From contig NC_073393.1 of the NCBI RefSeq assembly GCF_028641065.1, forward strand, positions 36,146,001-36,210,000: a stretch of DNA of 64,000 nt, in the 5' to 3' direction. Source of the stretch: Leucoraja erinacea. Its lineage: Eukaryota. The notes beneath the pieces are model-generated. The model did no database searches and was not told where the DNA came from. It saw only the letters and a list, made by a program, of their open reading frames with translations. The stretch's first letter is position 1. The number at the start of each line of letters is the position of its first letter. The position numbers were made by a program, and so were the translations under genes. Of this stretch, positions 1 to 64,000 are shown one piece after another.

Positions 1-17
1 TAGTGGCATTTCCAGGG

Positions 18-201
18 CCTAATTAACCTACAAACCTGTACGTCTTTGGGATGTGGGAAGAAACTGGAGCGCCCGGAGGAGACACATGCAGTCACAGCAA
101 GAACATGCAAACTTCAGATAGGCAGCACCCAAGGTCAGGATCGAACCCGGGTCTCTGGTGCCGTTGGGCAGCACCTCTACCAGCTGTGCCACCATGCTGC
201 C
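18..201 (-). mobile_element. HE1-type tRNA-derived V-SINE, 5' part
   Basis: Minus strand has A box TGGCACAGCTGG, B box GGTTCGATCC and V-domain-like GTTTGCATGTTCT...TTCCCACATCCCAAAGAC. Confidence 0.85.
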
Positions 202-232
202 TTTATTTCATCGCTGAAAAAAAGAGAGGGCC

Positions 233-980
233 AAACACAAAGTGTGCAGGAACTCTGCGGGTCAGGCAGCATCTGTGGAGAGAATGAACAGAGAATGTTG
301 CAGGTCAGGGCCCTTCTTCAGACTAATAAAAATGGGAGATGGGGGGGAGGGAGAGCTGAAAAGAGGTAGAGACAGGACAAAGCCTGGTGAGCGGCAGGTT
401 GATACAGTTGGGGGGGTGGTGGGGGATTGTCAGTTGGGTGGACAGGAGACAAAGGCTGGAGGTGAACAGGAAACAAAAAGGTGTCAGATAAGGAGAGAAG
501 AGGAGTGAAATGTAAAACCACAGGGAGGGATATGGGTGGAAGGGAAACGCGGAGGGGAAGGAGGGGGATAAAAGGGAAGGGGGGAGCGTTGCTTGAAATT
601 GGAGAGTTGAATATTCTTACCATAGGGTTGTGAACTACCCAAACGGAATATAAGGTGCTGTTCCTCCAGTTCACATGTGGCTTTACGCTGGAAATAGAGG
701 AGGCTAAGGATAGAAAGGTCATTTGTAGGAAGGAACTGCAGATGCTGGCTTACATCGAAGGTAGAGACAAAATGCTAGAGTAACTCAGTGGGACGGGCAG
801 CATCTCTGGATGGAACAAATGGGTCATCCGCTCCAGCATTTTGTGTCAATCTTCAATAGAAAGGTCATTATGGGAATGGGAATGGGAAGGGGAGTTGCAA
901 TCATTGGTAATTGGGCGATCCAACTGGACTTGGTGGGCAGAGGGCAATTTGTTGGCAAAATGGTCACTTAGTGTATGCTT
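233..980 (-). mobile_element. Penelope-like element 3' end (endonuclease C-terminus, 3' UTR, pLTR), interrupted by 724-855
   Basis: Homologous to 55031-55471 and 58219-58665; decayed pLTR CTGAAGAAGGGCCCTGACC near 300-325. Confidence 0.75.
724..855. mobile_element. Short fold-back Penelope pLTR insertion with 14-bp TSD
   Basis: ATAGAAAGGTCATT at 710-723 and 856-869; inverted arms AAAATGCTAGAG / CTCCAGCATTTT. Confidence 0.8.
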
Positions 981-1054
981 AGACGCTTGGTATTTCTGAA
1001 GGCTGGCTTTCCGACTTTCATGCACAAGCTCGGGATAGGAAAGGTTTATAGTAA

Positions 1055-1295
1055 TTTAGTTTAGAGACACATCACGGAAACAAGCCCTTCAGCCAATGTT
1101 TACATTAACCTTGCCAATTTACCTCCCTTTACCTGTATGTCTTTGGAGTGTGGGAGGAAACCGATGATCTCGGAGGAAACCCACGTGGTCACGGGGAGAA
1201 CGTACAAACTCCGTACCGACAGCACCTGTTGGGATCGAACTCGGATCTCCAGCGCTGTAAGGCCGCAACTCTACCGCTGTGCCACTGTGCCGCAC
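1055..1295 (-). mobile_element. HE1-type SINE
   Basis: A/B boxes at the right end, (TTTAG)n tail at the left end. Confidence 0.85.
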
Positions 1296-1989
1296 AGGTA
1301 AAGTAGGTAAGAATTTACAGCAGAGAAACCTTGCATTCAGCCCCACAGGTCTCAGCTCACATCATCCTAACACTGTACGTACCTCTGTATACTTTGCTCT
1401 CCAAGGAATGTATCCCGCAAACAGCATCTCCTAAATTAAGCATGATTAAATCAATAATTCCAGGAGAAACAGCCATAGAAATAGAGGAAACAATCAGGAC
1501 TAGCACAATTGACTATGGAATATCTGCAAAGGCAACAATTTAAGAATAATGGCACAAAAGAACCTAGATTAGATCACAGGAGATAGAAAGACCCATGAGA
1601 GAGATGAAAGAACAATAATTCTTTCATTCTAATGATTTGTGTACAGATTTTGCAATATAAAGCTTCAGTGAACCTTCCAACAAAAAGTTACTGACCTGAA
1701 ATATTAACTCTATTTCCCCACTTAAAGTTTTAATTTGTTCCTTCTTATTTTGACTTATAAAGCATCATAACAAGCAAAATGTCTAAAGTAAATAAGAAAT
1801 CCACATAAGCAATGGACTAAATCTTAAAAACACACAACCATATCTACTCCCCTCTCCTGGGTTTCATAAGTGAAATTTACGAAAAACAGAATTTGAACTT
1901 TTTCAACTTTTCCCAGTGAGATAATTTTTGCTTCGAGAGGGTTTGAACTGGATCGAAAATCATGTTGGTTTAATTTGAACACAAGAAAC

Positions 1990-2113
1990 AAGAAGGGTTT
2001 CGGCCCGAAACGTTGCCTATTTCCTTCGCTCCATAGATACTGCTGCACCCGCTGAGTTTCTCCAGCATTTTTGTCTACCTTCGATTTTCGAGCGTCTGCA
2101 GTTCCTTCTTAAA
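1990..2113 (+). mobile_element. Penelope-like pLTR, second subfamily, truncated within the hammerhead core
   Basis: AGAAGGGTTTCGGCCCGAAACGTTGCC...CTGCAGTTCCTTCTTAAAC. Confidence 0.75.
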
Positions 2114-2489
2114 CTGATACAAGTAAACCTCCGTTTTAATTCTTTACAATAAATATTTCTATTGCACAGCATTAAAATTTACACAAACAAACCTCATGTG
2201 AATTCATTAACTATCTCTTATGATTATTTTTGTAAAGTTTCTGTCTTTTTCACTGAGAACATATTTTGCCAAATAGGGACAAATTGATACTACTTCAAAA
2301 TGAGTAAAGATAGATCTATATAAGTTATGGCCACTAATCTATGTTTAGCTCTCTGTCTAAACATAGACCAGAGAACTGAATTTCTGAAATGAGGCAAAAA
2401 TGTGTTCCTTGTCATTAAGGCAATATTTGATGCATTGATCATACTTTGATTACTTATCCTTGATACTTAGTCCATTGATATCAACATTA

Positions 2490-3025
2490 CCATTGTCATC
2501 TACCACACTATCTACATCCTGAGGGCCAAGGACAAGTCGCACCTTGGCCACTCCCTCTTCTCCCCTCTCCCATCGGGCAAAATGTATAGACGTGCGAAAA
2601 CGTGCACCTCCAGATTCAGGAAAACTGTTTCTTTTTTTTTTTTTTTTTTTATTAGAAGTAAGCACAGTCATATGGCACCAAAGTGCCTAATATATATTTT
2701 CATAATACATTTTATGTACAACTTCTTTTTTTTTTTGTTACATTGAAAAAAGATGAGAATAAGAAAAAGAGGTTAGATAGTAAAGGATAGAAAAATGTGA
2801 AATATATAGTGTGTGAAGAAAGAAAACGAGTAAATGAAGAAAGTTGAGAGAGAAAATAGTGAAAAGAAAAGGAGATCATTATTTATAGTCTTGACCAACT
2901 GTTTCTTTCCGGCTGTTATCAGGCAACTGAACCATTCTACCACAACTAGAGAATAATCCTGAAGAACTATCTACCTCATTGGAGTCCCTTGGACTATATT
3001 TGAGTGGACTTTACTGGTGTATCTT
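2490..3025 (+). mobile_element. Rex1/Babar LINE 3' fragment split by an L1 insertion
   Basis: Translates GHSLFSPLPSGKMYR...TSRFR..CFFPAVIRQLN across the insertion. Confidence 0.75.
2635..2896 (-). mobile_element. 5'-truncated L1 (3' UTR plus poly-A) with ~12-bp TSD
   Basis: Reverse complement matches 18680-18960; AACTGTTTCTTT at 2623-2634 and 2897-2908. Confidence 0.85.
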
Positions 3026-3069
3026 GCACAAGTCAGCAAACATATATCCTGTGGCTTGAAACTCACCTC

Positions 3070-3680
3070 CGAACACCCCAATGTCTTTTCACCATCTACA
3101 AGGCACATGTTGGGAACACAATGGAATATCTACAATCGTCTGATGCAGTATACCGCAGGCTTCAGTGCTGGGACCGTTGTTGTTACTCATATATATCTAA
3201 ATGACTACAATGAGATTGTATGTGGAGAGATTAGTAAGTCTGATGATAAATCAAAAGTAGGTTGAGTGGTACTGTAAATAACGAAGAGAGTAGAGAGAGG
3301 ATGAGGGGCATAAATCATTTGGGAAGTTGGGTGGAGGGATGGCAGATGGAATTAAATCCAAACTAAGTGTAATTTCATGCATGCTGGGATGTCAGATACT
3401 GCGAGGACCTTTACAATAAATGGAAGGGTCTTCAGAAGTGCTGATGTATGGCGACACCTTGGGGATGCAAGTTGATCACTCCGTGGAAATGATGATTCGG
3501 GATGGGGGAATCAAGAAGGCTTCAGGCATGCTCACCATTGACTGCCTTGACGAGCTGCACAAAACACTGGTCGGCCTGCACTTGGAGCACAATTCTGGTT
3601 GCCAGGCTACAGGAAAGGTGTGGTAGCAGGAGAAAAAGTGCAAACAATTTACCATGATGCTGGCCGGAGTAGAGGGCTTT
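3070..3680 (+). mobile_element. Highly decayed CR1/HER1 LINE ORF2 fragments
   Basis: Remnants of WQMELN, LHKTLVGLHLEH and FTMMLAG motifs. Confidence 0.55.
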
Positions 3681-3682
3681 AC

Positions 3683-3935
3683 TTCAGTTTAGTTTTAGAG
3701 ATACAGCATGGAAACAGGCCCTTCAGTCCACCAATTCCGCACCGACCTCCCCACATATTAACACTATTATACACACACTAGCGGTAATTTTTACATTCAC
3801 CAAGCCAAATTCCCTACATACCTGTTCATCTTTGGAGTGTGGTAGGAAACCGAAGATCACAGAGAAAACCCGCGCAGGCCACAGGGAGAACATACAAACT
3901 CCATACAGACAGCACCCGTAGTCAGGATCGAACTC
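3683..3935 (-). mobile_element. HE1-type SINE
   Basis: TTTAG tail, GGAAACAGGCCCTTC, B box (GGATCGAAC on the + strand). Confidence 0.8.
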
Positions 3936-3939
3936 AGGG

Positions 3940-5215
3940 GGGAAGGGGGAGAAAGAGAAGGTGGGAAGCCTCCCTGGCAGCAGAGATCTCCTGGCATTGG
4001 GACAAACCCTAGACCACTAGCTCCATGATGGACCACTAAGGGCGCCGCACGATTGGTAGCCCCGGCAACAGTCTGTTTTTTCGTCTTTTAAAATTGTTTT
4101 AGTGTGTGTTAAAAGTCTGTGTAAATGTTCTCCGGTTTGTTTTTTGTGGGAGAGGGGGAGGGTGCATGGGGAAACTGTTTTTTCCAGTCTCTTACCCTGT
4201 CGGAGATGCGATTAATCTTCGGGTCGCATCTCTGGTCGCTCTGCGGCCTACTATCGATGGAGCTGGAGGCCTCCTCAGACTGACTTGAGCCCCTCCGCAG
4301 GGCATGGACTTACATCGGGGCCGATCCCTTGCCTGGGATCGCTCCAATCGCGGCCTGCGGACTTTAAATCGAGAGCTCGCAGTCTCAGGAGAGGCCGTGT
4401 ATGTCGGGATGCTCCAACGACGCAGAGGCTCGACCAGCCCCGACACGGGGTTCGATCTTCTGATGCGGGGGAGCTGACATCCCCCCTATGCAGGTGCTGA
4501 TCGCCCCGTCGAGGAGAGCCCAAACGCCGCCGGCTACGGGAGTCAAGATCGTCCCGTCATCGGAGAGCTCGAGGCAGAGGAGAGCCCACAGGAGAGCAAA
4601 GAAGGGAAGAGTTTTTAACTTTTTTTTACGCCTTCCATCACAGTTGGGAAAGTTTAAATTAAAATGTGTTTTGTGTGTTCGGTTGCTTTTTATTTGTATG
4701 ACTGACTTGGCAAATGAAATTCCTCGTTGTTGCAAAACATACTTGGCTAATAAAGTATTATTGTGATTATGATTGTGATTGTGAGACTAGGCCGCCTGGA
4801 AGAAGCACTAGACAGCCACCGCCTCTACTGAGGCAGAGTGAGTAGCAGGGGCACGCTTGAGACACCAGTGTCTCTTCCTGCCCATGGACAATGAGGGGCT
4901 GTGCCCACACACAGAGGCAAAGATTGAGCCACCAGGATAAGTCTGAGACCGCCAGCACCTCATCTGGAGGCAAGGGTGAACTGCAGGGAGAAGTCTATGA
5001 TCACCACGCCTCCTCCTTATAGAAACCAGGACTCAGCTGCCAGGACAAGCCTGAGATTATCAGTGTCACCTTGCGTGTGCTCTGACAAAGAGAGACAGCG
5101 CCCACATCTGGTACTGGACTGTATCCGTTCTTGTCACAGTCAATAAAGATTCCATGTGCTTTCACCCTCTACAGTGGGTGTCGGGGTGGTCACTGCCGAA
5201 CCCGGCATCATCTCC
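3940..5215 (+). mobile_element. Possible solo/truncated LTR interrupted by 4021-4784
   Basis: TATA-like CTTATAGAAA ~5016, AATAAA ~5142, CA-ending U5-like segment; no partner LTR seen. Confidence 0.3.
4021..4784 (+). mobile_element. GC-rich non-coding non-autonomous retroelement with Rex1-type tail (copy A)
   Basis: Colinear with the reverse complement of 28844-29608; AATAAA plus (TGAT/GATTGT)n tail. Confidence 0.75.
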
Positions 5216-5329
5216 AATGCCAGAGACACTATGCAGCCAAATGGGATAGCATAGCATCATGGTTAGTATGGAAGTGGGCTGAAGGGCCTGTTTCTGTGCT
5301 GTGAAACTCTATAACTCTGTGAGTGCAGC

Positions 5330-5560
5330 GCTAACTAACAACTCTTACGAGGCTTGACACCACCCAGGAAAGGCAGTCTGCGTGTCTGGTGTCCCATTCA
5401 ACCACCCTAAACATTGATCCCCTTCACCATTGCTGCACAAGAGCCCTGCGGGAGTACCTTCACCAGAAGAAATGCAGCATTTTCTGAAGCAGGCTCACTC
5501 AACACCTTATCAAGAGCAATTGGGGATAGGAAATAAATGCTGGCATTAATTGACATCTTG
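5330..5560 (+). mobile_element. Old CR1-clade LINE 3' end of the type sharing its tail with Deu-domain SINEs
   Basis: RLDTTQ..A..LNIDPLHH remnant; tail CAATTGGGGATAGGAAATAAATGCTGGC; related minus copy ~47930-48130. Confidence 0.5.
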
Positions 5561-5647
5561 GAGGGAATGTGTATGTAAAACAGCCCCTTCACTTGAACGT
5601 TTGAAGACGATTTATTGAGTTCACCTTGAATAACCCCTACTGTGCAG

Positions 5648-6103
5648 TGTCTACCATTCAGTGGTGGTCAGTGCTCTGTTTTTTGCTGTGGCCTGTTGGG
5701 GGAGAAGGCGCCCGAATAGCGGACAAAAACAGACTGGATAAGCTGAACAGGAAGGTCGGCTCAGTGGTTGGGGCAGAGCAACTAACGGTCAAGCAGGTGG
5801 CAGAGGCCAGAACTCTGAAAAAACTAGGCTCAATAATGACCAACCCCACTCACCCACTCCACGCCCTGAAGGTGATCAAGTGCAGCATCTTCAGTCAGAG
5901 ACTGATTGCACCAATGTGCAAAACGGAGAGACATAGGAAGTCTTGTATACCAGCTGCTATAAGGTTTTATAATGCACAAAAATTTTAACTTATTATGTAT
6001 TGAAGATATCTGTTGAAATGTGTGGTGTTATGTCTGTCTTGAAGCTGTTGTGGCACTGTAATTTCCTGTAAAGGATTATTAAAGGTTATTCTATTCTATT
6101 CTA
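5648..6103 (+). mobile_element. Rex1/Babar LINE 3' end
   Basis: ORF 5626-5988 DKNRLDKLNRKVGSVVG...PTHPLH...CKTERHRKSCIPAAIRFYN; (ATTCT)n tail. Confidence 0.9.
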
Positions 6104-7889
6104 ATACTCTGTGTGTTCTGAGATGGAGCAGAACATAGGCCCATTAATTTCCAGTAATTCTGACTGCTGGAAATCACATCCACGCCAAATCTAACACTTA
6201 CCATAGCCTCACACATTTAAACTTGCAGTCAGTGATTATAATATTCATTTGCGTCTTCTTACCTAAAGTACCCCATCACCAACAAATCTGCCACCCTGAT
6301 TTTCGTAAACCAAATGAATACATAGCAGCCTATAATCTTTCCTCCAAATCTACCGCCTGGTTTCAGAAGAGTTGGTGCATTTACTGGCTTGTGAATGAAA
6401 TTTGTGGCTTGCTTTTGTGAACATTTCTGTTGGAGACCTAGGCGTACACAAAGTTATGACCTTCAATCATTCTGAATTAATCAGGAGCAGTGGCTGATTG
6501 AAGTTTCATATTGCAGAAATCTGTATTCAAATCACCTCACTCAACAAGAGGAAAGATAATACATTCTGCAAAGCAGTGGTTGCTCATTTGGTTGCCTGTG
6601 TTTAAAAAAAAAAATGACGATTTTGTCTTATTTCTTAATTCCCCTGATGAGTTGCTTGCAAAAGTATTTAAATTGGAGGAGAAAAAGAAGTACTGTTAGC
6701 AAGGTCAAGAAATGAAGGGAGGGGCACATACTTTAATTTCTTGCACTTTTTCGCAAGGTAGAATTCAAAATTTGGCTGTCATTTGCAGTTTCTGTGTGGG
6801 AGAGCTGGGAATTATTCCCAAATGCAAGGGCCATACTCTCTGCTAAATCCATCATTTATAATACATCCTGTAGATGCTAGTTATAACATTAAATTTTGCA
6901 TTCTTCCAACAGGTCTTTGTGAAACAAACCAGCATCGCTTCTGGTAGCAAATCATAACATATAAGGTCTCTATTACTTGGCATACAATATGAGCCATGAT
7001 TACACATTCTTAACATTTCATTATACTACCCCGCCCTGGATTAAACATTTGAATGTTCCATTGCATGTAATTCAGATGAATATAACATATTTCTGATAAG
7101 ATAAAACAGAAATTGGCAGGGCCAATTTGATTGACATTTTATGTTTATTCAGACAATATTTAAAAGTTAGTAAAATGTTATCCCAAATTTGCTGTTTTAT
7201 CATGTTTATAGTCCAGATGACTATGTTATTGTTGCCTTACTAAACTAGTAATGCAAACCAGCTGTGCATCTTAGCAAAGAGCTTTTCTAATCCTGACAAC
7301 CTGTTTATTTTGGCTCGTTTACTTGGGGAAACATCACTGAAATAGGATCACTAGAACTACTGCACATGCAAACACATTTGTCGGGGAAGAATTGGCGTTA
7401 AGTGTTTACATTACTGCCCATGCAAAGTGAATGTGAACCTGTTTTGCTATTTTGCATATACTACCATATAAGCATATATTTTTTAAGAAGTTAAGATAGA
7501 TGAGGGAACATAAACAAACCAATGTGCATCTGGTCTCCACACTATCGCAGCACTCATGGGTGACAACATTAAGTAGTATAGGAGGAATTGGGTGAGACAT
7601 AACAAAGTACTTTGAGCAGAAGATATTGGTAGAGATAATAGATTTCCATAGAAGCATTTACATCCTTAAGTATTGCATGTCACTATTTTTTTTGAATGGA
7701 AATCAGCTGAAGAGAAGGTCTACTCCAAGATACTCTGAAAATAGAAAATAGAAATTAATAGAAGTGAATACGGTCCATGATGTCAAGCAATAAGGATTCT
7801 GATTCATATTGGTTAGCCTGATTGATTTTCATGCAAGTTGGCTCTTCACACATTCTTTTACAAGCCCAGAGACCTCCAACAGCTACCGA

Positions 7890-9100
7890 GATTCCTCTCA
7901 CCAAACTCATCACCAAGTTCCATGCCTGGAATAAAAAGGAACTGCAGATGCTGGTTTATGCCAAAGATAGACACAAAATGCTGGAGTAACTCAGTGGGTC
8001 AGGCAGCGTCTTTGGAGAAAATGGATAGGCGACGTTTTGGGTCGGGACCCTTCTTCAGGTATCCAATACCTATCAGTGACAATATCTCCTCCTCACTGAC
8101 CATTGATGCAAGTGCACCTCAAGGCTGTCTGCTTAGGCCACTGCCTTATTCTCTTTACACCCACAGCTCCAATGCCATCTACAAATTTGATGATGACACA
8201 GCAGTGGTTGGCCAAATCGCTGATTAAAGGAGAGCAATAGAGCATCTGGTTGAGTGGTGCTGAAACAACATCCACTCATTCGACATCAACAAAATCAAAG
8301 AACTAATCGTTGCCTTCTGAGGAAAAAGTCAGGAAATCACGTGCCAGCTTTCATAGGGAGGACAGTGCTGGAGAGAATTATCTGCTTCAACTTCCTGGGT
8401 TCTAACGTACACGATGACCTATCCTGGGCCCAGCATGTTGACATAGTCATGGAGAAGGCACACCAGCTGCACTTCTTTCCTAGACGTTTAAAGAGAATTG
8501 GTCTCGGAATACTCTTAAAAACATTTGCAGATGTTCTGTGGAAAGTATTCGGACTGGTTGCATCATGGCCTGGTGTGGCAATTCCAATGCACAAGATCCA
8601 AGAGGCTGCAGAGAGTGAGTGGTGCACTCAGCCTGGTCCAAAATGGGCACAGCCCTCTCCGCCATCAAAAGCATCTACAGGAGACGACATCAGGAAAGCG
8701 ACATCTATCATCAAGGAGCCCCACTATCCGAGCCATGCCCTCTCCTCACTGCCACCATAGAGCAGGAGGTACACTAACTTGAAGTCACACACCACCAGGT
8801 TTAGCAACAGCTACTTTCCCACAACTATCAAGTTCTTGACAATCCTGCGCAGCCCAAATCCTGCTTTGACAATGGAATACGGCAGATCACCTTTTACGCC
8901 TACTTGGACTTGGGATTTTTTCTAATTGGTTTGGCACTAATATCTTGTTTTCTGCACAATCTTTTTACAGTCTTGCAGAATTTTACATGTAATTTACGTA
9001 TAATTAATAGTTTGTGTGTTCGTCTGACTATATGTGTGGATGATGCTGCTGCAAGGAAGGTTTCCATTGTAAGTATACCTCACGTACTTGTGCATATAAC
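7890..9100 (+). mobile_element. Decayed Rex1/Babar LINE (RT domain to 3' UTR)
   Basis: APQGCLL.PL.YSLYTH, YKFDDDTAVVG, FLG...DDLSWAQH, SIIKEPHYPSHAL. Confidence 0.85.
7935..8058 (-). mobile_element. Penelope-like pLTR inserted in Rex1
   Basis: GGAACTGCAGATGCTGG...GGGTCGGGACCCTTCTTCAG. Confidence 0.8.
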
Positions 9101-10096
9101 AGTAGCTGGACTTTACTTGCTCCTGCCTCCTGTAAGGACACATTCCTGGTTCCCAGATGCATTTCAAAGATGAGGCCTTCCACTCTGGTGCCTGGGGAAT
9201 GTTTCGGAATCATAAAAAAGCATGGAAAAGGATATTTGGCCAAAGGTATGCATCAGTAGGCAGCCTTCTGTATCAACTCCATCATCTGTTATGGTTCATA
9301 GCCTGCTTAAGCAATACAAGTGCTCATCTAGATACTTCTTAAACCCTGTCCCTGACACAGGTTTTTAGATTGTGATTTTGTTTTTCTTTTTCCACGGATA
9401 CTGCTGGACGGGCTGATTTCTTCCGGTATTTCTGTTTTTCATTTCAGGTACCAACATCTGGAGTTTTATTTGTTTTCCTTACACACTATGTTCGCTGCTG
9501 GCATTTTATTTTTAATGCATGCATGTTATAATTTTTGTAAGTTCAAAAGCATTGACGACGGCATTAAGCTCCCAAATAATCTACAATAAAGCATACCCAG
9601 GGAGCTCCGTTGTAATAAAGTAGATGAAAAGGCCATCACCTTGACTTTGTGCAAGATCTCTCCCGATCTTCCACTTCACCAGTTTCACTGGTTTTAATAA
9701 AAACCCTTTTTATAGTTTACGTGGGAGACCTTGCCAACTTGAAGTGAAAATGAAAAACTGCAGATGCTTGAAGTCTGAAACTAAAACAGAAAAAACTGGA
9801 AACACTCAGCAGGTCAATCAGCCTAAGGAGAAATAGGATAAAGCCCCAGTTCCAAACCCCACTGTTTGAGGAAGGGTCTTGGATATGGGATATTAAATCT
9901 ATGTATCTTTCCACAGAGCACAAAATGAAGGGTCCCGACCTGAAATATCACATATCCAAGTTCTCCTATGTTATTACCCATCACGAGTTATCTACCGAGT
10001 TACTCCAGCAATATCTTTTTTTTATTCTCTTTCCACAGATTCTGAGGTTTTTTGAGCATTTTCTGATTTTAATTCCAGTGCAATTATGGCAAGTGT

Positions 10097-10412
10097 GGAA
10101 GATACATCCTCTAGATGCGCTGGGACCATCCTCAGTGATGTGACCTGGGGTCATTAGGTGTTTCGGGTCTCACAACATCAGACACCCTCGCCCAGGCAAC
10201 CCAGCCGGGGTTGATCAAGCCCCGACTTGTGTCCCAGCAGCAACCGCCCACGGATCAGCCCTCTTAAACTAAAGCCACCTAATGGCTTTATCTGCGGCTT
10301 TGCTAGTGGATTGAATGGCCCTTCTTTGCCAGCCCCGTACTGCCCAAATGGTTGAGGACTTTGCAGAGTGAGCGTCCTGCAAAGCCTCTACAGCCCACCT
10401 CTATGGACCCAA
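10097..10412 (-). mobile_element. HERO-type (restriction-like endonuclease) non-LTR retrotransposon 3' end
   Basis: Minus-strand IEVGCRGFAGRSLCKVLNHLG, then AADKAIRWL*FKRADPW, then structured 3' UTR. Confidence 0.75.
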
Positions 10413-10926
10413 TTATGGCAAGAAATGAGATGAATACAGTGAAATCTTTTCCCCAAGACAGAAGACTATTTGTATCATCACTGAAACGTACAAATACATT
10501 CAAGGAGGTATTGCATCAATGGAGAGCATGAGGGGTTCAAAGCCGACATGGTAAAGGGGAGTGGGGATCATAATTATAAATTATCCAGGGGACCATGGAA
10601 AGAGAGCAAATGGTGACCAAACCTATGATGAAGTAGATTGAGGAAAATGAGGGAAGAGGAATGAATAGAACTTCTCTCATCTTTTAAAAGTGAGACAGAG
10701 TTCGAGGTCTGCATGTTTCCATTGGGACAAGACAAGCAAGGAACCATGAAAGACAAGAGATATTGAGGCTCTGGTCAGAAAAGAAAATACATGGATCTGG
10801 TATAGGCAGCTGGGAACAAATTGAATCATTGGAGGATTATATTGGATGCAGGAGTCTGCTTAAGAAGGAAACTATGAGGCCAAAAAAGGGCATGAGATAG
10901 AGTGATACACTGTTAGTGTCATCGTG

Positions 10927-11532
10927 TCATAGAGTCATAGAGTGATACAGTGTGGAAAACTGTCTCTTCATCCCAACTTGCCCAAACCGGCCAACATGTC
11001 CCAGCTACATTAGCCCCATCTGCCTGCGCTTGGTCCATATCCCTCCAAACCTGTCCTATCCATATACCTGTCAAACTTTCTTAAACATTGGGATAGTCCC
11101 AGCTGCAAATACCTCTTATGGCAGCTTGTTCCATACACTCATCACCCTTTGTATGAAATAGATCCCCCTCAGACTCCTATTAAAACTTTTCCCCTTCGCC
11201 TTAAACCTATCTCCTCTGGTCCTTGATCACCTACTCTGGGCAAGAGACTCGGTGCATCTACCCAATCTATTCCTCTCATGATTTTATACACCTCTATAAG
11301 ATCACCTCTCATCCTCCTGCGCTCCAAGGAATAAAGTCACAGCCTACTCAATCTCTCCCTATAGCTCAGACCCTCTAGTCATAGCAACATCCTCATGAAT
11401 TTTCTCTGTACCCTTTCCAGCTTGACAACATCTTTCCTATAACATGGTGCCCAGAATGGAACACAATACGCTAAATGCAACCTCACCAACATCTTATACA
11501 ACTGCAACATGACCTCCCAACTTCTATACTCA
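10927..11532 (-). mobile_element. CR1/HER1 LINE 3' end
   Basis: (CATAGAGT)n tail on the + strand; homologous to 28709, 54356 and 60416 copies. Confidence 0.85.
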
Positions 11533-11632
11533 AAAAATAAGTGCCCAACATGATAGTTTGGACAAAGATTAAGAGGAATCCAAAGATGTTTTATGTATAT
11601 TAAGGGTAAAAGAGTAACCGCGGGGAGAATAA

Positions 11633-12471
11633 AGGGCCTGTCCCACTTACGTGACCTGTACAGGCGACTGCCGGCACCTGTGATAGGTCGCCAAAATCTT
11701 CAACATGTTGAAAATTCAGCAGTGACCAGAAAGACGCTATGACTGTTTGGAGACGTCTCACGACCATAGGAGACCCCTCATGACTATACAGCCTGTATGG
11801 TCATGAGAGGTCGCCTTTGGTCGTCAGAGTCAGAGTCAGAGTCAATTTAATTGTCATTTGGACCCCTGGAGGTCCAAACGAAATGCCGTTTCTGCAGCCA
11901 TACAATTACACACAAATAGACCCCAGACACAACATAATTACATTTAACATAAACATCCATCACATAGCTGTGATGGAAGGCCAAATAAACGTATCTCTCC
12001 ACTGCACTCTCCCGCCCCCCGATGTCAGAGTCAAAGTCATAGCCCCCGGCTGGCGATGGCGATTGTCCCGCGGCCATTAAAGCCACGCCGGGTGGTGCGA
12101 GGTCGCACACCGGGTCTTGGTGTTAGAGCCCCCGGTGTGCGCTCGCAGAGTCCGCGGCCATTCCAGCCGCGCGGGGCAGTGGTGTCAGGCCCCGCTCCAG
12201 GAGCTCTTCAACCCCGCAACTCGGGCGGGAGAATTCGCCGTTGCAGGAGCCCTGAGAAGCGGTCTCCCTCCAGGGAGCCGTGGGCTCCCGGTGCCGTCGT
12301 CCACAGACCCGTCGTTGGAGCCTCCGGCTCTCCGGTAGCAGCAGCAGCAGCGCTCCAGCAGCAGCAGATCTCCAAAGAGTTGTAGCGTCTTTCCGTTCGC
12401 CGCTGAATTTTCAACATGTTCAATGGGTGCTGGCAGTCGCATGTAAAACTCGCGTAAGTGGGACAGGCCCT
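11633..12471. mobile_element. Non-autonomous PIF/Harbinger element
   Basis: TIR AGGGCCTGTCCCACTTAC / GTAAGTGGGACAGGCCCT; TAA TSD at 11630-11632 and 12472-12474; long internal inverted repeat. Confidence 0.9.
11826..12369 (-). mobile_element. GC-rich Rex1-tailed non-autonomous retroelement (copy B) nested in Harbinger
   Basis: Minus-strand tail CATTTCGTTTGGACCTCCAGGGGTCCAAATGACAATTAAA(TGACTC)n; shares the CCATCACAG hairpin with other copies. Confidence 0.7.
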
Positions 12472-13440
12472 TAAGGCCCCTCAAAGACTAAATTATACAT
12501 TGAAGCGTGGAGTACCAGGAGATGGGTGAGGCTTTCAATTAATATTCATCCTCGATTTTACTACAGAAAAAGACATGACGATAAAGGAACTTGGCAAAGT
12601 TAATGGATATCTTGGCGATAGTCCGCATTACAGCGGAGGAGGTGCTGGATGTCTTAAAACATATGAAGGTGGATAAATCTCTGGAGCCTGATCAAGTACA
12701 AACAAGAACTCGGGAAACTGAGATATATACATCATCATTAGCCACAGATGATGTGCCAAAGGTCTGGAGGGTGGCTGGCTCTGTGAGTTTACTTAAGAAG
12801 GGCTACAAGGAGAAAACCTGGAAATGTTAGACAAGTAAGCCTGACATCTGTGGTAGGTGCAATACTGGAAGGGGATCTGAGAGATAAGATATACATACAT
12901 TTTGAAATAAAATAGTTGTTAGGGATAATCAGCATGGTTTTGTACATGGGAAATTGTGACTCATGAATTTAATTTCAGATGATTGAAGAAATAACCAGGA
13001 AGGTTAATAAAGGCAGAATGGTAGATGTAGTCCATATGTGCTTCAGCAAGGCCTTTAATAAGCTCTACATGGGAGGTTACTCTGGAAGGTTAACCATGGG
13101 AAGCACGGGATCCAGGATTACATATTTGGTTTGATGGTAGGAACCGTATGTGTGATGGTGGAAGGTTGTTTTCCCGACTGGACTACTGGTGTTCCTCAGG
13201 GGCACATTGTCGTTTGTCAACAATCTGCATCAACAATTTGGGTGATAATGTACTAGAAATGATTAATACGTTTGTAGATAACACCACAATAGATAGCTAT
13301 CAAGAATTAGGCAGGATCTTGATCAGCTTGGTAAGTGGATCAAGGAGTGGGAAATGTCATTTAATTTAGATACATGGGAGATGTTGCCGTTTGAGAGGTC
13401 AATCCAGGGTAGGGCTTTTGCAGTGAACAGTAGGCCCCTG

Positions 13441-13727
13441 GAGTTCTCCCGAGTTCTCCCCTGATTCGAGCTCGTGTAGTGTACGTAGTGGGTACGTAGG
13501 AGTTCGTGGATGTCACGTAGCGAGTAGCGGTAGGTACTCGGGAAACTCGTGACGCTTTTTCAACACTGCAAAAAATGTCCACGAGTAAAAAAATGTCCAC
13601 GATGAAAAAAATTGTTACTTTTTACTCGTACGAGCCGCTACGTACCTGCTACGTACATTACACGAGCTCGAATCAGGGGAGAACTCGGGAGAACTCTTGA
13701 ATTACCTCGTACAGTGGGACAGGCCCT
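13441..13727. mobile_element. Harbinger-type MITE, left terminus lost
   Basis: Right TIR CAGTGGGACAGGCCCT plus TTA; ~48-bp inverted repeat 13441-13488 / 13649-13696. Confidence 0.75.
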
Positions 13728-13741
13728 TTAGGCCGAAGGGT

Positions 13742-14152
13742 CATAGAAACATAGAAAATAGGTGCAGGAGTAGGCCATTCGGCCCTTCGAGCCTGCACCG
13801 CCATTCAATATAATCATGGCTGATCATCCAACTCAGTATCCCATACCTGCCTTCTCTCCATACCCCCTGATCCCTTTAGCCACAAGGGCCACATCTAACT
13901 CCCTCTTAAATATAGCCAATGAACTGGCCTCAACTACCTTCTGTGGCAGAGAATTCCACAGATTCACCACTCTCTGTGTAAAAAATGATTTTCTCATCTC
14001 GGTCCTAAAAGACTTCCCTCTTATCCTTAAACTGTGACCCCTTGTTCTGGACTTCCCCAACATCGGGAATAATCCTCCTGCATCTAGCCTGTCCAACCCC
14101 TTAAGAATTTTGTAAGTTTCTATAAGATCTCCCCCCTCAATTTTCTAAATTC
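13742..14152 (-). mobile_element. Young CR1/HER1 LINE 3' end
   Basis: RTRGHSLRIRG...FFTQRVVNLWNSLP; (CATAGAAA)n tail. Confidence 0.9.
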
Positions 14153-14249
14153 TGTTTCAATATTGTATGTTGCCTTCACTCTATATAAAACAGTGGATAA
14201 AGTAGCATTGTTTGTTTGTCTTCTTTACAAGAATATTATATATTTTGGG

Positions 14250-15285
14250 TTTAGGTTTATTATTGTCACATGTATTAAGTTACAGTGAAAATCTTTGTTT
14301 TGCATTCTATCCAACCAAATCAGATAATACAATGCATAAATACAATCAAACCAAACTCAAGAACAATCGGTAGAGCAAAGGGAAGGATACAGAGAGCAGA
14401 ATAGATTTCTCAAAGTTGTAGCAAACCCGTTCCAGAAACACAGTCCAATGTCCACAACGTGGTAGAGATGAATCAAACAATACCCCAGCTTATGGAAGTA
14501 CCGTACAGAAGCCTGAGGGGAAGAAGCTGTTCTTGAGTCTGGTGTTGTGCATTTTCAAACCTAGATCTTCTGCCCAGTGGGAACAGGGAGAAGAAGGAAT
14601 GACTTTCTTATTTGATTAATCTTTAAAAGGTGTTGGTGTGCCTTGGCTGTCACTTCAACGTATTTGGTCCATGATAGATCAATGGTAATATTTACGCCTA
14701 GGAACATGAAGTTCTCAGCCATTCGGCACCATTAATGCTGCTAACTCGCTCTGATATCTTGCTGACATTGAGGGAGAGGTTATTGTCCTGACACCACATC
14801 GCTATGTTCTCTCTCTCATTGTACTCTGTCTCATCTGTGTTCTTGGTCAGTCTCACCACAGTGGTGTCATCTGCAAACTAGCAGATGGAGTTAAAGCCAA
14901 ATTTGGCCTCACACTCCTGAGTGCATGAGGAGTATTGTGGGGAACTGAGAATTCCGGGCATCATTGCGGGGTGTTGAGAATGATTGTGTTTCTGTGGGTG
15001 GGAAAGTCGAGAATCCAATGGCAAGAGGGGGGTGCTGATTCCCAGGTCCAACAGTTCAGAAATTAACTTGGATGGAATTATGGTGTTGAAGGTGGAGCTA
15101 TAGTGGATATGTCCTTGTTGTCTAGGTGTTGCAGAGATGGGTTTAGAGACAGGGAGATGGAGTACATCTGGACCTGTTGTGACAGTCGACAAGCTGTAGT
15201 GGATCAAGGCTGTCTGGGTGGCTTCACCAGTCTCTCAAAGCATTTCATGTTGGTGAATGTCAAAGCCACTGGACAGTAATCATTA
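14250..15285 (-). mobile_element. Decayed, internally deleted Rex1/Babar LINE
   Basis: Minus YSSTFNTIIPSKLISELLDLGISTPL, C*FADDTTVV; tail TGACAATAATAAACCTAAACC. Confidence 0.8.
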
Positions 15286-15449
15286 AAAGGCTTTTAACTA
15301 CACAATAATGCAATGCTATGATTTCCCTATCAGAATTTTCTTTGTTGATTAAACTTGTTTTATTTTATTACATTTATTGGCCAATGATTTATATGGATTC
15401 AATGATGCTACTGTTTATCATCATGTGAATCGGATTCCATGACTTTTTA

Positions 15450-16050
15450 TCATTTATTGGTTCACAGGGTATTAACTGCTGGCAAGGCTACCATTTCATA
15501 CTCTTTGATGGATCCTGTGTTATTGGGATATTTCATGCAACCTTTAAGAGTCACACATTGGTGGATCTGGCATCATTGGTTTTCTGAAAAAGGTAAGGAT
15601 TGCAGAGTATCCTACCCGAGGGAGATTAGTGGAATAACCCAGTGTGCAAATACTGGTTTAAACCGAATATAGGCACAAAATTGCGGAGGAATTCAGCGGG
15701 ACAGGCAGCATCTCTGGAGAAGAGGAATAGGTGATGTTTCGGGTCGAGACCCTTCTTCAGACTTGAGTTTGGTTTGATGGTATTTATGCATTGTATTATC
15801 TGATTTGGTTGGATAGAATGCAAAACTCGCAGTCTGAAGAAGGGTCTCGACCCGAAATGTCACCCATCCTTCTATCCAGAGAAGCTGCCTGACCCACTGA
15901 GTTACTCCAGCATTTTATGCATATTTCAGTGGACTAACCCAGCTGTTTTACAGTTGTTATTGCTGATATTAGTTACTAGGATTTAGGTTTGCAACTACCA
16001 TGGTGTGATTCACCTTCATATTTTATGATCAGTGTATGCTGGGCCAAATT
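15450..16050 (-). mobile_element. Old Deu-domain/SacSINE1-like SINE remnant
   Basis: Weak resemblance to GGCAGATTTCCTTCCCTAAAGGACATTAGTGAACCAG-type motif; hosts 15643-15927. Confidence 0.35.
15643..15927. mobile_element. Fold-back Penelope pLTR insertion with 15-bp TSD and captured spacer
   Basis: AGTGGA(A/C)TAACCCAG at 15628-15642 and 15928-15942; inverted pLTR arms around 15762-15830. Confidence 0.85.
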
Positions 16051-16087
16051 AATATTGAAGGTTCATTTTGACTATGATTTTAGATTT

Positions 16088-16424
16088 ATTTAGTTTAGTT
16101 TAGTTTAGTTGTTTAGAGATAAAGTGAGGAAACAACCCTACAGCCTGCCGATTCCTCATCGACCAGCGATCCCCGTACATTAACACGAGGGACAATTTTC
16201 ACTTATACCAAGTAGCCAATTAACAATTTACAATTTTCACCGTCAATTAACCTGTATTTTTTTGGAATGTGGGAGGAAATCGAAGATCTCAGAGAAAACC
16301 CACACAGTCACGGGGAGAACGTACAAACCCTGTGCAGACAGAACCCGGTCGGGATCGAACCCAGGTCTCTGGCGCTGCAAGCGCTGTAAGGCAGCAACTC
16401 TACCGCTGTGCCACCATGCCACCC
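16088..16424 (-). mobile_element. HE1-type SINE, near full length
   Basis: (TTTAG)n tail, V-domain, B and A boxes. Confidence 0.85.
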
Positions 16425-17266
16425 TAATATATATATATATATATATATATATAACTTATTTCCAGAATACTCAATGAGATCATGTGAGGGATATCAGCAG
16501 TGTGTGTGTCAATCCTGATTTCTTCCTAATGTCCTCTATCGCGCGTGTGTATGTTTGAATGGTGTGTGAGGACAGTTTGGGCAAGTTTATGATAGCTGTC
16601 TTGGTGAGAAAACCTGCCCACATTCACCATTAAGAATTAGCAATGAGTAGACACCACTTGGAAGGGAAAGGAGTGAACCATGGATGTCTGTGAAGCAATA
16701 TCCTCACAGAAAGTCAATGTCTCGAGGCGATAAGGTAAAATTAACTGTGAAAAATTGGGAAAAACATGATGTTTCTTCAATTTAACATCTATCTTCTTTT
16801 GCTATTCCACCATCTTGATAGTGGGGACAGAATTGATCTATGATGGCTCATTCATGAACGCTGCAAAGAAGAGCTTGCTTCATGTTCACTGATCTACTGT
16901 GACTAATCTGCCACTATAACTCTTAACTAGGGCCCCCGTATTATCTCAAGCCAAGTCAGGACAAACATTTGATATAAAGTAGTTTATCAGCTCCGCATTG
17001 AATTATACGTGGAGCAGTTCAGTGCCTGAAGCCAACTATGGAATCTAGCTCTCTATTTCTTCCTTGTTCATCTGGTTGCCCTCAGGAATTCACATTATTT
17101 TGCTCTCATCTAAGTATTCAGTCACGCTCTTGATCACGATGTTATAATTGTCTTTGTGATATGATAAAGTAATTTCAAATTTGGTGATCTCTACGAGTTT
17201 CTGAATCCGCATGTCTATTTCCAAGCAGCTGTCATTTTTTGTACCTTTTTTCTCAGTTTCACTTTT

Positions 17267-17730
17267 ACAAATTTACATATGAACTTTTACTGTCTGGTCC
17301 TTCACATCAGGTGATCGATGGGCGGCATGGACTTGGTGGGCCGAAGGGCCTGCTTCCATGCTGTATCTTTTAGTCACTCAATTCAGTCAATCAGCAAGTC
17401 CAATAAATCAGCCAGCCACATCCTCTTCTTTACTTTCATTAACAACAAAATAAATACACACAGAATCCTTTCCCAAAATCCAAACAAACTGTTTATTGTG
17501 GCTGATTTACTTGAGGAAACCTTAAGCTTCCTTAATACGCGCATGTAAATAAAGTAAAAATGAAGGCAAATAAACGTAGCTTTTTTAGGATAAAAAAATT
17601 AATACCAATAAAGAACAAATAAATAAAACATAAATGATGAAAGTAAAAAAGGATAATTAGATTAACAAACAAGCAAATCATCAATTCAATAAGAACGAGC
17701 AAAGATAAAATGGTATAATAACTACTATGT
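17267..17730 (+). repeat. Direct repeat copy 1 (~464 bp) left of L1
   Basis: About 98% identical by eye to 18968-19433. Confidence 0.95.
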
Positions 17731-18967
17731 ACTAATAACCCTTTATTTAAACCATCTCTTATTGATAAGACATATAACCAATGGGAAAGTCTCGGAATTA
17801 GAAGGATCGGGGATATGTATGAAATGGGAAACCTACTATCATTCCAACATCTACAATTAAAATTTAAATTGAAAAACAACCAATATTTTAAATATCTTCA
17901 CATTTGCGACTTCGTGAAAAAATATATACAAGGATATCAAAAAGTAACTCCTGACTTATTGGAAGAAGCAATGAATATTGAAGCTGACTCACAAAAATTA
18001 ATATCATATTTATATAATAGTATTCTAAATATAGACCTACCATCGACAGAGGTACTTAGAGAAGAGTGGGAACGGGAACTAATGATAAAAATTACGAAGG
18101 TTAAATGGGAAAAATACCTGATATATATTCACAAATGTTCAATTAATGTAAGACATAATCTAATTCAATTTAAAATTGTACATAGATTATATTATTCAAA
18201 AATAAGATTGAACAAATTGTATCCAAATATATCCGCCATTTGTGATAAATGTCTAGCCCGAAAGGCAACTATAACACACTCCTTAGTTTCCTGCATAAAA
18301 CTTTATAGATTTTGGAATGATATTTTTGAAATATTTACAAAATGATTCAAGACAAGAATGGAACCTAATACTGAAATGATTATATTTGGTGTAATGGAAG
18401 ATGGGAATAAATTGAACACATCTCAAAATCTATTCCTAAACTATGGTTTAATAATAGCAAAAAAATGAATACTTAAATTTTGGAAGGGTACGTCAATACC
18501 AATGCTTAAAATGTGGATTGCAAGTATGTTGGACACCGCTCATCTTGAGGAAATGCGATTCCTCCTAATGGATAAATCAGACCAATTCATAACGAGTTGG
18601 TCTCCATTCGTCGTTTTTTTGGAATCATATGGTGCAACACAATTGTAAAAAATAACTGTTTCAGGACTGGACGAGGGTTGGTCAAGATTATAAATAATGA
18701 TCTCCTTTTCTTTTTTATTTTATTTTCTTTTCTCTATTTTCTCTCTCAACTTTCTTCATTTACTCGTTTTCTTTCTTCACACACTATATATTTCACATCT
18801 TTCTATCCTTTACTATCTAACTTCTTTTTCTTATTCTAATCTTTTTTCAATGTAACAAAAAAAAAAAAAAGTTGTACATAAAATGTATTATGAAAATATA
18901 TATTAGGCACTTTGGTGCCATATGACTGTACTTACTTCTAATAAAATAAAATATTAAAAAAACAAAA
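17731..18967 (+). mobile_element. 5'-truncated fish-type L1 (ORF2 C-terminus, 3' UTR, poly-A)
   Basis: LIQFKIVHRLYYS...CDKC...THSLVSC...FWNDIF zinc knuckle; AATAAA and A-rich tail. Confidence 0.9.
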
Positions 18968-19433
18968 ACAAATTTACATATGAACTTTTACTGTCTGGTC
19001 CTTCACATCAGGTGATCGATGGGCGGCATGGACTTGGTGGGCCAAAGGGCCTGCTTCCATGCTGTATCTTTTAGTCACTCAATTCAGTCCATCAGCAAGT
19101 CCAATAAATCAGCCAGCCAAATCCTCTTCTTTCCTTTCATTAACAACAAAATAAATACACACAGAATCCTTTCCCAAAATCCGAACAAACTGTTTATTGT
19201 GGCTGATATACTTGAGGAAACCTTAAGCTTCCTTAATACGCGCATGTAAATAAAGTAAAAATGAAGGCAAATAAACGTAGCTTTTTGTAGGATAAAAAAA
19301 TTAATACCAATAAAGAACAAATAAATAAAACATAAATGATGAAAGTAAAAAAAGGATAATTAGATTAACAAACAAGCAAATCATCAATTCAATAAGAACG
19401 AGCAAAGATAAAATGGTATAATAACTACTATGT
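18968..19433 (+). repeat. Direct repeat copy 2 (~466 bp) right of L1
   Basis: Starts immediately after the L1 A-tail; matches 17267-17730. Confidence 0.95.
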
Positions 19434-19504
19434 CCCCAATATCTCTTATTCTGTGTTACAGGTCTTGCATATAAGCTTTGCGCTCTCTCCACTTAGAAAC
19501 ACAT

Positions 19505-21510
19505 GATAAAATAGGCCAAACTCAGCATGGTTTTGGGAAATAGAAATCTTGCCTGCCGAACTTGTTGGAATTCTTTGAGGAAATAAATAGCAGGATAGAC
19601 AAAGGAGAGTCAGTGGATGTTCTTTGCCTGGGTTTTCAGAAGGCTTTTGATAAGGTGCCGTATGCGAGGGTACAAAAGAAGATGAGAGCCCACGGTATCA
19701 AAGGGAAGATACTAGCATGGGCTGCAGGTTGGCTGGATGGCAGGTCAAAAAGTGGCAATAAAGGGGACTTTCACTGGTTGGCGGCCTGTGACTAGCAGTA
19801 TTCTGCAGGAGTCGGTGCTGAGACCACTATTCTTCACGTTGTGTATCAATGATTTGGATGAGGGGATTGAAGGCTTTGTGGCCAGGTTTGCAAGTAATAT
19901 GAAGATAGGTGGAGGGACAGGGCAGTGTGGAGAAAGCAGGGACTCTGCGGAATGACATGGACAGGTTGGGTGAATGGGCAAAGAAATGGCAGATGGAATA
20001 CAGTGTAGCATAGTAGGGAATCATGCGTTTTGGTATAAGGAATAAAGGCATATACTATTTTCTAAATGGGGAGAGAAATCAGAAATCAGAGGTGCAAAGG
20101 GATTTATGAGTGGTGGTACAGTATTCCCAAAAAGTTAATTTGTAAGTTGAATCAGCAGTAAGGAAGGCAAAGGCATTGCTAGCATTTCAAGAGGACTAGA
20201 ATATAATGTATTGCTGAAGCTTTATAAAACACTGGTCACACCGCATTTGGAGTAATGTGAATAGTTTTGAGCCCACATCTGAGAAAGGATATGATGACGT
20301 TAGTGGGTCCAGAGGAGGTTTACGAGAATGATCCTGGGGATGATTGGGTTAACATGTGATGAGCGTTTGGTGGCACTAAGCCTGTACACGCTGGAGTTTA
20401 GAAGGATCAGGGGACACCTCAATGAAACTTACTGATTAGTGAACAGCCTGGATAGAGTGGATGTGGAGAGGATGTTTCCACTAGTGGGAGAGTCTAGGAC
20501 CAGAAGCCACACCCACAGAATATAAAAGAACATACCTTTAGAAAGGAGATGAGGAGAAATCTATTTAATGAGCGGATGGTGGCATCAGCAATGGCTGCAT
20601 TGCCAACAGTCTGTCTGTCCCTTCCTTATCTGTTGTTGCTTTAGAATGTGTTAAATGTATGTTTTTCGTGTTGTTCAGCTTGTTTTATGTGGGGTGGGGG
20701 TTGGGGGAAACTTTTAAAAATCTCTTACCTCGACGGAGATGCAATTTTTTTCCGTATCGTATCTCTGTCCGCACTGCAGCCTAACATCGAGGAGCTGGCG
20801 GCCTCTGCTGGAGACAGACATTGGGAGCTCAAACCCGCGGGAAGTCTGCAGGACTTTAACATTGCGGAGCTGGCGATCCCTTTGGCGGGGATCAACCTTT
20901 GAGCTCCATCCACGGGAGCCTGCAGACTTTAACATCATGGAGCTCGCGGTCTCTGGTTAGAGACCAGCTTCGGGAGCTCCAAGCCGCAAAGCTTCGCCAC
21001 GCTGACGCGGGGGCTTTGATCGCCCCAATGCGGGGGCTTCGAAAGCCGGCTGCGGGAGCTTTGATTGCCCTGAGGGATGGTTCGACTACCCCGACCACGG
21101 GAGAAAAATTTGGGAAGAAGATTAGACTTTATTGCCTCCCCCCATCACAGTGAGGAATGTGGGGAATACGCTGTGGTGGATGTTTGCGTTAACGTTTATG
21201 TACTGTAATTGTGTGACTTGTTCTTTTTTTTAAGTATGGCTGTGTATGGTAATACGAATATGACTGTACCTTAATTAGTACACGTGACAATAAAATACCT
21301 TTGAAACCTTTGAATCTATGGAATGCATTGCCATATACAATTGTGGAGACCATCAAGGGGTATTTTTAAGGCACAGATTAGCAGATTCTTGATTAGTAAG
21401 GGTGTCAGGCGTTATGGGGAGAAGGCAGAAGAATGGAGTTGAGAAGGAAAGATAGATTAGCCACGATTGAATGGTTGAGTAGACTTGATGGGCCAAATGT
21501 CCTAATTCTA
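19505..21510 (+). mobile_element. CR1/HER1 LINE (RT domain to 3' end), frameshifted
   Basis: LEFFEE...VDV...FQKAFDKVP, QESVL.PL.F..CINDLDEG, FAS.MKIG, WQMEY. Confidence 0.9.
20582..21310 (+). mobile_element. GC-rich Rex1-tailed non-autonomous retroelement (copy C) nested in CR1
   Basis: Splits CR1 GGTG|AATCT; GGCTGC..GCCAACAGTCTG head; GTACACGTGACAATAAA tail. Confidence 0.75.
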
Positions 21511-21589
21511 TTGTAATTTATTAATTTTCCCCAATCCTGTCTGACCTGCTGAGTGTTTCCAACATTTTCTGTTCAAATCTAAATTTTTG

Positions 21590-22480
21590 GAAGAGGTCCA
21601 GAAGAAGATGCTAGCACGTCCACACAGATTACCACGCTGAAGGTGCGCATTTCCTGTTGTTGTTGAATTGATTGGTTCAAGAGGGAGTTAGGTATAACTC
21701 TTAAGGCTAAAGAAGTCAAGGGATATGGGGAAAAAGCAGGAACGGGGTACTGATTTTGGATGATCAGCCATGATCATATTGAATGGTGGTGCTGGTTCGA
21801 AGGGTTGAATGGGCTACTCCTGCACCTATTTTCTATGTTTCTATGATGTGAAGTAAAGTACATGTGGTTACAACCAACCACCTTTGAACACACCAGTGAA
21901 GTTCTCCCATCCATTTTCATGGTAAATGGCCTGACCAAATACATTATATTGGGCATTAATCTAAAAATGTACTCATTTCATCTTGAACAGTTTGTTAAAC
22001 TAAATGGGATTAAACAGTTTTGCACCTCCTTACCATTCAATCTCAAACTGAAAAACTGGGAGATCAGAAGATGTGGTAAAAGTGGCACTAATGAAGCAAG
22101 GCAGATAAAGTCTGACTATGAGACATCGAGTCAAAAGATTTTCTTCTAAGTTACAGATAAGCACTGAACTTCACAACGGGATACTTTTCTGCAGAAATGT
22201 TGATACAACGAGGGCTCAGATCTGTGTGAGTGTGGTCCAGCTGAATCCAGGAGGGAAGACAGAAAAAGTACTGCTGAAACAAAGCAAACATCATGGTATA
22301 TCTCATGAAGGGAACAGATTCTGATTACATGATAAGGTGTGATTGTTGAGAGCTTGAGGCCGGGTGGAGGTGAGGAAAGAAAATATTGTAGAGATTATGG
22401 AGACAGTTCCGAGAATTTTCTCATAAGGATTGGTAAGACATTCAGAAAGGTTAATATAGACCACTTGATCTCAGTGTAAG
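21590..22480 (+). mobile_element. Fossil Ty3/Gypsy integrase region
   Basis: HVHTDY..EG.HFLLL, EVL.SIF..NGL, FVKLNGIK, FLLSYR....TTGY.SAEML, RKVNIDHL in shifting frames. Confidence 0.7.
21672..21846 (+). mobile_element. CR1/HER1 3' end inserted in the Gypsy fossil
   Basis: TTCAAGAGGGAGTTAG...(TTTCTATG)n tail. Confidence 0.85.
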
Positions 22481-23634
22481 ATACCCAGGGGAATAGCTGG
22501 GAAGAGTGAGCTTTAATATAGATCTGAAGTGAGTCTTGCAATTATTGAAGAGTTGACACAGTATGTGACTGAAGAGAGGCAGGAAGAGATACTTTCAATG
22601 AATTCACAGTTGGATGGTATATCAACAGCATCTGACGAGACTCCTGGATCAATACAATTCACATGGTGGAGTTGCCAAGACTGAAGAAAATTTGAAATAC
22701 AGACAGTTAAAATGTTATGTTTGTGAGTATTGTTATTTTTACTCTTTTAAAGGGAAATACAGTAAGTATGTATGTATGTGGGATATAACATCATGCTTTG
22801 TTGGTCATATGCATATTGATGTGCACACATTTGTAGTGTCAGAACCTTAAACAAATCTAATGACCCTCTGGAGCTGCCCATGTTTCCTTCCATTCACTTT
22901 GCACATTCTGCATGTAATGCCAGTGTAATAGCCATTACTGTCGCTCTCAACTCTCACCCCCTTTACTCTTGCACTTTTTGAGACCAAACGCAATATTTTT
23001 TCATGTGGAATTTCAACAACTTCTGGTGGGAGCAATTGAATGAGCTGGCAAAATATTTTTGTGGAAAAGAAAATTATTATTGAGAGATGAAGAGGTTTAC
23101 AAATGAGCATGAAAACAGTTTTCATTTTCAGCGTGAATAAGTTAAAACTGGTGTGTCGGGAGGCAAATGGCATTGGGTCTCCACCAAATTGACATGAGTT
23201 AGTAAAGTAGATACTGTAAGTGTCGTGGTGAACTGGTGTTCAACAAGTCTTTGTAGTTTGAAATGATCTTTATTAACCCAAGCAATACTAGTACACATTG
23301 CCCAAGGCAAAGTCCAAGGAATTGTCATTATTGCTATAAAATATATCGCATGCAGTTATAAGGTGAAAATTTCTGTTTCTTACATTAGAAGATTAATGCT
23401 CAATATGCTTCTAAGGGCATTCCTCTGTCTATTATCATCCTCCAGGCATTAACCCACTTAATTTAAATGGTTCAATAAACTAACAAACAAAGGAATGTGG
23501 TACAAGTGCATTGAGCATCTGTTCACTGCGATCACGAGGGGTGTTTTCTGGGCTTAGACTTCTAATGAAAATTAGTGTTCAGTGGGAGAGTAGACAGCTG
23601 CAATTTCAAAGTCAAAATTGTGCCTTTGTACATA

Positions 23635-24490
23635 AGCATATATTTATATAGCACCTTTAATGTAATAAAATATCCTGAGGCACATCACAGGAATTTTATC
23701 AAACAATTATTTTCACTGAGCCACTTTTGGAGTTATTAGAACAGGTGTCTAACCACCTGGCCAAAGAGTGAAGGGGCTGTCCCACTGCGGCGACCTATTT
23801 GGCGAGTTTAGAAGAGTTTGAAAAAATGTCATGTCGAAGACCTCCTTCGACTATGTTGAAGACTAGCTTCGACTTGCTTCAGGAAAATTGGACACTGAAT
23901 AGTGGAGAGTGAAGACGACCTCCTTCGACCATGTTGAAGACCATCTACGATTACCTTCGACTATCTTCAATTACCTTCGACTACGCTCGATTACCTACGA
24001 CTAACATGCCGACCTACTACGACCTACTTCGACTAAACCTACGAGTAAAAAAAGTATCGATTTTTTTCCATGGCGACTTTTTTTACTTGCGGCCATTTTT
24101 CAACATGTTGAAAAATACGCCGCGATCTAGCTGAGGCCTCGAGTACCGGGGACTACTCTCGAGCATGAGTTAGAGTTACAAAGACCTCCTAGGACATCGT
24201 GTCGACCATGCTGCGAGTACGAGTCGAGGGCAAACTCGCCAGAACTCGCGGATTAGGTCGCCGCAGTGAGACAACCCCTTTAGGCTTTAAGGAACACCTT
24301 AAATGAGGATGTAGAGATTTAATGGGGAAGGATATGGGTAGGTGAAAGAGGATGGCCAGTAATTGTGGCAACACTAACAGGTGAGAATTGAAGGAGTGAA
24401 GATCACTTGGAGAATTATGAGGCTGAGTGGGAACTCCAGAGATAGGCTGGGATGAGGCTGTGGATGGATTTACAAACGAGAATGAAAATT
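23635..24490 (-). mobile_element. Old L2-clade LINE 3' end
   Basis: + strand ATTTATATAGCACCTTT typical of an L2 tail reverse complement; split by Harbinger. Confidence 0.5.
23772..24279. mobile_element. Non-autonomous PIF/Harbinger element
   Basis: TIR AGGGGCTGTCCCACTGCGGCGACCTA / TAGGTCGCCGCAGTGAGACAACCCCT; TSD TGA/TTA. Confidence 0.85.
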
Positions 24491-24504
24491 CTAGTGAAAA
24501 CAAT

Positions 24505-24985
24505 CAGCTTCAGATGCTAGCTTACCAAAAAAAAACAATGCATTTCGTTGTCTCTGTACTGTACACTGACAATGACAATTAAAATTGAATCTGAATCTGA
24601 AAACCACACAAAGTGCTGGAGTAACTCAGCGGTCAGGCAGCATTTTTGGAGAACATGAATAGGCAGTGTTTCAGGTCGAGATCTTTCTTCAGACTGATTA
24701 GAGAAAGCTGGAAGAGAGATGGGGACTGATCAAATGATAGATGGATACAGGTGGGAATGAAGGATTTGAAGTGTGACATAAGGATTTCCCGGTTTCCAAA
24801 CACGTTTACTCCCGTTTCCATTCCCACACTGACCTTTCTGTCCTGGGCCTCCTCCATTGCCAGAGTGAGGCCGAACACAAATTGAAGGAACAGCACCTCA
24901 TATTAAGCTTGGGCACCTTACAGCCCAGCGGTATGAGTATTGATTTCTTTAACTTCAAGTAACCCTTGCATTCCCTCTCTCTGGT
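24505..24985. mobile_element. Penelope-like element: inverted pLTR plus endonuclease C-terminus, with a Rex1-type tail inserted at ~24538-24601
   Basis: + strand SHSHTDLSVLGLLHCQSEAEHKLKEQHLI..LGTLQPSGM; minus pLTR at 24605-24697. Confidence 0.75.
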
Positions 24986-25047
24986 GGCCCAATAATACAT
25001 TCATGATAAAATCCAACTTTATTTCATCAAATTATTTCAGCAACTAA

Positions 25048-25488
25048 GTTACAGAGAAAGGTTGAACAAGTTAGGGCTTTATTCTTTGGAGCGCTGATGG
25101 TTAAGGGGGGACTTGATAGAGGTCTTTAAAATGATGAGAGGGATAGACAGAGTTGACATGGATAAGCATTTCCCACTGAGAGTAGGGAAGATTCAAACAA
25201 GGGGACATGATTTGAGAATTAAGGGACAGAAGTTTAGGGGTAACATGAGGGGGAACTTCTTTACTCAGAGAGTGGTGGCTGTGTGGAATGAGCTTCCAGT
25301 GAAGGTGGTGGAGGCAGGTTCGATTTTATCATTTGAAAATAAATTGGATAGTTATATGGACGGGAAAGGAATGGAGGGTTATGGTCTGAACGCAGGTATA
25401 TGGGACTAGGGGAGAATACGTGTTCAGCACGGACTAGAAGGGTCGAGATGGCCTGTTTCCGTGCTGTAAATTGTTATATGGTTATATG
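25048..25488 (+). mobile_element. CR1/HER1 LINE 3' end
   Basis: DLIEVFKMMRG...TRGH...FFTQRVV.VWNELP; (GTTATATG)n tail. Confidence 0.9.
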
Positions 25489-25717
25489 TTTGTTAAATAC
25501 ACTGGAGCATTTCAACAGCCAGTTGCTGCTGGTGTCTCACTTACTAACTAGTACCTGAGAGAGCGAGAGAGAGAGAGAGAGAGTTGTTGTGTAGTACCGT
25601 AATACCATGTAAAGGGTGGTATGCATACTTGTGTGGTGAAGGTTATAAATGGCATGAATTAATAAGGATTAATCTACAGGGCTGTCGAACCATTAGCAAT
25701 CGGGGCCATTAAAGTTA

Positions 25718-26162
25718 CCGCAGCGGACGATCTGAAGCCCATGCGTCGGGGAGATCAAAACTCCCTCGTAGGGATGGTTGAAACTCTCCGCAGCTTGGGG
25801 CTCCCAAATCAGTCTCTAACCAGGGACCGCGGACTCCATGATGTCCAAGTCCACAGGCCCCCACAGTCGATCTCCGGCAAAGGGATCGCAAGCTCCACTG
25901 TGGTAAGTCCGCGCTGTGCCCGTGGTTGAAGCACTGGGTCGATCTCCAGAAAAGGCCGCACCACTCCACAATGTTTACAGAGAAGCAGTGAGAACGGAGA
26001 TACGATACGGGAAAAAAAATCGCACCTCCATCGAGGTAAGAGATTGAATAAAGTTTCCAACATAAAACAAACCAAGGAACACTAAAACACACTCTTTAAC
26101 ACGTACTTACAACAACAAATACAGCAGAAAGGACAGACAGACTGTGGCGAGGCAGCCATATG
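25718..26162 (-). mobile_element. GC-rich non-autonomous retroelement (copy D), 3' end missing
   Basis: Reverse complement homologous to copy C. Confidence 0.7.
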
Positions 26163-26518
26163 ACTCACTCATTCTCCAGTGATGCGTTGAGTTATTCCAG
26201 TGAACCGTGGAGTTACTCCAGCTTTTTGTGTGTATCTTTGAGATAAGGATATATGGATAGAAGAGGCATTTTAGTGTCTCATCTGGATCAAGACATACTA
26301 GAGTCAAGGTAAGTCAAAGGGCACAGACAAAATGGGTAGACTTTGTCCATTTAGAAACTGGTTACAGAATTTTGGAAAATCTCCAATTTACAGATTTAGA
26401 CAATAGATGGCTCTTGTGCCGAGCATCACAGTGAAAAGTAGGAGTTGCAGATGAGCTAAGTAAAGGGCAGATTTAGGCAATCAAAAGAGGCTTTAAGGAG
26501 ATATGGATGAATAATCTA

Positions 26519-26722
26519 TAGGTAGGAACTGCAGATGCGGATTTAAACCGGTTAGACACAATATGTAGGAGTAACAGCGGAACAGGCAGCATCTCTGGAG
26601 AGAAGGAAGGTGTGACATTTCATTAGTCTGAAGAAGGGTCTCGACCCGAAACGTCACCCCTCCCTTCTCTCCAGAGATGCTGCCTGTCCCGCTGAGTTAC
26701 TTGGGCATTTTGTGTCTATCTT
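26519..26722. mobile_element. Fold-back Penelope pLTR insertion with 15-bp TSD
   Basis: TGGATGAATAATCTA at 26504-26518 and 26723-26737; inverted arms. Confidence 0.85.
26625..26660 (+). ncRNA. Minimal hammerhead ribozyme motif (Penelope type)
   Basis: CTGAAGA-A-GGGTC(TC)GACCC-GAAA-CGTC with palindromic ACGT helix III. Confidence 0.7.
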
Positions 26723-27654
26723 TGGATGAATAATCTAAGTGGGTAAGACCTTGGCAGATGCAATATAATGTGGGGACAATGTGGTTATTTATCTTGGAAA
26801 AGAAGGAGAAAAGTGGAGCATTTTGCAGCGGGGTATATTAGGCTGTACTGACTCTAAAGGGGATTGAGGTGTCCTTGAACGAGTCACTGAAAGCTAATAT
26901 GCAGGTTCAGCAAATGATTAGGAAGGCAAATAGCTTTTTTTTTTTTTAAAGTACTTTCTTAACCTGCCCTGCCACTTTCAATAAACTCTGCATGTATAAC
27001 CCCGGGACTTTCTTTTGGTGCATCCTTTGGTGCTACGTGTGAATGCTCAAAGAACAAAAACCCAACAGGAAAAATGATTCATCCATGGCTGACAAGAGAA
27101 ATTAAAGATAGTGTGAAATCCACGGAACAGGCTTATAAAGTTGCCAGCAACAACAGTTGGCCTGAGGATTGGGAGCGTTTTAGAACTCATCAAAGGAGAA
27201 CATAGAAAATGTTTTTTTTTAATTTTTTTTTTTAAAGGCAAAATAGAATATGTGAGATGACAGCTGTGAAACATAAAATCGGACTGCAAGCTTTTATAGG
27301 TGCGCGGGGGCAAGTGTGAGCTTACAGACAGAGGCAAGACAGTTTATAATGAGGAAAAAGGAAATGGCATCGGAAGTACACAAGCGCATCTTGTCTGTCT
27401 GCATTGAGGAACATACACAAAACCTGCCAGGCAGCAAACAAAGAAGCTAGTGAGAGTAAGGAAATGAAGGAACACACACTGGTGGCTGCTATATTAATCA
27501 TCCTCCACAGTACTATTTGGGAATTGTTCCTGTGGATTGGTTGGCTGCAAACACATTCCTACGATTTAAGAAATAAAGAAGGAAGAAAATAACAAACTAT
27601 TAGCCTGATGTCAATAGTAGGAAATTTGCCGGAATTTTTATAACAGAGGATGCA

Positions 27655-28570
27655 ACAATACAATACAATACAATCAGTTTTATTCGTCACTTGCACAGAA
27701 AGTGCAAGTGAAATGAAATTGCCAGCAGCGGTACAATGAAAGAGAACACACAAAAACACAATAAAAATTGAACACAAACATCCACAACAGCATTCATCAC
27801 TGTGGTGGAAGGCACAAAATTTGGCCGGTCCTCCTCCATTTTCCCCCGTGGTCGGGACCTCAACCCTCCGCAGTCGCCGCTGCGGGCGTCCAGATGAATG
27901 AAAGTCAAGGTAAGTCCTGAAACGGTGCCTCCCCCACCAGAGACCACGGCTTCAGGTTGGTGTAGGCCGCAGGCCGGCGGTCAAAGATTTAAAGTTCCCG
28001 CCCCGCCGCAGCCAGAAGAACCCAGACCGCAGGGCCGGCGGTCGAAGCTCCCCTCCAGGGGTCCCCGGCGAGGGACCCCGCTCCTGATGGTAAGTCCCCG
28101 CCGTGCCCGCGGTAGAAGTTGGCTGCTGGCCGGCGGTGGGAGCTTCTTCTTCTTCTCCCGGGTCCCCAACGAGGGATCCCAGGCTGCGGACGCCACGCCA
28201 GCTGGAGCTCTGCAGACCGCGGCTTCAGGCTGCCACGGGCCAGCGAAACGGAGCGCTGCCCTCCGGCGAGCCCTGGGGAGGGCCGCCAGCTCCACGCCGA
28301 GAGTCTACGCTGCGCCCGTGGCGCGTCTCCGGGAAAGGCCACACAGATCCTCGATGTTAGGCCACGGGGGCGGCGACATGGTAAAAGTCGCCTCTCCGTG
28401 GAGGAGGCGACCGAAGCGGTTTCCCCCTTACCCCCCCCCCCCCCCCCACCCCCACACAAGAACACACAGAGAAACAATAAAAACATATATTTAAACACAC
28501 TAAAAATATAAGACAAGTAGAAAACCCAGACACGCTGCTGGCAGGGCTGCCCGCTTGCAACACCCCCACT
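27655..28570 (-). mobile_element. GC-rich Rex1-tailed non-autonomous retroelement (copy E)
   Basis: (CAATA)n tail on the + strand; colinear with 40749-41624. Confidence 0.75.
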
Positions 28571-28708
28571 GACCTAATAGAATACCTTGAAAATAATAGT
28601 AGGATTGAGCAAGACATAGTGAAAGGAAAATCATATTTGACCAACATACAAGGTTTTTTTTAACTTAAAGCTAATAAACGACATTGGATAAGATCCCACG
28701 CAGAAAGG

Positions 28709-29864
28709 TCATAGAGTCATAGTCATGGAATGATACAGTGTAGAAACAGGCCCTTCGGCCCAACTTGCCCACACTGCCCAACACGCCCACACTGCCCAAC
28801 ACGTCCCAGCTAGAGTCCCACCTGCCTGCGCTTGGTTCATATCATAATCACTATCACTCAATCAATCAATAATACTTTATTAGCCAAGTATGTTTTGCAA
28901 CAAACGAGGAATTTCATTTGCCAAGTCAGTCATACAAATAAAAAGCAACAAAACACACAAAATTCATTTTAACATAAACATCCACCACAGTTTCTCTTCC
29001 ACATTCCTCACTGCGATGGAAGACGAAAAAAAAAGTTCAAATCTCTTCCCTTCGTTGCTCTCGTGAGGTCGGGGGCCTCGAGCGCTCCGTTGACAGGATG
29101 ATCTTGACTCCCGTAGCCGGCAGCGTTTGGGCCCTCCGCATTGGGGCGATCAGCTCCTGCATTGGGGGGGATGTCAGTTCCCTGCGCCGGATGATCGAAC
29201 CCCACATCGATACTGGTCGAGCTTCTGCGTCGTTGGAGATCCCGACTATCTTCTCACCGAGACTGCGAGCTCCCAATGTAAAGTCCACAGGCCACGGTGG
29301 GGGCACTCCCAGGCAAGGGATCGACTATGATGTTAAGTCCACGCCCTGTGGTGGGGCTCAAAGTCAGTCCGAGGAGGCCTCCAACTCCATCGATGGTAGA
29401 CCGCAGAGCGACCGGAGATGCGATCTGGAAGATAATCGCATCTCCGGCAAGGTAAGAATCTGAAAAAGAGTTTCCCCCTCCCCCACACAAAACAAACCGG
29501 AGAACATTTACACAGACTTTTAACACACACTAAAACTATTTATAAAGACAAAAAAAAACAGACAGACTGTTGGCGGGGCTGCCAATCGTTCAGTGCCCCT
29601 GGTGGACTAACCTGTCCTATCCATGTGCCTGTCCAACTGTTTCTAAAATGTTGGGTTAGTCCCAGCCTCAACCACCTCCTCTGGCTGCTTGTTCCATACA
29701 CACACCACCCTTTGTGTGAAAAAGTTACCCCTCAGATTCCTATTAAATCTTTTCTCCTTCATCTTGAACCTATGTCCTCTGGTTCTCGATTCCCCTACTC
29801 TGAGCAAGAAACTGGGCATCTACCCTATCTATTCCTCTAATGATTTTATACACCTCTATAAGAT
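28709..29864 (-). mobile_element. CR1/HER1 3' end split by copy F
   Basis: CATAGAGT tail; CR1 sequence resumes at 29609. Confidence 0.8.
28844..29608 (-). mobile_element. GC-rich Rex1-tailed non-autonomous retroelement (copy F)
   Basis: Colinear with copy A; (AATC)n tail on the + strand. Confidence 0.75.
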
Positions 29865-29879
29865 CAACAAAGTTAGAAC

Positions 29880-31510
29880 TCTTCGAAGTAGGAGTAATAT
29901 ATTGATATGTATTTAGAATTGATTACTGAATAGATAGCAAAGAGTGAGAATAAACAGATGATTGTTTGGTTGGCAGGCTGTGAATGATGGAGTACTATGG
30001 GAATCAGTGTTTGGGAACCATTCAAGGTCTATATCACCAATTTATAGTGCTGGTGCAGGACTCCTAAAAAGTTAATTTGCAAGTCGAATCAGTAGTAAGG
30101 AAGGCAAATTCAATGCTAGCATTTATATCAAGAGGACTGGAATACCAAAACAGAGATATAATGCTGATGCTCTATAAGGTGCTGGTGAGGCCACATTTGG
30201 AGTACTGTGAACAAATTTGGGCCCCATGTCTGAGGAAGAATGTGCTGGTTCTGGAGAGGATCCAGCGAAGGTTTACAAGAATGAATGAGTGGGTTAGCAT
30301 ATGATGAGCGCTCGAATGCACTGGACCTCTACTCACTGAGTTTAGAATGTTGAGGGGGGGACCTCATTGAAACCTACAGAATAATTGAAAGCATAGATAG
30401 AGTGGATGTGGAAAGGATGTTTCCACTGGTGGGAGAGTCTAGGACCATAGGTTATAGCCTCAGAATTAATGGGCGCTCTTTTAGAAAGGAGGTGAGGAGG
30501 AACTTCTTTAGTCAGGGGATAACTAATCTGTGGAACTCATTGCCACAGAGGGCAGTGGAGGCCAAATCAGTGGATATTTTTAAGGCAGAGATAGATAAAT
30601 TCTTGATTAGAATGGGTGTCTAGGCTTATGGGGAGAAGGTGGGAAAATGGGATTAGGAGGCAGAGATCAGCCAGGATTGAATGGCCGAGTAGACTCGATG
30701 GGCCGAATGGCCTAATTCTACTCCTATAACTTGTGAACTCATGAATTTGTCATATTCAATGTCATATTCCACGTTTGCTGAACTGTGTAAGATTGTGAGG
30801 GCAGAGGAGAATGTGAAGATTCATCAAGGAGATATGAGGAGTGGGTGCAAATGAGGCAGATGAAAATCAACGTGAAAAAACATGAGGTAATTCAACTTGA
30901 TGTGCGACACTTGGATTTGTGAAATGATGAGAGAACGGGTAACATTGATTATCAGAGTAACTTTTGGTTTCTTGTTGACAACTGGTTAAAACCCACAGCC
31001 AGGTGCAGCAAGCAATTAAAAGGGGGACAACCCCATCTGTTCCCCATTATTACTCAAGGATTTGAAATACAAATTGAGGATCGCTTACTGGAAATGCATC
31101 GGGCCATTCTGAGTCTGCGCCTGTAGTACTGTGTACCGGTTTGGTCTCCTGACCTAAGAAAGAATGTACTTGCCCTAACAGTAACAGTAATCTAGAACAG
31201 ATTCACTAGATTGGTTCCAGGGATGGTAGCCTTATCATATGAGGAGGGATTGAGCAGACTAGACTGGTATACTGATGAAGTTAGAAGAATAAGAGGCAAT
31301 CTCCACAAAGAACACAATGTTTGTAAAGATCTTGACAGACGAGAAAAGGAAAGAATATATCAGCTGGCTAAGAAGTTTAGGACCTAGATGGTGGCGAATC
31401 TCTTGAATTCTCTATCCCGTAAGGCTGTGGAGGTTCAGTGACTGTGTTCACTTCGACCTGAGCTCCATAGATTTCTGGACTTAGAGGACGCGGGGATAGT
31501 ATTGGAAAAT
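29880..31510 (+). mobile_element. CR1/HER1 fragments (younger 3' end 30050-30745 within an older copy)
   Basis: KANSMLAFISRGLEY, LYKVLVRPHLEYC.Q.WAP, NLWNSLPQ. Confidence 0.85.
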
Positions 31511-31514
31511 GCAC

Positions 31515-31793
31515 GGGGACAGTTTCTTTTCATCTGTTATCGGGCAATGACCAGAGAGCAGTGGTGAACTACTATCTACCTCTTTGATGACAGACTATCC
31601 TTGATTGGACTTTGCTGGCTTCACCTGGCACTAAACATTATTCCCTTATCATGTAGCCACACACTGTAAATGGATCGATTGTAATCATGTATTGTCTTTC
31701 TGCTGACCAGTTAGCATGCAACAAAAACTTTTCACAGTACTTCAGTCCACGTGACAATAAATGAAACTAAATGAAACTAAACTAAACTAAACT
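31515..31793 (+). mobile_element. Rex1/Babar 3' UTR
   Basis: Homologous to 2900-3025; CACGTGACAATAAA plus (AAACT)n tail. Confidence 0.75.
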
Positions 31794-33556
31794 AGAAATG
31801 GTGCAGAGATACAAGTTCAGCCATGAATGTGAATGGAGCAGGTTCAAAGGGATGGGTGGCCTTTCTGTTCTTTTTCCTTGCATTTTTTTTCATAACTTCA
31901 ACTTCATATTAATTCATTCAGACTCCAGAATCTTCCGCCTTGCTGAAGACTCATTTAAAGCACTTATTTAGTTCCTCGGCCAAGTTTTCCACCTCCATAA
32001 GTACATTTCCTTCCCATCTATAATCAGCCCACCTCTCGTTTCACAATCCTTTTCTTCTTTACACACCTGTAGACTATTGTTGGACTTCTTGTTCTGTTTG
32101 CAGCCAGTCTTTTCTTGTGTTCTCTTTTTTTGCCTATTTTGTTTCCTTTTATGAAACTTTATGAACCCCTATGAACTTTACATAATAAACCTGGTTCTCA
32201 CTTGTGTTAACAACTTGCCATCTGTCAAATGCTCATTTTTTCAACTCTATTTTACCATAAATTCTTACGAGTATTTTCAGCTCTTTCCCAGATTGGAAAC
32301 CATTTACAATTCAGAGTTCCGCTTGCAACTTAATGAAACCATCACAAAAATTGGGAAGTCATCTTTTAAGATGTTGAAACACTGGTTTTGCAAATAAAAA
32401 GCATTATATATTTTAACTACTTTTTTTCATTTTCACCTGTGATGTTTCATAGGTTTTTGGGGAGTTTCTAAAAAACTCAAGTAAATTCAATAATAATTGT
32501 TATTAATGTTATTATGCCCTAATTAAATTCTTACTTGCAAATTCTGCAGAGAGTTTTGTTTTACTGTGAGGTAGAAATTGGAGAACACAACATTTTTGCA
32601 CTTTCTTTGTACAATTATCTCAGGCGGGTTATAATAATCGATATAAATCCGTAAATAAGTAAAACCAGGCACTGATGTGATAAGAAAAATACCAGATGGG
32701 ATATACTGAAAAATAATCCCAATACCTTTGCTTTTAGGTTATAAGGGTGACCTCTAGTGTACAGTAATGTTCTCAGTAGACTGCATTATACACTATAACA
32801 GAAATACAATTATATAAATTCTTCTACTGTGTGGAAGCACACAGTTCGAGCTGGGAAACACATTTGTTTAACTCCAATTTATTAAACATAAACTGAATTT
32901 TTAAAGGCGGTCCCGTGCAGAAGTGATGGAGGCAGGTTTCATGGTGATGTTGGAAATGGAATTGGATTAATATACGGGGAAGAAATATCTGCAACGCTGC
33001 AGAAAGAAGGTCAGGGTACAGCTAGTGAGATGAACTGATTGAGAGCTTTCTCAATATGATGGGCCAAATGGCCTCCTTCTGTGCTGCAACCTTACTATGA
33101 TGATAAGTAGAACAAGTGCTGTCTCTGCTTTGTGCCGACTCACTTAAAATGCAATAATTTTAATAAAAGGGGATATGGTTTATATGTTAGTCCTAATGCA
33201 ATCTTTCACTTGTAATTTTGAAAGTCCATTTATTTTAAATAACCATTAATTCCAAGTATAATCAACAAAAACATAGTCACTCAATGATGAATAAATGTCG
33301 TTTTTTCTTTAGGAACTGTGGTTCCCGATGATTGTGTTTTCCTCTTGTCACAGTTGCCTCTGATATTTGTCAAGGCTTGAAGAGGGTGGGGATATAATGG
33401 CGGTGACCTTTGGGGGTAAGGATTTTCTGGTGACCCTGCAAGCCTCACTTGTTTCCCACAGATTGAGAAGTACTTGACCACAAGTGGGAAGTGAAAAGGG
33501 CAGAGCAGGTCAGAAGAGTGAATGTGGAAGAGCATTGTGGGCTGGGATTTGATTGA

Positions 33557-34058
33557 GTTTAGTTTAGTTTAGAGACACAGCGCGGAAACAGGACCTTCAA
33601 CCCACTGAGTCCGTACCAACCAGCAAACCCCGCACACTAATGGGCCTGTCCCACTTAGACAATTTCTTTGGGCGACTACAGGCGTCTGCCGTAAAATTTT
33701 CAACATGTTGAAATTTTTTCGCCAACAGTGGCGACAATTTTTGCTGTCATAGGTTGTCGCCAGGTGTCGCCAGGTGTCATAGGTGAATTCCATTGAAACT
33801 AGTCCCTGGCTGTCACCTACAGAGTTGCCTAAGTGAGACAGGCCCATAACACTTTCCTACACACACTGGGGACAATTTACATTTACACCAAATTTACATT
33901 AACCTATGTCTTGGAGTGTGGGAGGAGAACGAAGATCTCGGAGAAAGCCCACTCTGGTCACGGGGAGAACGTGCAAATTCCATCCAGACAAGCACCCGCA
34001 GTCAGGATGGAACCCGGGTCTCTGGCGCTGTAAGGCAGTAGCCCTACCACTATGTCAC
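33557..34058 (-). mobile_element. HE1-type SINE split by a Harbinger MITE
   Basis: SINE reads through CGCACACTAA|CACT once the insert is removed. Confidence 0.85.
33641..33846. mobile_element. Harbinger MITE (206 bp)
   Basis: TIR TGGGCCTGTCCCACTTAG / CTAAGTGAGACAGGCCCA; TAA TSD. Confidence 0.9.
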
Positions 34059-34254
34059 CAGTCAGGTTCTGGAACTATTGTTAGAAGGTTGGAGGGGTTG
34101 TGAGGAATGGGAAGGAAGACATTGTAAAATCTGTCCATCTTCCAGTCCACCAGATATAACAGACAACGGAGCAGCTTATGTTTAAGTTTAATTTTAAAAC
34201 ATTAATAGGACCATTGCCAACTCCTGCCCTTGTCCTGCCTGTCCTTTTAAAAAG

Positions 34255-34378
34255 AAAAGTCTCAACCTAAAACATCACCCATTCCTCCTATCCGGAGATG
34301 CTGCCTGTCCTGTTGAGTTACTCCAGCATTTTGTGTGTATCTTCAGTGTAAACCAGCATCTGCAGTTCCTTCCTATCC
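34255..34378 (+). mobile_element. Penelope-like pLTR with tail
   Basis: GATGCTGCCTGTCC...AAACCAGCATCTGCAGTTCCTTCCTA. Confidence 0.75.
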
Positions 34379-34386
34379 ATTTAAAA

Positions 34387-34496
34387 CTAGACTAAGTGGG
34401 ACCCGTTGGGTCCCAGCATCACACAGAAGGGCTGGTCACTTTTCACTTCCCACTTGTGGTCAAGGGGGGATGGGAGAGGGGGGGAGGGGGGGGGGG

Positions 34497-34527
<31 letters not shown>

Positions 34528-34829
34528 AGGGGGGGGGGGGGGGAGGGGGAGGGGGGGGGAGAGAGGGGGGAGAGAGGAGGGGGGAGAGGGGGGGGAGGGG
34601 GGGGGGGGGGGGGAGGGAGAGAGGGGGGGGAGGGGAGAGGGGGGAGAGAGAGGGGGGGAGAGAGAGAGGGGGGGAGGAGGGGGAGGGAGAGAGGGGGGGG
34701 GAGGGGAGAGGGGGGGAGAGGGGGGGGGGAGGGGGGGGGAGAGGGGGGGAGAGAGAGGGGGAGAGAGAGGGGGAGAGAGGGGGAGAGAGGAGAGAGAGGG
34801 GGAGGGGAGGGAGAGGGGGGGAGAGAGGG

Positions 34830-34860
<31 letters not shown>

Positions 34861-35514
34861 GAGGGGGGAGAGAGAGGGGGAGAGAGAGAGAGGGGTGAGA
34901 GAGGGGGGGGTGAGAGGTGGGGGTGAGGGGGGAGAGGAGAGGCAGAGAGGTGGGGAGCAGGGAGGGGGAGGGTGGAGGGTCAAGGGAAGGGGGTAGGGGT
35001 ACGTGGAGGGGAGGGGGGGGGGGTTTAGGGGAGGGACAGTGGGGGAGGGGTTGGATGGGAGGAGGGAGAAAAAGAGGGGGGGATAGAGAGATAGAGAGAG
35101 AGAGAGAGGTGCCTTTTTACTTCAACCCAAACCCCCCCAAACAACCATTTGCATGCAGTGCTTTTTTCCTCAAACTAACCATATTTTCCTTTTCAAACCA
35201 CTTTATGGGTACTCACAGCTGTGGAGACATTCGTTCAGCGTCATTCAGCTCTGATTGAGGCACACCACTTCCTGGTTTTATAGTCCCTCCCCCTCCCTTC
35301 AGCAGGGGCAGCTGAGAAAACGGGGAATTTTGTAAAAACATTAATATCTCTGTCATTTTTCATCGATGGGAAAAATCCTCGGCACACATGCGGCGGAGGG
35401 GGGCTTTGAGCGAGGTGGCCAAAAATGACGGCCGTAGGTGGCGGCGTTCTCTCGGAAATCGCAGCACAGAAGGCCAAAAGCGGTCAAGAACAGAGATTTA
35501 GTTATATAGATAGA
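34387..35514 (-). mobile_element. Non-autonomous Helitron
   Basis: Minus strand begins A|TCTATCTATATAACTAAA and ends GGGACCC-AAC-GGGTCCC hairpin, ACTTAGT, CTAG|T; no TSD. Confidence 0.75.
34466..35107 (+). repeat. G/GA-rich low-complexity tract inside the Helitron
   Basis: About 640 bp almost entirely G and A. Confidence 0.9.
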
Positions 35515-36589
35515 TTACCACCTCTGCTTTGGGCAGGTGATGAATTGAAATGTGATGCCCATTTTTGCAATGTAAATTGTATTGTCACTTATTGAACAGC
35601 AGTGCAACAGCATCAGGGTGCATTCACAACAAGATTTGGTTAGAATGGACTGAAGCTTGTCATCAACAAGATATTGTATTCCAAAACGATACAACTTATA
35701 CATCGACTATGATGATAGTTGGCATTGAAGGAGCATTATACAATTATTCTTCAACTGATTTCATAAAATGAAATAAAGTCCTGTCTCTCAACATTGCCAA
35801 ACCACAGGATCAATCATGAATGTATTTTATATAAGAGGTAAAATTATACGAACAAATGCGAGAAGATGTTCCCTTCATTCATCTGTATGCAACAAGTTAT
35901 TTATTCCATGATAAACTTTTGACAGTGTTGCTCCAGGCAATTCTGACATATATAAATTACTTCAGCACTTGAATTTCTTGTGGTTTTATACTGCTCCAAA
36001 AGCAACTGTACAATAATAAATTAGCATGAGCCAGGACAATTATGCTTGACAATGTTTGTGGTGAATGAACCACTAGTACCAGTCTAAACCTGCATTTAGT
36101 TATTTGCCTTAAGGAAATAGCAGCAAATATTATAGAAAACTACCACATGCAGTGGTGTCATAATTAGACACTGCTCTTTGAAGTCAAAGGTCCCTATTAC
36201 ATGTCTAAGATCAGTTGTAATACCTTACAGAAAAATTGATCTATATCTCATATGTAAAATCACTAATATTTTATGTAGCTTCAAAACTCTCTTGCTCTGC
36301 TTGTTCCCCAAACCGAGATTTTATCTACCTCATTCCTTAAAGGGAAACAAAAGTTATTTTTTTATCTAATCTGTTTCTTCCAATGCACGAACTTCAGGTT
36401 TCAAATTGGAATTGCATACATCGTATCCATCCCACCATTTATTCTGATAATTTATGGGAACAATCCTCACAATAATATTAGGTTCCTGATCAACTGTGCT
36501 GACCCAGTAAAGGGAACACAGGTAGCGAAAATACCTATTAAAACTGCTTTGTACTGTTGATAAACACAACAGAACATTTAAATTAGAAA

Positions 36590-37050
36590 CCAGGAACTGC
36601 AATTGCTGGTTTACAAAATAAGCTACAAAGTGCTGGAGTAACTCAGCGGGTCAGGCAGCATCTCTGAAGCACATGGACAGGTGACGTGTCAAGTCGGGAC
36701 CCTCTTCAGCCTAATTGTATTGGGGGGGGGGGGGGGGGGGTTAAGAAGGTTGGAATAGTCGCGGGTCCAGGTGGGCCACAGGAAAGAGGAGGAGGAACAA
36801 AGGGGGGGTTTGGTAAGTTACCTAAAATTGGAGAGTTCAATGTTCATACCATTGGGTTGTACGCTACCCAAACAGAATCTGAGATGCTGTTCCTCCAGTT
36901 TGTGTGTGGTATCACTCGGGCAAAGGAGGAGGCCCAAGACAGGAAGGTCAGTGTAGGAATGGGAGGACAAGGTAAAGTCGTTAGCAGCCGAGAGATCCAG
37001 TAGGCTATGGCGGACCCTTCATAAGTGTTCAGCAAAATGGTCACCGGATT
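36590..37050 (-). mobile_element. Penelope-like element 3' end
   Basis: pLTR with tail at 36590-36712; endonuclease C-terminus on the minus strand. Confidence 0.8.
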
Positions 37051-37201
37051 TATGCGTTTAGTTTGGTTTAGTTTAGGGATGAAGTACGGAAACTGGCCCT
37101 TCAGCCCACCGAGTCTGCACTGACCAGCGATCCCCACACAGTCACTCTACTTATACACACTAGGGACAATTTATACATTTTTCAAAATCCCAAACTAATT
37201 A

Positions 37202-39011
37202 TGGGCCTGTCCCACTTACACAACTTTTTAGGCATCTAAAGGATACTTGGAGGTTGCCACAAGTAGCAATGTTACAAAATTTTGAGATTTGAAAAATCAA
37301 GTCTGCAATTTATCCCATCAGATAAAGCATAAAAATAAGTTTAATATGACACCTAATTCACTTTCATATCTTCAGTATTAAAAAAGTTATGGCCATTTTC
37401 ACACTCGGAAATTAGCATCTTGTTCCCTATTGATTTTCCATTGATTTAACACAAAAGCTGTGATCGAGGACAAAAGCCCATAACTTTATTAAAAATTAAG
37501 AGAACTGAAAGAAATTTTCAGTTATTATAGATTGAAGCATTTTGAAACAAATATTAAACAATTTTATTTGGATGACCTGAAATTAAAGCATATAATTAGT
37601 TAGCTACCCAATTGTAGCTAATTCCAAAATTCAATTACTAGATCTAAACATCTATCCATTTCTTAAGGAAAGATTAACATTTTTAAATAGCCCAAGTGTC
37701 CAAAGAACATTCACAAAGAATTCACAATAAAATGTTTTTTAAATCTTATTGACATTAATTTATAGGCCAAATGGAAGGAAATTAGTGTTCAATTGCTGTA
37801 AATTAATGGCCTTTTAAATCAGCTTTCGAGTGGGATCTTGTGGAACGCGATGGTTTAGAACGTTCCCATTGCGGTGAATTTGTACCCCATATGCCCAGAA
37901 AAATACTGCGGGATTTAATGGGCCCCCAAATCAGCTACTCGCAACATAAAATTTTGTATAAAGGGATCTTAAGTAGCCCTTTTTAATGTAAAAATAAACA
38001 GCCTACCTTGCGTTGTCCCCTACATGAGATCCGTCCCATTGGCAGCGGTCACGGGTTTAGAGGATGATATTTAACCTACTATAACAATTAAATAAACCAA
38101 TTTAGTTTAAAATAACTGCAGTGGACGAACCTCGCAGCGATTTTTCGTCATGAACTAAGTAGGCCGAACAACCTAGATTTCACCAGCCTAGAGAAAATCG
38201 CATTTTAAACCCGCCCCCCCTCTCAAAGGCGCCAAAGTCGCGCACACGGGCAGAGACAGATCTGCAGCGCCGCTGAAGGTAGGTTTTGCAACATACCTAC
38301 CACAAGGTCGCCACGTGTTCGCCAGAGGTTGCCCGGGAGTCGCCTGCATGGTGGAGAGTAGTCCCCGCAATCTCGTAACTAGTCGCAGCTTCATTCTGGT
38401 CGCTGCTAATTTTTCAATTTTTTGTTGAAAAATTAGCGGCGACCAGAATTTTGACGTCATGGAGAGTAGTGAGAATTCCCGTGACGTAGCTGCAGTGGTA
38501 GTGGGTTGCCAGGGGATGAAAGGTTGTCATAGTTTTTCATAGGTTGTTGCCGATGCTGACCGGAGTATTTTATTGACTCATTGGGAAAAAAATCGTAAAC
38601 AGTAGTTTTCAGAACCAAGGATAACCGACCCATAATGTTAATGTCCGCCGAGCTTCACAGCCGTGTATTTCTGGCTTCTTAAAAGTTGTCTCCACTACTT
38701 CTCCCCACCCCGTCTTTCCCTTCTCCTCCCTCTTGCCCCCCATTCCCCCTTCTTTTAAAGGACTTAAGTGCCCCTTCCCGTACACTGTGCTTTCACCGTC
38801 TTAATTACAGCGTCAACCTTCCTGTTCATCGCGGTGTGTATCTGTATCCCACTGGTTCTGCACCATGTGAATTTCACTTGGACAGCGCTCCTCCCACCTG
38901 CCCTGTTCCCCGCCTGCATAACTGACTGGTGAAGGAAGCGATGTGTGTATGTGTTCCACTCTGACAGTCGCCGGCAGTCGCCTGAACAATCGCCTAAGTG
39001 GGACAGGCCCA
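37202..39011. mobile_element. Non-autonomous PIF/Harbinger element
   Basis: TIR TGGGCCTGTCCCACTTA / TAAGTGGGACAGGCCCA; TTA TSD at 37199-37201 and 39012-39014. Confidence 0.9.
37264..38299. mobile_element. Non-autonomous TIR DNA transposon (hAT-like termini) nested in Harbinger
   Basis: Imperfect 16-bp TIR TAGCAATGTTACAAAA / TTTTGCAACATACCTA; CCACAAG at 37257-37263 and 38300-38306. Confidence 0.75.
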
Positions 39012-39120
39012 TTAACCTACAAACCTGTACATCTTTGGAGTGTGAGAAGAAACCAAAGATCTCAGAGAAAATCCATGCAGGTAACAGGGAGAACGTACAA
39101 ACAGGAGCAAATGAATAATA

Positions 39121-39259
39121 TTACTATAATATCAAGGAGGGGGTTAGTGTGTTTGTGGGGGCATCAGTGTGTGTGTGTGTGTCCCACACACACACACATA
39201 GTCCCCCCGGCAATCGCACGTTGAGGGGACGGGACCCGACGGGGCCCCCTCTGGTCTAG
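39121..39259 (+). mobile_element. Miniature Helitron-like element
   Basis: Ends GGGACCC-GAC-GGGGCCC hairpin, CTCTGGT, CTAG|T, like the 34387 terminus; 5' end approximate. Confidence 0.55.
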
Positions 39260-39284
39260 TACATACATATATATTACAGAATGG

Positions 39285-39466
39285 NNNNNNNNNNNNNNNN
39301 NNNNNNNNNNNNNNNNNNNNNNNNNNNNNNNNNNNNNNNNNNNNNNNNNNNNNNNNNNNNNNNNNNNNNNNNNNNNNNNNNNNNNNNNNNNNNNNNNNNN
39401 NNNNNNNNNNNNNNNNNNNNNNNNNNNNNNNNNNNNNNNNNNNNNNNNNNNNNNNNNNNNNNNNNN
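39285..39466. other. Assembly gap
   Basis: Run of N. Confidence 1.
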
Positions 39467-40335
39467 AAGGGCCTGGTTTCCATGCTGTAACTTTCAATGA
39501 AACATTATTCCAGGCCCATTTGAGGCAGAGGCAATGGCAACCCCAGCATAAGACAAAGAGACATTCTGAGGTCCAAATGGAATTTGTAGCCATTTTCTGT
39601 CAGAGTTACTCTAAAACTGCAGTCGGAATGTGCTGGAGCAGTCAAGTAATTTCATATCCTTGCATGTGTCCCTGAACAATACGGGAATAAAACCAAGTGA
39701 CTTCTAAGTGGGGGTACAAATGTTTCGCTAAATCATACATGATGTACTGTGGCAATAGCATTTAATTACAAAAAGATAAGAACATTGGCTTTGTTGATGA
39801 TGCTTGTACGGTATGGTTATGATGTCATTATAGTTCATTCCCCATTGCTATGCCAACCATGTAATAGTCTATGCCTGTTGCTAAGCTACTAACATAATAA
39901 AATCTTGCTTTTTTAACTTGCATAAAGGAGAAATGGCTGCAGTGAATGTAAATGGGAACTACGAATTTCTTTCTTTCTAGTTTGATTGTCAAAAACATTA
40001 CTTTTATATTAAAAATAGAAGTTTTAACTTGTTTCTTAGAATTAAACTAATTATTAACAAATATCCTCCACAGATTAATCTCCCAAATGAAATAATAGAC
40101 AAACAGGTCTCATCCAAGTGAACTGAGTTCATATTCAAATGTTTGAATAGACAAATTTCAAAGCAATTTTTTCTTCTGGTAGATCTTAATTTTTTTGTTA
40201 ATATTACTATTAAGGATCATAATGGCCAAATTCTACATGTAGTTGTCAGGAGCTTGGAGACTCCTTTGCAGATGTGGAATAACTGAAATTGTCAAGGTCC
40301 TTTCCAGTGATCTTCCAGCCACACACTGTCTAGTG

Positions 40336-41828
40336 CGTGTGCGGACGTGGCGCCGAGGGACGAGAGGCCGAAGCAAAGAAGTTGAAGCCAAAGAACCGAA
40401 TGGACCGAGGCTGAAACGCTAAGTACGAAGACGAAACGCCTACTAACCGAAAGGGTGGGATGTTTAAATGCAAACTTACCGAATGGCCGCTCTGTCGAAA
40501 CGCCACCTACCCGAAAGGAGGCGTCGCTTACAAGACAATGGACCGACTGCCGCTCAACAGAAAATTCCAATAACGGACATGACGTTGCCGGGGGGCGGGA
40601 TTTGTCAGCGATTGGTCCAGACCCCCACGTCCATCACATCACTGTGAAGGGATGAACATTGTCCCAAACCTCCGCTCCACCCGAGCCCATGGAGGGTGGC
40701 CGTGGGAGAGTGGGGGCTGTCCCGAGGGATGCGCACCTTCGGCCGCTTACAATACAATACAATACAATACGGTTTATTTGTCACATTGCACAAAAAGTGC
40801 AAATGAAATGATATGTCAGCAGCGATACAATGATAAAGAACACGCACAAAAACACAATAAAATTTTAACATAAACATCCACCACAGCATTCATCACTGTG
40901 GTGGAAGGCACACAATTTGGCCAGTCCTCCTCCATTTTCCCCCGTGGTCTGGACCTCAACCCTCCAGATGGTAAGGACAAGGTACAAGTCCAGGTAAGTT
41001 CAGAGTCGGCTCCTCCCCACCGGAGACCGCAGCTTTTAGTTGGTATAGGCCGGCGGCCGAAGATTTAAAGTTCCCTCCACGTCGCAGCCATAAGCACCGC
41101 AGTCTGCAGGGCCGGCGGTCGAAGCTCCCCTCCAGGGGTGATGTTAAGTCCATACCGGATCCGCGGTAGAAGTTGGCCGCGGGCCGGCGGTGGAAGCTTC
41201 TTCTTCCCCCCGGGTCCCCCACGAGGGATCCCGGGCTGTAGACGCCGCGCCAGCTGGAGCTGTGCAGACCGCGGCTTCAGGCTACCGTCTGCTGCAGGCC
41301 AACGGAACGGAGCGCTCCCCTCCAGCGAGCCCCAGCTCCGTGCTGACAGTCCACGCTGCACCCGCCGCCGGAGCCCCGAGCGCGTCTCCGGGAAAGGCCG
41401 CGCCGATCCTCGCTGTTAGGCCACGGGGGAGGCGACCTGGAAAAAGTCGCCTCTCCTTGGAGGAGGCGACTGAAACGGTTTCCCCCTCACCCCCCCCACA
41501 CCACCCCCCACACAAAACACACGAAGGAACATTAAAAACATACTTCAAAACATACCAAAAAAATAAAAAAAGTTGAAAAAACTAACGCGCTGCTGACAGG
41601 GCTGCCGCCAGTGCAGCGCCCCCACCGCTTTCAACGGTGCTTGGGATCAGATTGCCCAGTGTGGGAAAAGGACCCTCACGCTCCCATCTCCCCCTTCTCT
41701 CTCCCCTCTGCTCTCTCTTCCTCCTTCCTCTTTCGGTTTATTGGCGGTTTGGCCTCGTTTCCATTCAGTTATTTCGCTTTGACTTCTTTGCTTCGGCTTC
41801 TCGTCCATCAGCGCCACATCCGGGCACC
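40336..41828. mobile_element. Non-autonomous DNA transposon with long imperfect TIRs and 8-bp TSD
   Basis: GTCTAGTG at 40328-40335 and 41829-41836; ~90-bp inverted termini containing GCCGAAGCAAAGAAGT. Confidence 0.75.
40749..41624 (-). mobile_element. GC-rich Rex1-tailed non-autonomous retroelement (copy G)
   Basis: (CAATA)n tail; CCGCTT duplicated at 40743-40748 and 41625-41630; colinear with copy E. Confidence 0.8.
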
Positions 41829-41911
41829 GTCTAGTGACCAGTGCCCATTTCTGCAGGTTCTCAGCAGTTATACCGGAAATATATACCCAGTGATCATAGG
41901 CCTGGCGAGAA

Positions 41912-42025
41912 ACAAGGAACTACAGATGCTGGTTTATGAAAGAAAAAGGCTCAAAGTGCTAGAGTAACTCCGTGGGTCAGGCAGCATCCCTGGAAAACAT
42001 GGACAGGTGATGTTTTGGGTCAGGC
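41912..42025 (-). mobile_element. Penelope-like pLTR
   Basis: GGAACTACAGATGCTGG...GGTGATGTTTTGGGTC. Confidence 0.7.
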
Positions 42026-42221
42026 ATGGCTAAATTTGGTACTCCATTCATTTCAATGGAAAATAGAGAAATAAGTTTCAAGTTACTTACTTGCTTTCCA
42101 TTAATTTTAAAATATTCAGATGTTTTTGAATATTCCCAATGCTTTTAAGTGTTATCATTTTTAACATTTTAATCATTTCAACGGTTTTTGAAACAATTTA
42201 ATTTTTAACAATCTTTGACAT

Positions 42222-42500
42222 TGGCACAGCTGGTAGAGCTGCTGCCTCACAGAGCCAGAGGCCTGAGTTTGATCCTGACTTTGGGTGCTGTGTGGAGCTT
42301 GCACTTTTGCCTTGTGACTGCTTGGGTGGCTGGGTGCTCTGGTATTCTCCCACATCTCGAAGATGTGTGGGTTTGTATGTCAATTGCCCTGCGTGTAGGG
42401 AGTGGATATGAAAGTGGAACAACATGGAACTAGTGTGAACGAGTGAGCGATGGGTGGCACGGACTCGATGGGCCAAAGGGCCTGTTTCAATGCTGTATCT
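42222..42500 (+). mobile_element. HE1-type SINE
   Basis: TGGCACAGCTGG A box, GAGTTTGATCC B box, AAGGGCCTGTTTC tail. Confidence 0.85.
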
Positions 42501-42720
42501 CCCTCTCCTTCTTTCTCTAATTCAAACTTGTGGACTGCTTTGTTATTGGTTCAGCCTACTGACTGTCAAGGCATTTCTGTGGGATTTCCATTCAGGAGGT
42601 TCAAGGTAGTTTGTGAACAAAATTGCAATTGAAGGGTCTTCTCCAGGAGAGCGCACACCCAGTAGCTCGGGGAAGACTGATGAGAAATCCACAAAATGGA
42701 AATTATGGGCCAATCAACAT

Positions 42721-43210
42721 CAGAGGGTCCAGAGGAGGTTTACAAGAATGATCCCAGGAATGGGCAGGTTAACCGATGATGAGCTTTGGTCAGCACTGGG
42801 CCTGTGCTCGCTGGAGTTTATAAGAATGGTGAGGGGTCTCATTGAAACTTACAGAATAGTGAAAGACTTGGACAGAGTGCGTGTGGAGAGGGTGTTTCCA
42901 CTAGTGGGTGAGTCTAGGACTAGGGGACATAGCCTGAGAATTAAAGGACATTCTTTTAGGAAGGAGATGAGGAGAAATGTCTTTAGTGTGGTGAATCTGT
43001 GGAATTCTTTGCCACAGAAGGCTGTGGCAGTCAAGTCAGTGGATATTTTTAAGGTTGAGATAGATAGATTCTTGATTAGTACAGGTGTGAGAGGTTATGG
43101 GGAGAAGGCAGGAGAATGGGGTTAGGTGGGAGAGATAGATCAGCCATTATTGAATGGCAGATTTGATGGGCTGAATGGCCTATTTCTACTCCTATCCCTT
43201 ATGACCTTAT
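42721..43210 (+). mobile_element. CR1/HER1 LINE 3' end
   Basis: VQRRFTRMIPGM...RTRGHSLRIKG...NLWNSLPQ. Confidence 0.9.
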
Positions 43211-43479
43211 CTTTCTCTACAATTCAGTGATGGCAAATATCAATTGTAACTTTGATTCTTTATCAATTAGAGATGAGTTATTACAACATTTTAATGACAG
43301 AAATGGGTTAGTGGCAATTCAATCAGTCTCTCTCTCATCTTTATTTTAAATAATAATTTTAAGTTCCAGTTTAAAAATTGTCTTTCACTGGACAATGGAG
43401 ATCTTTGAGGAATAATGCAAATAAACACTGTCGCCCTTGGCATTGAGATTTTTGCACAAGACAAAAGAAAAAGATTTCC

Positions 43480-43798
43480 TAGTTTATTTCAGTTTAGAGA
43501 TACAGCGTGGAAACAGGCCTTCAGCCCACCGAGTCTGCGCCGACTAGCAATCCCTGTTTCACTAGAACAAACTACACAATAGGGACAAATTCCAATTTTT
43601 ACTGAAGCCAATATACCTACAAACCTGCAAATCTTTGGAGTGTGGGAGGAAACCGGAGCAACCAGGCTAACCCCACAAGGTCACAAGGAGAATGTACATA
43701 CTCTGTACAGACAGCAGCCATAGTCAGGATTGAACCCGGATCTCTGGCGCTGTATGGCAGCACCTCTACTGCTATGCCACCGTGCCACCGTGCCACCC
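43480..43798 (-). mobile_element. HE1-type SINE, near full length
   Basis: Tail, V-domain and tRNA head all present. Confidence 0.85.
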
Positions 43799-43941
43799 TA
43801 ATTTCTAATTTGTTCAAATATGTTCAGTCCAAGAATAGTTTTGAATTTTTATTTGAATTTTTATCTGAACAGGTTTAGGGAAGTGCTTTAAATGATTTGA
43901 AAATAACAATAACATTTGGATATACCTTTATGAATAAAAAG

Positions 43942-44422
43942 GTCAGACTGTTTCCTGGGATGTCAGGACTGTCTTATGAAGAAAGACTGGATAGACTTGG
44001 TTTATACTCTCTAGAATTTAGAAGATTGAGAGGGGATCTTATAGAAACTTACAAAATTCTTAAGGGGTTGGACAGGCTAGATTCAGGAAGATTGTTCCTG
44101 ATGTTGGGGAAATCCAGGACAAGGGGTCACAGCTTAAGGATAAGGGGGAAATCCTTTAAAACCGAGATGAGGAGAACTTTTTTCACACAGAGAGTGGTGA
44201 ATCTCTGGAACTCTCTGCCACAGAGGGTAGTTGAGGCCAGTTCATTGGCTATATTTAAGAGGGAGTTAGATGTGGCCCTTGTGGCTAAGGGGATCAGGAG
44301 GTATGGAGAGAAGGCAGGTACGGGATACTGAGTTAGATGATCAGCCATGATCATATTGAATGGCGGTGCAGGCTCGAAGGGCCGAATGGCCTACTCCTGC
44401 ACCTAATTTCTATGTTTCTATG
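43942..44422 (+). mobile_element. Young CR1/HER1 LINE 3' end with open ORF2 frame
   Basis: LSYEERLDRLGLYSLEFRRLRGDLIETYKIL...; (TTTCTATG)2 tail. Confidence 0.92.
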
Positions 44423-44647
44423 TCATTAATTAATTGGTTGTTATTTAAAAGATAGATGGAGGTTTTCAATAAATCTAAGAAAATAAGGCATGAGGAAAAT
44501 TATTTGAGTACTTATTATCAATCATGATATCTTTAGTAAAAGTTTGAGATGCAGCATTTTAAAATCTGCCACATCTAAGTGGCTGGCATTCAGAGTCAGT
44601 GGGGAACAACACTGAGGGTGGGGCCAGGCCAACACTTTAGAGTTTAG

Positions 44648-44891
44648 ATGGTAGGAAAGAACTGCAGATGCTGGTTTAATTCGACGATAGACACAACATG
44701 CTGGAGTAACTCAGCGGGACAGGCAGAATCTTTGTAGAGAAGGAATGGGTGATGTTTCAGGTCAAGACTGTTCTTCAGACTGAAGAAGTCGGAATCAGAC
44801 TGAAGAAGGGTCTCGACCCAAAACAGCACCCGTTCCTTCTCTCCAGAGATGCCGCCTATCCCGTTGAGTTACTCCAGCATTTTGTGTCGTT
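44648..44891. mobile_element. Fold-back Penelope pLTR insertion with 13-bp TSD
   Basis: CTTTAGAGTTTAG at 44635-44647 and 44892-44904; inverted arms. Confidence 0.85.
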
Positions 44892-45397
44892 CTTTAGAGT
44901 TTAGTTTAGAGTTAAGAGGTACAGCGCGGTAACAGGCCCTTCAGTTCACCGAGTTTGCACCGACCAGCGATCCCCACACAGCTCTTGATGAACTGAATGT
45001 TATTACATGTGTCTAAAGCATTTAAATTCCTATTTCTAGAAATTGTTTTGCACTCCTTTGATTGGCATGCTAAACCAATGCAGTATATTATGCTATATCA
45101 CATTTAGTTTCCATGCAAAAACTGGTGAGTTTGATCTAAAAACAGTGAAAACCAGAAAGGTTTTGTGGGGCCCCAATCATCGAAGGTCATCAGCCCTTAA
45201 AGACACACTCCCCAGACCGGCTGGATGGTTACAAGGTAGGGACAAAATGGCTGTCAGGGACAGAGTTAGTTGCTCAAATAGCAGTAAACTAAAGAAGTCC
45301 TGTAGTCCTGGAGCAAGGTATTGAGGTAGGGTGGATGCCCTGCGTGCTGGGTAGAGGTTAGGCTGAGGGGCAAGGGATGGATGATAATGTTATTCAG

Positions 45398-45787
45398 GTC
45401 AGAGGGAGTTCCCCCGCTACGGGTACCATGTCATATTGTGCTACCTGTTCCATGGTCGGATAGTCGGCGACTAAGCCGTCTCTCCCACCTGGTTTGCCAG
45501 GTAAGGAGGAGGCTGTGGACCCCTAGCAGGATCAAAAACAAGACCTGTCAAAGGGCAGAGGAGCTTGTAGTGAGCCAACAACCATCCACACTTCAGTAGA
45601 AGTTGCGATCACTGTCGTACATAACATCGTAAGGAATGATGATAAAGCACACACACCAAAATCCTATACTTCCAGCGGCAGAAGTCCGCAGGAACTGGAG
45701 GACAGAGGTGTGTGGTGCGTCTGTCACCGATCCCATTGGAAACCAGCACCTTTGCATTGCTAATGTTTTCAACGATGATGATATGAT
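45398..45787 (+). mobile_element. Short RTE-like non-autonomous retroelement
   Basis: ATGATA(AT/GG)GTTATTCAG at 45381-45397 and 45788-45804; (GAT/ATATG)n tail; RTE-5'-UTR-like hairpins. Confidence 0.55.
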
Positions 45788-46295
45788 ATGATAGGGTTAT
45801 TCAGAGGCACGAATTGCCACAGTGTGAAGCAGTACGGGCAACATTCTCCTGGCATTTCAAATGCCATAAGGAGCACAGCTTCAATGTAGGCAAAACATTT
45901 TTCTGATCAATCACACACTCACACACACTCACACTCCAACTCACGCACACGTGCGCACACACTCTCTCACACTCACTCTCACTCTCTCGCACACTCTCAC
46001 ACTCACTTGCTAACGCATGTATTCCATCTAGATCCCCACAAGCTTCACCTTCATTTACACCAGTTATGTCCTCACCATATGACTATCATTCTACAATCTC
46101 CACCTGCACATGTAAATGTTAGACTACGAAGTAGACAACAGTAAGGTGGTTACTTAATGTGATTTCTGTCATTGTTTTAGGCAAAGGCCATTAAATGCAG
46201 TACAGAAGCCTCCTGCACAAACTGTGGACTCCCAAATTTAGTGCTCACATTGCTGGAAGGACCTCTAATGAATGGCTACCAAGTTCCAAACAAAT

Positions 46296-46830
46296 TCTGG
46301 TCAGACCGCATTTGGAGTATTGTGAGCAATTTTAGGCCCCATACCTGAGAAAGGATGTGCTGGCTCTGGAGAGGGCCCAGAGGAGGTTTACGAGAATTAT
46401 CCCAGGAATGAATGGGTTAACATATGATGAGCGTTTAGAGTTTAAAAGAATGAGGGGGCACCTCATTGAAACTTACCTAATAGTGAAAGGCTTGGATAGA
46501 GTGGATGTGGTGAGGATGTTTCCACTAGTGAGAGAGTCTAGGACTCAGAATAAAAGGACGTCCCTTTAGGAAGGGGATGAGGAGGAATTTCTTTAGTCAG
46601 AGGGCGGTGAATGCGTGGAATTCATTGCCACAGAAGGCTGTGGAGGCCTAGTCAAAGGATATTTTTAAGGCAGAGTGATAGATTCTTGATTAATATGGTT
46701 AGGGGTTATGAGGAGAAGGCAGGAGAATGGGATTGAGAGGGAGAGATAGATTAGCCTAGATTGAATGGCAGAGTAGACTTGATGGGCCAAATGGGCCTAA
46801 TTCTCCTCTTATCACTTATGAATTTATAAA
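46296..46830 (+). mobile_element. CR1/HER1 LINE 3' end
   Basis: LVRPHLEYC, LERAQRRFTRIIPGM. Confidence 0.88.
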
Positions 46831-47204
46831 CTATGAAATTCTGGTGACCCAGAATCTCCAGGTATGCTCATCACCAGTGTTTTATTCATGGAGATCTTTC
46901 TTGCATCCCCATTGATTTGATCAACAATAGCATCTGTGCCTGTGCATCACAATAAAAGTGTTTTGACTGCTGCTTAAAAATTGAATCATCTTGTCTTAAA
47001 TCCGTCCAGAATTTTGGGATATGTTCTGTGCTGTCCATATGTGGAGTAGATGCTGCATGGAGACAGGAAGAGGAGTGGGATAATGGTGATGAAGAGCATA
47101 GTGCATCATTGTATCCAACACCCCAGAGAACAGCCATTGGGACTGGGACAATCAAGGGTGGGCAGTCTAAGTTAGCAAGCTGGGTGTCACTGGGAGATGT
47201 TTAC

Positions 47205-47487
47205 TTCACAGATGCAGAGCGGAAACAGGACCTTCGGCCCACCGGGTCCGCGCCGACCAGTGATCCCCGCATATTAACAGTATCCTACACACACTGGGGA
47301 CAATTTTTTTTACATTTACCTGTACATCTTTGGAGTATGGGAGGAAACCGAAGATCTTGGAGAAAACCCACGCGGTCATGGGGAGAACGTACAAACTCCG
47401 TATAGACAGCACTCGTAGTCGGGATTGAACCTGGGTGTCAGGCGCAGCAAGTGTTGTAAGGCAGCAGCTATGCTGTGCCACCGTGCT
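47205..47487 (-). mobile_element. HE1-type SINE
   Basis: Same layout as the other copies. Confidence 0.85.
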
Positions 47488-48259
47488 AATGGAATTGCTA
47501 CCTGGATCTAGACTGAAGGAGTTATGTTGGGGAGTGGGATAGGGGATCGTCAGGAGTTGGTGGGAGATGTCCGCATATCCTTGCATTCCAGAAGCCCCTG
47601 ATAATGCCATCTGGGAACACAGAGGAAAACGTGAAGTTGTGGTAACAGCAACCTCAAAATCTGCAAAGGTTAAGTTAGTACAACTCAAAACATAAGTGGC
47701 ACTTGACAGGTTCGAGAAAAATTGGAGATATCAATTTGTGGCAAGCAAAATTTGAAAACATTTAACTAAAATGTTTTGTATTATTTATTATGAATGTAAT
47801 CAAAATATGTTAGCATATCTTTGAAAGTTATCCATATACTTTGATTGTAAATTGCAAGTTAACTGCAAGGTCAATAATGAAGATCTTAATTTAGAGGACT
47901 GCATTTTTAAACAATTTATTTATCAATGATAAAGCCATTTATTGTCCATCCAATTTTCCCTTGAGAAAATGGCGAGCCACCTTAATGATGAAATATTATT
48001 AGGATGGAAGTACCAGGATTGTGATCCAATGTTAATGGAATGGCAAAATATTTCATAATCAGGATGATGATAATGTTTAAATTATTGAATAGCATGGGAT
48101 TTTCTCCAGGATGTCCAGCTTCTTCAGCATGGTTGGGGCTGCATTCATTCAGGCATAGCAGTTTTCTTCTTCCCTTCCCTCTGCCCCATCTGGACTCGTA
48201 CCCATTTCTCTCTTTCCCCCTCCCCTTACATTCCCCATATATGTTCATTTCTCTGACGC

Positions 48260-48425
48260 TCACATAATCTATCCTTAGCGGACTGGAAGTGCCTTCAGAG
48301 AGTGGTGAGGACAGCGGAAAAAATCATTGGGACTTCTCTTCCTTCCATCATGGACATGGGGTACAAGCGCTGTCTGATTAGAGCTAAGGGCATTATCAGA
48401 GCCCCCACACACCCACAATTTGGAC
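48260..48425 (+). mobile_element. Internal Rex1 fragment between 18-bp direct repeats
   Basis: LQRVVRTAEKIIGTSLPSI...RAKGIIRAPTHP; TGTTCATTTCTCTGACGC at 48242-48259 and 48426-48443. Confidence 0.7.
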
Positions 48426-48973
48426 TGTTCATTTCTCTGACGCATGATGAAGAGCGGGACAACCAGGTTAATCTATCCCCCAGGCCATTATGAACAATCA
48501 CAGGCTAGAACTTTTTAATATCGTCACTTTTGAAAACTTTTTTATATTTTCATCTGAGGCATTTTTATGGACCACCTCTCCCTATTAAATTTTGGAGAGT
48601 CCCGAAATTCCCTCACCTGTATATCAATGACAATAAAGTTTTCAGGCATTCATTCTCACAAACTTTTTTTCTTTTTATCTCTCTTGGTGCAACCAGCTTT
48701 CTCTCCCCACCCTTCCCTCACCTGTATCACTGGCCAGGCCTTGTCCTGCCCTGCCTCTCTTCCAGCTTTCTCTCCCCACCATAATCAGTCTGAAGAAGGC
48801 TACCTACCCAAAACATCACATATGTATGTTCTCCAGAAATGCTGTCTGACCTGCTGGATTACTCCAGCACTTTGTTTATTTTTAAAGCACTTTCCCACTT
48901 CTGTCTCGTGCCTTATAGGTAAACTGGTAAGGGCTGTTTCATTTTAATTTAGTTTCGTCTCAATAAGTAACAA

Positions 48974-49730
48974 GGGCAGCACAGTGGCACAGCGGCAGTG
49001 TTTGCTGCCTTACAGCGCCAGGGACCTGGGTTCGATCCTGATTGGGTGCTGTCTGTATAGAGTTTGCATGTTCTCCCTGTGACTGGTTGGGTTTCTCCAG
49101 GTGCTTTGGTTTCCTCCCATATTCCCAAGAGGTGCAGGTTTGTCGGTTAATTGGCTTCTGTAAATTGTCCCAGTGTGTTGTCAATTTCAACAGATACACC
49201 ATAGGAACCATCCTATCTGGATGCATCACAGCTTGGTATGGCAACTGCTCTAACCAAGATTGTCAGAAATTGCTAAGAGTTGTGACGACAGCCCCGTTCA
49301 TTGCACAAACCAGCCTGCCCACATAAACGCCATCTATACTTCATGCTACCTTGGAAAACCACCTACACCCAGGTTATTCTCACTTCTCCCCAGTCCAAAA
49401 GGGCAGAAGATACAATAGCTTAAGAGCATGTAGCACTAGATTCAAGAGCAGTTCTTCATAGCTATCATCAAGCTCAAGAACAGATCTCTCATTTACTTGG
49501 GATGAATTCCTGATCTTTCAGCCAACAGCATTCTGACCCATGCACCTGTTTTCATCTGCACTCTCTGCCACTGTTATCTGTTTCACTGTGTCCCGATTCC
49601 TTTCTCTTTTGCACTGTCTGATTTACTCATGTACACCAAGACCTGCTTGGATGACAAGGTTTTCCATGTCTTCATTGTATGTTGCTGTACGCAACAATCA
49701 TAATAAACCAAACCAAACCAAGCCAAACAA
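48974..49730 (+). mobile_element. HE1 SINE 5' half joined to a Rex1 3' end
   Basis: tRNA head and V-domain to ~49175, then NRYTIGTILSGCITAWYGNCS.QD.QKL.RVV; (AAACC)n tail. Confidence 0.75.
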
Positions 49731-50710
49731 ATTCTGCCTTGCCCACTCACTGAAGTGAAATTAAAATCATTGAGAAGTGAAGATTCAGCTTACTTTGTTA
49801 ACTTAAATGTTCCGTTTCACACGTAAAATTCATCTGCAATGACTTGTACCATTTGGTCAGAGAATAACCAAATCTTTCTAACCCCACTCTCTCTGAAACG
49901 TTACTGCTCGAAGGCCATCACACATACGGCAGAGATTGCCCTTGATGAGATCCAGGCCCACATACACTATCATGGCTGTGCCCAGGGTGGTCATTGTCAC
50001 AGTAGCTCTCCACTCCCTAACTTCAGGGTCATTCCTGACTGCCACTGCAAATCGCTGCCACGTTTCAAGGTTTACTGATCATGGCTGCATTAGGGAGGTC
50101 ACCCAAATATTACTGAAGAGAGAAAAGAATGTCTACTTTTCCTCCAGCCCTAGGATGAGAATGTACATTTGCCTTTATTGGCTTCCTTAAAGTGCAGGGA
50201 TTCAAAATGCAGAACCCGCCTTTCAAGGTTCCACCTGAGCTCTCCATGATTTTCATGCACATGATGCATTCCTGCTATCAGTATTGACTTCACTAGCCTC
50301 CAATAATAACTCCAATAACCCATTTGGTGCACTCACCCTCCATTTCCATCTTTACAGCTTCTATCCATTCAGTCTCAACACTACGTGTAACTGGATGAGT
50401 TCTGGTCATGTTGTGCTTTGCCCCTTTAAACAGTGAGTGCAAACATTACACATAGAAGGCTGTGTGCTGACAACTGTGGGAATTTGTAGCATTTCAAAGG
50501 GAATACAGGGCCGAGACCACAGTGTTTTGCGGTGAAACCTGACAACGCTGTTCTATGCATTGAGGTTTTCATTCGCAGTGCAACTTCTACAAGAAACATT
50601 AAGGTGGCCCATAGTGGTGCTTAATGTTGAAAAACTTTGTTGGCAATTTCTAGACTCTTTTCCCTTTGGTTAGATTAAGAAAATTCCATCAGCTCTTCAC
50701 TTTCTATATG

Positions 50711-50873
50711 GTTTAGTTTAGTTTAGAGATACAGGGCAGAAATAGACCCTTCGGTCCACCGAGTCCGCACCGACCAGCGATCCCTGCACACGAACACTAT
50801 ACGACACACACAAGGGACAATTTTACATTCATACCAAGCCAATTAATCTACAAACCTGTACGTCTTAGGAGTG
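50711..50873 (-). mobile_element. HE1-type SINE 3' part
   Basis: (TTTAG)n tail and body. Confidence 0.8.
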
Positions 50874-53298
50874 TTACGTTTCATAACATATTCCTGGTTT
50901 CTATATGTTGTATAGCCCCACCATATGAAGAAGATGCTAAACTGACTGTAATCTGTGTACAATTGGCAATGGACACTAAATATTTCAAACTCCCTAGTGC
51001 CTATAATATCGAAGATGCAAAGATCTAGGGTCCTTAACCCATCTAAAAAGTGGTGGGAATTATACTGCATGTTGACAAATCGATTCAAAAATCAGATAAT
51101 AATCTGCTTAAATAGAAGCCAGCAGATCATCTGTATTTAGTGAACAGCTGACTGAAGCAGCCTTAAGTATCCATCAGAGGTTTGTGCTGTTAACAACTTG
51201 GGAAGGGGGAGAATTTGGCCTGCTTTCTTCTACTCTGAGGACATTACAAATAGGTAAAAGGGATGGCCATCACTCCTTGGCACTCAGCATCCCAGGCAAA
51301 CAGCTAATAGAACCAAATAGATTTTAACAAGGGCTTTAAGTCAGTGTTATTAATGTGTTATAAGCGGCACCTTTGTAATAGAATTAACCGATGATAACAA
51401 GTGGTTAGTGCCATTTAATAAATAAGTAACTTCTAGAGATAAGCATGGACAATGTTTGTAGAGACTGTATCCCAATCTAAACTATTCTGTATATTTGGGT
51501 AAAATGTTTTATTCAAGGTGGATGTATATTATATCAGTATTAATAATGGGGTTCAAACATATGAATCATTTAGCTTCATACAGAATTAGTACGGCAGTAG
51601 GTGAATAACACAGAAGGCAGATGGCACATGCGTTAGATTATGTTTCTTTGACACAAAGATGCATTTAGTACCAGAGCAGCAATGTAGGAAAGTTGTAGTT
51701 CCAAATGTCTGTCATCCACATCCAAATCAAAATAATGCCAATGGCCGGTGTGCCTTCACATTCATTATTTTTTTTCCACATGAAGTGCTTTGGATCTGGT
51801 CCCTTGTGAACTCTATCCTCTAATGTATGCTGACCTTTAGACAGAACTTTATGGAGTTTGCATATTACTGCAAGGTCTCTGCAGATTTGGTGGTTATAAT
51901 CCAAAACCCAGTTATAGGCCTCAGAGGAGTGAAATTAAATTTTGGGGGCCTTTGTACTTGGCAGACAGCAGAATTTTTTTTTACACCATGAAGCATATAG
52001 CAGTTCTCATAGTTTTCACAACAACTTCTGTTTTCATTTATTCCTAAATGAAGAACATCAGAAAGACTTTGAGAAAAACTGAGGAGAAATAGACCTTGAC
52101 AGAAATACATTAGCTACGCACACAAGAGCTGATCATTTTTCCCCAAATAATTAGGTTAATATGTGTAAGGAATGCTTCATTTTTTTTTTCAAATGAATAG
52201 GGAATATGTTTTGGCAACAATGAGATTTTAATGCCTTTTCAGTACCTATTAGCTCCGTCTATCTGTTCTTGCTTTAGCAGTCCCTTTGATCAGCTAAGCT
52301 TAGGAGAATAAATAACTTCAACATGAGGCACAAAGGTACAGTTTCATTTAGCACTGGGAAAAGGGCCAGGGGAAAAGTGGGTTCTTAATACTATAATTGT
52401 TCTCTTTTTAAATACTGGCAGGCCCTGATTTCCACTCGAGTCAGTCTGCTGTTAAGAATTCAGAGCAAAAATGTGTTGTAACTGCATGTTGACCTTTTAC
52501 CGGTTTAATGATATAAAGATTAAAGTGCCCGTGGCTTAATTTACATACCAGTCCGATACAGGATGCATGGATATGGGGATGTGAAATTAATGGAGACCAG
52601 GTGTTTGAAACAGGAGCTTGCATTCAGCTTACTCATATGTTCCTTCTGCTTCAGATCTGGCTGTGCCACATAAATATAATCCTCCTAGATTGTCCAAATC
52701 CTTTCTTAACCAGAATAGAATAATTTTGGCAACCAAAGCACAGCAGAATAAAACCATTTGCTTTATCTTTCCTATATCGTCCGCTCTTTAGGATTTGGCA
52801 GTGAAAACTAAATTGTAAAGCCCAGTTGTATTACATGTGTCGCTGCATATACAGTAGTTGTGGTTTGTCAAGGCCTATCCTTCAAAACGGAACTACTGCT
52901 AAAGTTTGAACACGGTTCAATTCTGATAAGATCAATTCACTTTTGCCAAACTAAATTTATATTTAAGAGGAAAAGGATCATTGTTGCAGATGAAATTAGA
53001 TTTAAAATAACAGGCTGGACTATCGAAATACATTTGTTTATAGTAGAGCAGTATAGGCCTTCACATAGTTGAAAGTTTGTAATTAACAAGTGGATAAGAG
53101 TAATAGTCACCCTCACTAATAAACCACTGTAATGGTGCCACAGCACAGTGTCAGCTGGTTAGTCCAAACAACCCCCAGTGTCAGATTCTACTATTAAAGG
53201 AAAGAAAATGATTATGATCAGAATGTATTAAGTAAATCTGCGGGAATAACTAATGTACGCTAATGATCGACTTTATATTTAAGTTAAATTAAGTTTCT

Positions 53299-53681
53299 TA
53301 TAGAAACTTACAAAATTCTTAAGGGGTTGGACAGGCTAGATGCAGGAAGATTGTTCCCGATGTTGGGGAAGTCCAGGACAAGGGGTCACAGCTTAAGGAT
53401 AAGGGGGAAATCCTTTAAAACCGAGATGAGGAGAACTTTTTTCACACAGAGAGTGGTGAATCTCTGGAACTCTCTGCCACAGAGGGTAGTTGAGGCCAGT
53501 TCATGGGCTATATTTAAGAGGGAGTTAGATGTGGCCCTTGTGGCCAAGGGGATCAGAGGGTATGGAGAGAAGGCAGGTACGGGATACTGAGTTGGATGAT
53601 CAGCCATGATCATATTGAATGGCGGTGCAGGCTCGAAGGGCCGAATGGCCTACTCCTGCACCTAATTTCTATGTTTCTATG
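53299..53681 (+). mobile_element. Young CR1/HER1 LINE 3' end
   Basis: Nearly identical to 44038-44422. Confidence 0.92.
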
Positions 53682-54355
53682 TTTTTAAACCAGAAAAAGC
53701 TGTAAAGTTGGCATCTTGTCCCTTCTGCCAGAGGACATATTTGTTATTCTCTCCTAGTCCAAGACAATGGTATCCCAGTTGCAGTACCCAGTAGCTACAG
53801 GATAGTATTGCACAACTTATTTACCCAGATTTTCACTTGCAAACGGACACCAAGATTTGTGACCACTTCTTTTGACAGGCTCTGCCTGTAGAAAAAACAC
53901 TTTTAACCAACATAGAGGCTAGTCAATGAACAACAGTCACACTGTTTTAATATTGCAGCAATCATTTTTATAAACACCCACACTTACTATCTAATGGTTT
54001 ATGCTGTATATGGAGTACTGACCATATCATTCATCCATGTTTTCATTTGATTGCCTAATGAAATATCATTAGCATTAATTTTGTATGGTTTATTGTTCTG
54101 TTTTGAATTATTTCACTTTTGAAAAAGTACCTGAAATAGCTGTGCAAGGTGTTTGACCTGTTACATTAAGTGTTAATGAGTTCTGTGTGAAGAAATGATT
54201 TAGTTGCATGAAACATTGTGGGTAATAAACGACATCATCACTCCTTAAAAAAAGATGGCGAGTTTTTGGACTGCATTTGTTCAGCTCACCTGCAAAATGG
54301 AAAATCATTCTTGGTGCCTTCCTTTCAAAGTTGACACAAGCAGTAAATACATAAT

Positions 54356-54675
54356 CATAGAGTCATAGAGTGATACAGTGTGGAAACAGGCCCTTCGGCC
54401 TAACTTGCCCACACCAACCAACTTGTCCCAGTTACACAAGTCTCACCTGCCTGCGTTGGTCCATATCCCCCCAAACCTGTCCTATCCATGTATCTGCCTA
54501 ACTGTGTCTTAAACGTTGGGATAGTCCCAGCCTCTACTACCTCCTCTGGCAGCTTGTTCCATACACCCATACTACCCATACAATAGGTTACCCATCAGAC
54601 TCCTATTAAATCTTTTCCCTGTCACCATGAACCCAAGTCCTCTGGTGCTCGATTCCCCTACTCTGGGCAAGAGAT
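54356..54675 (-). mobile_element. CR1/HER1 LINE 3' end
   Basis: (CATAGAGT)n tail. Confidence 0.85.
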
Positions 54676-55030
54676 TTCTTCTCCAGTTTGTGGGTCAGAT
54701 TGTGCTTGATCTGACCTGCTCACCCCCTGTGCTTGACCCCAGACCTTGGTTCCACAACTATTTCATGAATGAAGTGGACTAGGTCCCAAGGGAGGCACCA
54801 CTATCACAACCACCCTTGGGACCCTTCACAACTTGTTCTCTTGAAGGCCTGTTTCAATTATTTTAAATACATCTGATGACTGACTTAAGTTGAAATGAAT
54901 TGTTTTCAATAGCTAATTAAAAAGTAACGCGCTAACACATAAAATGCATTAAGCTGCAAATTAATTAAACAAAAATGCACTGAAATAAACAAGAATAGTC
55001 AAAGTAATTGGCTAAACTTACCTTTTCATT

Positions 55031-55471
55031 TAGGCTTAGCAATCGTTTCGCTCAACATCTCCGCTCAGTTCGCAATAACCAACCTGATCTCCCGGTGGTT
55101 CAGCACTGCACCTCCTCCTCCCATTCCGAGTCCGACCTTTCTGTTCTGGGCCTCCTACATGGCTAGAGAGAGGCCCAGTGCAAATTGGAGGAACAGCACC
55201 TTATATTTTGCTTGGGTAGTGTACACCCCAGCGGTATGAACATTGATTTCCCCAATTTCAGGTAGTCCTTGCTTTCTCCCTCCTTTCCCTCCCCTTCCCA
55301 GCTCTCCCACAAGCCTGTCTCCACCTCTTCCTTTCTTTTTCCCGCATCTTTTTCCCCCCCCCCCCCCCGACATCAGTCTGAAGAAGGGTCCCGACCCGAA
55401 ACGTCACCTATTCTTTCTCTCCATAGATGCTGCCTCACCCGCAGAGTTTCTCCAGCATTTTTGTCTACCTT
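55031..55471 (+). mobile_element. Penelope-like element 3' end (GIY-YIG domain C-terminus plus pLTR)
   Basis: RFAQHLRSVRNNQPDLPVVQH...DLSVLGLLH...KLEEQHLIFCLGSVHPSGMNIDF. Confidence 0.85.
55375..55410 (+). ncRNA. Minimal hammerhead ribozyme motif
   Basis: CTGAAGA-A-GGGTC(CC)GACCC-GAAA-CGTC; predicted cleavage after C55405. Confidence 0.7.
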
Positions 55472-55699
55472 TTCATTCAAGGAGGTGAGTGCATTCAAAT
55501 GAATGGAGTCATGTTAGTGACAACAGTGTTTGGCTGGTGTAAAAGCTGAAGGGCCAGATACAAGGTGTATCTGGTCCCTGAGATCTGCATATGACCTCTA
55601 GCTCTGTAATGCACAGGTGAGGATCCCAAATAGTGCTGTGGCTGGATGTCCGTTACCTCTGGAGCTGCTATCAGCTGATTATATGTTGGAATAATCTAA

Positions 55700-56606
55700 A
55701 GGGGGTGGCCCACTGCAGCGATTTAATCCACAAGTCCAGAAGAGTGTCTTCGACCTTCAAACTCGCGGGCACACGCCTGGAAAGCCTCGAGCTGGATCGA
55801 CCGTCCGCGTTGAAACCGTGAGCTGGATCGATCGACTGCACACAAACACATCGCAAAGGCGGGGGCCAGTAAAAGCGGGGGAGCGCTGTCTGAAATTCAC
55901 ACCCACGATGAAGAGGAAGGTTAAACGACTGCACAGCAATGGTAAGTCTTTTAGAGAGCGCGGAGGGAGAGGAGGGGGAGGGGGAAGGGGAAGGGGGAAG
56001 GGGGGGANNNNNNNNNNNNNNNNNNNNNNNNNNNNNNNNNNNNNNNNNNNNNNNNNNNNNNNNNNNNNNNNNNNNNNNNNNNNNNNNNNNNNNNNNNNNN
56101 NNNNNNNNNNNNNNNNNNNNNNNNNNNNNNNNNNNNNNNNNNNNNNNNNNNNNNNNNNNNNNNNNNAAGAGGAGGGGGGGGGGGGGGACGAAGGAGTGGA
56201 GACAATTTTAAGAAGTATAATAAAGTTTAGCGGGCATTTAACCTACCGGTTGGTTTTCCTGGGTCCTGAAAACTCCAATGAGCCAATCAAAATGCCCGAT
56301 CAGCGAAGGAGATTGCCTACAGCTGCCCTCGACTGCCTGTACCTAAATAGCAACCCCACTCCACTGCACCATGAGTTAAAAAGAACCATGCCGACCAAAC
56401 TTTACTCGCAGAAAAATTTTCAACATGTTGAAACATTTTCCGTGACCTCGCTGAGGCCACAAGTATTCGGGAACGTCTCTCGAGCAGGAGAGTTCCAGTG
56501 ACCTCTTAGGACCTCCTAGGACCACGTGTCGACCATGCTACGAGTTGGAGTCGAGGGCAAACTCTTCTAAACTCGCAGATTAGGTCGCCGCAGTGGGACA
56601 GTCCCT
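55700..56606. mobile_element. Non-autonomous PIF/Harbinger element spanning a gap
   Basis: Imperfect TIR AGGGGGTGGCCCACTGC / GCAGTGGGACAGTCCCT; TAA TSD; right half homologous to 24090-24279. Confidence 0.8.
56008..56166. other. Assembly gap
   Basis: Run of N within a G-rich tract. Confidence 1.
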
Positions 56607-57552
56607 TAAGTGTACCGTCATAAACTAAAAACACATTAATATAGGAACCCAAGATCAAATATCATACAGATTTGTTATAAATTCTCAAATTCTACATCAA
56701 AGTCACTCCTGAGGCCACTGTGACCTTCGACCACGTTTGATACACTGCAGTGTGTTTTGCATCATAAATTGTTCTTGGACAGAGTTACCTACTCCAGGTA
56801 AACCCTGCTGCATTTGGTATTTCTAGCAATCCCCATTCAATACTAATCTGACTCAGTCTCCTGGGATTAAATGGATTCAGGCATTTCCAGACTAGTATGA
56901 ATATACACGGTCTCAAAGAATGTCATTGTGTTCATAATAATGAGAAAATGTATCTTTGCTTTCAATCTCAATAGGATGAATCAAACAGGATGTCAAAGAG
57001 ATGTTGATTGACTAACTCAACCTAGCAGAGCAGTTTCCCCACCACTCTCATGCTAATACACTTCAATATCTTTTGAGTATTTTGAATGTCTATCTCTATT
57101 GATTTAAGGAATATTTGTGACTAATTACTGAAGGCTGGCATCACTGGAGAAGCAGCTTGTTGGAGTTCAGTGAAAACAACAAAACAAGGGAAGTGAATTA
57201 GCATGTGCAGCTGAATAATGCAGCTACTAAAACATTACATTAATGATGATGCCTTTCCTGAAATTAATTAAGCTCCTTCAACTATCAGGCCCAGAAACAC
57301 CTGGAAGTTCAATGCATATATTTAGGTCACCCTCACTATTTTCCAAAATTACGGATATTTCTGTAATAACGGAATAGTTTCACTTGAACCCTGCACAAAC
57401 ATTCAAGGATTCAACCAAAGCTGCTACTTCAAGTATTGTAACTCAGTCATACAGCATTGCCAGGACACGGGGGAGAGGGTAAGTAAGCTGGGAGAGAGGA
57501 GAAGTGGGACAAAACGTGGCACATAACAAACACAGGTGAGGTGAGGTGAGGT

Positions 57553-57589
<37 letters not shown>

Positions 57590-57629
57590 GGCCAGATGGT
57601 TGAAGCCATCTTTGTTGGTCATTGTGTTT

Positions 57630-58030
57630 ATCAATAACCCCCTTTGCTAGAGCCCATCTATTACTAATCAGCCTACCAGCCTGAAGAAATGTCTCGACCC
57701 AAAACGTCACCTATTCCTTTCCTCCACAGATGCTGCCTGAGTTACTCCAGCATTTTGTGTCCATCTTTGGTGTAACCAGCATCTGTAGTTGCTTCCTAGC
57801 CATCTGTTACCTGCCAGGCTTTGTGCTGCCTCTCGTCTCTCCTAGCTTTCTCCACCCACTCTCCCCCCACCCCCCCCCCCCCCGGATGCCACAATCTGAC
57901 TGAAGAAGGGTCCAGATCTGAAACGTCACCTAAGCATCTCCTCCAGAAATGTTGCCCGACCCACTGAGTTACTCCAGCACTTGGTTTCCTTCTGTGTAAA
58001 CCAGCAACTACTGCTCCATGTTTCTACATT
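57630..58030 (+). mobile_element. Two tandem Penelope-like pLTRs
   Basis: Hammerhead-type cores at ~57681 (decayed) and ~57900, each followed by GAGTTACTCCAGCA and a tail. Confidence 0.75.
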
Positions 58031-58218
58031 CAGCATTGCCATTTAATTTCCTCTTCTCGAGCAATTAGACTACAACTAAATTAGCTTTGCGGTGCCCTCC
58101 CGTAGGATGAATCCCACCTGCAATGAATTCTAAACTTAATCAACTAAACCTGTTAACTATGCAAGCTGCTTCATACCACATAGTGAGTGCTTAATGAAAT
58201 AATGCACCATTGAGATGA

Positions 58219-58665
58219 GTAGGAAGGAACTGCAGATGCTGGTTTAAACCGAAGATAGACACAAAATGCTGGGCTAACTCAGCGGGACAGGCAGCATCTC
58301 TGGAGAGAAGGAATGGGTGACGTTTCGGGTCGAGACCCTTCTTCAGACTGAGGTCAGGGGAGAGGGAGATACATAGATAAGGAAGTGTAAGGTGTGAAAA
58401 CAGGACAAAGGGAATGGAGATCAGGGAAAATGTAGAATAGATCATGGTTAGCTGGGAGAAGGTAACAACAAAGCAAACAGAATGGTTGGAGAACTGGGAG
58501 AGGGGTGGGATGGAGGGAGAAGGAAAGCAAGGGTTATGTGAAGTTAGAGAAGTCAATGTACATACCGTTGGGGTGTAAACTGCCCAAGCGTAATATGAGG
58601 TGCTGTTCCTCCAATTTGCGCTGGGCCTCACTCTGACAATGGAGGAGGCCCAGGACAGAAAGGTC
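58219..58665 (-). mobile_element. Young Penelope-like element 3' end
   Basis: Minus DLSVLGLLHCQSEAQRKLEEQHLILRLGSLHPNGM; complete pLTR and tail. Confidence 0.88.
58314..58349 (-). ncRNA. Minimal hammerhead ribozyme motif
   Basis: Minus AGT-CTGAAGA-A-GGGTC(TC)GACCC-GAAA-CGTC-ACCCA. Confidence 0.7.
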
Positions 58666-59304
58666 GATCTGGGTATCTCACCATTGAAATGACCTACGTT
58701 TCACTAATCAAACCTCAGAAACTGGTTCTCCGGGCAAAATGTCTGATGTTTATGCATGACAATAAAACAGCCGGCCTGAGCTCAAGGGAACTTTAAATGT
58801 TGCCAGTGTTTGGAGACAACCTTTAACCAGCACCTCTGACACCAAGCTAAGCACAGGCTGCCCAAGTGAGTGGCATTGCTTTGAAAATCCACCTTTATCT
58901 TGGCTAGATAACTATCAATGCAGATATTATCACCGGGAGAAATAACCATCGATGCAGATAATATCACTGCGAGGATAGTACAGCATAATCCACACAGATG
59001 ATGTGTCTTTTTTCATCGCGAGCACACAAAAATATTTCACCCTCACTGTTTCTAGGTCACTTTAAAACAATGTTAAAAAATTGTCACTTGATACGCAAAA
59101 GCTTTATGTCATTCTTCGAGTAGTTGTATAACTTTTCATAAAGAGTCTTCTGCCAAAGCTATATGCTGGTTCCCAGAGAAATCGCTTAGCCCAGGAAATG
59201 AATGTTAGTTCCACTGCAGTGAGATAGGACCCACAATGTTGTTTTCATTGTCAAGGTACGCTTTGCATAACTAAAAATAAGGTGAAATCCAGCTCAGTAG
59301 AAAA

Positions 59305-59473
59305 AGGCATGTGGGTTTGTAGGTTAATTCATCACTGCAAATTGCCCCAAGAGTGTAGGGAGTGGATAAAAACTGGGATAACATAGAACTAGTTGGAACG
59401 GCAGATCAATGGTTGGCGTGGATTAGATGGGCCAAAGGGCCTGTTTTCATGCTGTACCTCTAAACTAAATTAA
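59305..59473 (+). mobile_element. HE1-type SINE 3' part
   Basis: GGTTTGTAGGTTAATT...AAGGGCCTGTTT...CTAAACTAAA. Confidence 0.75.
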
Positions 59474-59981
59474 ACATCCTTTCACCTCCATAATCAACTT
59501 TGTTAATCTTCTCTGCACGTAGGTATATCCTTTCTGTCTGCAGCTTTCCATGTGTGATCTCACTAACATCTTACATAGTTGCAGCAGACTTCACCAATTT
59601 TACACTCCAAACTTCTTGTAATAACGCCCACATCCCATTTGCATTCCTTACAATTTGTTGCACCTGCATGCTTAAGGTTCCATGCATAAGGACACCAACA
59701 TTCCTCTTGTCATCTCTTAACCTCTCTCCAGTTAAGCAACATTCTGACATTCCGTTTTTATCAAAACAGATAACCTGCCAATTTGTTTCCCACTCACTTA
59801 ATTTTCTTATTTCCTCTTGGTGTCCTCCTCACAACTTGCTTTCCCATTTATCATCAACAAATTTGGCAACAATTTCGTGAAATTCCATCTCCCGTGTCTG
59901 TATTATAAATTATAAATAGTGCCAATCCCTGTGACAACTAACTGGTTATACTTACCCAACATGAGAATGACTCATTTATCT

Positions 59982-60098
59982 CCGAAGAAGGATCTCGACC
60001 CGAAACATCACCCATTATTTTCTCTTCAGAGATGCTGCCTGTTCTGCTGAGTTACTCCAGCCTTTAGTTTAAACCAGCATCTGCAGTTCCTTCCCACC
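59982..60098 (+). mobile_element. Penelope-like pLTR
   Basis: GAAGAAGGATCTCGACCCGAAACATC...CATCTGCAGTTCCTTCC. Confidence 0.75.
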
Positions 60099-60415
60099 CA
60101 TTTATCTCGATCATCTGCTCTTTTAGATAGCCAAACCTCTGGCCATGTCAATGTATTATTTACAATTCTATCAATTATTATACAGTAGAAATCTTTTCTG
60201 TGCCATCTTGTCTTCGGCCATTTGGAAATCCAAATATACTGCAAATAATGAATCTCCTCTATCCACTCTAATGTACATGACAAGCATAATTCCTTCTCTC
60301 ATGTTAGCTCTACTTGATTGTATTATTATTAATGAGCAAGATGGCACCATAGGTAGGTGATGCTTTACGGGTATAGGAGAGGATCTGCTACCATCCATCA
60401 CAATTGCTCCACTCT

Positions 60416-60804
60416 CAGAGTCATAGAGTCATAGAGCGATACAGTGTGGAAACAGGACATCTGGCCCAACTTGCCCACACCAGCTGCACTAGTCCCACCT
60501 ACCTGCGTTTGGTCCATATCCCTCCAAACCTGTCCTATCCATGTACCTATCTAACAGTCTATTAATAGATAGTCCAAGCCTTAACTACGTACTCTTGCAG
60601 CTTGTTCCCTACACCCACCACCCTTTGTGTGAAAAGGTTACCCCTTAGATTCCTATTAGCCCTATTACCCCTCTGATTCTTATTAAATCTTTTCCCCTTC
60701 ACCTTAAACCTATGTCCTCTGGACCTCAATTCACCTAGTCTGGGCAAGAGACTCTGTGCATCTACCCAATCTATTCCTCTCATGATTTTATACACCCTAT
60801 AAGA
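60416..60804 (-). mobile_element. CR1/HER1 LINE 3' end
   Basis: YKIMRGID...SRGHRFKVKG...FTQRVV; CATAGAGT tail. Confidence 0.85.
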
Positions 60805-61283
60805 TGTTTTAAATCTTCATTTCAACAACTGCATTTCTGACAATACCAATGCCTGTACTCGCTGGAGTTTAGAAAGATGAGGATGGACCTCATTAGAACT
60901 TACTGAAGAGTGAAAGGCTTGGATAGAGTGGATGTGGGGAGGATGTTTCCCAGACCGATGTGACCCGAGGCCTACCGACCTCCCGGAGCCTCCGGCCGAC
61001 TCAACCGACTCCCCCTGGAGGTGTCGACCTCACGACAGCAACTTTGTGCCCGACCAGGAACGGGCCCCGACCCATAGGCAGCACCCGAACTCAAGGCCTC
61101 ACAGACAGAGGGCCCAGTCTCCCAGAGCACCCAACTGCAGAACCCCGCAGCGAGTCCTGACCAGGCCAAAGACCCGTGCTCCTGGATCTTCCACTGGCCA
61201 TTGGGAGCCAGCCAGGCCAGATGGCCCACCTACATACGCACCCAATGTCCCCACCTACTGCACCTACCACAGCGGCCAACGTG

Positions 61284-61692
61284 CTTCAGCATTTCAATAC
61301 CATTATCCCGACCAAGTTCATCTCCAAACGCGTGGAACTTGGAATCAGCACTCCCCTCTGCAGACCCCAAGCAGTGAGGGTAGGGGACAAATCACGCTCA
61401 ACACTGGTGCTCCACAGGGATGTGTTCTCAGCCCCCTTCTATACTCCTTGTACACCCATGAATGTGCAGCCTTGTACAAATCCACTTCTACAGTTGTGCC
61501 GCAGAAAACATCACAGCATGGTTCAGCACGTGAACAGTTCCATCCAAAACTGCAAGTAATTGCAGAGTTGTGGACGTAGCCCAGGCCACCACGCAAACCA
61601 ACCTTCCTTCAATTGACTCCATCTACACTTCACTCTGCTTCTGCAAGGCCACCAGCATAATCAAGGACCAGTCTCATCCGCTCATTCCCTTT
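61284..61692 (+). mobile_element. Internally deleted Rex1/Babar LINE
   Basis: FNTIIPTKFISK, TLNTGAPQGCVLSPLLYSLYTHEC, KATSIIKD. Confidence 0.85.
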
Positions 61693-63029
61693 GGCCCTAA
61701 ATGTCTGCTGAGCACGATGCCAAGCTAAACTAATCTTCTCTGCCTGCACATGGTCCATACCTCTCCATTACCTCCATATCCACGTTCCTATCTAAAAGCA
61801 CCCTAAATGTCACTATTGCATCTGCCTGTACCACTAACCCGATGCAGCGCATTCCAGGCACCCACCAGCCTCTGTATTAAAAAAAAAAATCCCCTCACAA
61901 CTCCTTTAAACTTTCACCTTGACATTATTCCCCCTCGTTTTTGGCATTTCCATCCTGGAAAAGGTTTCTGATGGTTAAATTACAGCTAGCAATGCATTGT
62001 ATGAAAATCTCATTGCAAAACCAGCTACAGAAGTGTGTGCACAAACTACTACTCAATATCATGCTGTTTCTGAGAAATTTAAAAGTCTCACAAAACCAGA
62101 TCATAATCCATTGAGTATCTTTATGTGAAGGTCCACCACTTGCATTGGGTCCATGTGTGCTTTAAGTACTTAGAATTCTAGATACTAGATTCTGACCTCT
62201 CCATATAATTTCTAATGTGATATCGCAGTGAATTTATTCTTAAATTACAAAAAAGAAATGTTCTTGATATTTTACTGTTTGATTGATTTCAGATAATAAA
62301 GATGACCCTTTGAGAGGAATCTTTATCATTCAGACGTAGCACAAGCATGCGGATTGATATAGCACCCAAGTTACAAATATATCAGTCATATTAGGGCACA
62401 AATTGTGAATTCCAGCTCCTGTACAGTCTAGATTGCAAGCCTCGTCTTCCCAAGCCATTTGTCTCAATTACATTATTCAGTAATTAAATTCACAGCATCA
62501 TCTGACTCTTACATGTAAATATTTACTAATGGAGATAATGGCTAATACCTTAGAAATCCTCGATCCCAGCAAAACCCCATAAAATATATTATTCTCCCAG
62601 TTGCAATCCAAGAAGATCTTGGCACCACTATCCAATCTAACCTACTTGTGATAGCTAGGCCTGTTTAGGATTAGTGTTTTCAGCAGTTTACGTCCTCCTG
62701 TTTTTATTGCCACGCTGTTTTTCCAAGTTGCCAATCAGTGTTGAATGCTTTTACCTATCTTGCTATATTCTTCGCCTTCACCTATGGTCAGAACTATACA
62801 GAGGACCATGTGTTTGTAACATTAGGAAATATACAGCACAGAAACAAACCATTCAATCCACTGAATCAATGCCAACCATCCAGTGCTCATTAACTCTAAT
62901 CCCATTTCTTCTCCAACATTCCCTTCAACACCTCCCCCGAGTTCCACCACTCCCTTGCACACCAAGGGCAATTTAGAATAGCTACGAACCCCAAGTCTTT
63001 GGATGAGGGAGGAAAGTGCTCATAAAGCT

Positions 63030-63935
63030 CTATAGGATGGGAACAGGCCCTTTGGCCCAACTCATCCGTGCTGACCAAGTTGCCTAACCGAACAAGGCCC
63101 AAGTGCCTGCACCCAAGCCATATCCCTCCAAATCTGCCCTATCCATGTATTTGTCCAAGTGCCTTTTAAATGTTGCAATTGTACCCGCCTTGACCACTTC
63201 CTCTGGCAGATTGTTTCATGTACGCACCATCCTCTGTGTAGAAATGTGGCCCTCAGGTCCCTTTTAAATTTTTTCCTCCTTACCTTAAACATATGCCCTC
63301 TAATTTTAGACTCCCTTACCCAGGGGAGGACTATGCCCATTCAGCTATGCCCATACTCAACTATTCTCCTCATGATTTTACATCTCTCTATAAGGTCTCA
63401 ACCTCTCCTGGTCTAGGGAAAAACAAACCAGCCTATTCAGCCTCTCCTTATATCTCACACCCTTCTCACACAGTAATAGCCTCATAAATCTTTTTTTGCA
63501 CCCATTCCAGTTTAATGACCTTTCTATCGCACGGCAACCAGAACTCCCCAGAGTACTCCATGTGTGGCCTTGCCAATGTCTTGTACAGCTGTAACATGAA
63601 ATTTCAACTGCTGTACTCAATACACACAAGCCTTCAATCACCACACTGTCCATCTGTATCACCAGTTTCTTGGAAGTATGTATCTGCACCTTGAGATTCT
63701 TCCGTTCTACAAACACACCCCAGGGCTCCACTATTTACGTGTAAGCACTGCCCTGTTTTTTCTTACCAAAATGCAACACCGGGCATTTATATAATTTAAA
63801 CTGCATCTGCCATTCCTTGGCTCAGTGGCCCAGTTGATCCAATTGTAGATAACCTTCTGCACTGTTGACTATACCACCACTTTTAGTGTCGTCCACAAAG
63901 TTAACTGCCTGTGTCACCTACACTCACATACAAAT
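63030..63935 (-). mobile_element. Decayed CR1/HER1 LINE
   Basis: Minus FVDDTK, IRGHMFKVR and LYKTLARPH remnants. Confidence 0.8.
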
Positions 63936-63951
63936 ATGAATATGAACATTA

Positions 63952-64000
63952 GGGGCGGCACGGTGGCACAGTGAGTAGAGTTGCTGCCTTACAGCTCTTG
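63952..64000 (+). mobile_element. HE1-type SINE 5' end, runs off the window
   Basis: GGGGCGGCACGGTGGCACAG...GCTGCCTTACAGC. Confidence 0.75.

Follow-up and report, generated by a model that had tools for sequence, protein, structure and literature searches.

A group of non-coding, GC-rich retroposons with Rex1-like tails in the skate Leucoraja erinacea

Seven homologous copies of a non-coding repeat are present in the window (the whole 64,000-nucleotide stretch of DNA that was analysed) and together take up 7.9% of it (Table 1). A preliminary description had placed seven copies here and each was found at its proposed position, with the exception that copy D, correctly said to be without a tail, does not end at 25718, its homology reaching about 25680. 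The suggested division into about four subfamilies (A/F, C/D, E/G and B) was borne out by blastn, with identities over nearly the full length of 80% for A and F, 78% for E and G and 70% for C and D, and also by nhmmer. In four tests, each holding out exactly one subfamily, every held-out copy was found again (E from 1e-67 to 4e-9) and no further locus in the window appeared at E<0.01. The five full-length copies measure 729-916 nt, and the GC-richness claimed for the group is evident (0.49-0.59, versus 0.43 for the window), as is a high CpG observed/expected ratio (0.80-0.91 versus 0.44). The common layout proposed earlier is visible in the copy alignment, the head being absent from B, and both the 3' hairpin and the tail from D.

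Table 1. Positions of the seven copies and, for copy F, of the parts of the element
Feature	Position	Strand	Description	Surroundings or junction
Copy A	4021..4784	+	Subfamily A/F, full length; homology to F begins at 4033	LTR-like stretch; possible 5-bp ACTAG duplication
Copy B	11826..12369	-	Own subfamily, 5'-truncated, (TGACTC)n tail	Inverted-repeat (Harbinger-like) element, TAA/TTA flanks
Copy C	20582..21310	+	Subfamily C/D, full length, CCTTTGAA-type tail	CR1-like fragment, split, 2-nt overlap
Copy D	25680..26162	-	Subfamily C/D, head and 5' body only	
Copy E	27655..28570	-	Subfamily E/G, full length, (ATTGT)n tail	CR1-like RT fragment
Copy F	28844..29608	-	Subfamily A/F, full length	CR1-like 3' fragment, 6-nt target deletion
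Copy G	40749..41624	-	Subfamily E/G, full length	Another inverted-repeat element, arms 40342-40422 and 41741-41822
Head (F)	29567..29608	-	GC-rich start of ~45 nt, GGCAGCC..GCCAACAG core	
T-rich tract and G-run (F)	29475..29566	-		
hp1 (F)	29412..29445	-	5' hairpin, 12-bp stem	
Body (F)	29021..29411	-	GC- and CpG-rich; degenerate internal repeats GGACTT, GGAGCT, CTTACC	
hp3 (F)	28981..29020	-	3' hairpin, 10-bp stem, variable loop	
Rex1-type tail (F)	28844..28913	-	Terminal stem-loop, AATAAA (28876-28881), microsatellite	

Two hairpins are conserved. In hp1, 91.7% of cells are paired across six copies, and two compensatory pairs distinguish E/G from the remaining copies; in hp3, 95.9% are paired across five copies, with covariation not above that of shuffles (302/500). 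The earlier term "hairpin array" overstated the case, as folds with z<-2 were found in 13-14 of 74 folding windows versus 6 of 52 in the background.

The copies had been said to interrupt CR1, Harbinger and other inverted-repeat elements, and such interruptions were found. Copies C, E and F lie in CR1-like fragments, which we label CR1 by assumption, and B and G in inverted-repeat elements, the host of B being presumably a Harbinger. The copies are therefore younger than their hosts, as had been proposed, but only modestly so, because divergence between sibling copies (12.5-21%) is about equal to that of the host CR1 pieces (14-17%); moreover, insertion E is common to two organisms, being also present in organism B.

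When a profile was trained on 15 teleost Rex1 3' ends, four of its five best hits in the window were the tails of E, G, C and B, upholding the earlier assignment of Rex1-type tails for four of the six, and none of 40 block-shuffled training sets reached four tails; the tails of A and F were missed. Seven places in the window hold decayed Rex1-type RT fragments, and several of these have tails of a similar kind. Relatives of the fragments carry RVT_1 and PF09004. The partner LINE as such was not observed. A protein search with a decayed Rex1 fragment returned nothing, a blank that carries little weight, no longer relative of P0001 was named as chondrichthyan among the matches listed, and alignment of Rex1 against viral contigs gave no confirmed loci. 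Rex1 coverage in batoids is described as among the highest in vertebrates in the sections of PMC13343379 that bear on it.

The copies themselves appear to encode no protein. Eight ORFs from six copies had no Pfam match, in keeping with the earlier claim that no ORF is conserved, and tblastn with ten Rex1-type proteins matched none of the seven copies, the APE/RT ORF of autonomous Rex1/Babar LINEs being absent. A protein search with an ORF of copy G was likewise blank, which is weak evidence.

The elements could be plain bipartite deletion derivatives, in which head, body and tail are all terminal untranslated or repeat-expanded regions of one skate Rex1. Some batoid Rex1 5' regions are GC-rich and repeat-expanded, with ACTTACC, GGACTTTAA or GGAGCTG modules, a likeness seen by eye and post hoc in the first 400 nt of LeuEri_Rex1-15 and PriPec_Rex1-1. 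However, no Rex1 match was seen for the ~500-nt body: about 1,000 CR1-group consensuses (PMC13343379 supplement), 38 of them batoid Rex1, either lacked its shared words in their first 400 nt or had them only in scattered form. Profiles built from the head, hp1, the body and hp3 gave no hit at E<0.01 among 80 Rex1 loci, nor any in the Rex1 fragments of the window. In addition, a single head and body carry four different tails, and we consider a deletion origin unlikely.

The head resembles the 5' starts of Rex1 and of some L2 elements, and is probably a Rex1-type 5' end, thus not new. In full-length Rex1 the 5' start is a GC stretch of GGCG type, and behind it comes a T-rich tract whose position matches that of the tract in the skate elements. 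In comparisons with the first 400 nt of the published consensuses, made by eye or with exact short words, a head 9-mer of D had all four of its matches within the first ~30 nt of consensuses (three Rex1, one L2) and one of A had two of three at 5' ends, whereas six other head 9-mers had 0 of 21 there and a seventh 1 of 4. The longest matches by eye were to PolSen_Rex1-12, MasArm_Rex1-1 and HypSab_Rex1-4, all Rex1, the first agreeing with copy A in 24 of 33 columns and with the core of E in 16 of 18. The homology is weak and so are its controls: a Rex1 5' profile recovered four of six heads, only at E 0.3-19, a result equalled by composition-preserving shuffles in 2 of 40 cases, and pairwise scans placed no Rex1 5' window among the ten best for any head of the six. 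Pairwise head alignments with seeming significance rested mostly on the T-tract and did not pass the scan control, and the exact head pattern had no match in metagenome contigs.

These weak controls leave some room for a chimera, with a Rex1 tail joined to a head taken not from Rex1 but from the 5' end of an L2 or from GC-rich sequence of unknown origin. LeuEri_L2-1, LeuEri_L2-3 and ThaAma_L2-6 begin with the same AAGATGGCGCC..GC pattern, followed by CTGTCT in two of them, and GC-rich SINE heads of unknown origin are described for two bird families in parts of PMC7245038. Such a chimera is nevertheless quite improbable, since Rex1 provides seven of the eight 5'-end 9-mer matches and L2 only one, and the longest by-eye matches are with Rex1. 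The preliminary description had allowed that the elements might be simply the 5' and 3' UTRs of a LINE; this is borne out in part by the probable Rex1-type head, but not fully, as the ~500-nt body matched none of the Rex1 sequence examined.

In RNA, single-cell reads show that poly(A) is added ~17 nt past AATAAA, with 499, 623 and 558 X22 reads carrying poly(A) at about that distance, and a Pol II-type 3' end for the elements is supported. The RNA that carries poly(A) is not necessarily an intermediate in transposition, because the genomic copies end in microsatellites and not in poly(A) (no A-run in any of the six tails of the window), and the reads could be host transcripts that end in old copies. 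The head is presumed to act as a Pol II promoter inside the element. In libraries not designed for start mapping, read starts do not pile up at any point that would indicate where transcription begins; 0.83-0.85 of the RNA reads continue into unlike sequence, and antisense pile-ups next to the T-rich tract have the appearance of internal priming within pre-mRNA. These observations would also suit a promoterless element, read through from flanking host promoters, whose conserved head would only show where the transcripts of a few master loci have their cap-proximal end. We hold this to be very doubtful: read-through from assorted loci would not be expected to favour a common 5' end, yet six of the seven copies, spread over three subfamilies, have one, and start mapping lies outside the design of the RNA libraries.

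The earlier claims that a Pol III A/B head is absent and that early T-runs are present both stood. ARAGORN found no tRNAs, a B box was present in none of the seven copies, and runs of T4-T9 occur within the first 81 nt of all six headed copies. Rfam gave no gathering hits, and at E<=10 only sub-threshold hits for the four copies scanned, with no match to tRNA, 5S, 7SL or snRNA and no ribozyme family listed. A possible derivation of the CTTACC module from U1 snRNA found no Rfam support in these four copies. A Pol III SINE of atypical form, its promoter decayed or external, to which the SINE-like size, the abundance and the LINE tail could point, is extremely unlikely in view of the missing B box, the early T-runs, the lack of any small-RNA match and the poly(A) past AATAAA. 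In the defining passages of SINEBase (PMC3531059), SINEs have an internal Pol III promoter or small-RNA head, are shorter than 700 bp, and are non-coding with a 3' end common to a partner LINE. The copies lack such a head and the five full-length ones exceed that length; they are non-coding, without Pfam matches, and four of six tails fit the Rex1 profile.

On balance, we think it somewhat probable that the copies form a family of protein-free, non-autonomous retroposons dependent on Rex1/Babar LINEs, with a LINE-type start, a foreign structured body and an exchangeable tail. Such a unit would have three parts: a Rex1-type 5' start made up of the short GC-rich head and the T-rich tract, a GC-rich body of ~500 nt that contains both conserved hairpins, and a Rex1 3' tail, which varies with the subfamily. 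Transcription by Pol II, probably from the LINE-derived head, is suggested by the absence of a Pol III head together with the poly(A) addition seen. The Rex1 endonuclease/RT protein may then bind the tail stem-loop in trans, as the tail similarity and LINE-SINE pairs in general would suggest. Target-primed reverse transcription from the microsatellite would give full or 5'-truncated copies, with short target duplications or none; the insertion products in the window comprise a 6-bp target duplication (CCGCTT) at G, the deletion at F, the overlap at C and the truncation of B. Finally, subfamilies may persist via tail exchange with different Rex1 lineages, a step suggested by the four tails that are joined to a single head and body. 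The preliminary description of Pol II-transcribed Rex1/Babar parasites agrees with the non-coding sequence, the Rex1-type tail, the missing Pol III head and the Pol II-type 3' end, whereas its internal promoter and trans-mobilisation are presumptive.

A broader proposal is more tentative, and we rate it as possible rather than probable: that the copies belong to a batoid superfamily, very abundant and as yet undescribed, of SINE-like retroposons transcribed by Pol II, which would be the first non-autonomous derivatives without an ORF known for the Rex1 clade. Its members would retain a single LINE-type promoter head and a single structured RNA body, exchange tails between several Rex1 partners, and spread functional poly(A) signals and antisense splice-donor motifs through the genome. 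Listings of the literature other than subscription papers and Repbase Reports showed no publication that describes such a family. At 7.9% of the window, the elements could account for a considerable part of skate repeat DNA, probably an unclassified one, and in RNA their tail serves as a site of poly(A) addition. In the Rex1 clade horizontal transfer is frequent and mechanistic work scarce; if the dependence on Rex1/Babar is true, the elements would be a natural deletion map of Rex1 cis-requirements (the start and the tail stem-loop). The finding is of specialist interest within transposon biology, the chemistry being that of ordinary LINE retrotransposition.

For comparison with other SINE-like elements, we take RSg-1 to be a member of the Rex1 clade. 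The Rex1/RSg-1-tailed SINEs given in the relevant parts of PMC3747384 (SlmI, HpaI and OS-SINE1 of salmonids, and SINE2-5_NV) are likewise non-coding parasites with a Rex1-type 3' end, but their heads are tRNA or 5S (Pol III), whereas the skate elements have neither and are longer. The chondrichthyan SINEs HE1, SacSINE1 and CmiSINEs inhabit a broadly similar host group and are modular, with tail exchange in CmiSINEs, yet as described in portions of PMC3747384 and PMC5499810 they have tRNA heads, V/Deu/CORE domains and HER1/L2 partners; they are set apart by lacking a Rex1 tail, and the skate elements by lacking a tRNA head. The avian SINEs, in the parts of PMC7245038 that treat them, are similarly GC-rich, without a small-RNA head and with a LINE-derived tail, but have RTE partners and bipartite RTE sequence, while the skate head looks LINE-derived. 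Rex1/Babar LINEs, as sections of PMC13343379 present them, share the 5' start with T-rich tract, the 3' stem-loop, AATAAA and the microsatellite, but are about 3 kb, versus 0.7-0.9 kb for the skate elements without an APE/RT ORF.

As the head is probably Rex1-type, the elements belong beside the bipartite non-autonomous LINEs and not in a new SINE class. The ORF-less examples in the pertinent sections of Kojima 2018 (PMC5786205) are RIME, NARTc, Bov-A, RTESINE1/2 and the Vingi-1_EE derivatives, and the parents named there are RTE, Ingi, Vingi and R2 only. The skate elements are alike in having no ORF, a LINE 3' end, probably a LINE 5' end, and presumed Pol II transcription and trans-mobilisation. 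They differ in their Rex1 parent, in the ~500-nt structured body without a LINE match and in their several tails, and, if the dependence on Rex1/Babar is true, would bring the CR1 group, for which the same sections give no example, into the range of LINEs with ORF-less, non-autonomous derivatives.

The seven copies (A to G) belong to a real, abundant and apparently undescribed retroposon, which lacks an ORF, probably depends on Rex1 and combines a probable LINE-type start with an unexplained structured body. Sibling copies are 80% (A and F), 78% (E and G) and 70% (C and D) identical by blastn, almost end to end. With one subfamily left out of training, profiles still recovered all of its copies (E 1.2e-21 for B) and detected no further locus in the window at E<0.01, bearing out the seven related copies of the preliminary description. 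In the alignment, a GC-rich head is followed by a T-rich tract, a G-run, a conserved hairpin (hp1) and a GC-rich body, and then by a second hairpin (hp3), a terminal stem-loop, an AATAAA-like signal and a microsatellite. Copy B is 5'-truncated and D is without a tail, as previously noted; D also lacks hp3 and, formerly placed at 25718-26162, reaches ~25680. Together the copies occupy 5,077 nt (7.9% of the window), with a GC content of 0.49-0.59 versus 0.43 and a CpG observed/expected ratio of 0.80-0.91 versus 0.44. The family is very abundant in both organisms compared, one of them organism B, which also carries insertion E; contig depth summed over E and F, which is not copy number, was 4e3-1.1e6 compared with 8-35 on single-copy flank.

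Coordinates of the element copies and of the decayed Rex1-type reverse transcriptase (RT) fragments
Feature	Position	Strand
Copy A	4021-4784	+
Copy B	11826-12369	-
Copy C	20582-21310	+
Copy D	25680-26162	-
Copy E	27655-28570	-
Copy F	28844-29608	-
Copy G	40749-41624	-
RT fragment	2528-2626	+
RT fragment	5677-6103	+
RT fragment	8066-9110	+
RT fragment	14250-15287	-
RT fragment	48266-48640	+
RT fragment	49135-49720	+
RT fragment	61278-61773	+

The tail is of Rex1 type, as judged by profile comparison. The closest protein relative of one window LINE fragment belongs to Pristis pectinata, a sawfish, suggesting a batoid source. The seven RT fragments resemble proteins carrying RVT_1 and PF09004, and an alignment of such proteins was used for a metagenome search, from which the best 80 of 106 confirmed loci (L001-L080) were taken; their APE-proximal motif and 5' ends agree by eye with published Rex1 consensuses. 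Thirty loci with an RT C-terminus provided 18 tails, or 15 after near-duplicate removal. The five top matches of this profile in the window were E, a lone tail at 24538, G, C and B (E 0.04-1.7), upholding the earlier assignment, and the tails of A and F were not found; at least four tails were recovered by 0/40 block-shuffled training sets (maximum two). Exchange of tails among the four subfamilies is suggested, because each has its own tail and microsatellite unit on a common head and body. The lone tail (~60 nt, 24538-24600, + strand) is much like those of L001 and L004 and is directly followed by another repeat. Several RT fragments keep their own 3' UTR and tail; one such tail, near 14250, is similar to the tail of C.

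The body is less readily placed. At E<0.01 the element profiles had no match among the 80 Rex1 loci (best 80 of 106). Words shared by the bodies are missing, or occur only here and there, in the published CR1-group consensuses, which were compared over their first 400 nt and count among them 19 Rex1 from little skate, 14 from stingray and 5 from sawfish. Two of these, LeuEri_Rex1-15 and PriPec_Rex1-1, carry comparable short modules in 5' regions that are GC-rich or repeated, a likeness noted by eye and post hoc. With such modules on one side and the blank profile search on the other, a plain deletion product of an unseen Rex1 is unlikely. Folding is only modestly above background (z<-2 in 13-14/74 element windows versus 6/52), and the hairpin array proposed earlier is an overstatement. 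The hp1 structure is supported by the alignment: 91.7% of 72 cells are paired, two pairs are changed on both sides, and covariation exceeds 500/500 shuffles, although this reflects only two events in three subfamilies and the test is inflated by relatedness. For hp3, 95.9% are paired and the loop is variable, with covariation no higher than in shuffles. The body also holds degenerate internal repeats. The motif CTTACC, the reverse complement of the splice-donor core and presumably also the 5' motif of U1 snRNA, occurs nine times in sense and once in antisense in the copies (1.77 per kb versus 0.20 elsewhere, the copies not being independent), and intronic antisense copies could act as splice-site donors. 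Its sense-strand enrichment, approximately ninefold, lies in the bodies of A, C, D, E, F and G, and ACTTACC recurs in 5' regions of LeuEri_Rex1-15, PriPec_Rex1-1 and L080.

In teleost loci, full-length Rex1 open with ~40 nt of GGCG-type GC sequence, which gives way to a T-rich tract; most batoid Rex1 consensuses with an intact start show both. A profile of nine hand-anchored teleost starts had four heads (A, F, G and E) among its ten best matches, yet at E 0.3-19, and 2/40 composition-preserving shuffles equalled this result; pairwise scans of 20,220 windows placed no Rex1 5' window in the top ten. Ten exact head 9-mers, compared with some 1,000 published CR1-group consensuses over 400 nt from the 5' end of each, gave 33 matches, eight within the first ~40 nt (seven Rex1, one L2), of which two were known before word choice (ATGGCTGCC was known beforehand from locus L005). 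The front half of the head accounts for these 5'-end matches: ATGGCTGCC 4/4, GGCGCCGCA 2/3, GGCGCTGCA 1/1 and ATGGCTGCA 1/4, against 0/21 for the remaining six words. By eye, PolSen_Rex1-12 agrees with A in 24/33 columns and with the core of E in 16/18, and MasArm_Rex1-1 with D in 12/12. The comparison of both ends with Rex1 that had been proposed yielded a matched tail and a weak head resemblance. A LINE 5' end is the probable source of the head, and a Rex1-type origin appears likely from these likenesses. Some L2 elements begin similarly; a source in L2 or elsewhere is improbable. In 5/8 teleost Rex1 starts, the protein begins, ahead of its APE domain, with a markedly hydrophobic segment reminiscent of a signal peptide (highest Kyte-Doolittle value for a 15-mer 2.1-2.5; ~150 nt at the beginning of the Rex1 ORF in L002-L005, L019, L021 and L037). 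In three of them the T-rich tract encodes this segment, and a literature search gave no relevant paper on a Rex1 signal peptide. In another teleost Rex1 (L051:1598-1750), a natural internal deletion has brought the 5' start almost next to RT-coding sequence.

RNA reads from runs X24 (~5% sampled) and X22 (~1%) were placed on 27560-29700 at 80% likeness. Both runs cover E and F throughout, and the reads come from other copies, since the unique flanks have almost none. Poly(A) on the element strand is seen in three loose-end groups of X22 (499, 623 and 558 reads), beginning in each ~17 nt past the AATAAA at 28876-28881, and an A-run is present in 0/6 genomic tails. Such a distance is that expected for cleavage and polyadenylation of Pol II transcripts, for which the GU-rich microsatellite may provide a downstream element. 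Strong + strand pile-ups beside the T-tract (2019 versus 50; 1195 versus 29) most plausibly reflect internal priming by oligo-dT on antisense copies, because CR1 3'-end reads run sense. No pile-up of reads marking a transcription start was seen, and the polyadenylated reads fit own transcripts and host transcripts ending in a copy alike; a promoterless element dependent on read-through transcription is considered very unlikely. An atypical Pol III SINE is scarcely credible: ARAGORN found no tRNA, the Rfam check advised earlier gave no gathering-level match in the window and only weak, unrelated sub-threshold ones in the four copies scanned singly (F, G, C and B), 0/7 copies have a B box, and T4-T9 runs lie inside the first 81 nt in 6/6 headed copies. 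No Pfam match was obtained for eight ORFs drawn from six copies, and ten Rex1-type protein queries matched 0/7 copies by tblastn, in keeping with the absence of ORF and Pol III head first described.

Copies F, C and E split CR1-like pieces, which we take to be CR1, B lies inside an inverted-repeat element with TAA/TTA flanks, presumably Harbinger, and G inside a different inverted-repeat element. The junctions are small and differ from copy to copy: a 6-bp duplication (G), a possible 5-bp duplication (A), a 2-nt overlap (C), no duplication (E) and a 6-nt deletion (F), the last confirmed by 265 reads from empty paralogous sites. The copies inserted after their hosts but are not recent, because their substitution divergence (12.5% for A-F, 14.6% for E-G, 21% for C-D) is comparable to the 14-17% between CR1 host pieces and their siblings, and an organism B contig spans the head junction of E with 10 differing letters in 297. 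The interruption of other elements was confirmed, and the relatively young age once assigned holds only modestly. The host of A (3940-4020 and 4785-5200) resembles a solo LTR with TATA-like and AATAAA motifs and has no window sibling. The inverted-repeat family around B (11632-11753 / 12369-12472), with GGGCCTGTCCCACTTA ends and TAA/TTA flanks, also occurs near 33693, 38371 and 38964 and is presumably Harbinger-like; a 73-nt palindrome (11756-11828) lies inside the element hosting B. CR1-like 3' fragments at 13742-14132, 44032-44422 and 53296-53681 are 93-97% alike and younger than the element family. At 17267-19267, a 207-aa ORF with a weak zf-RVT match (E 0.002) lies between the copies of a 300-nt direct repeat (98%), part of which recurs inverted at 2632-2870 (96%) and there splits one of the Rex1 fragments. 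Also present are a G/GA-rich tract of low complexity (500 nt, 34463-34972) and two assembly N gaps (39285-39466, 56008-56166).

The element has dispersed insertions, retrotransposition-type junctions, a Rex1-type tail and polyadenylated 3' ends, and neither ORF nor Pol III head. In the mechanism that we somewhat favour as a whole, that of a Rex1-dependent non-autonomous retroposon, Pol II would initiate in the head, Rex1 protein would recognise the tail in trans, reverse transcription would be primed at the microsatellite, and subfamilies would exchange tails.

No description of the family was found in the literature, Repbase and Dfam being outside the scope, including the portions available of PMC7245038, PMC5381603 and bioRxiv 10.64898/2026.10.27.761883; in automatic repeat libraries it likely sits as 'Unknown' or 'Rex-Babar'. 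Rex1 in rays is treated in PMC13343379, the source of the consensuses, where neither spelling of 'non-autonomous' appears in the accessible text. ORF-less non-autonomous LINEs are reported only from RTE, Ingi, Vingi and R2 in the accessible part of Kojima 2018 (PMC5786205), from which the term Rex1 is absent. Known RSg-1- or Rex1-tailed parasites have tRNA or 5S heads (PMC3747384, in part), as do HE1, SacSINE1 and CmiSINEs in the excerpts available, whereas the present element has no such head. It does not fit the SINEBase definition of a SINE, and would work instead like a bipartite non-autonomous LINE.

Follow-up and report, generated by a model that had tools for sequence, protein, structure and literature searches.

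The insertion at 15643-15927 consists of two inverted Penelope arms that are held apart by a short spacer, and it raises the question of where this spacer came from and how it was placed between the arms. The locus was analysed within a window of 64,000 nucleotides (64 kb) of DNA from Leucoraja erinacea, and all positions given below are those of this window.

The fold-back insertion and its arms

As shown in Table 1, the insertion is composed of two head-to-head, 5'-truncated pieces of a Penelope pLTR with their 3' ends outward. The preliminary description had placed the whole insertion inside a 15-bp TSD; the TSD is present and is imperfect at one position. Inverted and 5'-truncated copies, a tail of 30-40 bp on one end and a TSD, by which passages of PMC3846280 and PMC8557442 define such insertions, were all found here.

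About 20 pieces of this pLTR family were identified in the 64-kb window. Longer copies of the same pLTR (55050-55470 and 58231-58680) adjoin the end of an ORF that was 71% identical to its best match, protein P0001 of Leucoraja erinacea. P0001 carries a cysteine pair before the YIG motif and matched PF01541 weakly (E 0.0013, below the Pfam cut-off), and for protein P0002 the first-ranked Atlas assignment was GIY-YIG, at 0.95. Two cysteines between GIY and YIG mark the endonucleases of Penelope-like elements (PLEs), as stated in part of PMC8557442. The ORF end lies beyond the short arms at 15643-15927, and the endonuclease link comes from the longer copies; their predicted GIY-YIG features support the assignment of the arms to an EN+ PLE of the Penelope/Poseidon type. 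A direct Pfam scan of the PLE ORF end returned no useful match, and no RT-bearing Penelope copy was identified in the 64-kb window. A hammerhead-like core was read by eye at about 15834-15861 in the right arm, with the core motifs and a 5-bp stem II at 15834-15857, while Rfam at its gathering score gave no hits and the MFE fold did not form a hammerhead. Searches for the pLTR motif and for spaced fold-backs in metagenome, viral and prokaryotic genome collections found 0 loci, as expected for a vertebrate repeat.

The two arms are approximately 83% alike, differing at 16 of 97 aligned sites, and their inner 27 bp form the sole perfectly inverted stretch. Both arms end 1-6 bases from the usual cDNA join point with nothing deleted, and the element at 15643-15927 folds with a z of -15.6. 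Four TSD-flanked pLTR fold-backs were found in the 64 kb, located at 724-855, 15643-15927, 26519-26722 and 44648-44891. All four carry the tail on one arm only, and thus each outer end resembles a point at which the RT began. The preliminary description had proposed two oppositely primed cDNAs, a reading that agrees with this anatomy and with what a Poseidon protein did in vitro in PMC11167929, where the purified Anolis protein cleaved and extended both strands from two internal start sites defining the tail.

The TSDs of the four fold-backs matched at 14/15, 15/15, 13/13 and 14/14 positions (1 of 57 sites differing), while their arms differed at 16/97, 9/69, 15/94 and 4/24 sites, respectively (13-17%). 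The contrast was significant when the higher MAFFT counts of three arm pairs were compared with the TSDs (62/292 vs 1/57, p = 1 × 10^-4), with the fourth pair left out and with the TSDs chosen as the best scoring, which inflates the contrast. Within the right arm, a stretch of 33 bp is an exact match to the copy at 7975-8007, and in the same stretch the left arm has the alternative bases of the copy at 58231, which is overall the nearest copy of both arms. The simplest reading of arm divergence next to near-perfect TSDs suggests that two different RNAs may have served as templates for the two arms; alternatives to two RNAs would be the loss of near-perfect palindromes or error-prone synthesis. 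The arms lie 13-14% from the pLTR consensus of the window, and since the TSDs are near-perfect in all four fold-backs while the arms differ, the arms seem not to be a clock.

The region in which arms usually join (58341-58351, and the same region in most pLTR copies) is self-complementary at 8 of 9 positions and lies beside the ribozyme-like core. It is a predicted built-in annealing site for two cDNA ends, and a self-complementary stop region would explain the many spacer-less joints. Contigs of four runs contained more than 2500 distinct joints of pLTR centres, which shows that this junction is frequently made anew. The best supported of them were spacer-less, at or near 15757-15764 to 15830-15833, and 800 joint rows carried extra letters between the arms, so filler at the fold-back centre is common. 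One joint, from 15753 to 15832, had nine fixed letters and depths of about 2440 and 232 in runs X1 and X17, respectively, and was absent among the joints listed for X3 and X19. This nine-letter centre looks like that of a fold-back multiplied as a single unit or within some other repeat.

The spacer and its source

The spacer at 15762-15826 was compared with the reverse complement of 14297-14361, and 64 of 65 bases were identical, so both the coordinates and the count of the preliminary description were correct. The lone mismatch is 15779/14344, 1400 nt lie between the two copies, and the end of the donor is 1266 bp from the TSD. The exact core of the match is 47 bp; apart from the arms of a hairpin element, it is the only exact inverted match of at least 30 bp at less than 2 kb spacing in the 64-kb window. 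The hairpin element (13441-13696) is MITE-like: its inverted arms of 67 bp are 91% alike, it contains a tandem pair of 18 bp, and a terminal motif beside it recurs at 12457-12478.

The description of this match as a 65-bp spacer between the arms was accurate for the match and needs correction for its length, as the outer two bases at each end are also pLTR arm sequence. The filler proper is 61 bp (65 bp with both microhomologies), with a microhomology of 2 nt at each junction. The left one becomes 3 nt if the donor once had the family base at 14362, where the family majority base differs from the donor in 88-91% of the depth. The right one was called from a loose-end consensus behind 15763 in four runs, with an agreement of only 0.34-0.36. 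By our estimate, a pair of 2-nt microhomologies would occur by chance a few times in 100. The inverted orientation relative to the donor and the microhomology at both junctions are features of locally templated insertions (MMB-TI or TMEJ type). The search definition of MMB-TI in the accessible part of PMC8421209 places the template within about 100 bp of the break, and the donor lies outside that range.

Table 1. Positions of the features of the fold-back insertion and of its donor in the window.
Feature	Position	Strand	Evidence or remark
TSD, left copy	15628..15642	+	14/15 to 15928-15942
Left arm, 5'-truncated pLTR, 3' end outward, most of the optional tail	15643..15763	-	alignment with the other pLTR pieces of the window
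Microhomology, left arm end/donor	15762..15763	+	2 nt
Templated filler	15764..15824	+	61 bp, inverted relative to donor
Microhomology, donor/expected continuation of right arm	15825..15826	+	2 nt, loose-end consensus
Right arm, 5'-truncated pLTR, 3' end outward, no tail	15825..15927	+	alignment with the other pLTR pieces of the window
TSD, right copy	15928..15942	+	14/15 to left copy
Donor of the spacer	14297..14361	+	64/65 inverted match; family-minority bases at 14331 and 14334
Decayed LINE-type non-LTR retrotransposon with RT remnant and 3' UTR, holding the donor	14255..15293, ends approximate	-	broken RT motifs

The broken RT motifs of the LINE that holds the donor are spread over all three minus frames. 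A 59-aa piece encoded at 14701-14877 gave 90 protein matches, of which by our count 71 carried PF00078 (RVT_1) and 14 carried PF09004. Direct Pfam scans of the donor frames gave no RT match, and none of the 90 matches was named Rex1. The earlier claim that the donor is the 3' UTR of a heavily decayed Rex1 copy was thus borne out for a decayed, minus-strand LINE-type 3' UTR. The element is provisionally termed Rex1/Babar-like, a group in which a non-LTR RT of the fish type is followed by PF09004; this name comes from its motifs and the pairing of domains, not from a library match. The reverse direction of copying, with the spacer as the source and the LINE UTR as the copy, was ruled out by contigs of the LINE family, which are collinear with the window over 14244-14413. 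Young LINE 3' fragments, 93-97% alike and far younger than the donor LINE, are located at 13742-14153, 44013-44429 and 53296-53688. A direct local duplication of 466 bp (17267-17730 and 18968-19433, 98% identity, 1.7 kb apart) lies at the edges of a LINE remnant.

To place the spacer within the donor family, contigs from four publicly available runs (organisms A, B, F and G, of four studies) were aligned to 14150-16070 at likeness 82, a setting that gave the family alleles and drowned the orthologous spacer. The donor family is abundant, with a summed depth of about 10^5 over the donor vs about 20 on unique flanks in X1, a figure that is not a copy number. At 14334, 86-89% of the family depth has a base other than that of the donor. 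At the corresponding spacer position, 15789, another base was found in 92-96% of the family depth, and at 15792 (donor 14331) in 82-85%; the spacer has the donor base at both sites, in comparison with all four runs. These two diagnostic sites come from 40 of 195 difference rows, and at each of them 4-18% of the family depth shares the donor base, consistent with a putative donor-like subfamily that exists or may exist within the LINE family.

Among the contigs listed, 18 non-orthologous copies showed 447 differences to the donor region over 2621 sites, 13-19% each with a mean of 17%. They come from 32 listed of more than 486,897 contigs, the longest matches rather than the best, after 14 locus or ortholog rows were left out. 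The probability of at most one mismatch in 65 is 8 × 10^-5 at 17% divergence and 9 × 10^-3 at 10%, compared with 0.35-0.84 at the 1.1-3.4% that separate the window from its orthologs. No second close copy of the donor UTR was found in the 64-kb window, and a single contig of organism B spans the donor without a break, differing at 4 positions over 212 bp. The shared minority bases and the divergence of the listed copies make a local source of the spacer very probable, as judged from these alignments.

Local templating, as proposed in the preliminary description, is therefore supported by shared minority bases at the two readable sites and by listed distant copies that are 13-19% off the donor. 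It would have been weakened by distant copies that match equally well or by a spacer that recurs as a fixed subfamily feature. No equal match was seen among the copies listed, which mostly have other bases at the diagnostic sites, and thousands of pLTR ends enter unrelated sequence or join without a spacer. The depth drops from about 10^7 on the arms to about 5 × 10^3 at 15789, nearly all of it with the family base. The non-majority depth at 15789 is 198-548, compared with about 10-45 for single-copy sequence and millions for the arms, and the reading in which the spacer is fixed within a large subfamily was rejected.

Age of the insertion and probable capture of the spacer

The insertion is common to three other organisms. 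Contigs from B, F and G cross its left junction and extend 43, 42 and 34 bp into the arm, respectively. The right junction was bridged in B (31 bp) and reached by 6 bp in F, and G had no cover there, which carries no weight as an absence. The flanks of B, F and G differed from the window at 20/1303, 12/1065 and 36/1046 sites, respectively. The spacer/donor difference of 1/65 is compatible with that of the TSD (1/15, p = 0.34) and with the split from G (36/1046, p = 0.72), while the spacer is far closer to its donor than the arms are to each other (19/98, p = 4 × 10^-4). No arm-spacer junction was present among the contigs listed in any run, so the assembly of the window is the one place where the spacer is confirmed. 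Donor contigs start at 14332, 14324 and 14260; these starts are uninformative on the spacer, as contigs can also be broken or joined by repeats of the family and by clean-up during assembly.

We slightly favour a capture of the spacer at integration, while two cDNA ends were being joined. A protein of the Penelope/Poseidon type would cut both strands 15 nt apart and prime reverse transcription from both 3' overhangs. One cDNA would start at the distal start site, which gives the tail, and the other at the proximal one, probably on two different pLTR RNAs. Both would stop just past the ribozyme core, where such pairs would usually anneal through the near-palindrome TCAGACTGA; here they would not have been joined directly. 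The 5' strand of the left flank would have been resected by more than 1.3 kb, and the left cDNA end would have snapped back on the exposed plus strand through the 2-3 nt match at 14360-14362. A polymerase would then have copied about 63 nt, the new end would have annealed to the right cDNA through 2 nt, and fill-in would have restored the flank and kept the TSD. The enzyme that made the filler would more probably be an end-joining polymerase of the host, for instance Pol theta, than the RT. What remains is a scar of repair, inert and with no likely function.

The orientation of the spacer is consistent with this course of events. If the left cDNA was extended, the donor plus strand would be the template; this is the strand that 5' resection of the left end would leave single, and the copy would be inverted, as observed. 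Where donor and primer lie on the same side, an inverted copy fits snap-back on a resected end as modelled in portions of PMC11724301 and PMC8421209. In yeast, long resection suppressed fold-back in the results given in a portion of PMC11724301, which counts against a long-resection geometry. Other points also weigh against capture at integration: it is a single event, its orientation would arise one time in two by chance under any model, and microhomologies of two bases are weak evidence. If the arms were taken as a clock, the spacer would be much younger than the arms, which would favour a later repair.

Such a later repair, unlinked to retrotransposition, is an unlikely but serious competitor. 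The element would have been a spacer-less fold-back with a perfect central palindrome of about 54 bp, and its hairpin would later have been cut and patched by microhomology-mediated local copying. The perfectly inverted inner 27 bp, the folding of the element and the spacer/donor divergence far below that of the arms are all in line with this. The amplified nine-letter centre in X1 also points this way, as some fold-backs may move as units with no open centre at insertion. Repair of cut hairpins often trims the arms, whereas here the arms end next to the usual join point with nothing deleted. The age argument for a later repair is countered by the near-perfect TSDs of all four fold-backs, by which arm divergence is no age, and the age of the spacer fits the TSD and the species split. 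A further point for later repair is a similar inverted filler of kilobase range in a non-Penelope repeat. This second filler, at 34439-34464, is a copy of 33473-33498 (26/26 identical, 940 bp apart, flanked by a 6-nt direct repeat), and it sits in a different repeat that starts next to the solo pLTR at 34252-34385. Its presence in a repeat without a fold-back suggests that general host repair makes such patches here.

A jump of the Penelope RT to a nascent local RNA, either a read-through of the plus strand (left cDNA) or a LINE-sense transcript (right cDNA), appears improbable. It would need no long resection, and with two primers either orientation could arise. The ORF2p of L1 moves from one RNA to another and builds additional cDNAs into the internal junction (reported in parts of PMC11702581 and PMC13174262), and template jumps have been proposed for rotifer Penelope in a section of PMC3846280. 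On the other hand, both switch points would be internal to the template, about 40 nt from the LINE 3' end instead of at the end of an RNA. The donor LINE has also decayed heavily, and no RT is at hand for the second filler of the window. Nor did a host exon come to light: the 150 longest of 208 non-repeat ORFs gave 0 non-RT Pfam hits and a crude splice scan showed no convincing spliced exon, both of which probe transcription weakly. What looked like an exon at about 15469-15593 was set aside, since one translated frame has stops, organism B has a 2-nt loss at 15516 and the ORF had no Pfam hit. The preliminary description had allowed either chromosomal DNA or a nascent transcript as the template for the fill; a local template is supported, and for the transcript no sign of a host gene appeared in these weak tests.

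A distant source, in which another member of the LINE family was copied from RNA or DNA and the neighbour resembles it by chance, by membership in a close subfamily or through gene conversion between inverted copies, is very improbable. The family is abundant and part of it shares the donor base at each diagnostic site, and 15761 matches the family majority at 14362 and not the donor, although 15761 is also the pLTR base. This explanation needs the neighbour to be there by chance (one close copy within 64 kb) in addition to the near identity (8 × 10^-5 to 9 × 10^-3). The unbroken contig of organism B through the donor argues against near-identical copies elsewhere, with the caveat that assembly clean-up can hide branches. 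Least credible of all is an artefact, a double template-switch amplification chimera that bridged the palindrome in the assembly or library: palindrome centres are hard to sequence, such chimeras are often inverted and local, and the spacer junctions were absent among the 32 contigs listed of more than 486,897 (an absence that means nothing), but the one spacer/donor mismatch would be unexpected in a fresh chimera unless the site was heterozygous, and the outer junctions of the insertion are real in other runs.

Significance and comparison with known systems

The formation of inverted Penelope structures is stated as an open question in passages of PMC8557442 and PMC11167929. Provided that it arose together with the insertion, a local filler from kilobases away is hard to obtain from a self-primed hairpin and easy to obtain from two free cDNA ends. 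A tentative generalisation, which we hold to be possible and rather doubtful, is that fold-backs are made by two protein-RNA units, each of which copies a different pLTR transcript from one of two opposite nicks; the break between the cDNA ends would stay open and resectable and would regularly capture inverted chromosomal DNA from up to kilobases away. If true, skate-like genomes would hold thousands of dated fossil junctions by which the end of PLE integration could be tested against the self-priming model. Spacer distance, orientation, arm origin and the mismatch between arms and TSDs would provide a cheap genome-wide test of how PLE integration ends. The single event described here belongs to a type of repair scar that has already been described for L1 and at double-strand breaks, and its value is that of a lead.

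Local filler at L1 and capture between rotifer pLTRs are already known, and no report of a kilobase-distant local donor for Penelope was found in the sources as far as they were available. Our literature search likewise found no locally copied loop with a kilobase-distant donor in a Penelope fold-back, with thin coverage of subscription and older Penelope papers. The inverted pLTR insertions of Penelope/Poseidon elements in the available text of PMC3846280, PMC8557442 and PMC11167929 have the same anatomy, with head-to-head 5'-truncated copies, a tail on one end and a single TSD. In rotifer Penelope, unrelated stretches of sequence were taken up between solo pLTRs inside TSDs, and Pen1 has spacers of host DNA (part of PMC3846280). 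In that part of the study no donor was traced near the insertion, whereas here the donor is 1.3 kb away. The same source favours self-priming on an antisense template for its hairpins, while the arms here look like the products of two RNAs.

Insertions of L1 share with this locus a short non-element piece copied from nearby genomic DNA into a TPRT insertion. In tumours, 22 templated insertions of less than 250 bp were described, typically templated within 15 bp of the site (10.1101/2024.08.27.596794, in part), and in cell lines three insertions with nearby genomic templates were ascribed to break-end processing (PMC11702581, in part). The distances in the supplementary figures of both L1 studies, including Fig. 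S10 of PMC11702581, could include cases of kilobase range. The L1 events involve an APE-type enzyme and are somatic or experimental, whereas here the element is a GIY-YIG PLE and the insertion is germline and common to related organisms; the L1 templates are close to the site, whereas here the template is 1.3 kb away and the filler lies between two 3'-primed arms. In L1 twin priming both nicks also prime, and the cDNAs are joined by microhomology or end joining with the TSD kept. In twin priming a single RNA is used and the inverted pieces do not overlap, while at this locus the two arms are copies of one pLTR region, begin at fixed start sites and are 16% apart. L1 insertions that join two opposite cDNAs from two RNAs have also been described in a portion of PMC11702581.

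MMBIR/MMB-TI, SD-MMEJ/TMEJ snap-back and the fold-back inversions of yeast, as presented in parts of PMC8421209 and PMC11724301, give the same inverted nearby copy with short junction microhomology. Most published fillers come from a closer template, within 100 bp by search definition (PMC8421209, in part) and within tens of bases in yeast (PMC11724301, in part). At such break sites the template is usually within about 100 bp, whereas at this locus the distance is 1.3 kb and a retroelement cDNA provides the primer end.

Follow-up and report, generated by a model that had tools for sequence, protein, structure and literature searches.

Can a single inherited L1 insertion duplicate several hundred bases of its target? 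The question is raised by a locus in a 64,000-nucleotide stretch of skate DNA (Leucoraja erinacea; hereafter the window), in which two nearly identical repeats enclose the 3' part of an L1 element. A preliminary description made from the sequence had put the locus forward as a candidate giant target-site duplication (TSD).

The duplicated unit and its junctions

The two repeats are 98.3% identical, and their eight differences consist of six substitutions (copy-1 coordinates 17343, 17389, 17419, 17432, 17482 and 17507) and two one-base indels, copy 2 having an additional base opposite each of 17585 and 17644 in copy 1. Both repeat ends are sharp and abut the L1 ends to the base, which places direct repeats at both insertion ends (Table 1). 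The preliminary description had spoken of two repeats of about 98% identity that directly abut a 5'-truncated L1, and its coordinates proved exact. Copy 1 is preceded by TTTT, the L1 ORF2 frame runs from 17731, and copy 2 comes right after the A-rich tail, as had been noticed, with a one-base ambiguity at the boundary, where the first A could equally be tail.

An observation apart is made at the tail end (18940-18975): an extra ACAAA lies just ahead of copy 2, which itself opens with ACAAA, and the short sister copy of the same L1 family has a plain poly-A. The extra letters may be a scar of slippage or re-priming.

Copy 1 had also been said to start near an L1 endonuclease site. Its start, TT/ACAA, is indeed one mismatch from TT/AAAA and would fit an endonuclease nick, but an equal match is found at 26 of 2,211 neighbouring positions (1.2%), and the evidence is modest.

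The unit contains the 3' end of an old, very high-copy repeat, putatively of the CR1/SINE type; it has several further matches in the window, and in the contigs its summed depth exceeds 1e6, with loose ends at 17308-17310 and 17368-17370. Because this repeat end lies inside, the duplicated unit is a mosaic of host DNA. No tandem array was found in the region of the unit and the L1, and an Rfam search of 15000-21000 returned no matches. A search of the window for direct pairs of 40 bp or more at 90% identity or higher gave just two: the unit pair and a dispersed repeat whose two copies lie 8.9 kb from each other.

Table 1 Features of the locus and of the sister insertion (window coordinates)
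Feature	Position	Strand	Remarks
Short sister insertion, same L1 family: 3'UTR and poly-A	2623-2908 including TSDs; body 2628-2899	-	internal control
Copy 1, upstream TSD, duplicated target DNA	17267-17730	+	464 bp, host sequence, 33% GC
3' end of old very high-copy repeat, inside unit	17311-17368	+	second copy 19012-19069
L1 ORF2 C-terminal 305 codons, 5'-truncated	17731-18648	+	reading frame; zf-RVT E 0.0021, under the curated cut-off (Pfam)
L1 3'UTR	18649-18939	+	part from 18677 on common to short sister copy
AATAAA signal and interrupted A-rich tail	18940-18967	+	joined directly to copy 2
Copy 2, downstream TSD, duplicated target DNA	18968-19433	+	466 bp

The L1 element and other repeats of the window

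The insert between the copies measures 1,237 bp and represents a 5'-truncated L1 with the end of ORF2, the 3'UTR and an A-rich tail. The reading frame is interrupted by in-frame TGA stops at 18343 and 18466 ahead of the terminal TAA (18646-18648), and the copy is dead. Besides the zf-RVT match given in Table 1, a HMMER search with the ORF2 fragment (E<=0.001) identified 2,834 relatives. Among these is a protein of 1,269 aa, whose C-terminal end aligns with the fragment (E 4e-43, 30% identity). It carries APE and RT domains, is named LINE-1 RT-like and itself matches human LINE-1 ORF2p over its length (E 1e-180). The fragment alone gave no significant match in PDB, with three weak unrelated ones, and a word-indexed search for longer homologues produced 690 candidates, none of them at E<=1e-10. 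Through the full-length relative, the insert appears to belong to the L1 clade, an indirectly supported assignment made for a copy from which the RT domain is missing. Structural features of the clade are found as well: a 3'UTR with a poly-A signal and an A-rich tail, and 5' truncation.

The best relative of the ORF2 fragment (74%) is the Leucoraja erinacea protein XP_055488550.1. It is named 'palmitoyltransferase ZDHHC21 isoform X1', yields a weak zf-RVT match (Pfam) and aligns to L1 ORF2 with residues 82-312; the entry probably reflects either a mis-annotated gene model or exonisation of a piece of L1.

Compared with the 3'UTR of the long copy (from 18677), the sister insertion shows a 17-bp indel and, as far as the tail, five substitutions. 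Its TSD of 12 bp, at 2897-2908 and 2623-2634, bears out the ordinary duplication described earlier for this family. A long TSD is therefore present in one of the two family copies of the window, that copy having been chosen for its oddity.

The 3' end of a different repeat occurs in three young copies that are 93-97% alike (13742-14153, 44013-44429 and 53296-53688); no long flanking duplication was seen at any of them. Elsewhere in the window, a 500-bp G/GA low-complexity tract (34463-34972) and similar G-rich runs next to the 56008 gap and at 57553 may be hard-to-sequence regions.

Filled and empty sites in public contigs

Contigs of four organisms (A, E, F and C; one run each) were aligned to 16520-18967. 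The locus is present in 20 of the 24 listed runs, with seven organism labels, B, D and G being outside the comparison. All 24 runs consist of contigs, and no listed piece spans the whole structure. The run of organism A (X1) may be the window's own source, and only E, F and C count as independent. With a single copy of the unit in the aligned region, sequence from both copies piles up there; the depth test consists of within-run ratios of single contigs, corrected for single-copy overhang and with F and C as controls, contig depth not being a copy number. As 18940-18967 was skipped as a repeat, the comparison covers the repeat-to-L1 junction and not the junction between tail and copy 2; with the skipped repeats, two joints and 37 loose ends were lost. 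Flank divergence from the window amounts to 7/690 in E (1.0%), 18/806 in F (2.2%) and 48/831 in C.

The unit has a contig depth of 49.9 in organism A, compared to a flank depth of 24.8 (or 32.2 when summed over a heterozygous bubble), and of 20.2 in E, compared to 11.6. The corresponding values are 38.4 and 39.6 in F, and 12.5 and 14 in C. After correction, the unit/flank ratios are 1.60-2.11 (A), 1.97 (E), 0.96 (F) and 0.84 (C). The added depth of E at 17288 (35.2), which can be read in more ways than one, was left out.

The contigs also differ in what follows the unit. One contig of A crosses 17730/17731 from the unit into the L1 (387 + 33 letters). The alignment of the F contig ends precisely at 17730 and is followed by 159 non-L1 letters, that of the C contig ends at 17724 with 184 such letters behind it, and the E contig stops matching at 17730, followed by 122. 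Judged from their lengths, these non-L1 letters would be right flank; the continuations past the unit would end at 19555-19611, near the start of a decayed RT-like repeat. In both F and C a single contig runs unbroken from the left flank into the unit, which is found there at the orthologous place.

Taken together, F and C look like empty single-copy sites, in keeping with the expectation of the preliminary description that the empty site should hold one copy. A and E look like duplicated sites, E by double depth alone. For organism A, two zygosity models predict unit depths of 51.0 and 50.5, and a model of the window haplotype plus an empty allele predicts 39.8; the first two are close to the depth observed.

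A haplotype-merge misassembly, or a tandem duplication already present at the empty site, had been named as what could undo the interpretation. Both are unlikely, because F and C are single-depth, A and E are doubled and the repeat-to-L1 junction is present in A; behind the unit of F and C, moreover, no L1 is seen. Doubt about the assembly arises from the nature of the evidence, which consists of contigs without a spanning read, and from the sample of organism A, which is highly heterozygous nearby and has a contig with a unit version unlike either window copy. In one study, all 10 of the large TSD calls from capture data that were checked also turned out to be chimeras (PMC4805530). Nevertheless, a merger of two haplotypes or a chimeric read is improbable here: a single copy per haplotype would cap contig depth at about 32, far below that of A, the same doubling occurs in an independent study (E), and the 5' junction is found in A contigs. 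Besides, the only N gaps of the window (39285-39466 and 56008-56166) are about 20 kb or more away, and each copy apparently has derived letters of its own.

Two direct repeats around a coding stretch resemble the layout of a mobile element with LTR-like terminal repeats that captured a piece of L1. This reading is largely refuted and we give it next to no credence, given that the unit has no TG...CA ends, is an orthologous single copy in F and C and, outside the embedded repeat tail, is of flank-like or double depth and not high copy.

Three side observations were made on the same contigs. At 17096-17261 the second haplotype of X1 differs at 6 of 166 bases (3.6%), which exceeds the distance of E (1.0%) or F (2.2%) from the window. 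It carries outgroup letters, one of them at 17231, where the other letter is common to the window and E, and is possibly an old allele that predates the insertion. Within 25 bases, an X1 contig combines the letter of copy 2 (at 17482) with that of copy 1 (at 17507), and if contigs were built from 31-letter words, the sample has a unit version equal to neither window copy. Finally, between 17341 and 17724 the unit differs from organism C at 9/378 positions, compared with 48/831 in the left flank (Fisher p 0.008), without such a difference in F; lower GC and CpG content may explain the lower divergence from C.

Age of the duplication

At 17419, 17432 and 17482, organisms E, F and C carry the copy-2 letter, and copy 1 is therefore derived at these positions. 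Copy 2 is probably derived at 19090, 19208 and both one-base insertions, the latter because the F contig has no gaps relative to copy 1; among the rows listed, it shows no difference at 17389 or 17507 either. Since the split from E, the window lineage has accumulated 4-6 substitutions in 690 flank bases, from which 5.4-8.1 substitutions would be expected between copies that were identical at the A/E split. The six observed would fit such copies, the counts being small and the agreement one of consistency only. The event would date from the interval between the split from F (2.2% flank divergence) and the later one from E (1.0%).

The ratio of L1 depth at 18260 to flank depth is 6,445 in A, 5,657 in E, 622 in F and 129 in C, i.e., the summed L1 depth relative to flank in A and E is about 10 times that of F and about 50 times that of C. 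This index, although rough, suggests that the duplication and the expansion of the L1 family took place in the same interval.

An order of events in which a tandem duplication of the 465-bp unit postdates the split from F but precedes the L1, which then landed on the junction with a 0-2-bp TSD, should be weighed at this point. The double depth of E without a displayed L1 junction would agree with it, as would the first two bases of the L1 (AC), which equal those of the unit and fit a 2-bp TSD (chance 1 in 16). It requires, however, two events and an insertion placed precisely at one junction, while a better nick site is offered by the unit's original start, and F and C are single-depth. Furthermore, no joint back from 17730 to 17267 was found in any run among the 15 of 19 joints listed, though contig simplification could remove one. 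We consider this order unlikely.

A probable single insertion and its possible mechanism

The most probable explanation, in which we have good confidence, is that one germline insertion of an L1-clade element made a true 465-bp TSD. The proposal of the preliminary description is thus upheld by the anatomy, the single-depth and L1-free site in two outer relatives, the double depth in two inner ones and the concordant ages.

A comparable arrangement could originate from two independent same-strand L1s, located after and before the unit on different haplotypes, through an unequal crossover that leaves a pseudo-TSD. The product would be indistinguishable from a giant TSD and the L1 family is very abundant; the HERV-K literature discusses pseudo-TSDs formed via other recombination events (PMC5488345). 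A second same-strand copy within 500 bp has, however, a rough chance of 8e-4 to 8e-3 (with the contig total taken as genome size), and this precedes the crossover and its spread, whereas long TSDs in cultured cells reach 1 in 25 and up to 10%. Likewise, the copies need no divergence at their origin, although regional haplotypes can differ by the 3.6% mentioned above. This route seems to us slightly less credible than a duplication that came first.

For the single insertion, ORF2p would nick the bottom strand at the unit start (top strand TT/ACAA), reverse transcription would be primed on the poly-A and cDNA synthesis would end after about 1.2 kb. The cDNA end would then be joined 465 bp downstream of the first nick instead of 10-20 bp, and fill-in would copy the intervening host DNA twice. 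We infer this distant join from the structure of the locus, and it might be reached by a far second-strand nick with strand displacement or by replication (break-induced replication or sister-chromatid bridging). Judged from this locus, the far nick has a narrow edge, close to an even balance.

A long 5' microhomology tract was considered and is unsupported: the two closest ORF2 relatives read P-I before the first residue, so that, judged from these protein relatives, about one base at most is shared with the end of the unit. Family-like depth starts at or after about 17731. As a separate observation, the first 17 bases of the L1 (17731-17747) resemble the flank after copy 2 (19434-19450), with 0.3% of 2,193 background positions equal; the length was the best of six tried, and the resemblance is a weak hint of homology-assisted joining. 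No sign of a function of the duplication was found at the locus.

Comparison with known systems

With engineered human L1, TSDs above 100 bp accompany no more than 10% of insertions in HeLa but 57-91% in cell lines deficient in XPA, XPC or XPD; a distant nick has been proposed for cases where nucleotide-excision repair does not act, and large-TSD alleles are expected to be short-lived via recombination between the TSDs (PMC5223499). These events resemble the skate locus in the poly-A tail and in duplicating several hundred bases, and possibly in an endonuclease-like first nick, but they arose de novo from reporter constructs in cultured human cells (PMC5223499). The skate insertion, in contrast, is endogenous and inherited, belongs to a cartilaginous fish, has copies that are 1.7% diverged and is apparently found in two organism labels.

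ZfL2-2 is a zebrafish L2-type element. In chicken DT40 cells, which are repair-proficient, it produced a 1,228-bp TSD in 1 of 25 insertions (PMC2666801). Like the skate case, this is a fish LINE with a long TSD, although obtained in a heterologous cell assay and not inherited.

Larger L1-associated events are known from tumours and induced clones. Duplications of 1-10 kb have been called large TSDs, with break-induced replication proposed (10.1101/2024.12.14.628481), and sister-chromatid bridging has been proposed for L1-associated tandem duplications (PMC7058536). Both sets have, as here, an L1 at the duplication junction; unlike the skate locus, they are somatic, come from unstable genomes and range from kilobases to megabases.

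Natural non-LTR elements with long TSDs also exist, namely Dualen-4b of Chlamydomonas (median 900 bp) and rotifer R9 (126 bp), in which they are a family trait of other clades with two endonucleases or an rDNA target (PMC9977147). In the skate L1 family, by comparison, the sole sister copy in the window has the 12-bp TSD. HERV-K (HML-2) provides inherited flanking duplications of 111-450 bp in a vertebrate genome, some with a verified empty allele and subject to the same pseudo-TSD doubt, but these were made by a retroviral integrase and not by target-primed reverse transcription (PMC5488345).

According to one review of the evidence, TSDs above 50 bp have been observed at an appreciable rate in HeLa only, and those of inherited and reference-genome human L1s are nearly all shorter than 25 bp (PMC4805530); the human median is 21 bp (PMC12350158). 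A vertebrate-wide survey of structural variants counts only TSDs shorter than 30 bp; in its scheme the skate allele, with homology over 27% of a 1,703-bp variant, would go to the 'homology-associated' bin and not to TSDs (PMC13320814). An inherited L1 TSD several hundred bases long was not encountered in the literature searched, outside which most subscription journals and supplements lay.

Implications for L1 biology

The locus is a rare inherited example of an outcome known from HeLa, repair-deficient and tumour cells, in which one insertion probably duplicated about 30 times more DNA than usual. It provides an inherited case in a wild vertebrate, with apparent empty sites in two outer relatives, and suggests that the distant-join outcome arises in a germline and can persist without recombinational collapse. 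Alone, it is one rare event. That long target duplications are a regular product of the expanding skate and ray L1 family, or of the lineage's germline repair, is a speculative extension to which we assign a small chance. If it were true, L1 would continually supply inherited duplications several hundred bases long, which outlast the separation of species, and surveys that count TSDs only below 30 bp would miss them. L1s flanked by 30-1,000-bp repeats, which the current survey bins elsewhere, can be mined from existing haplotype-resolved assemblies.
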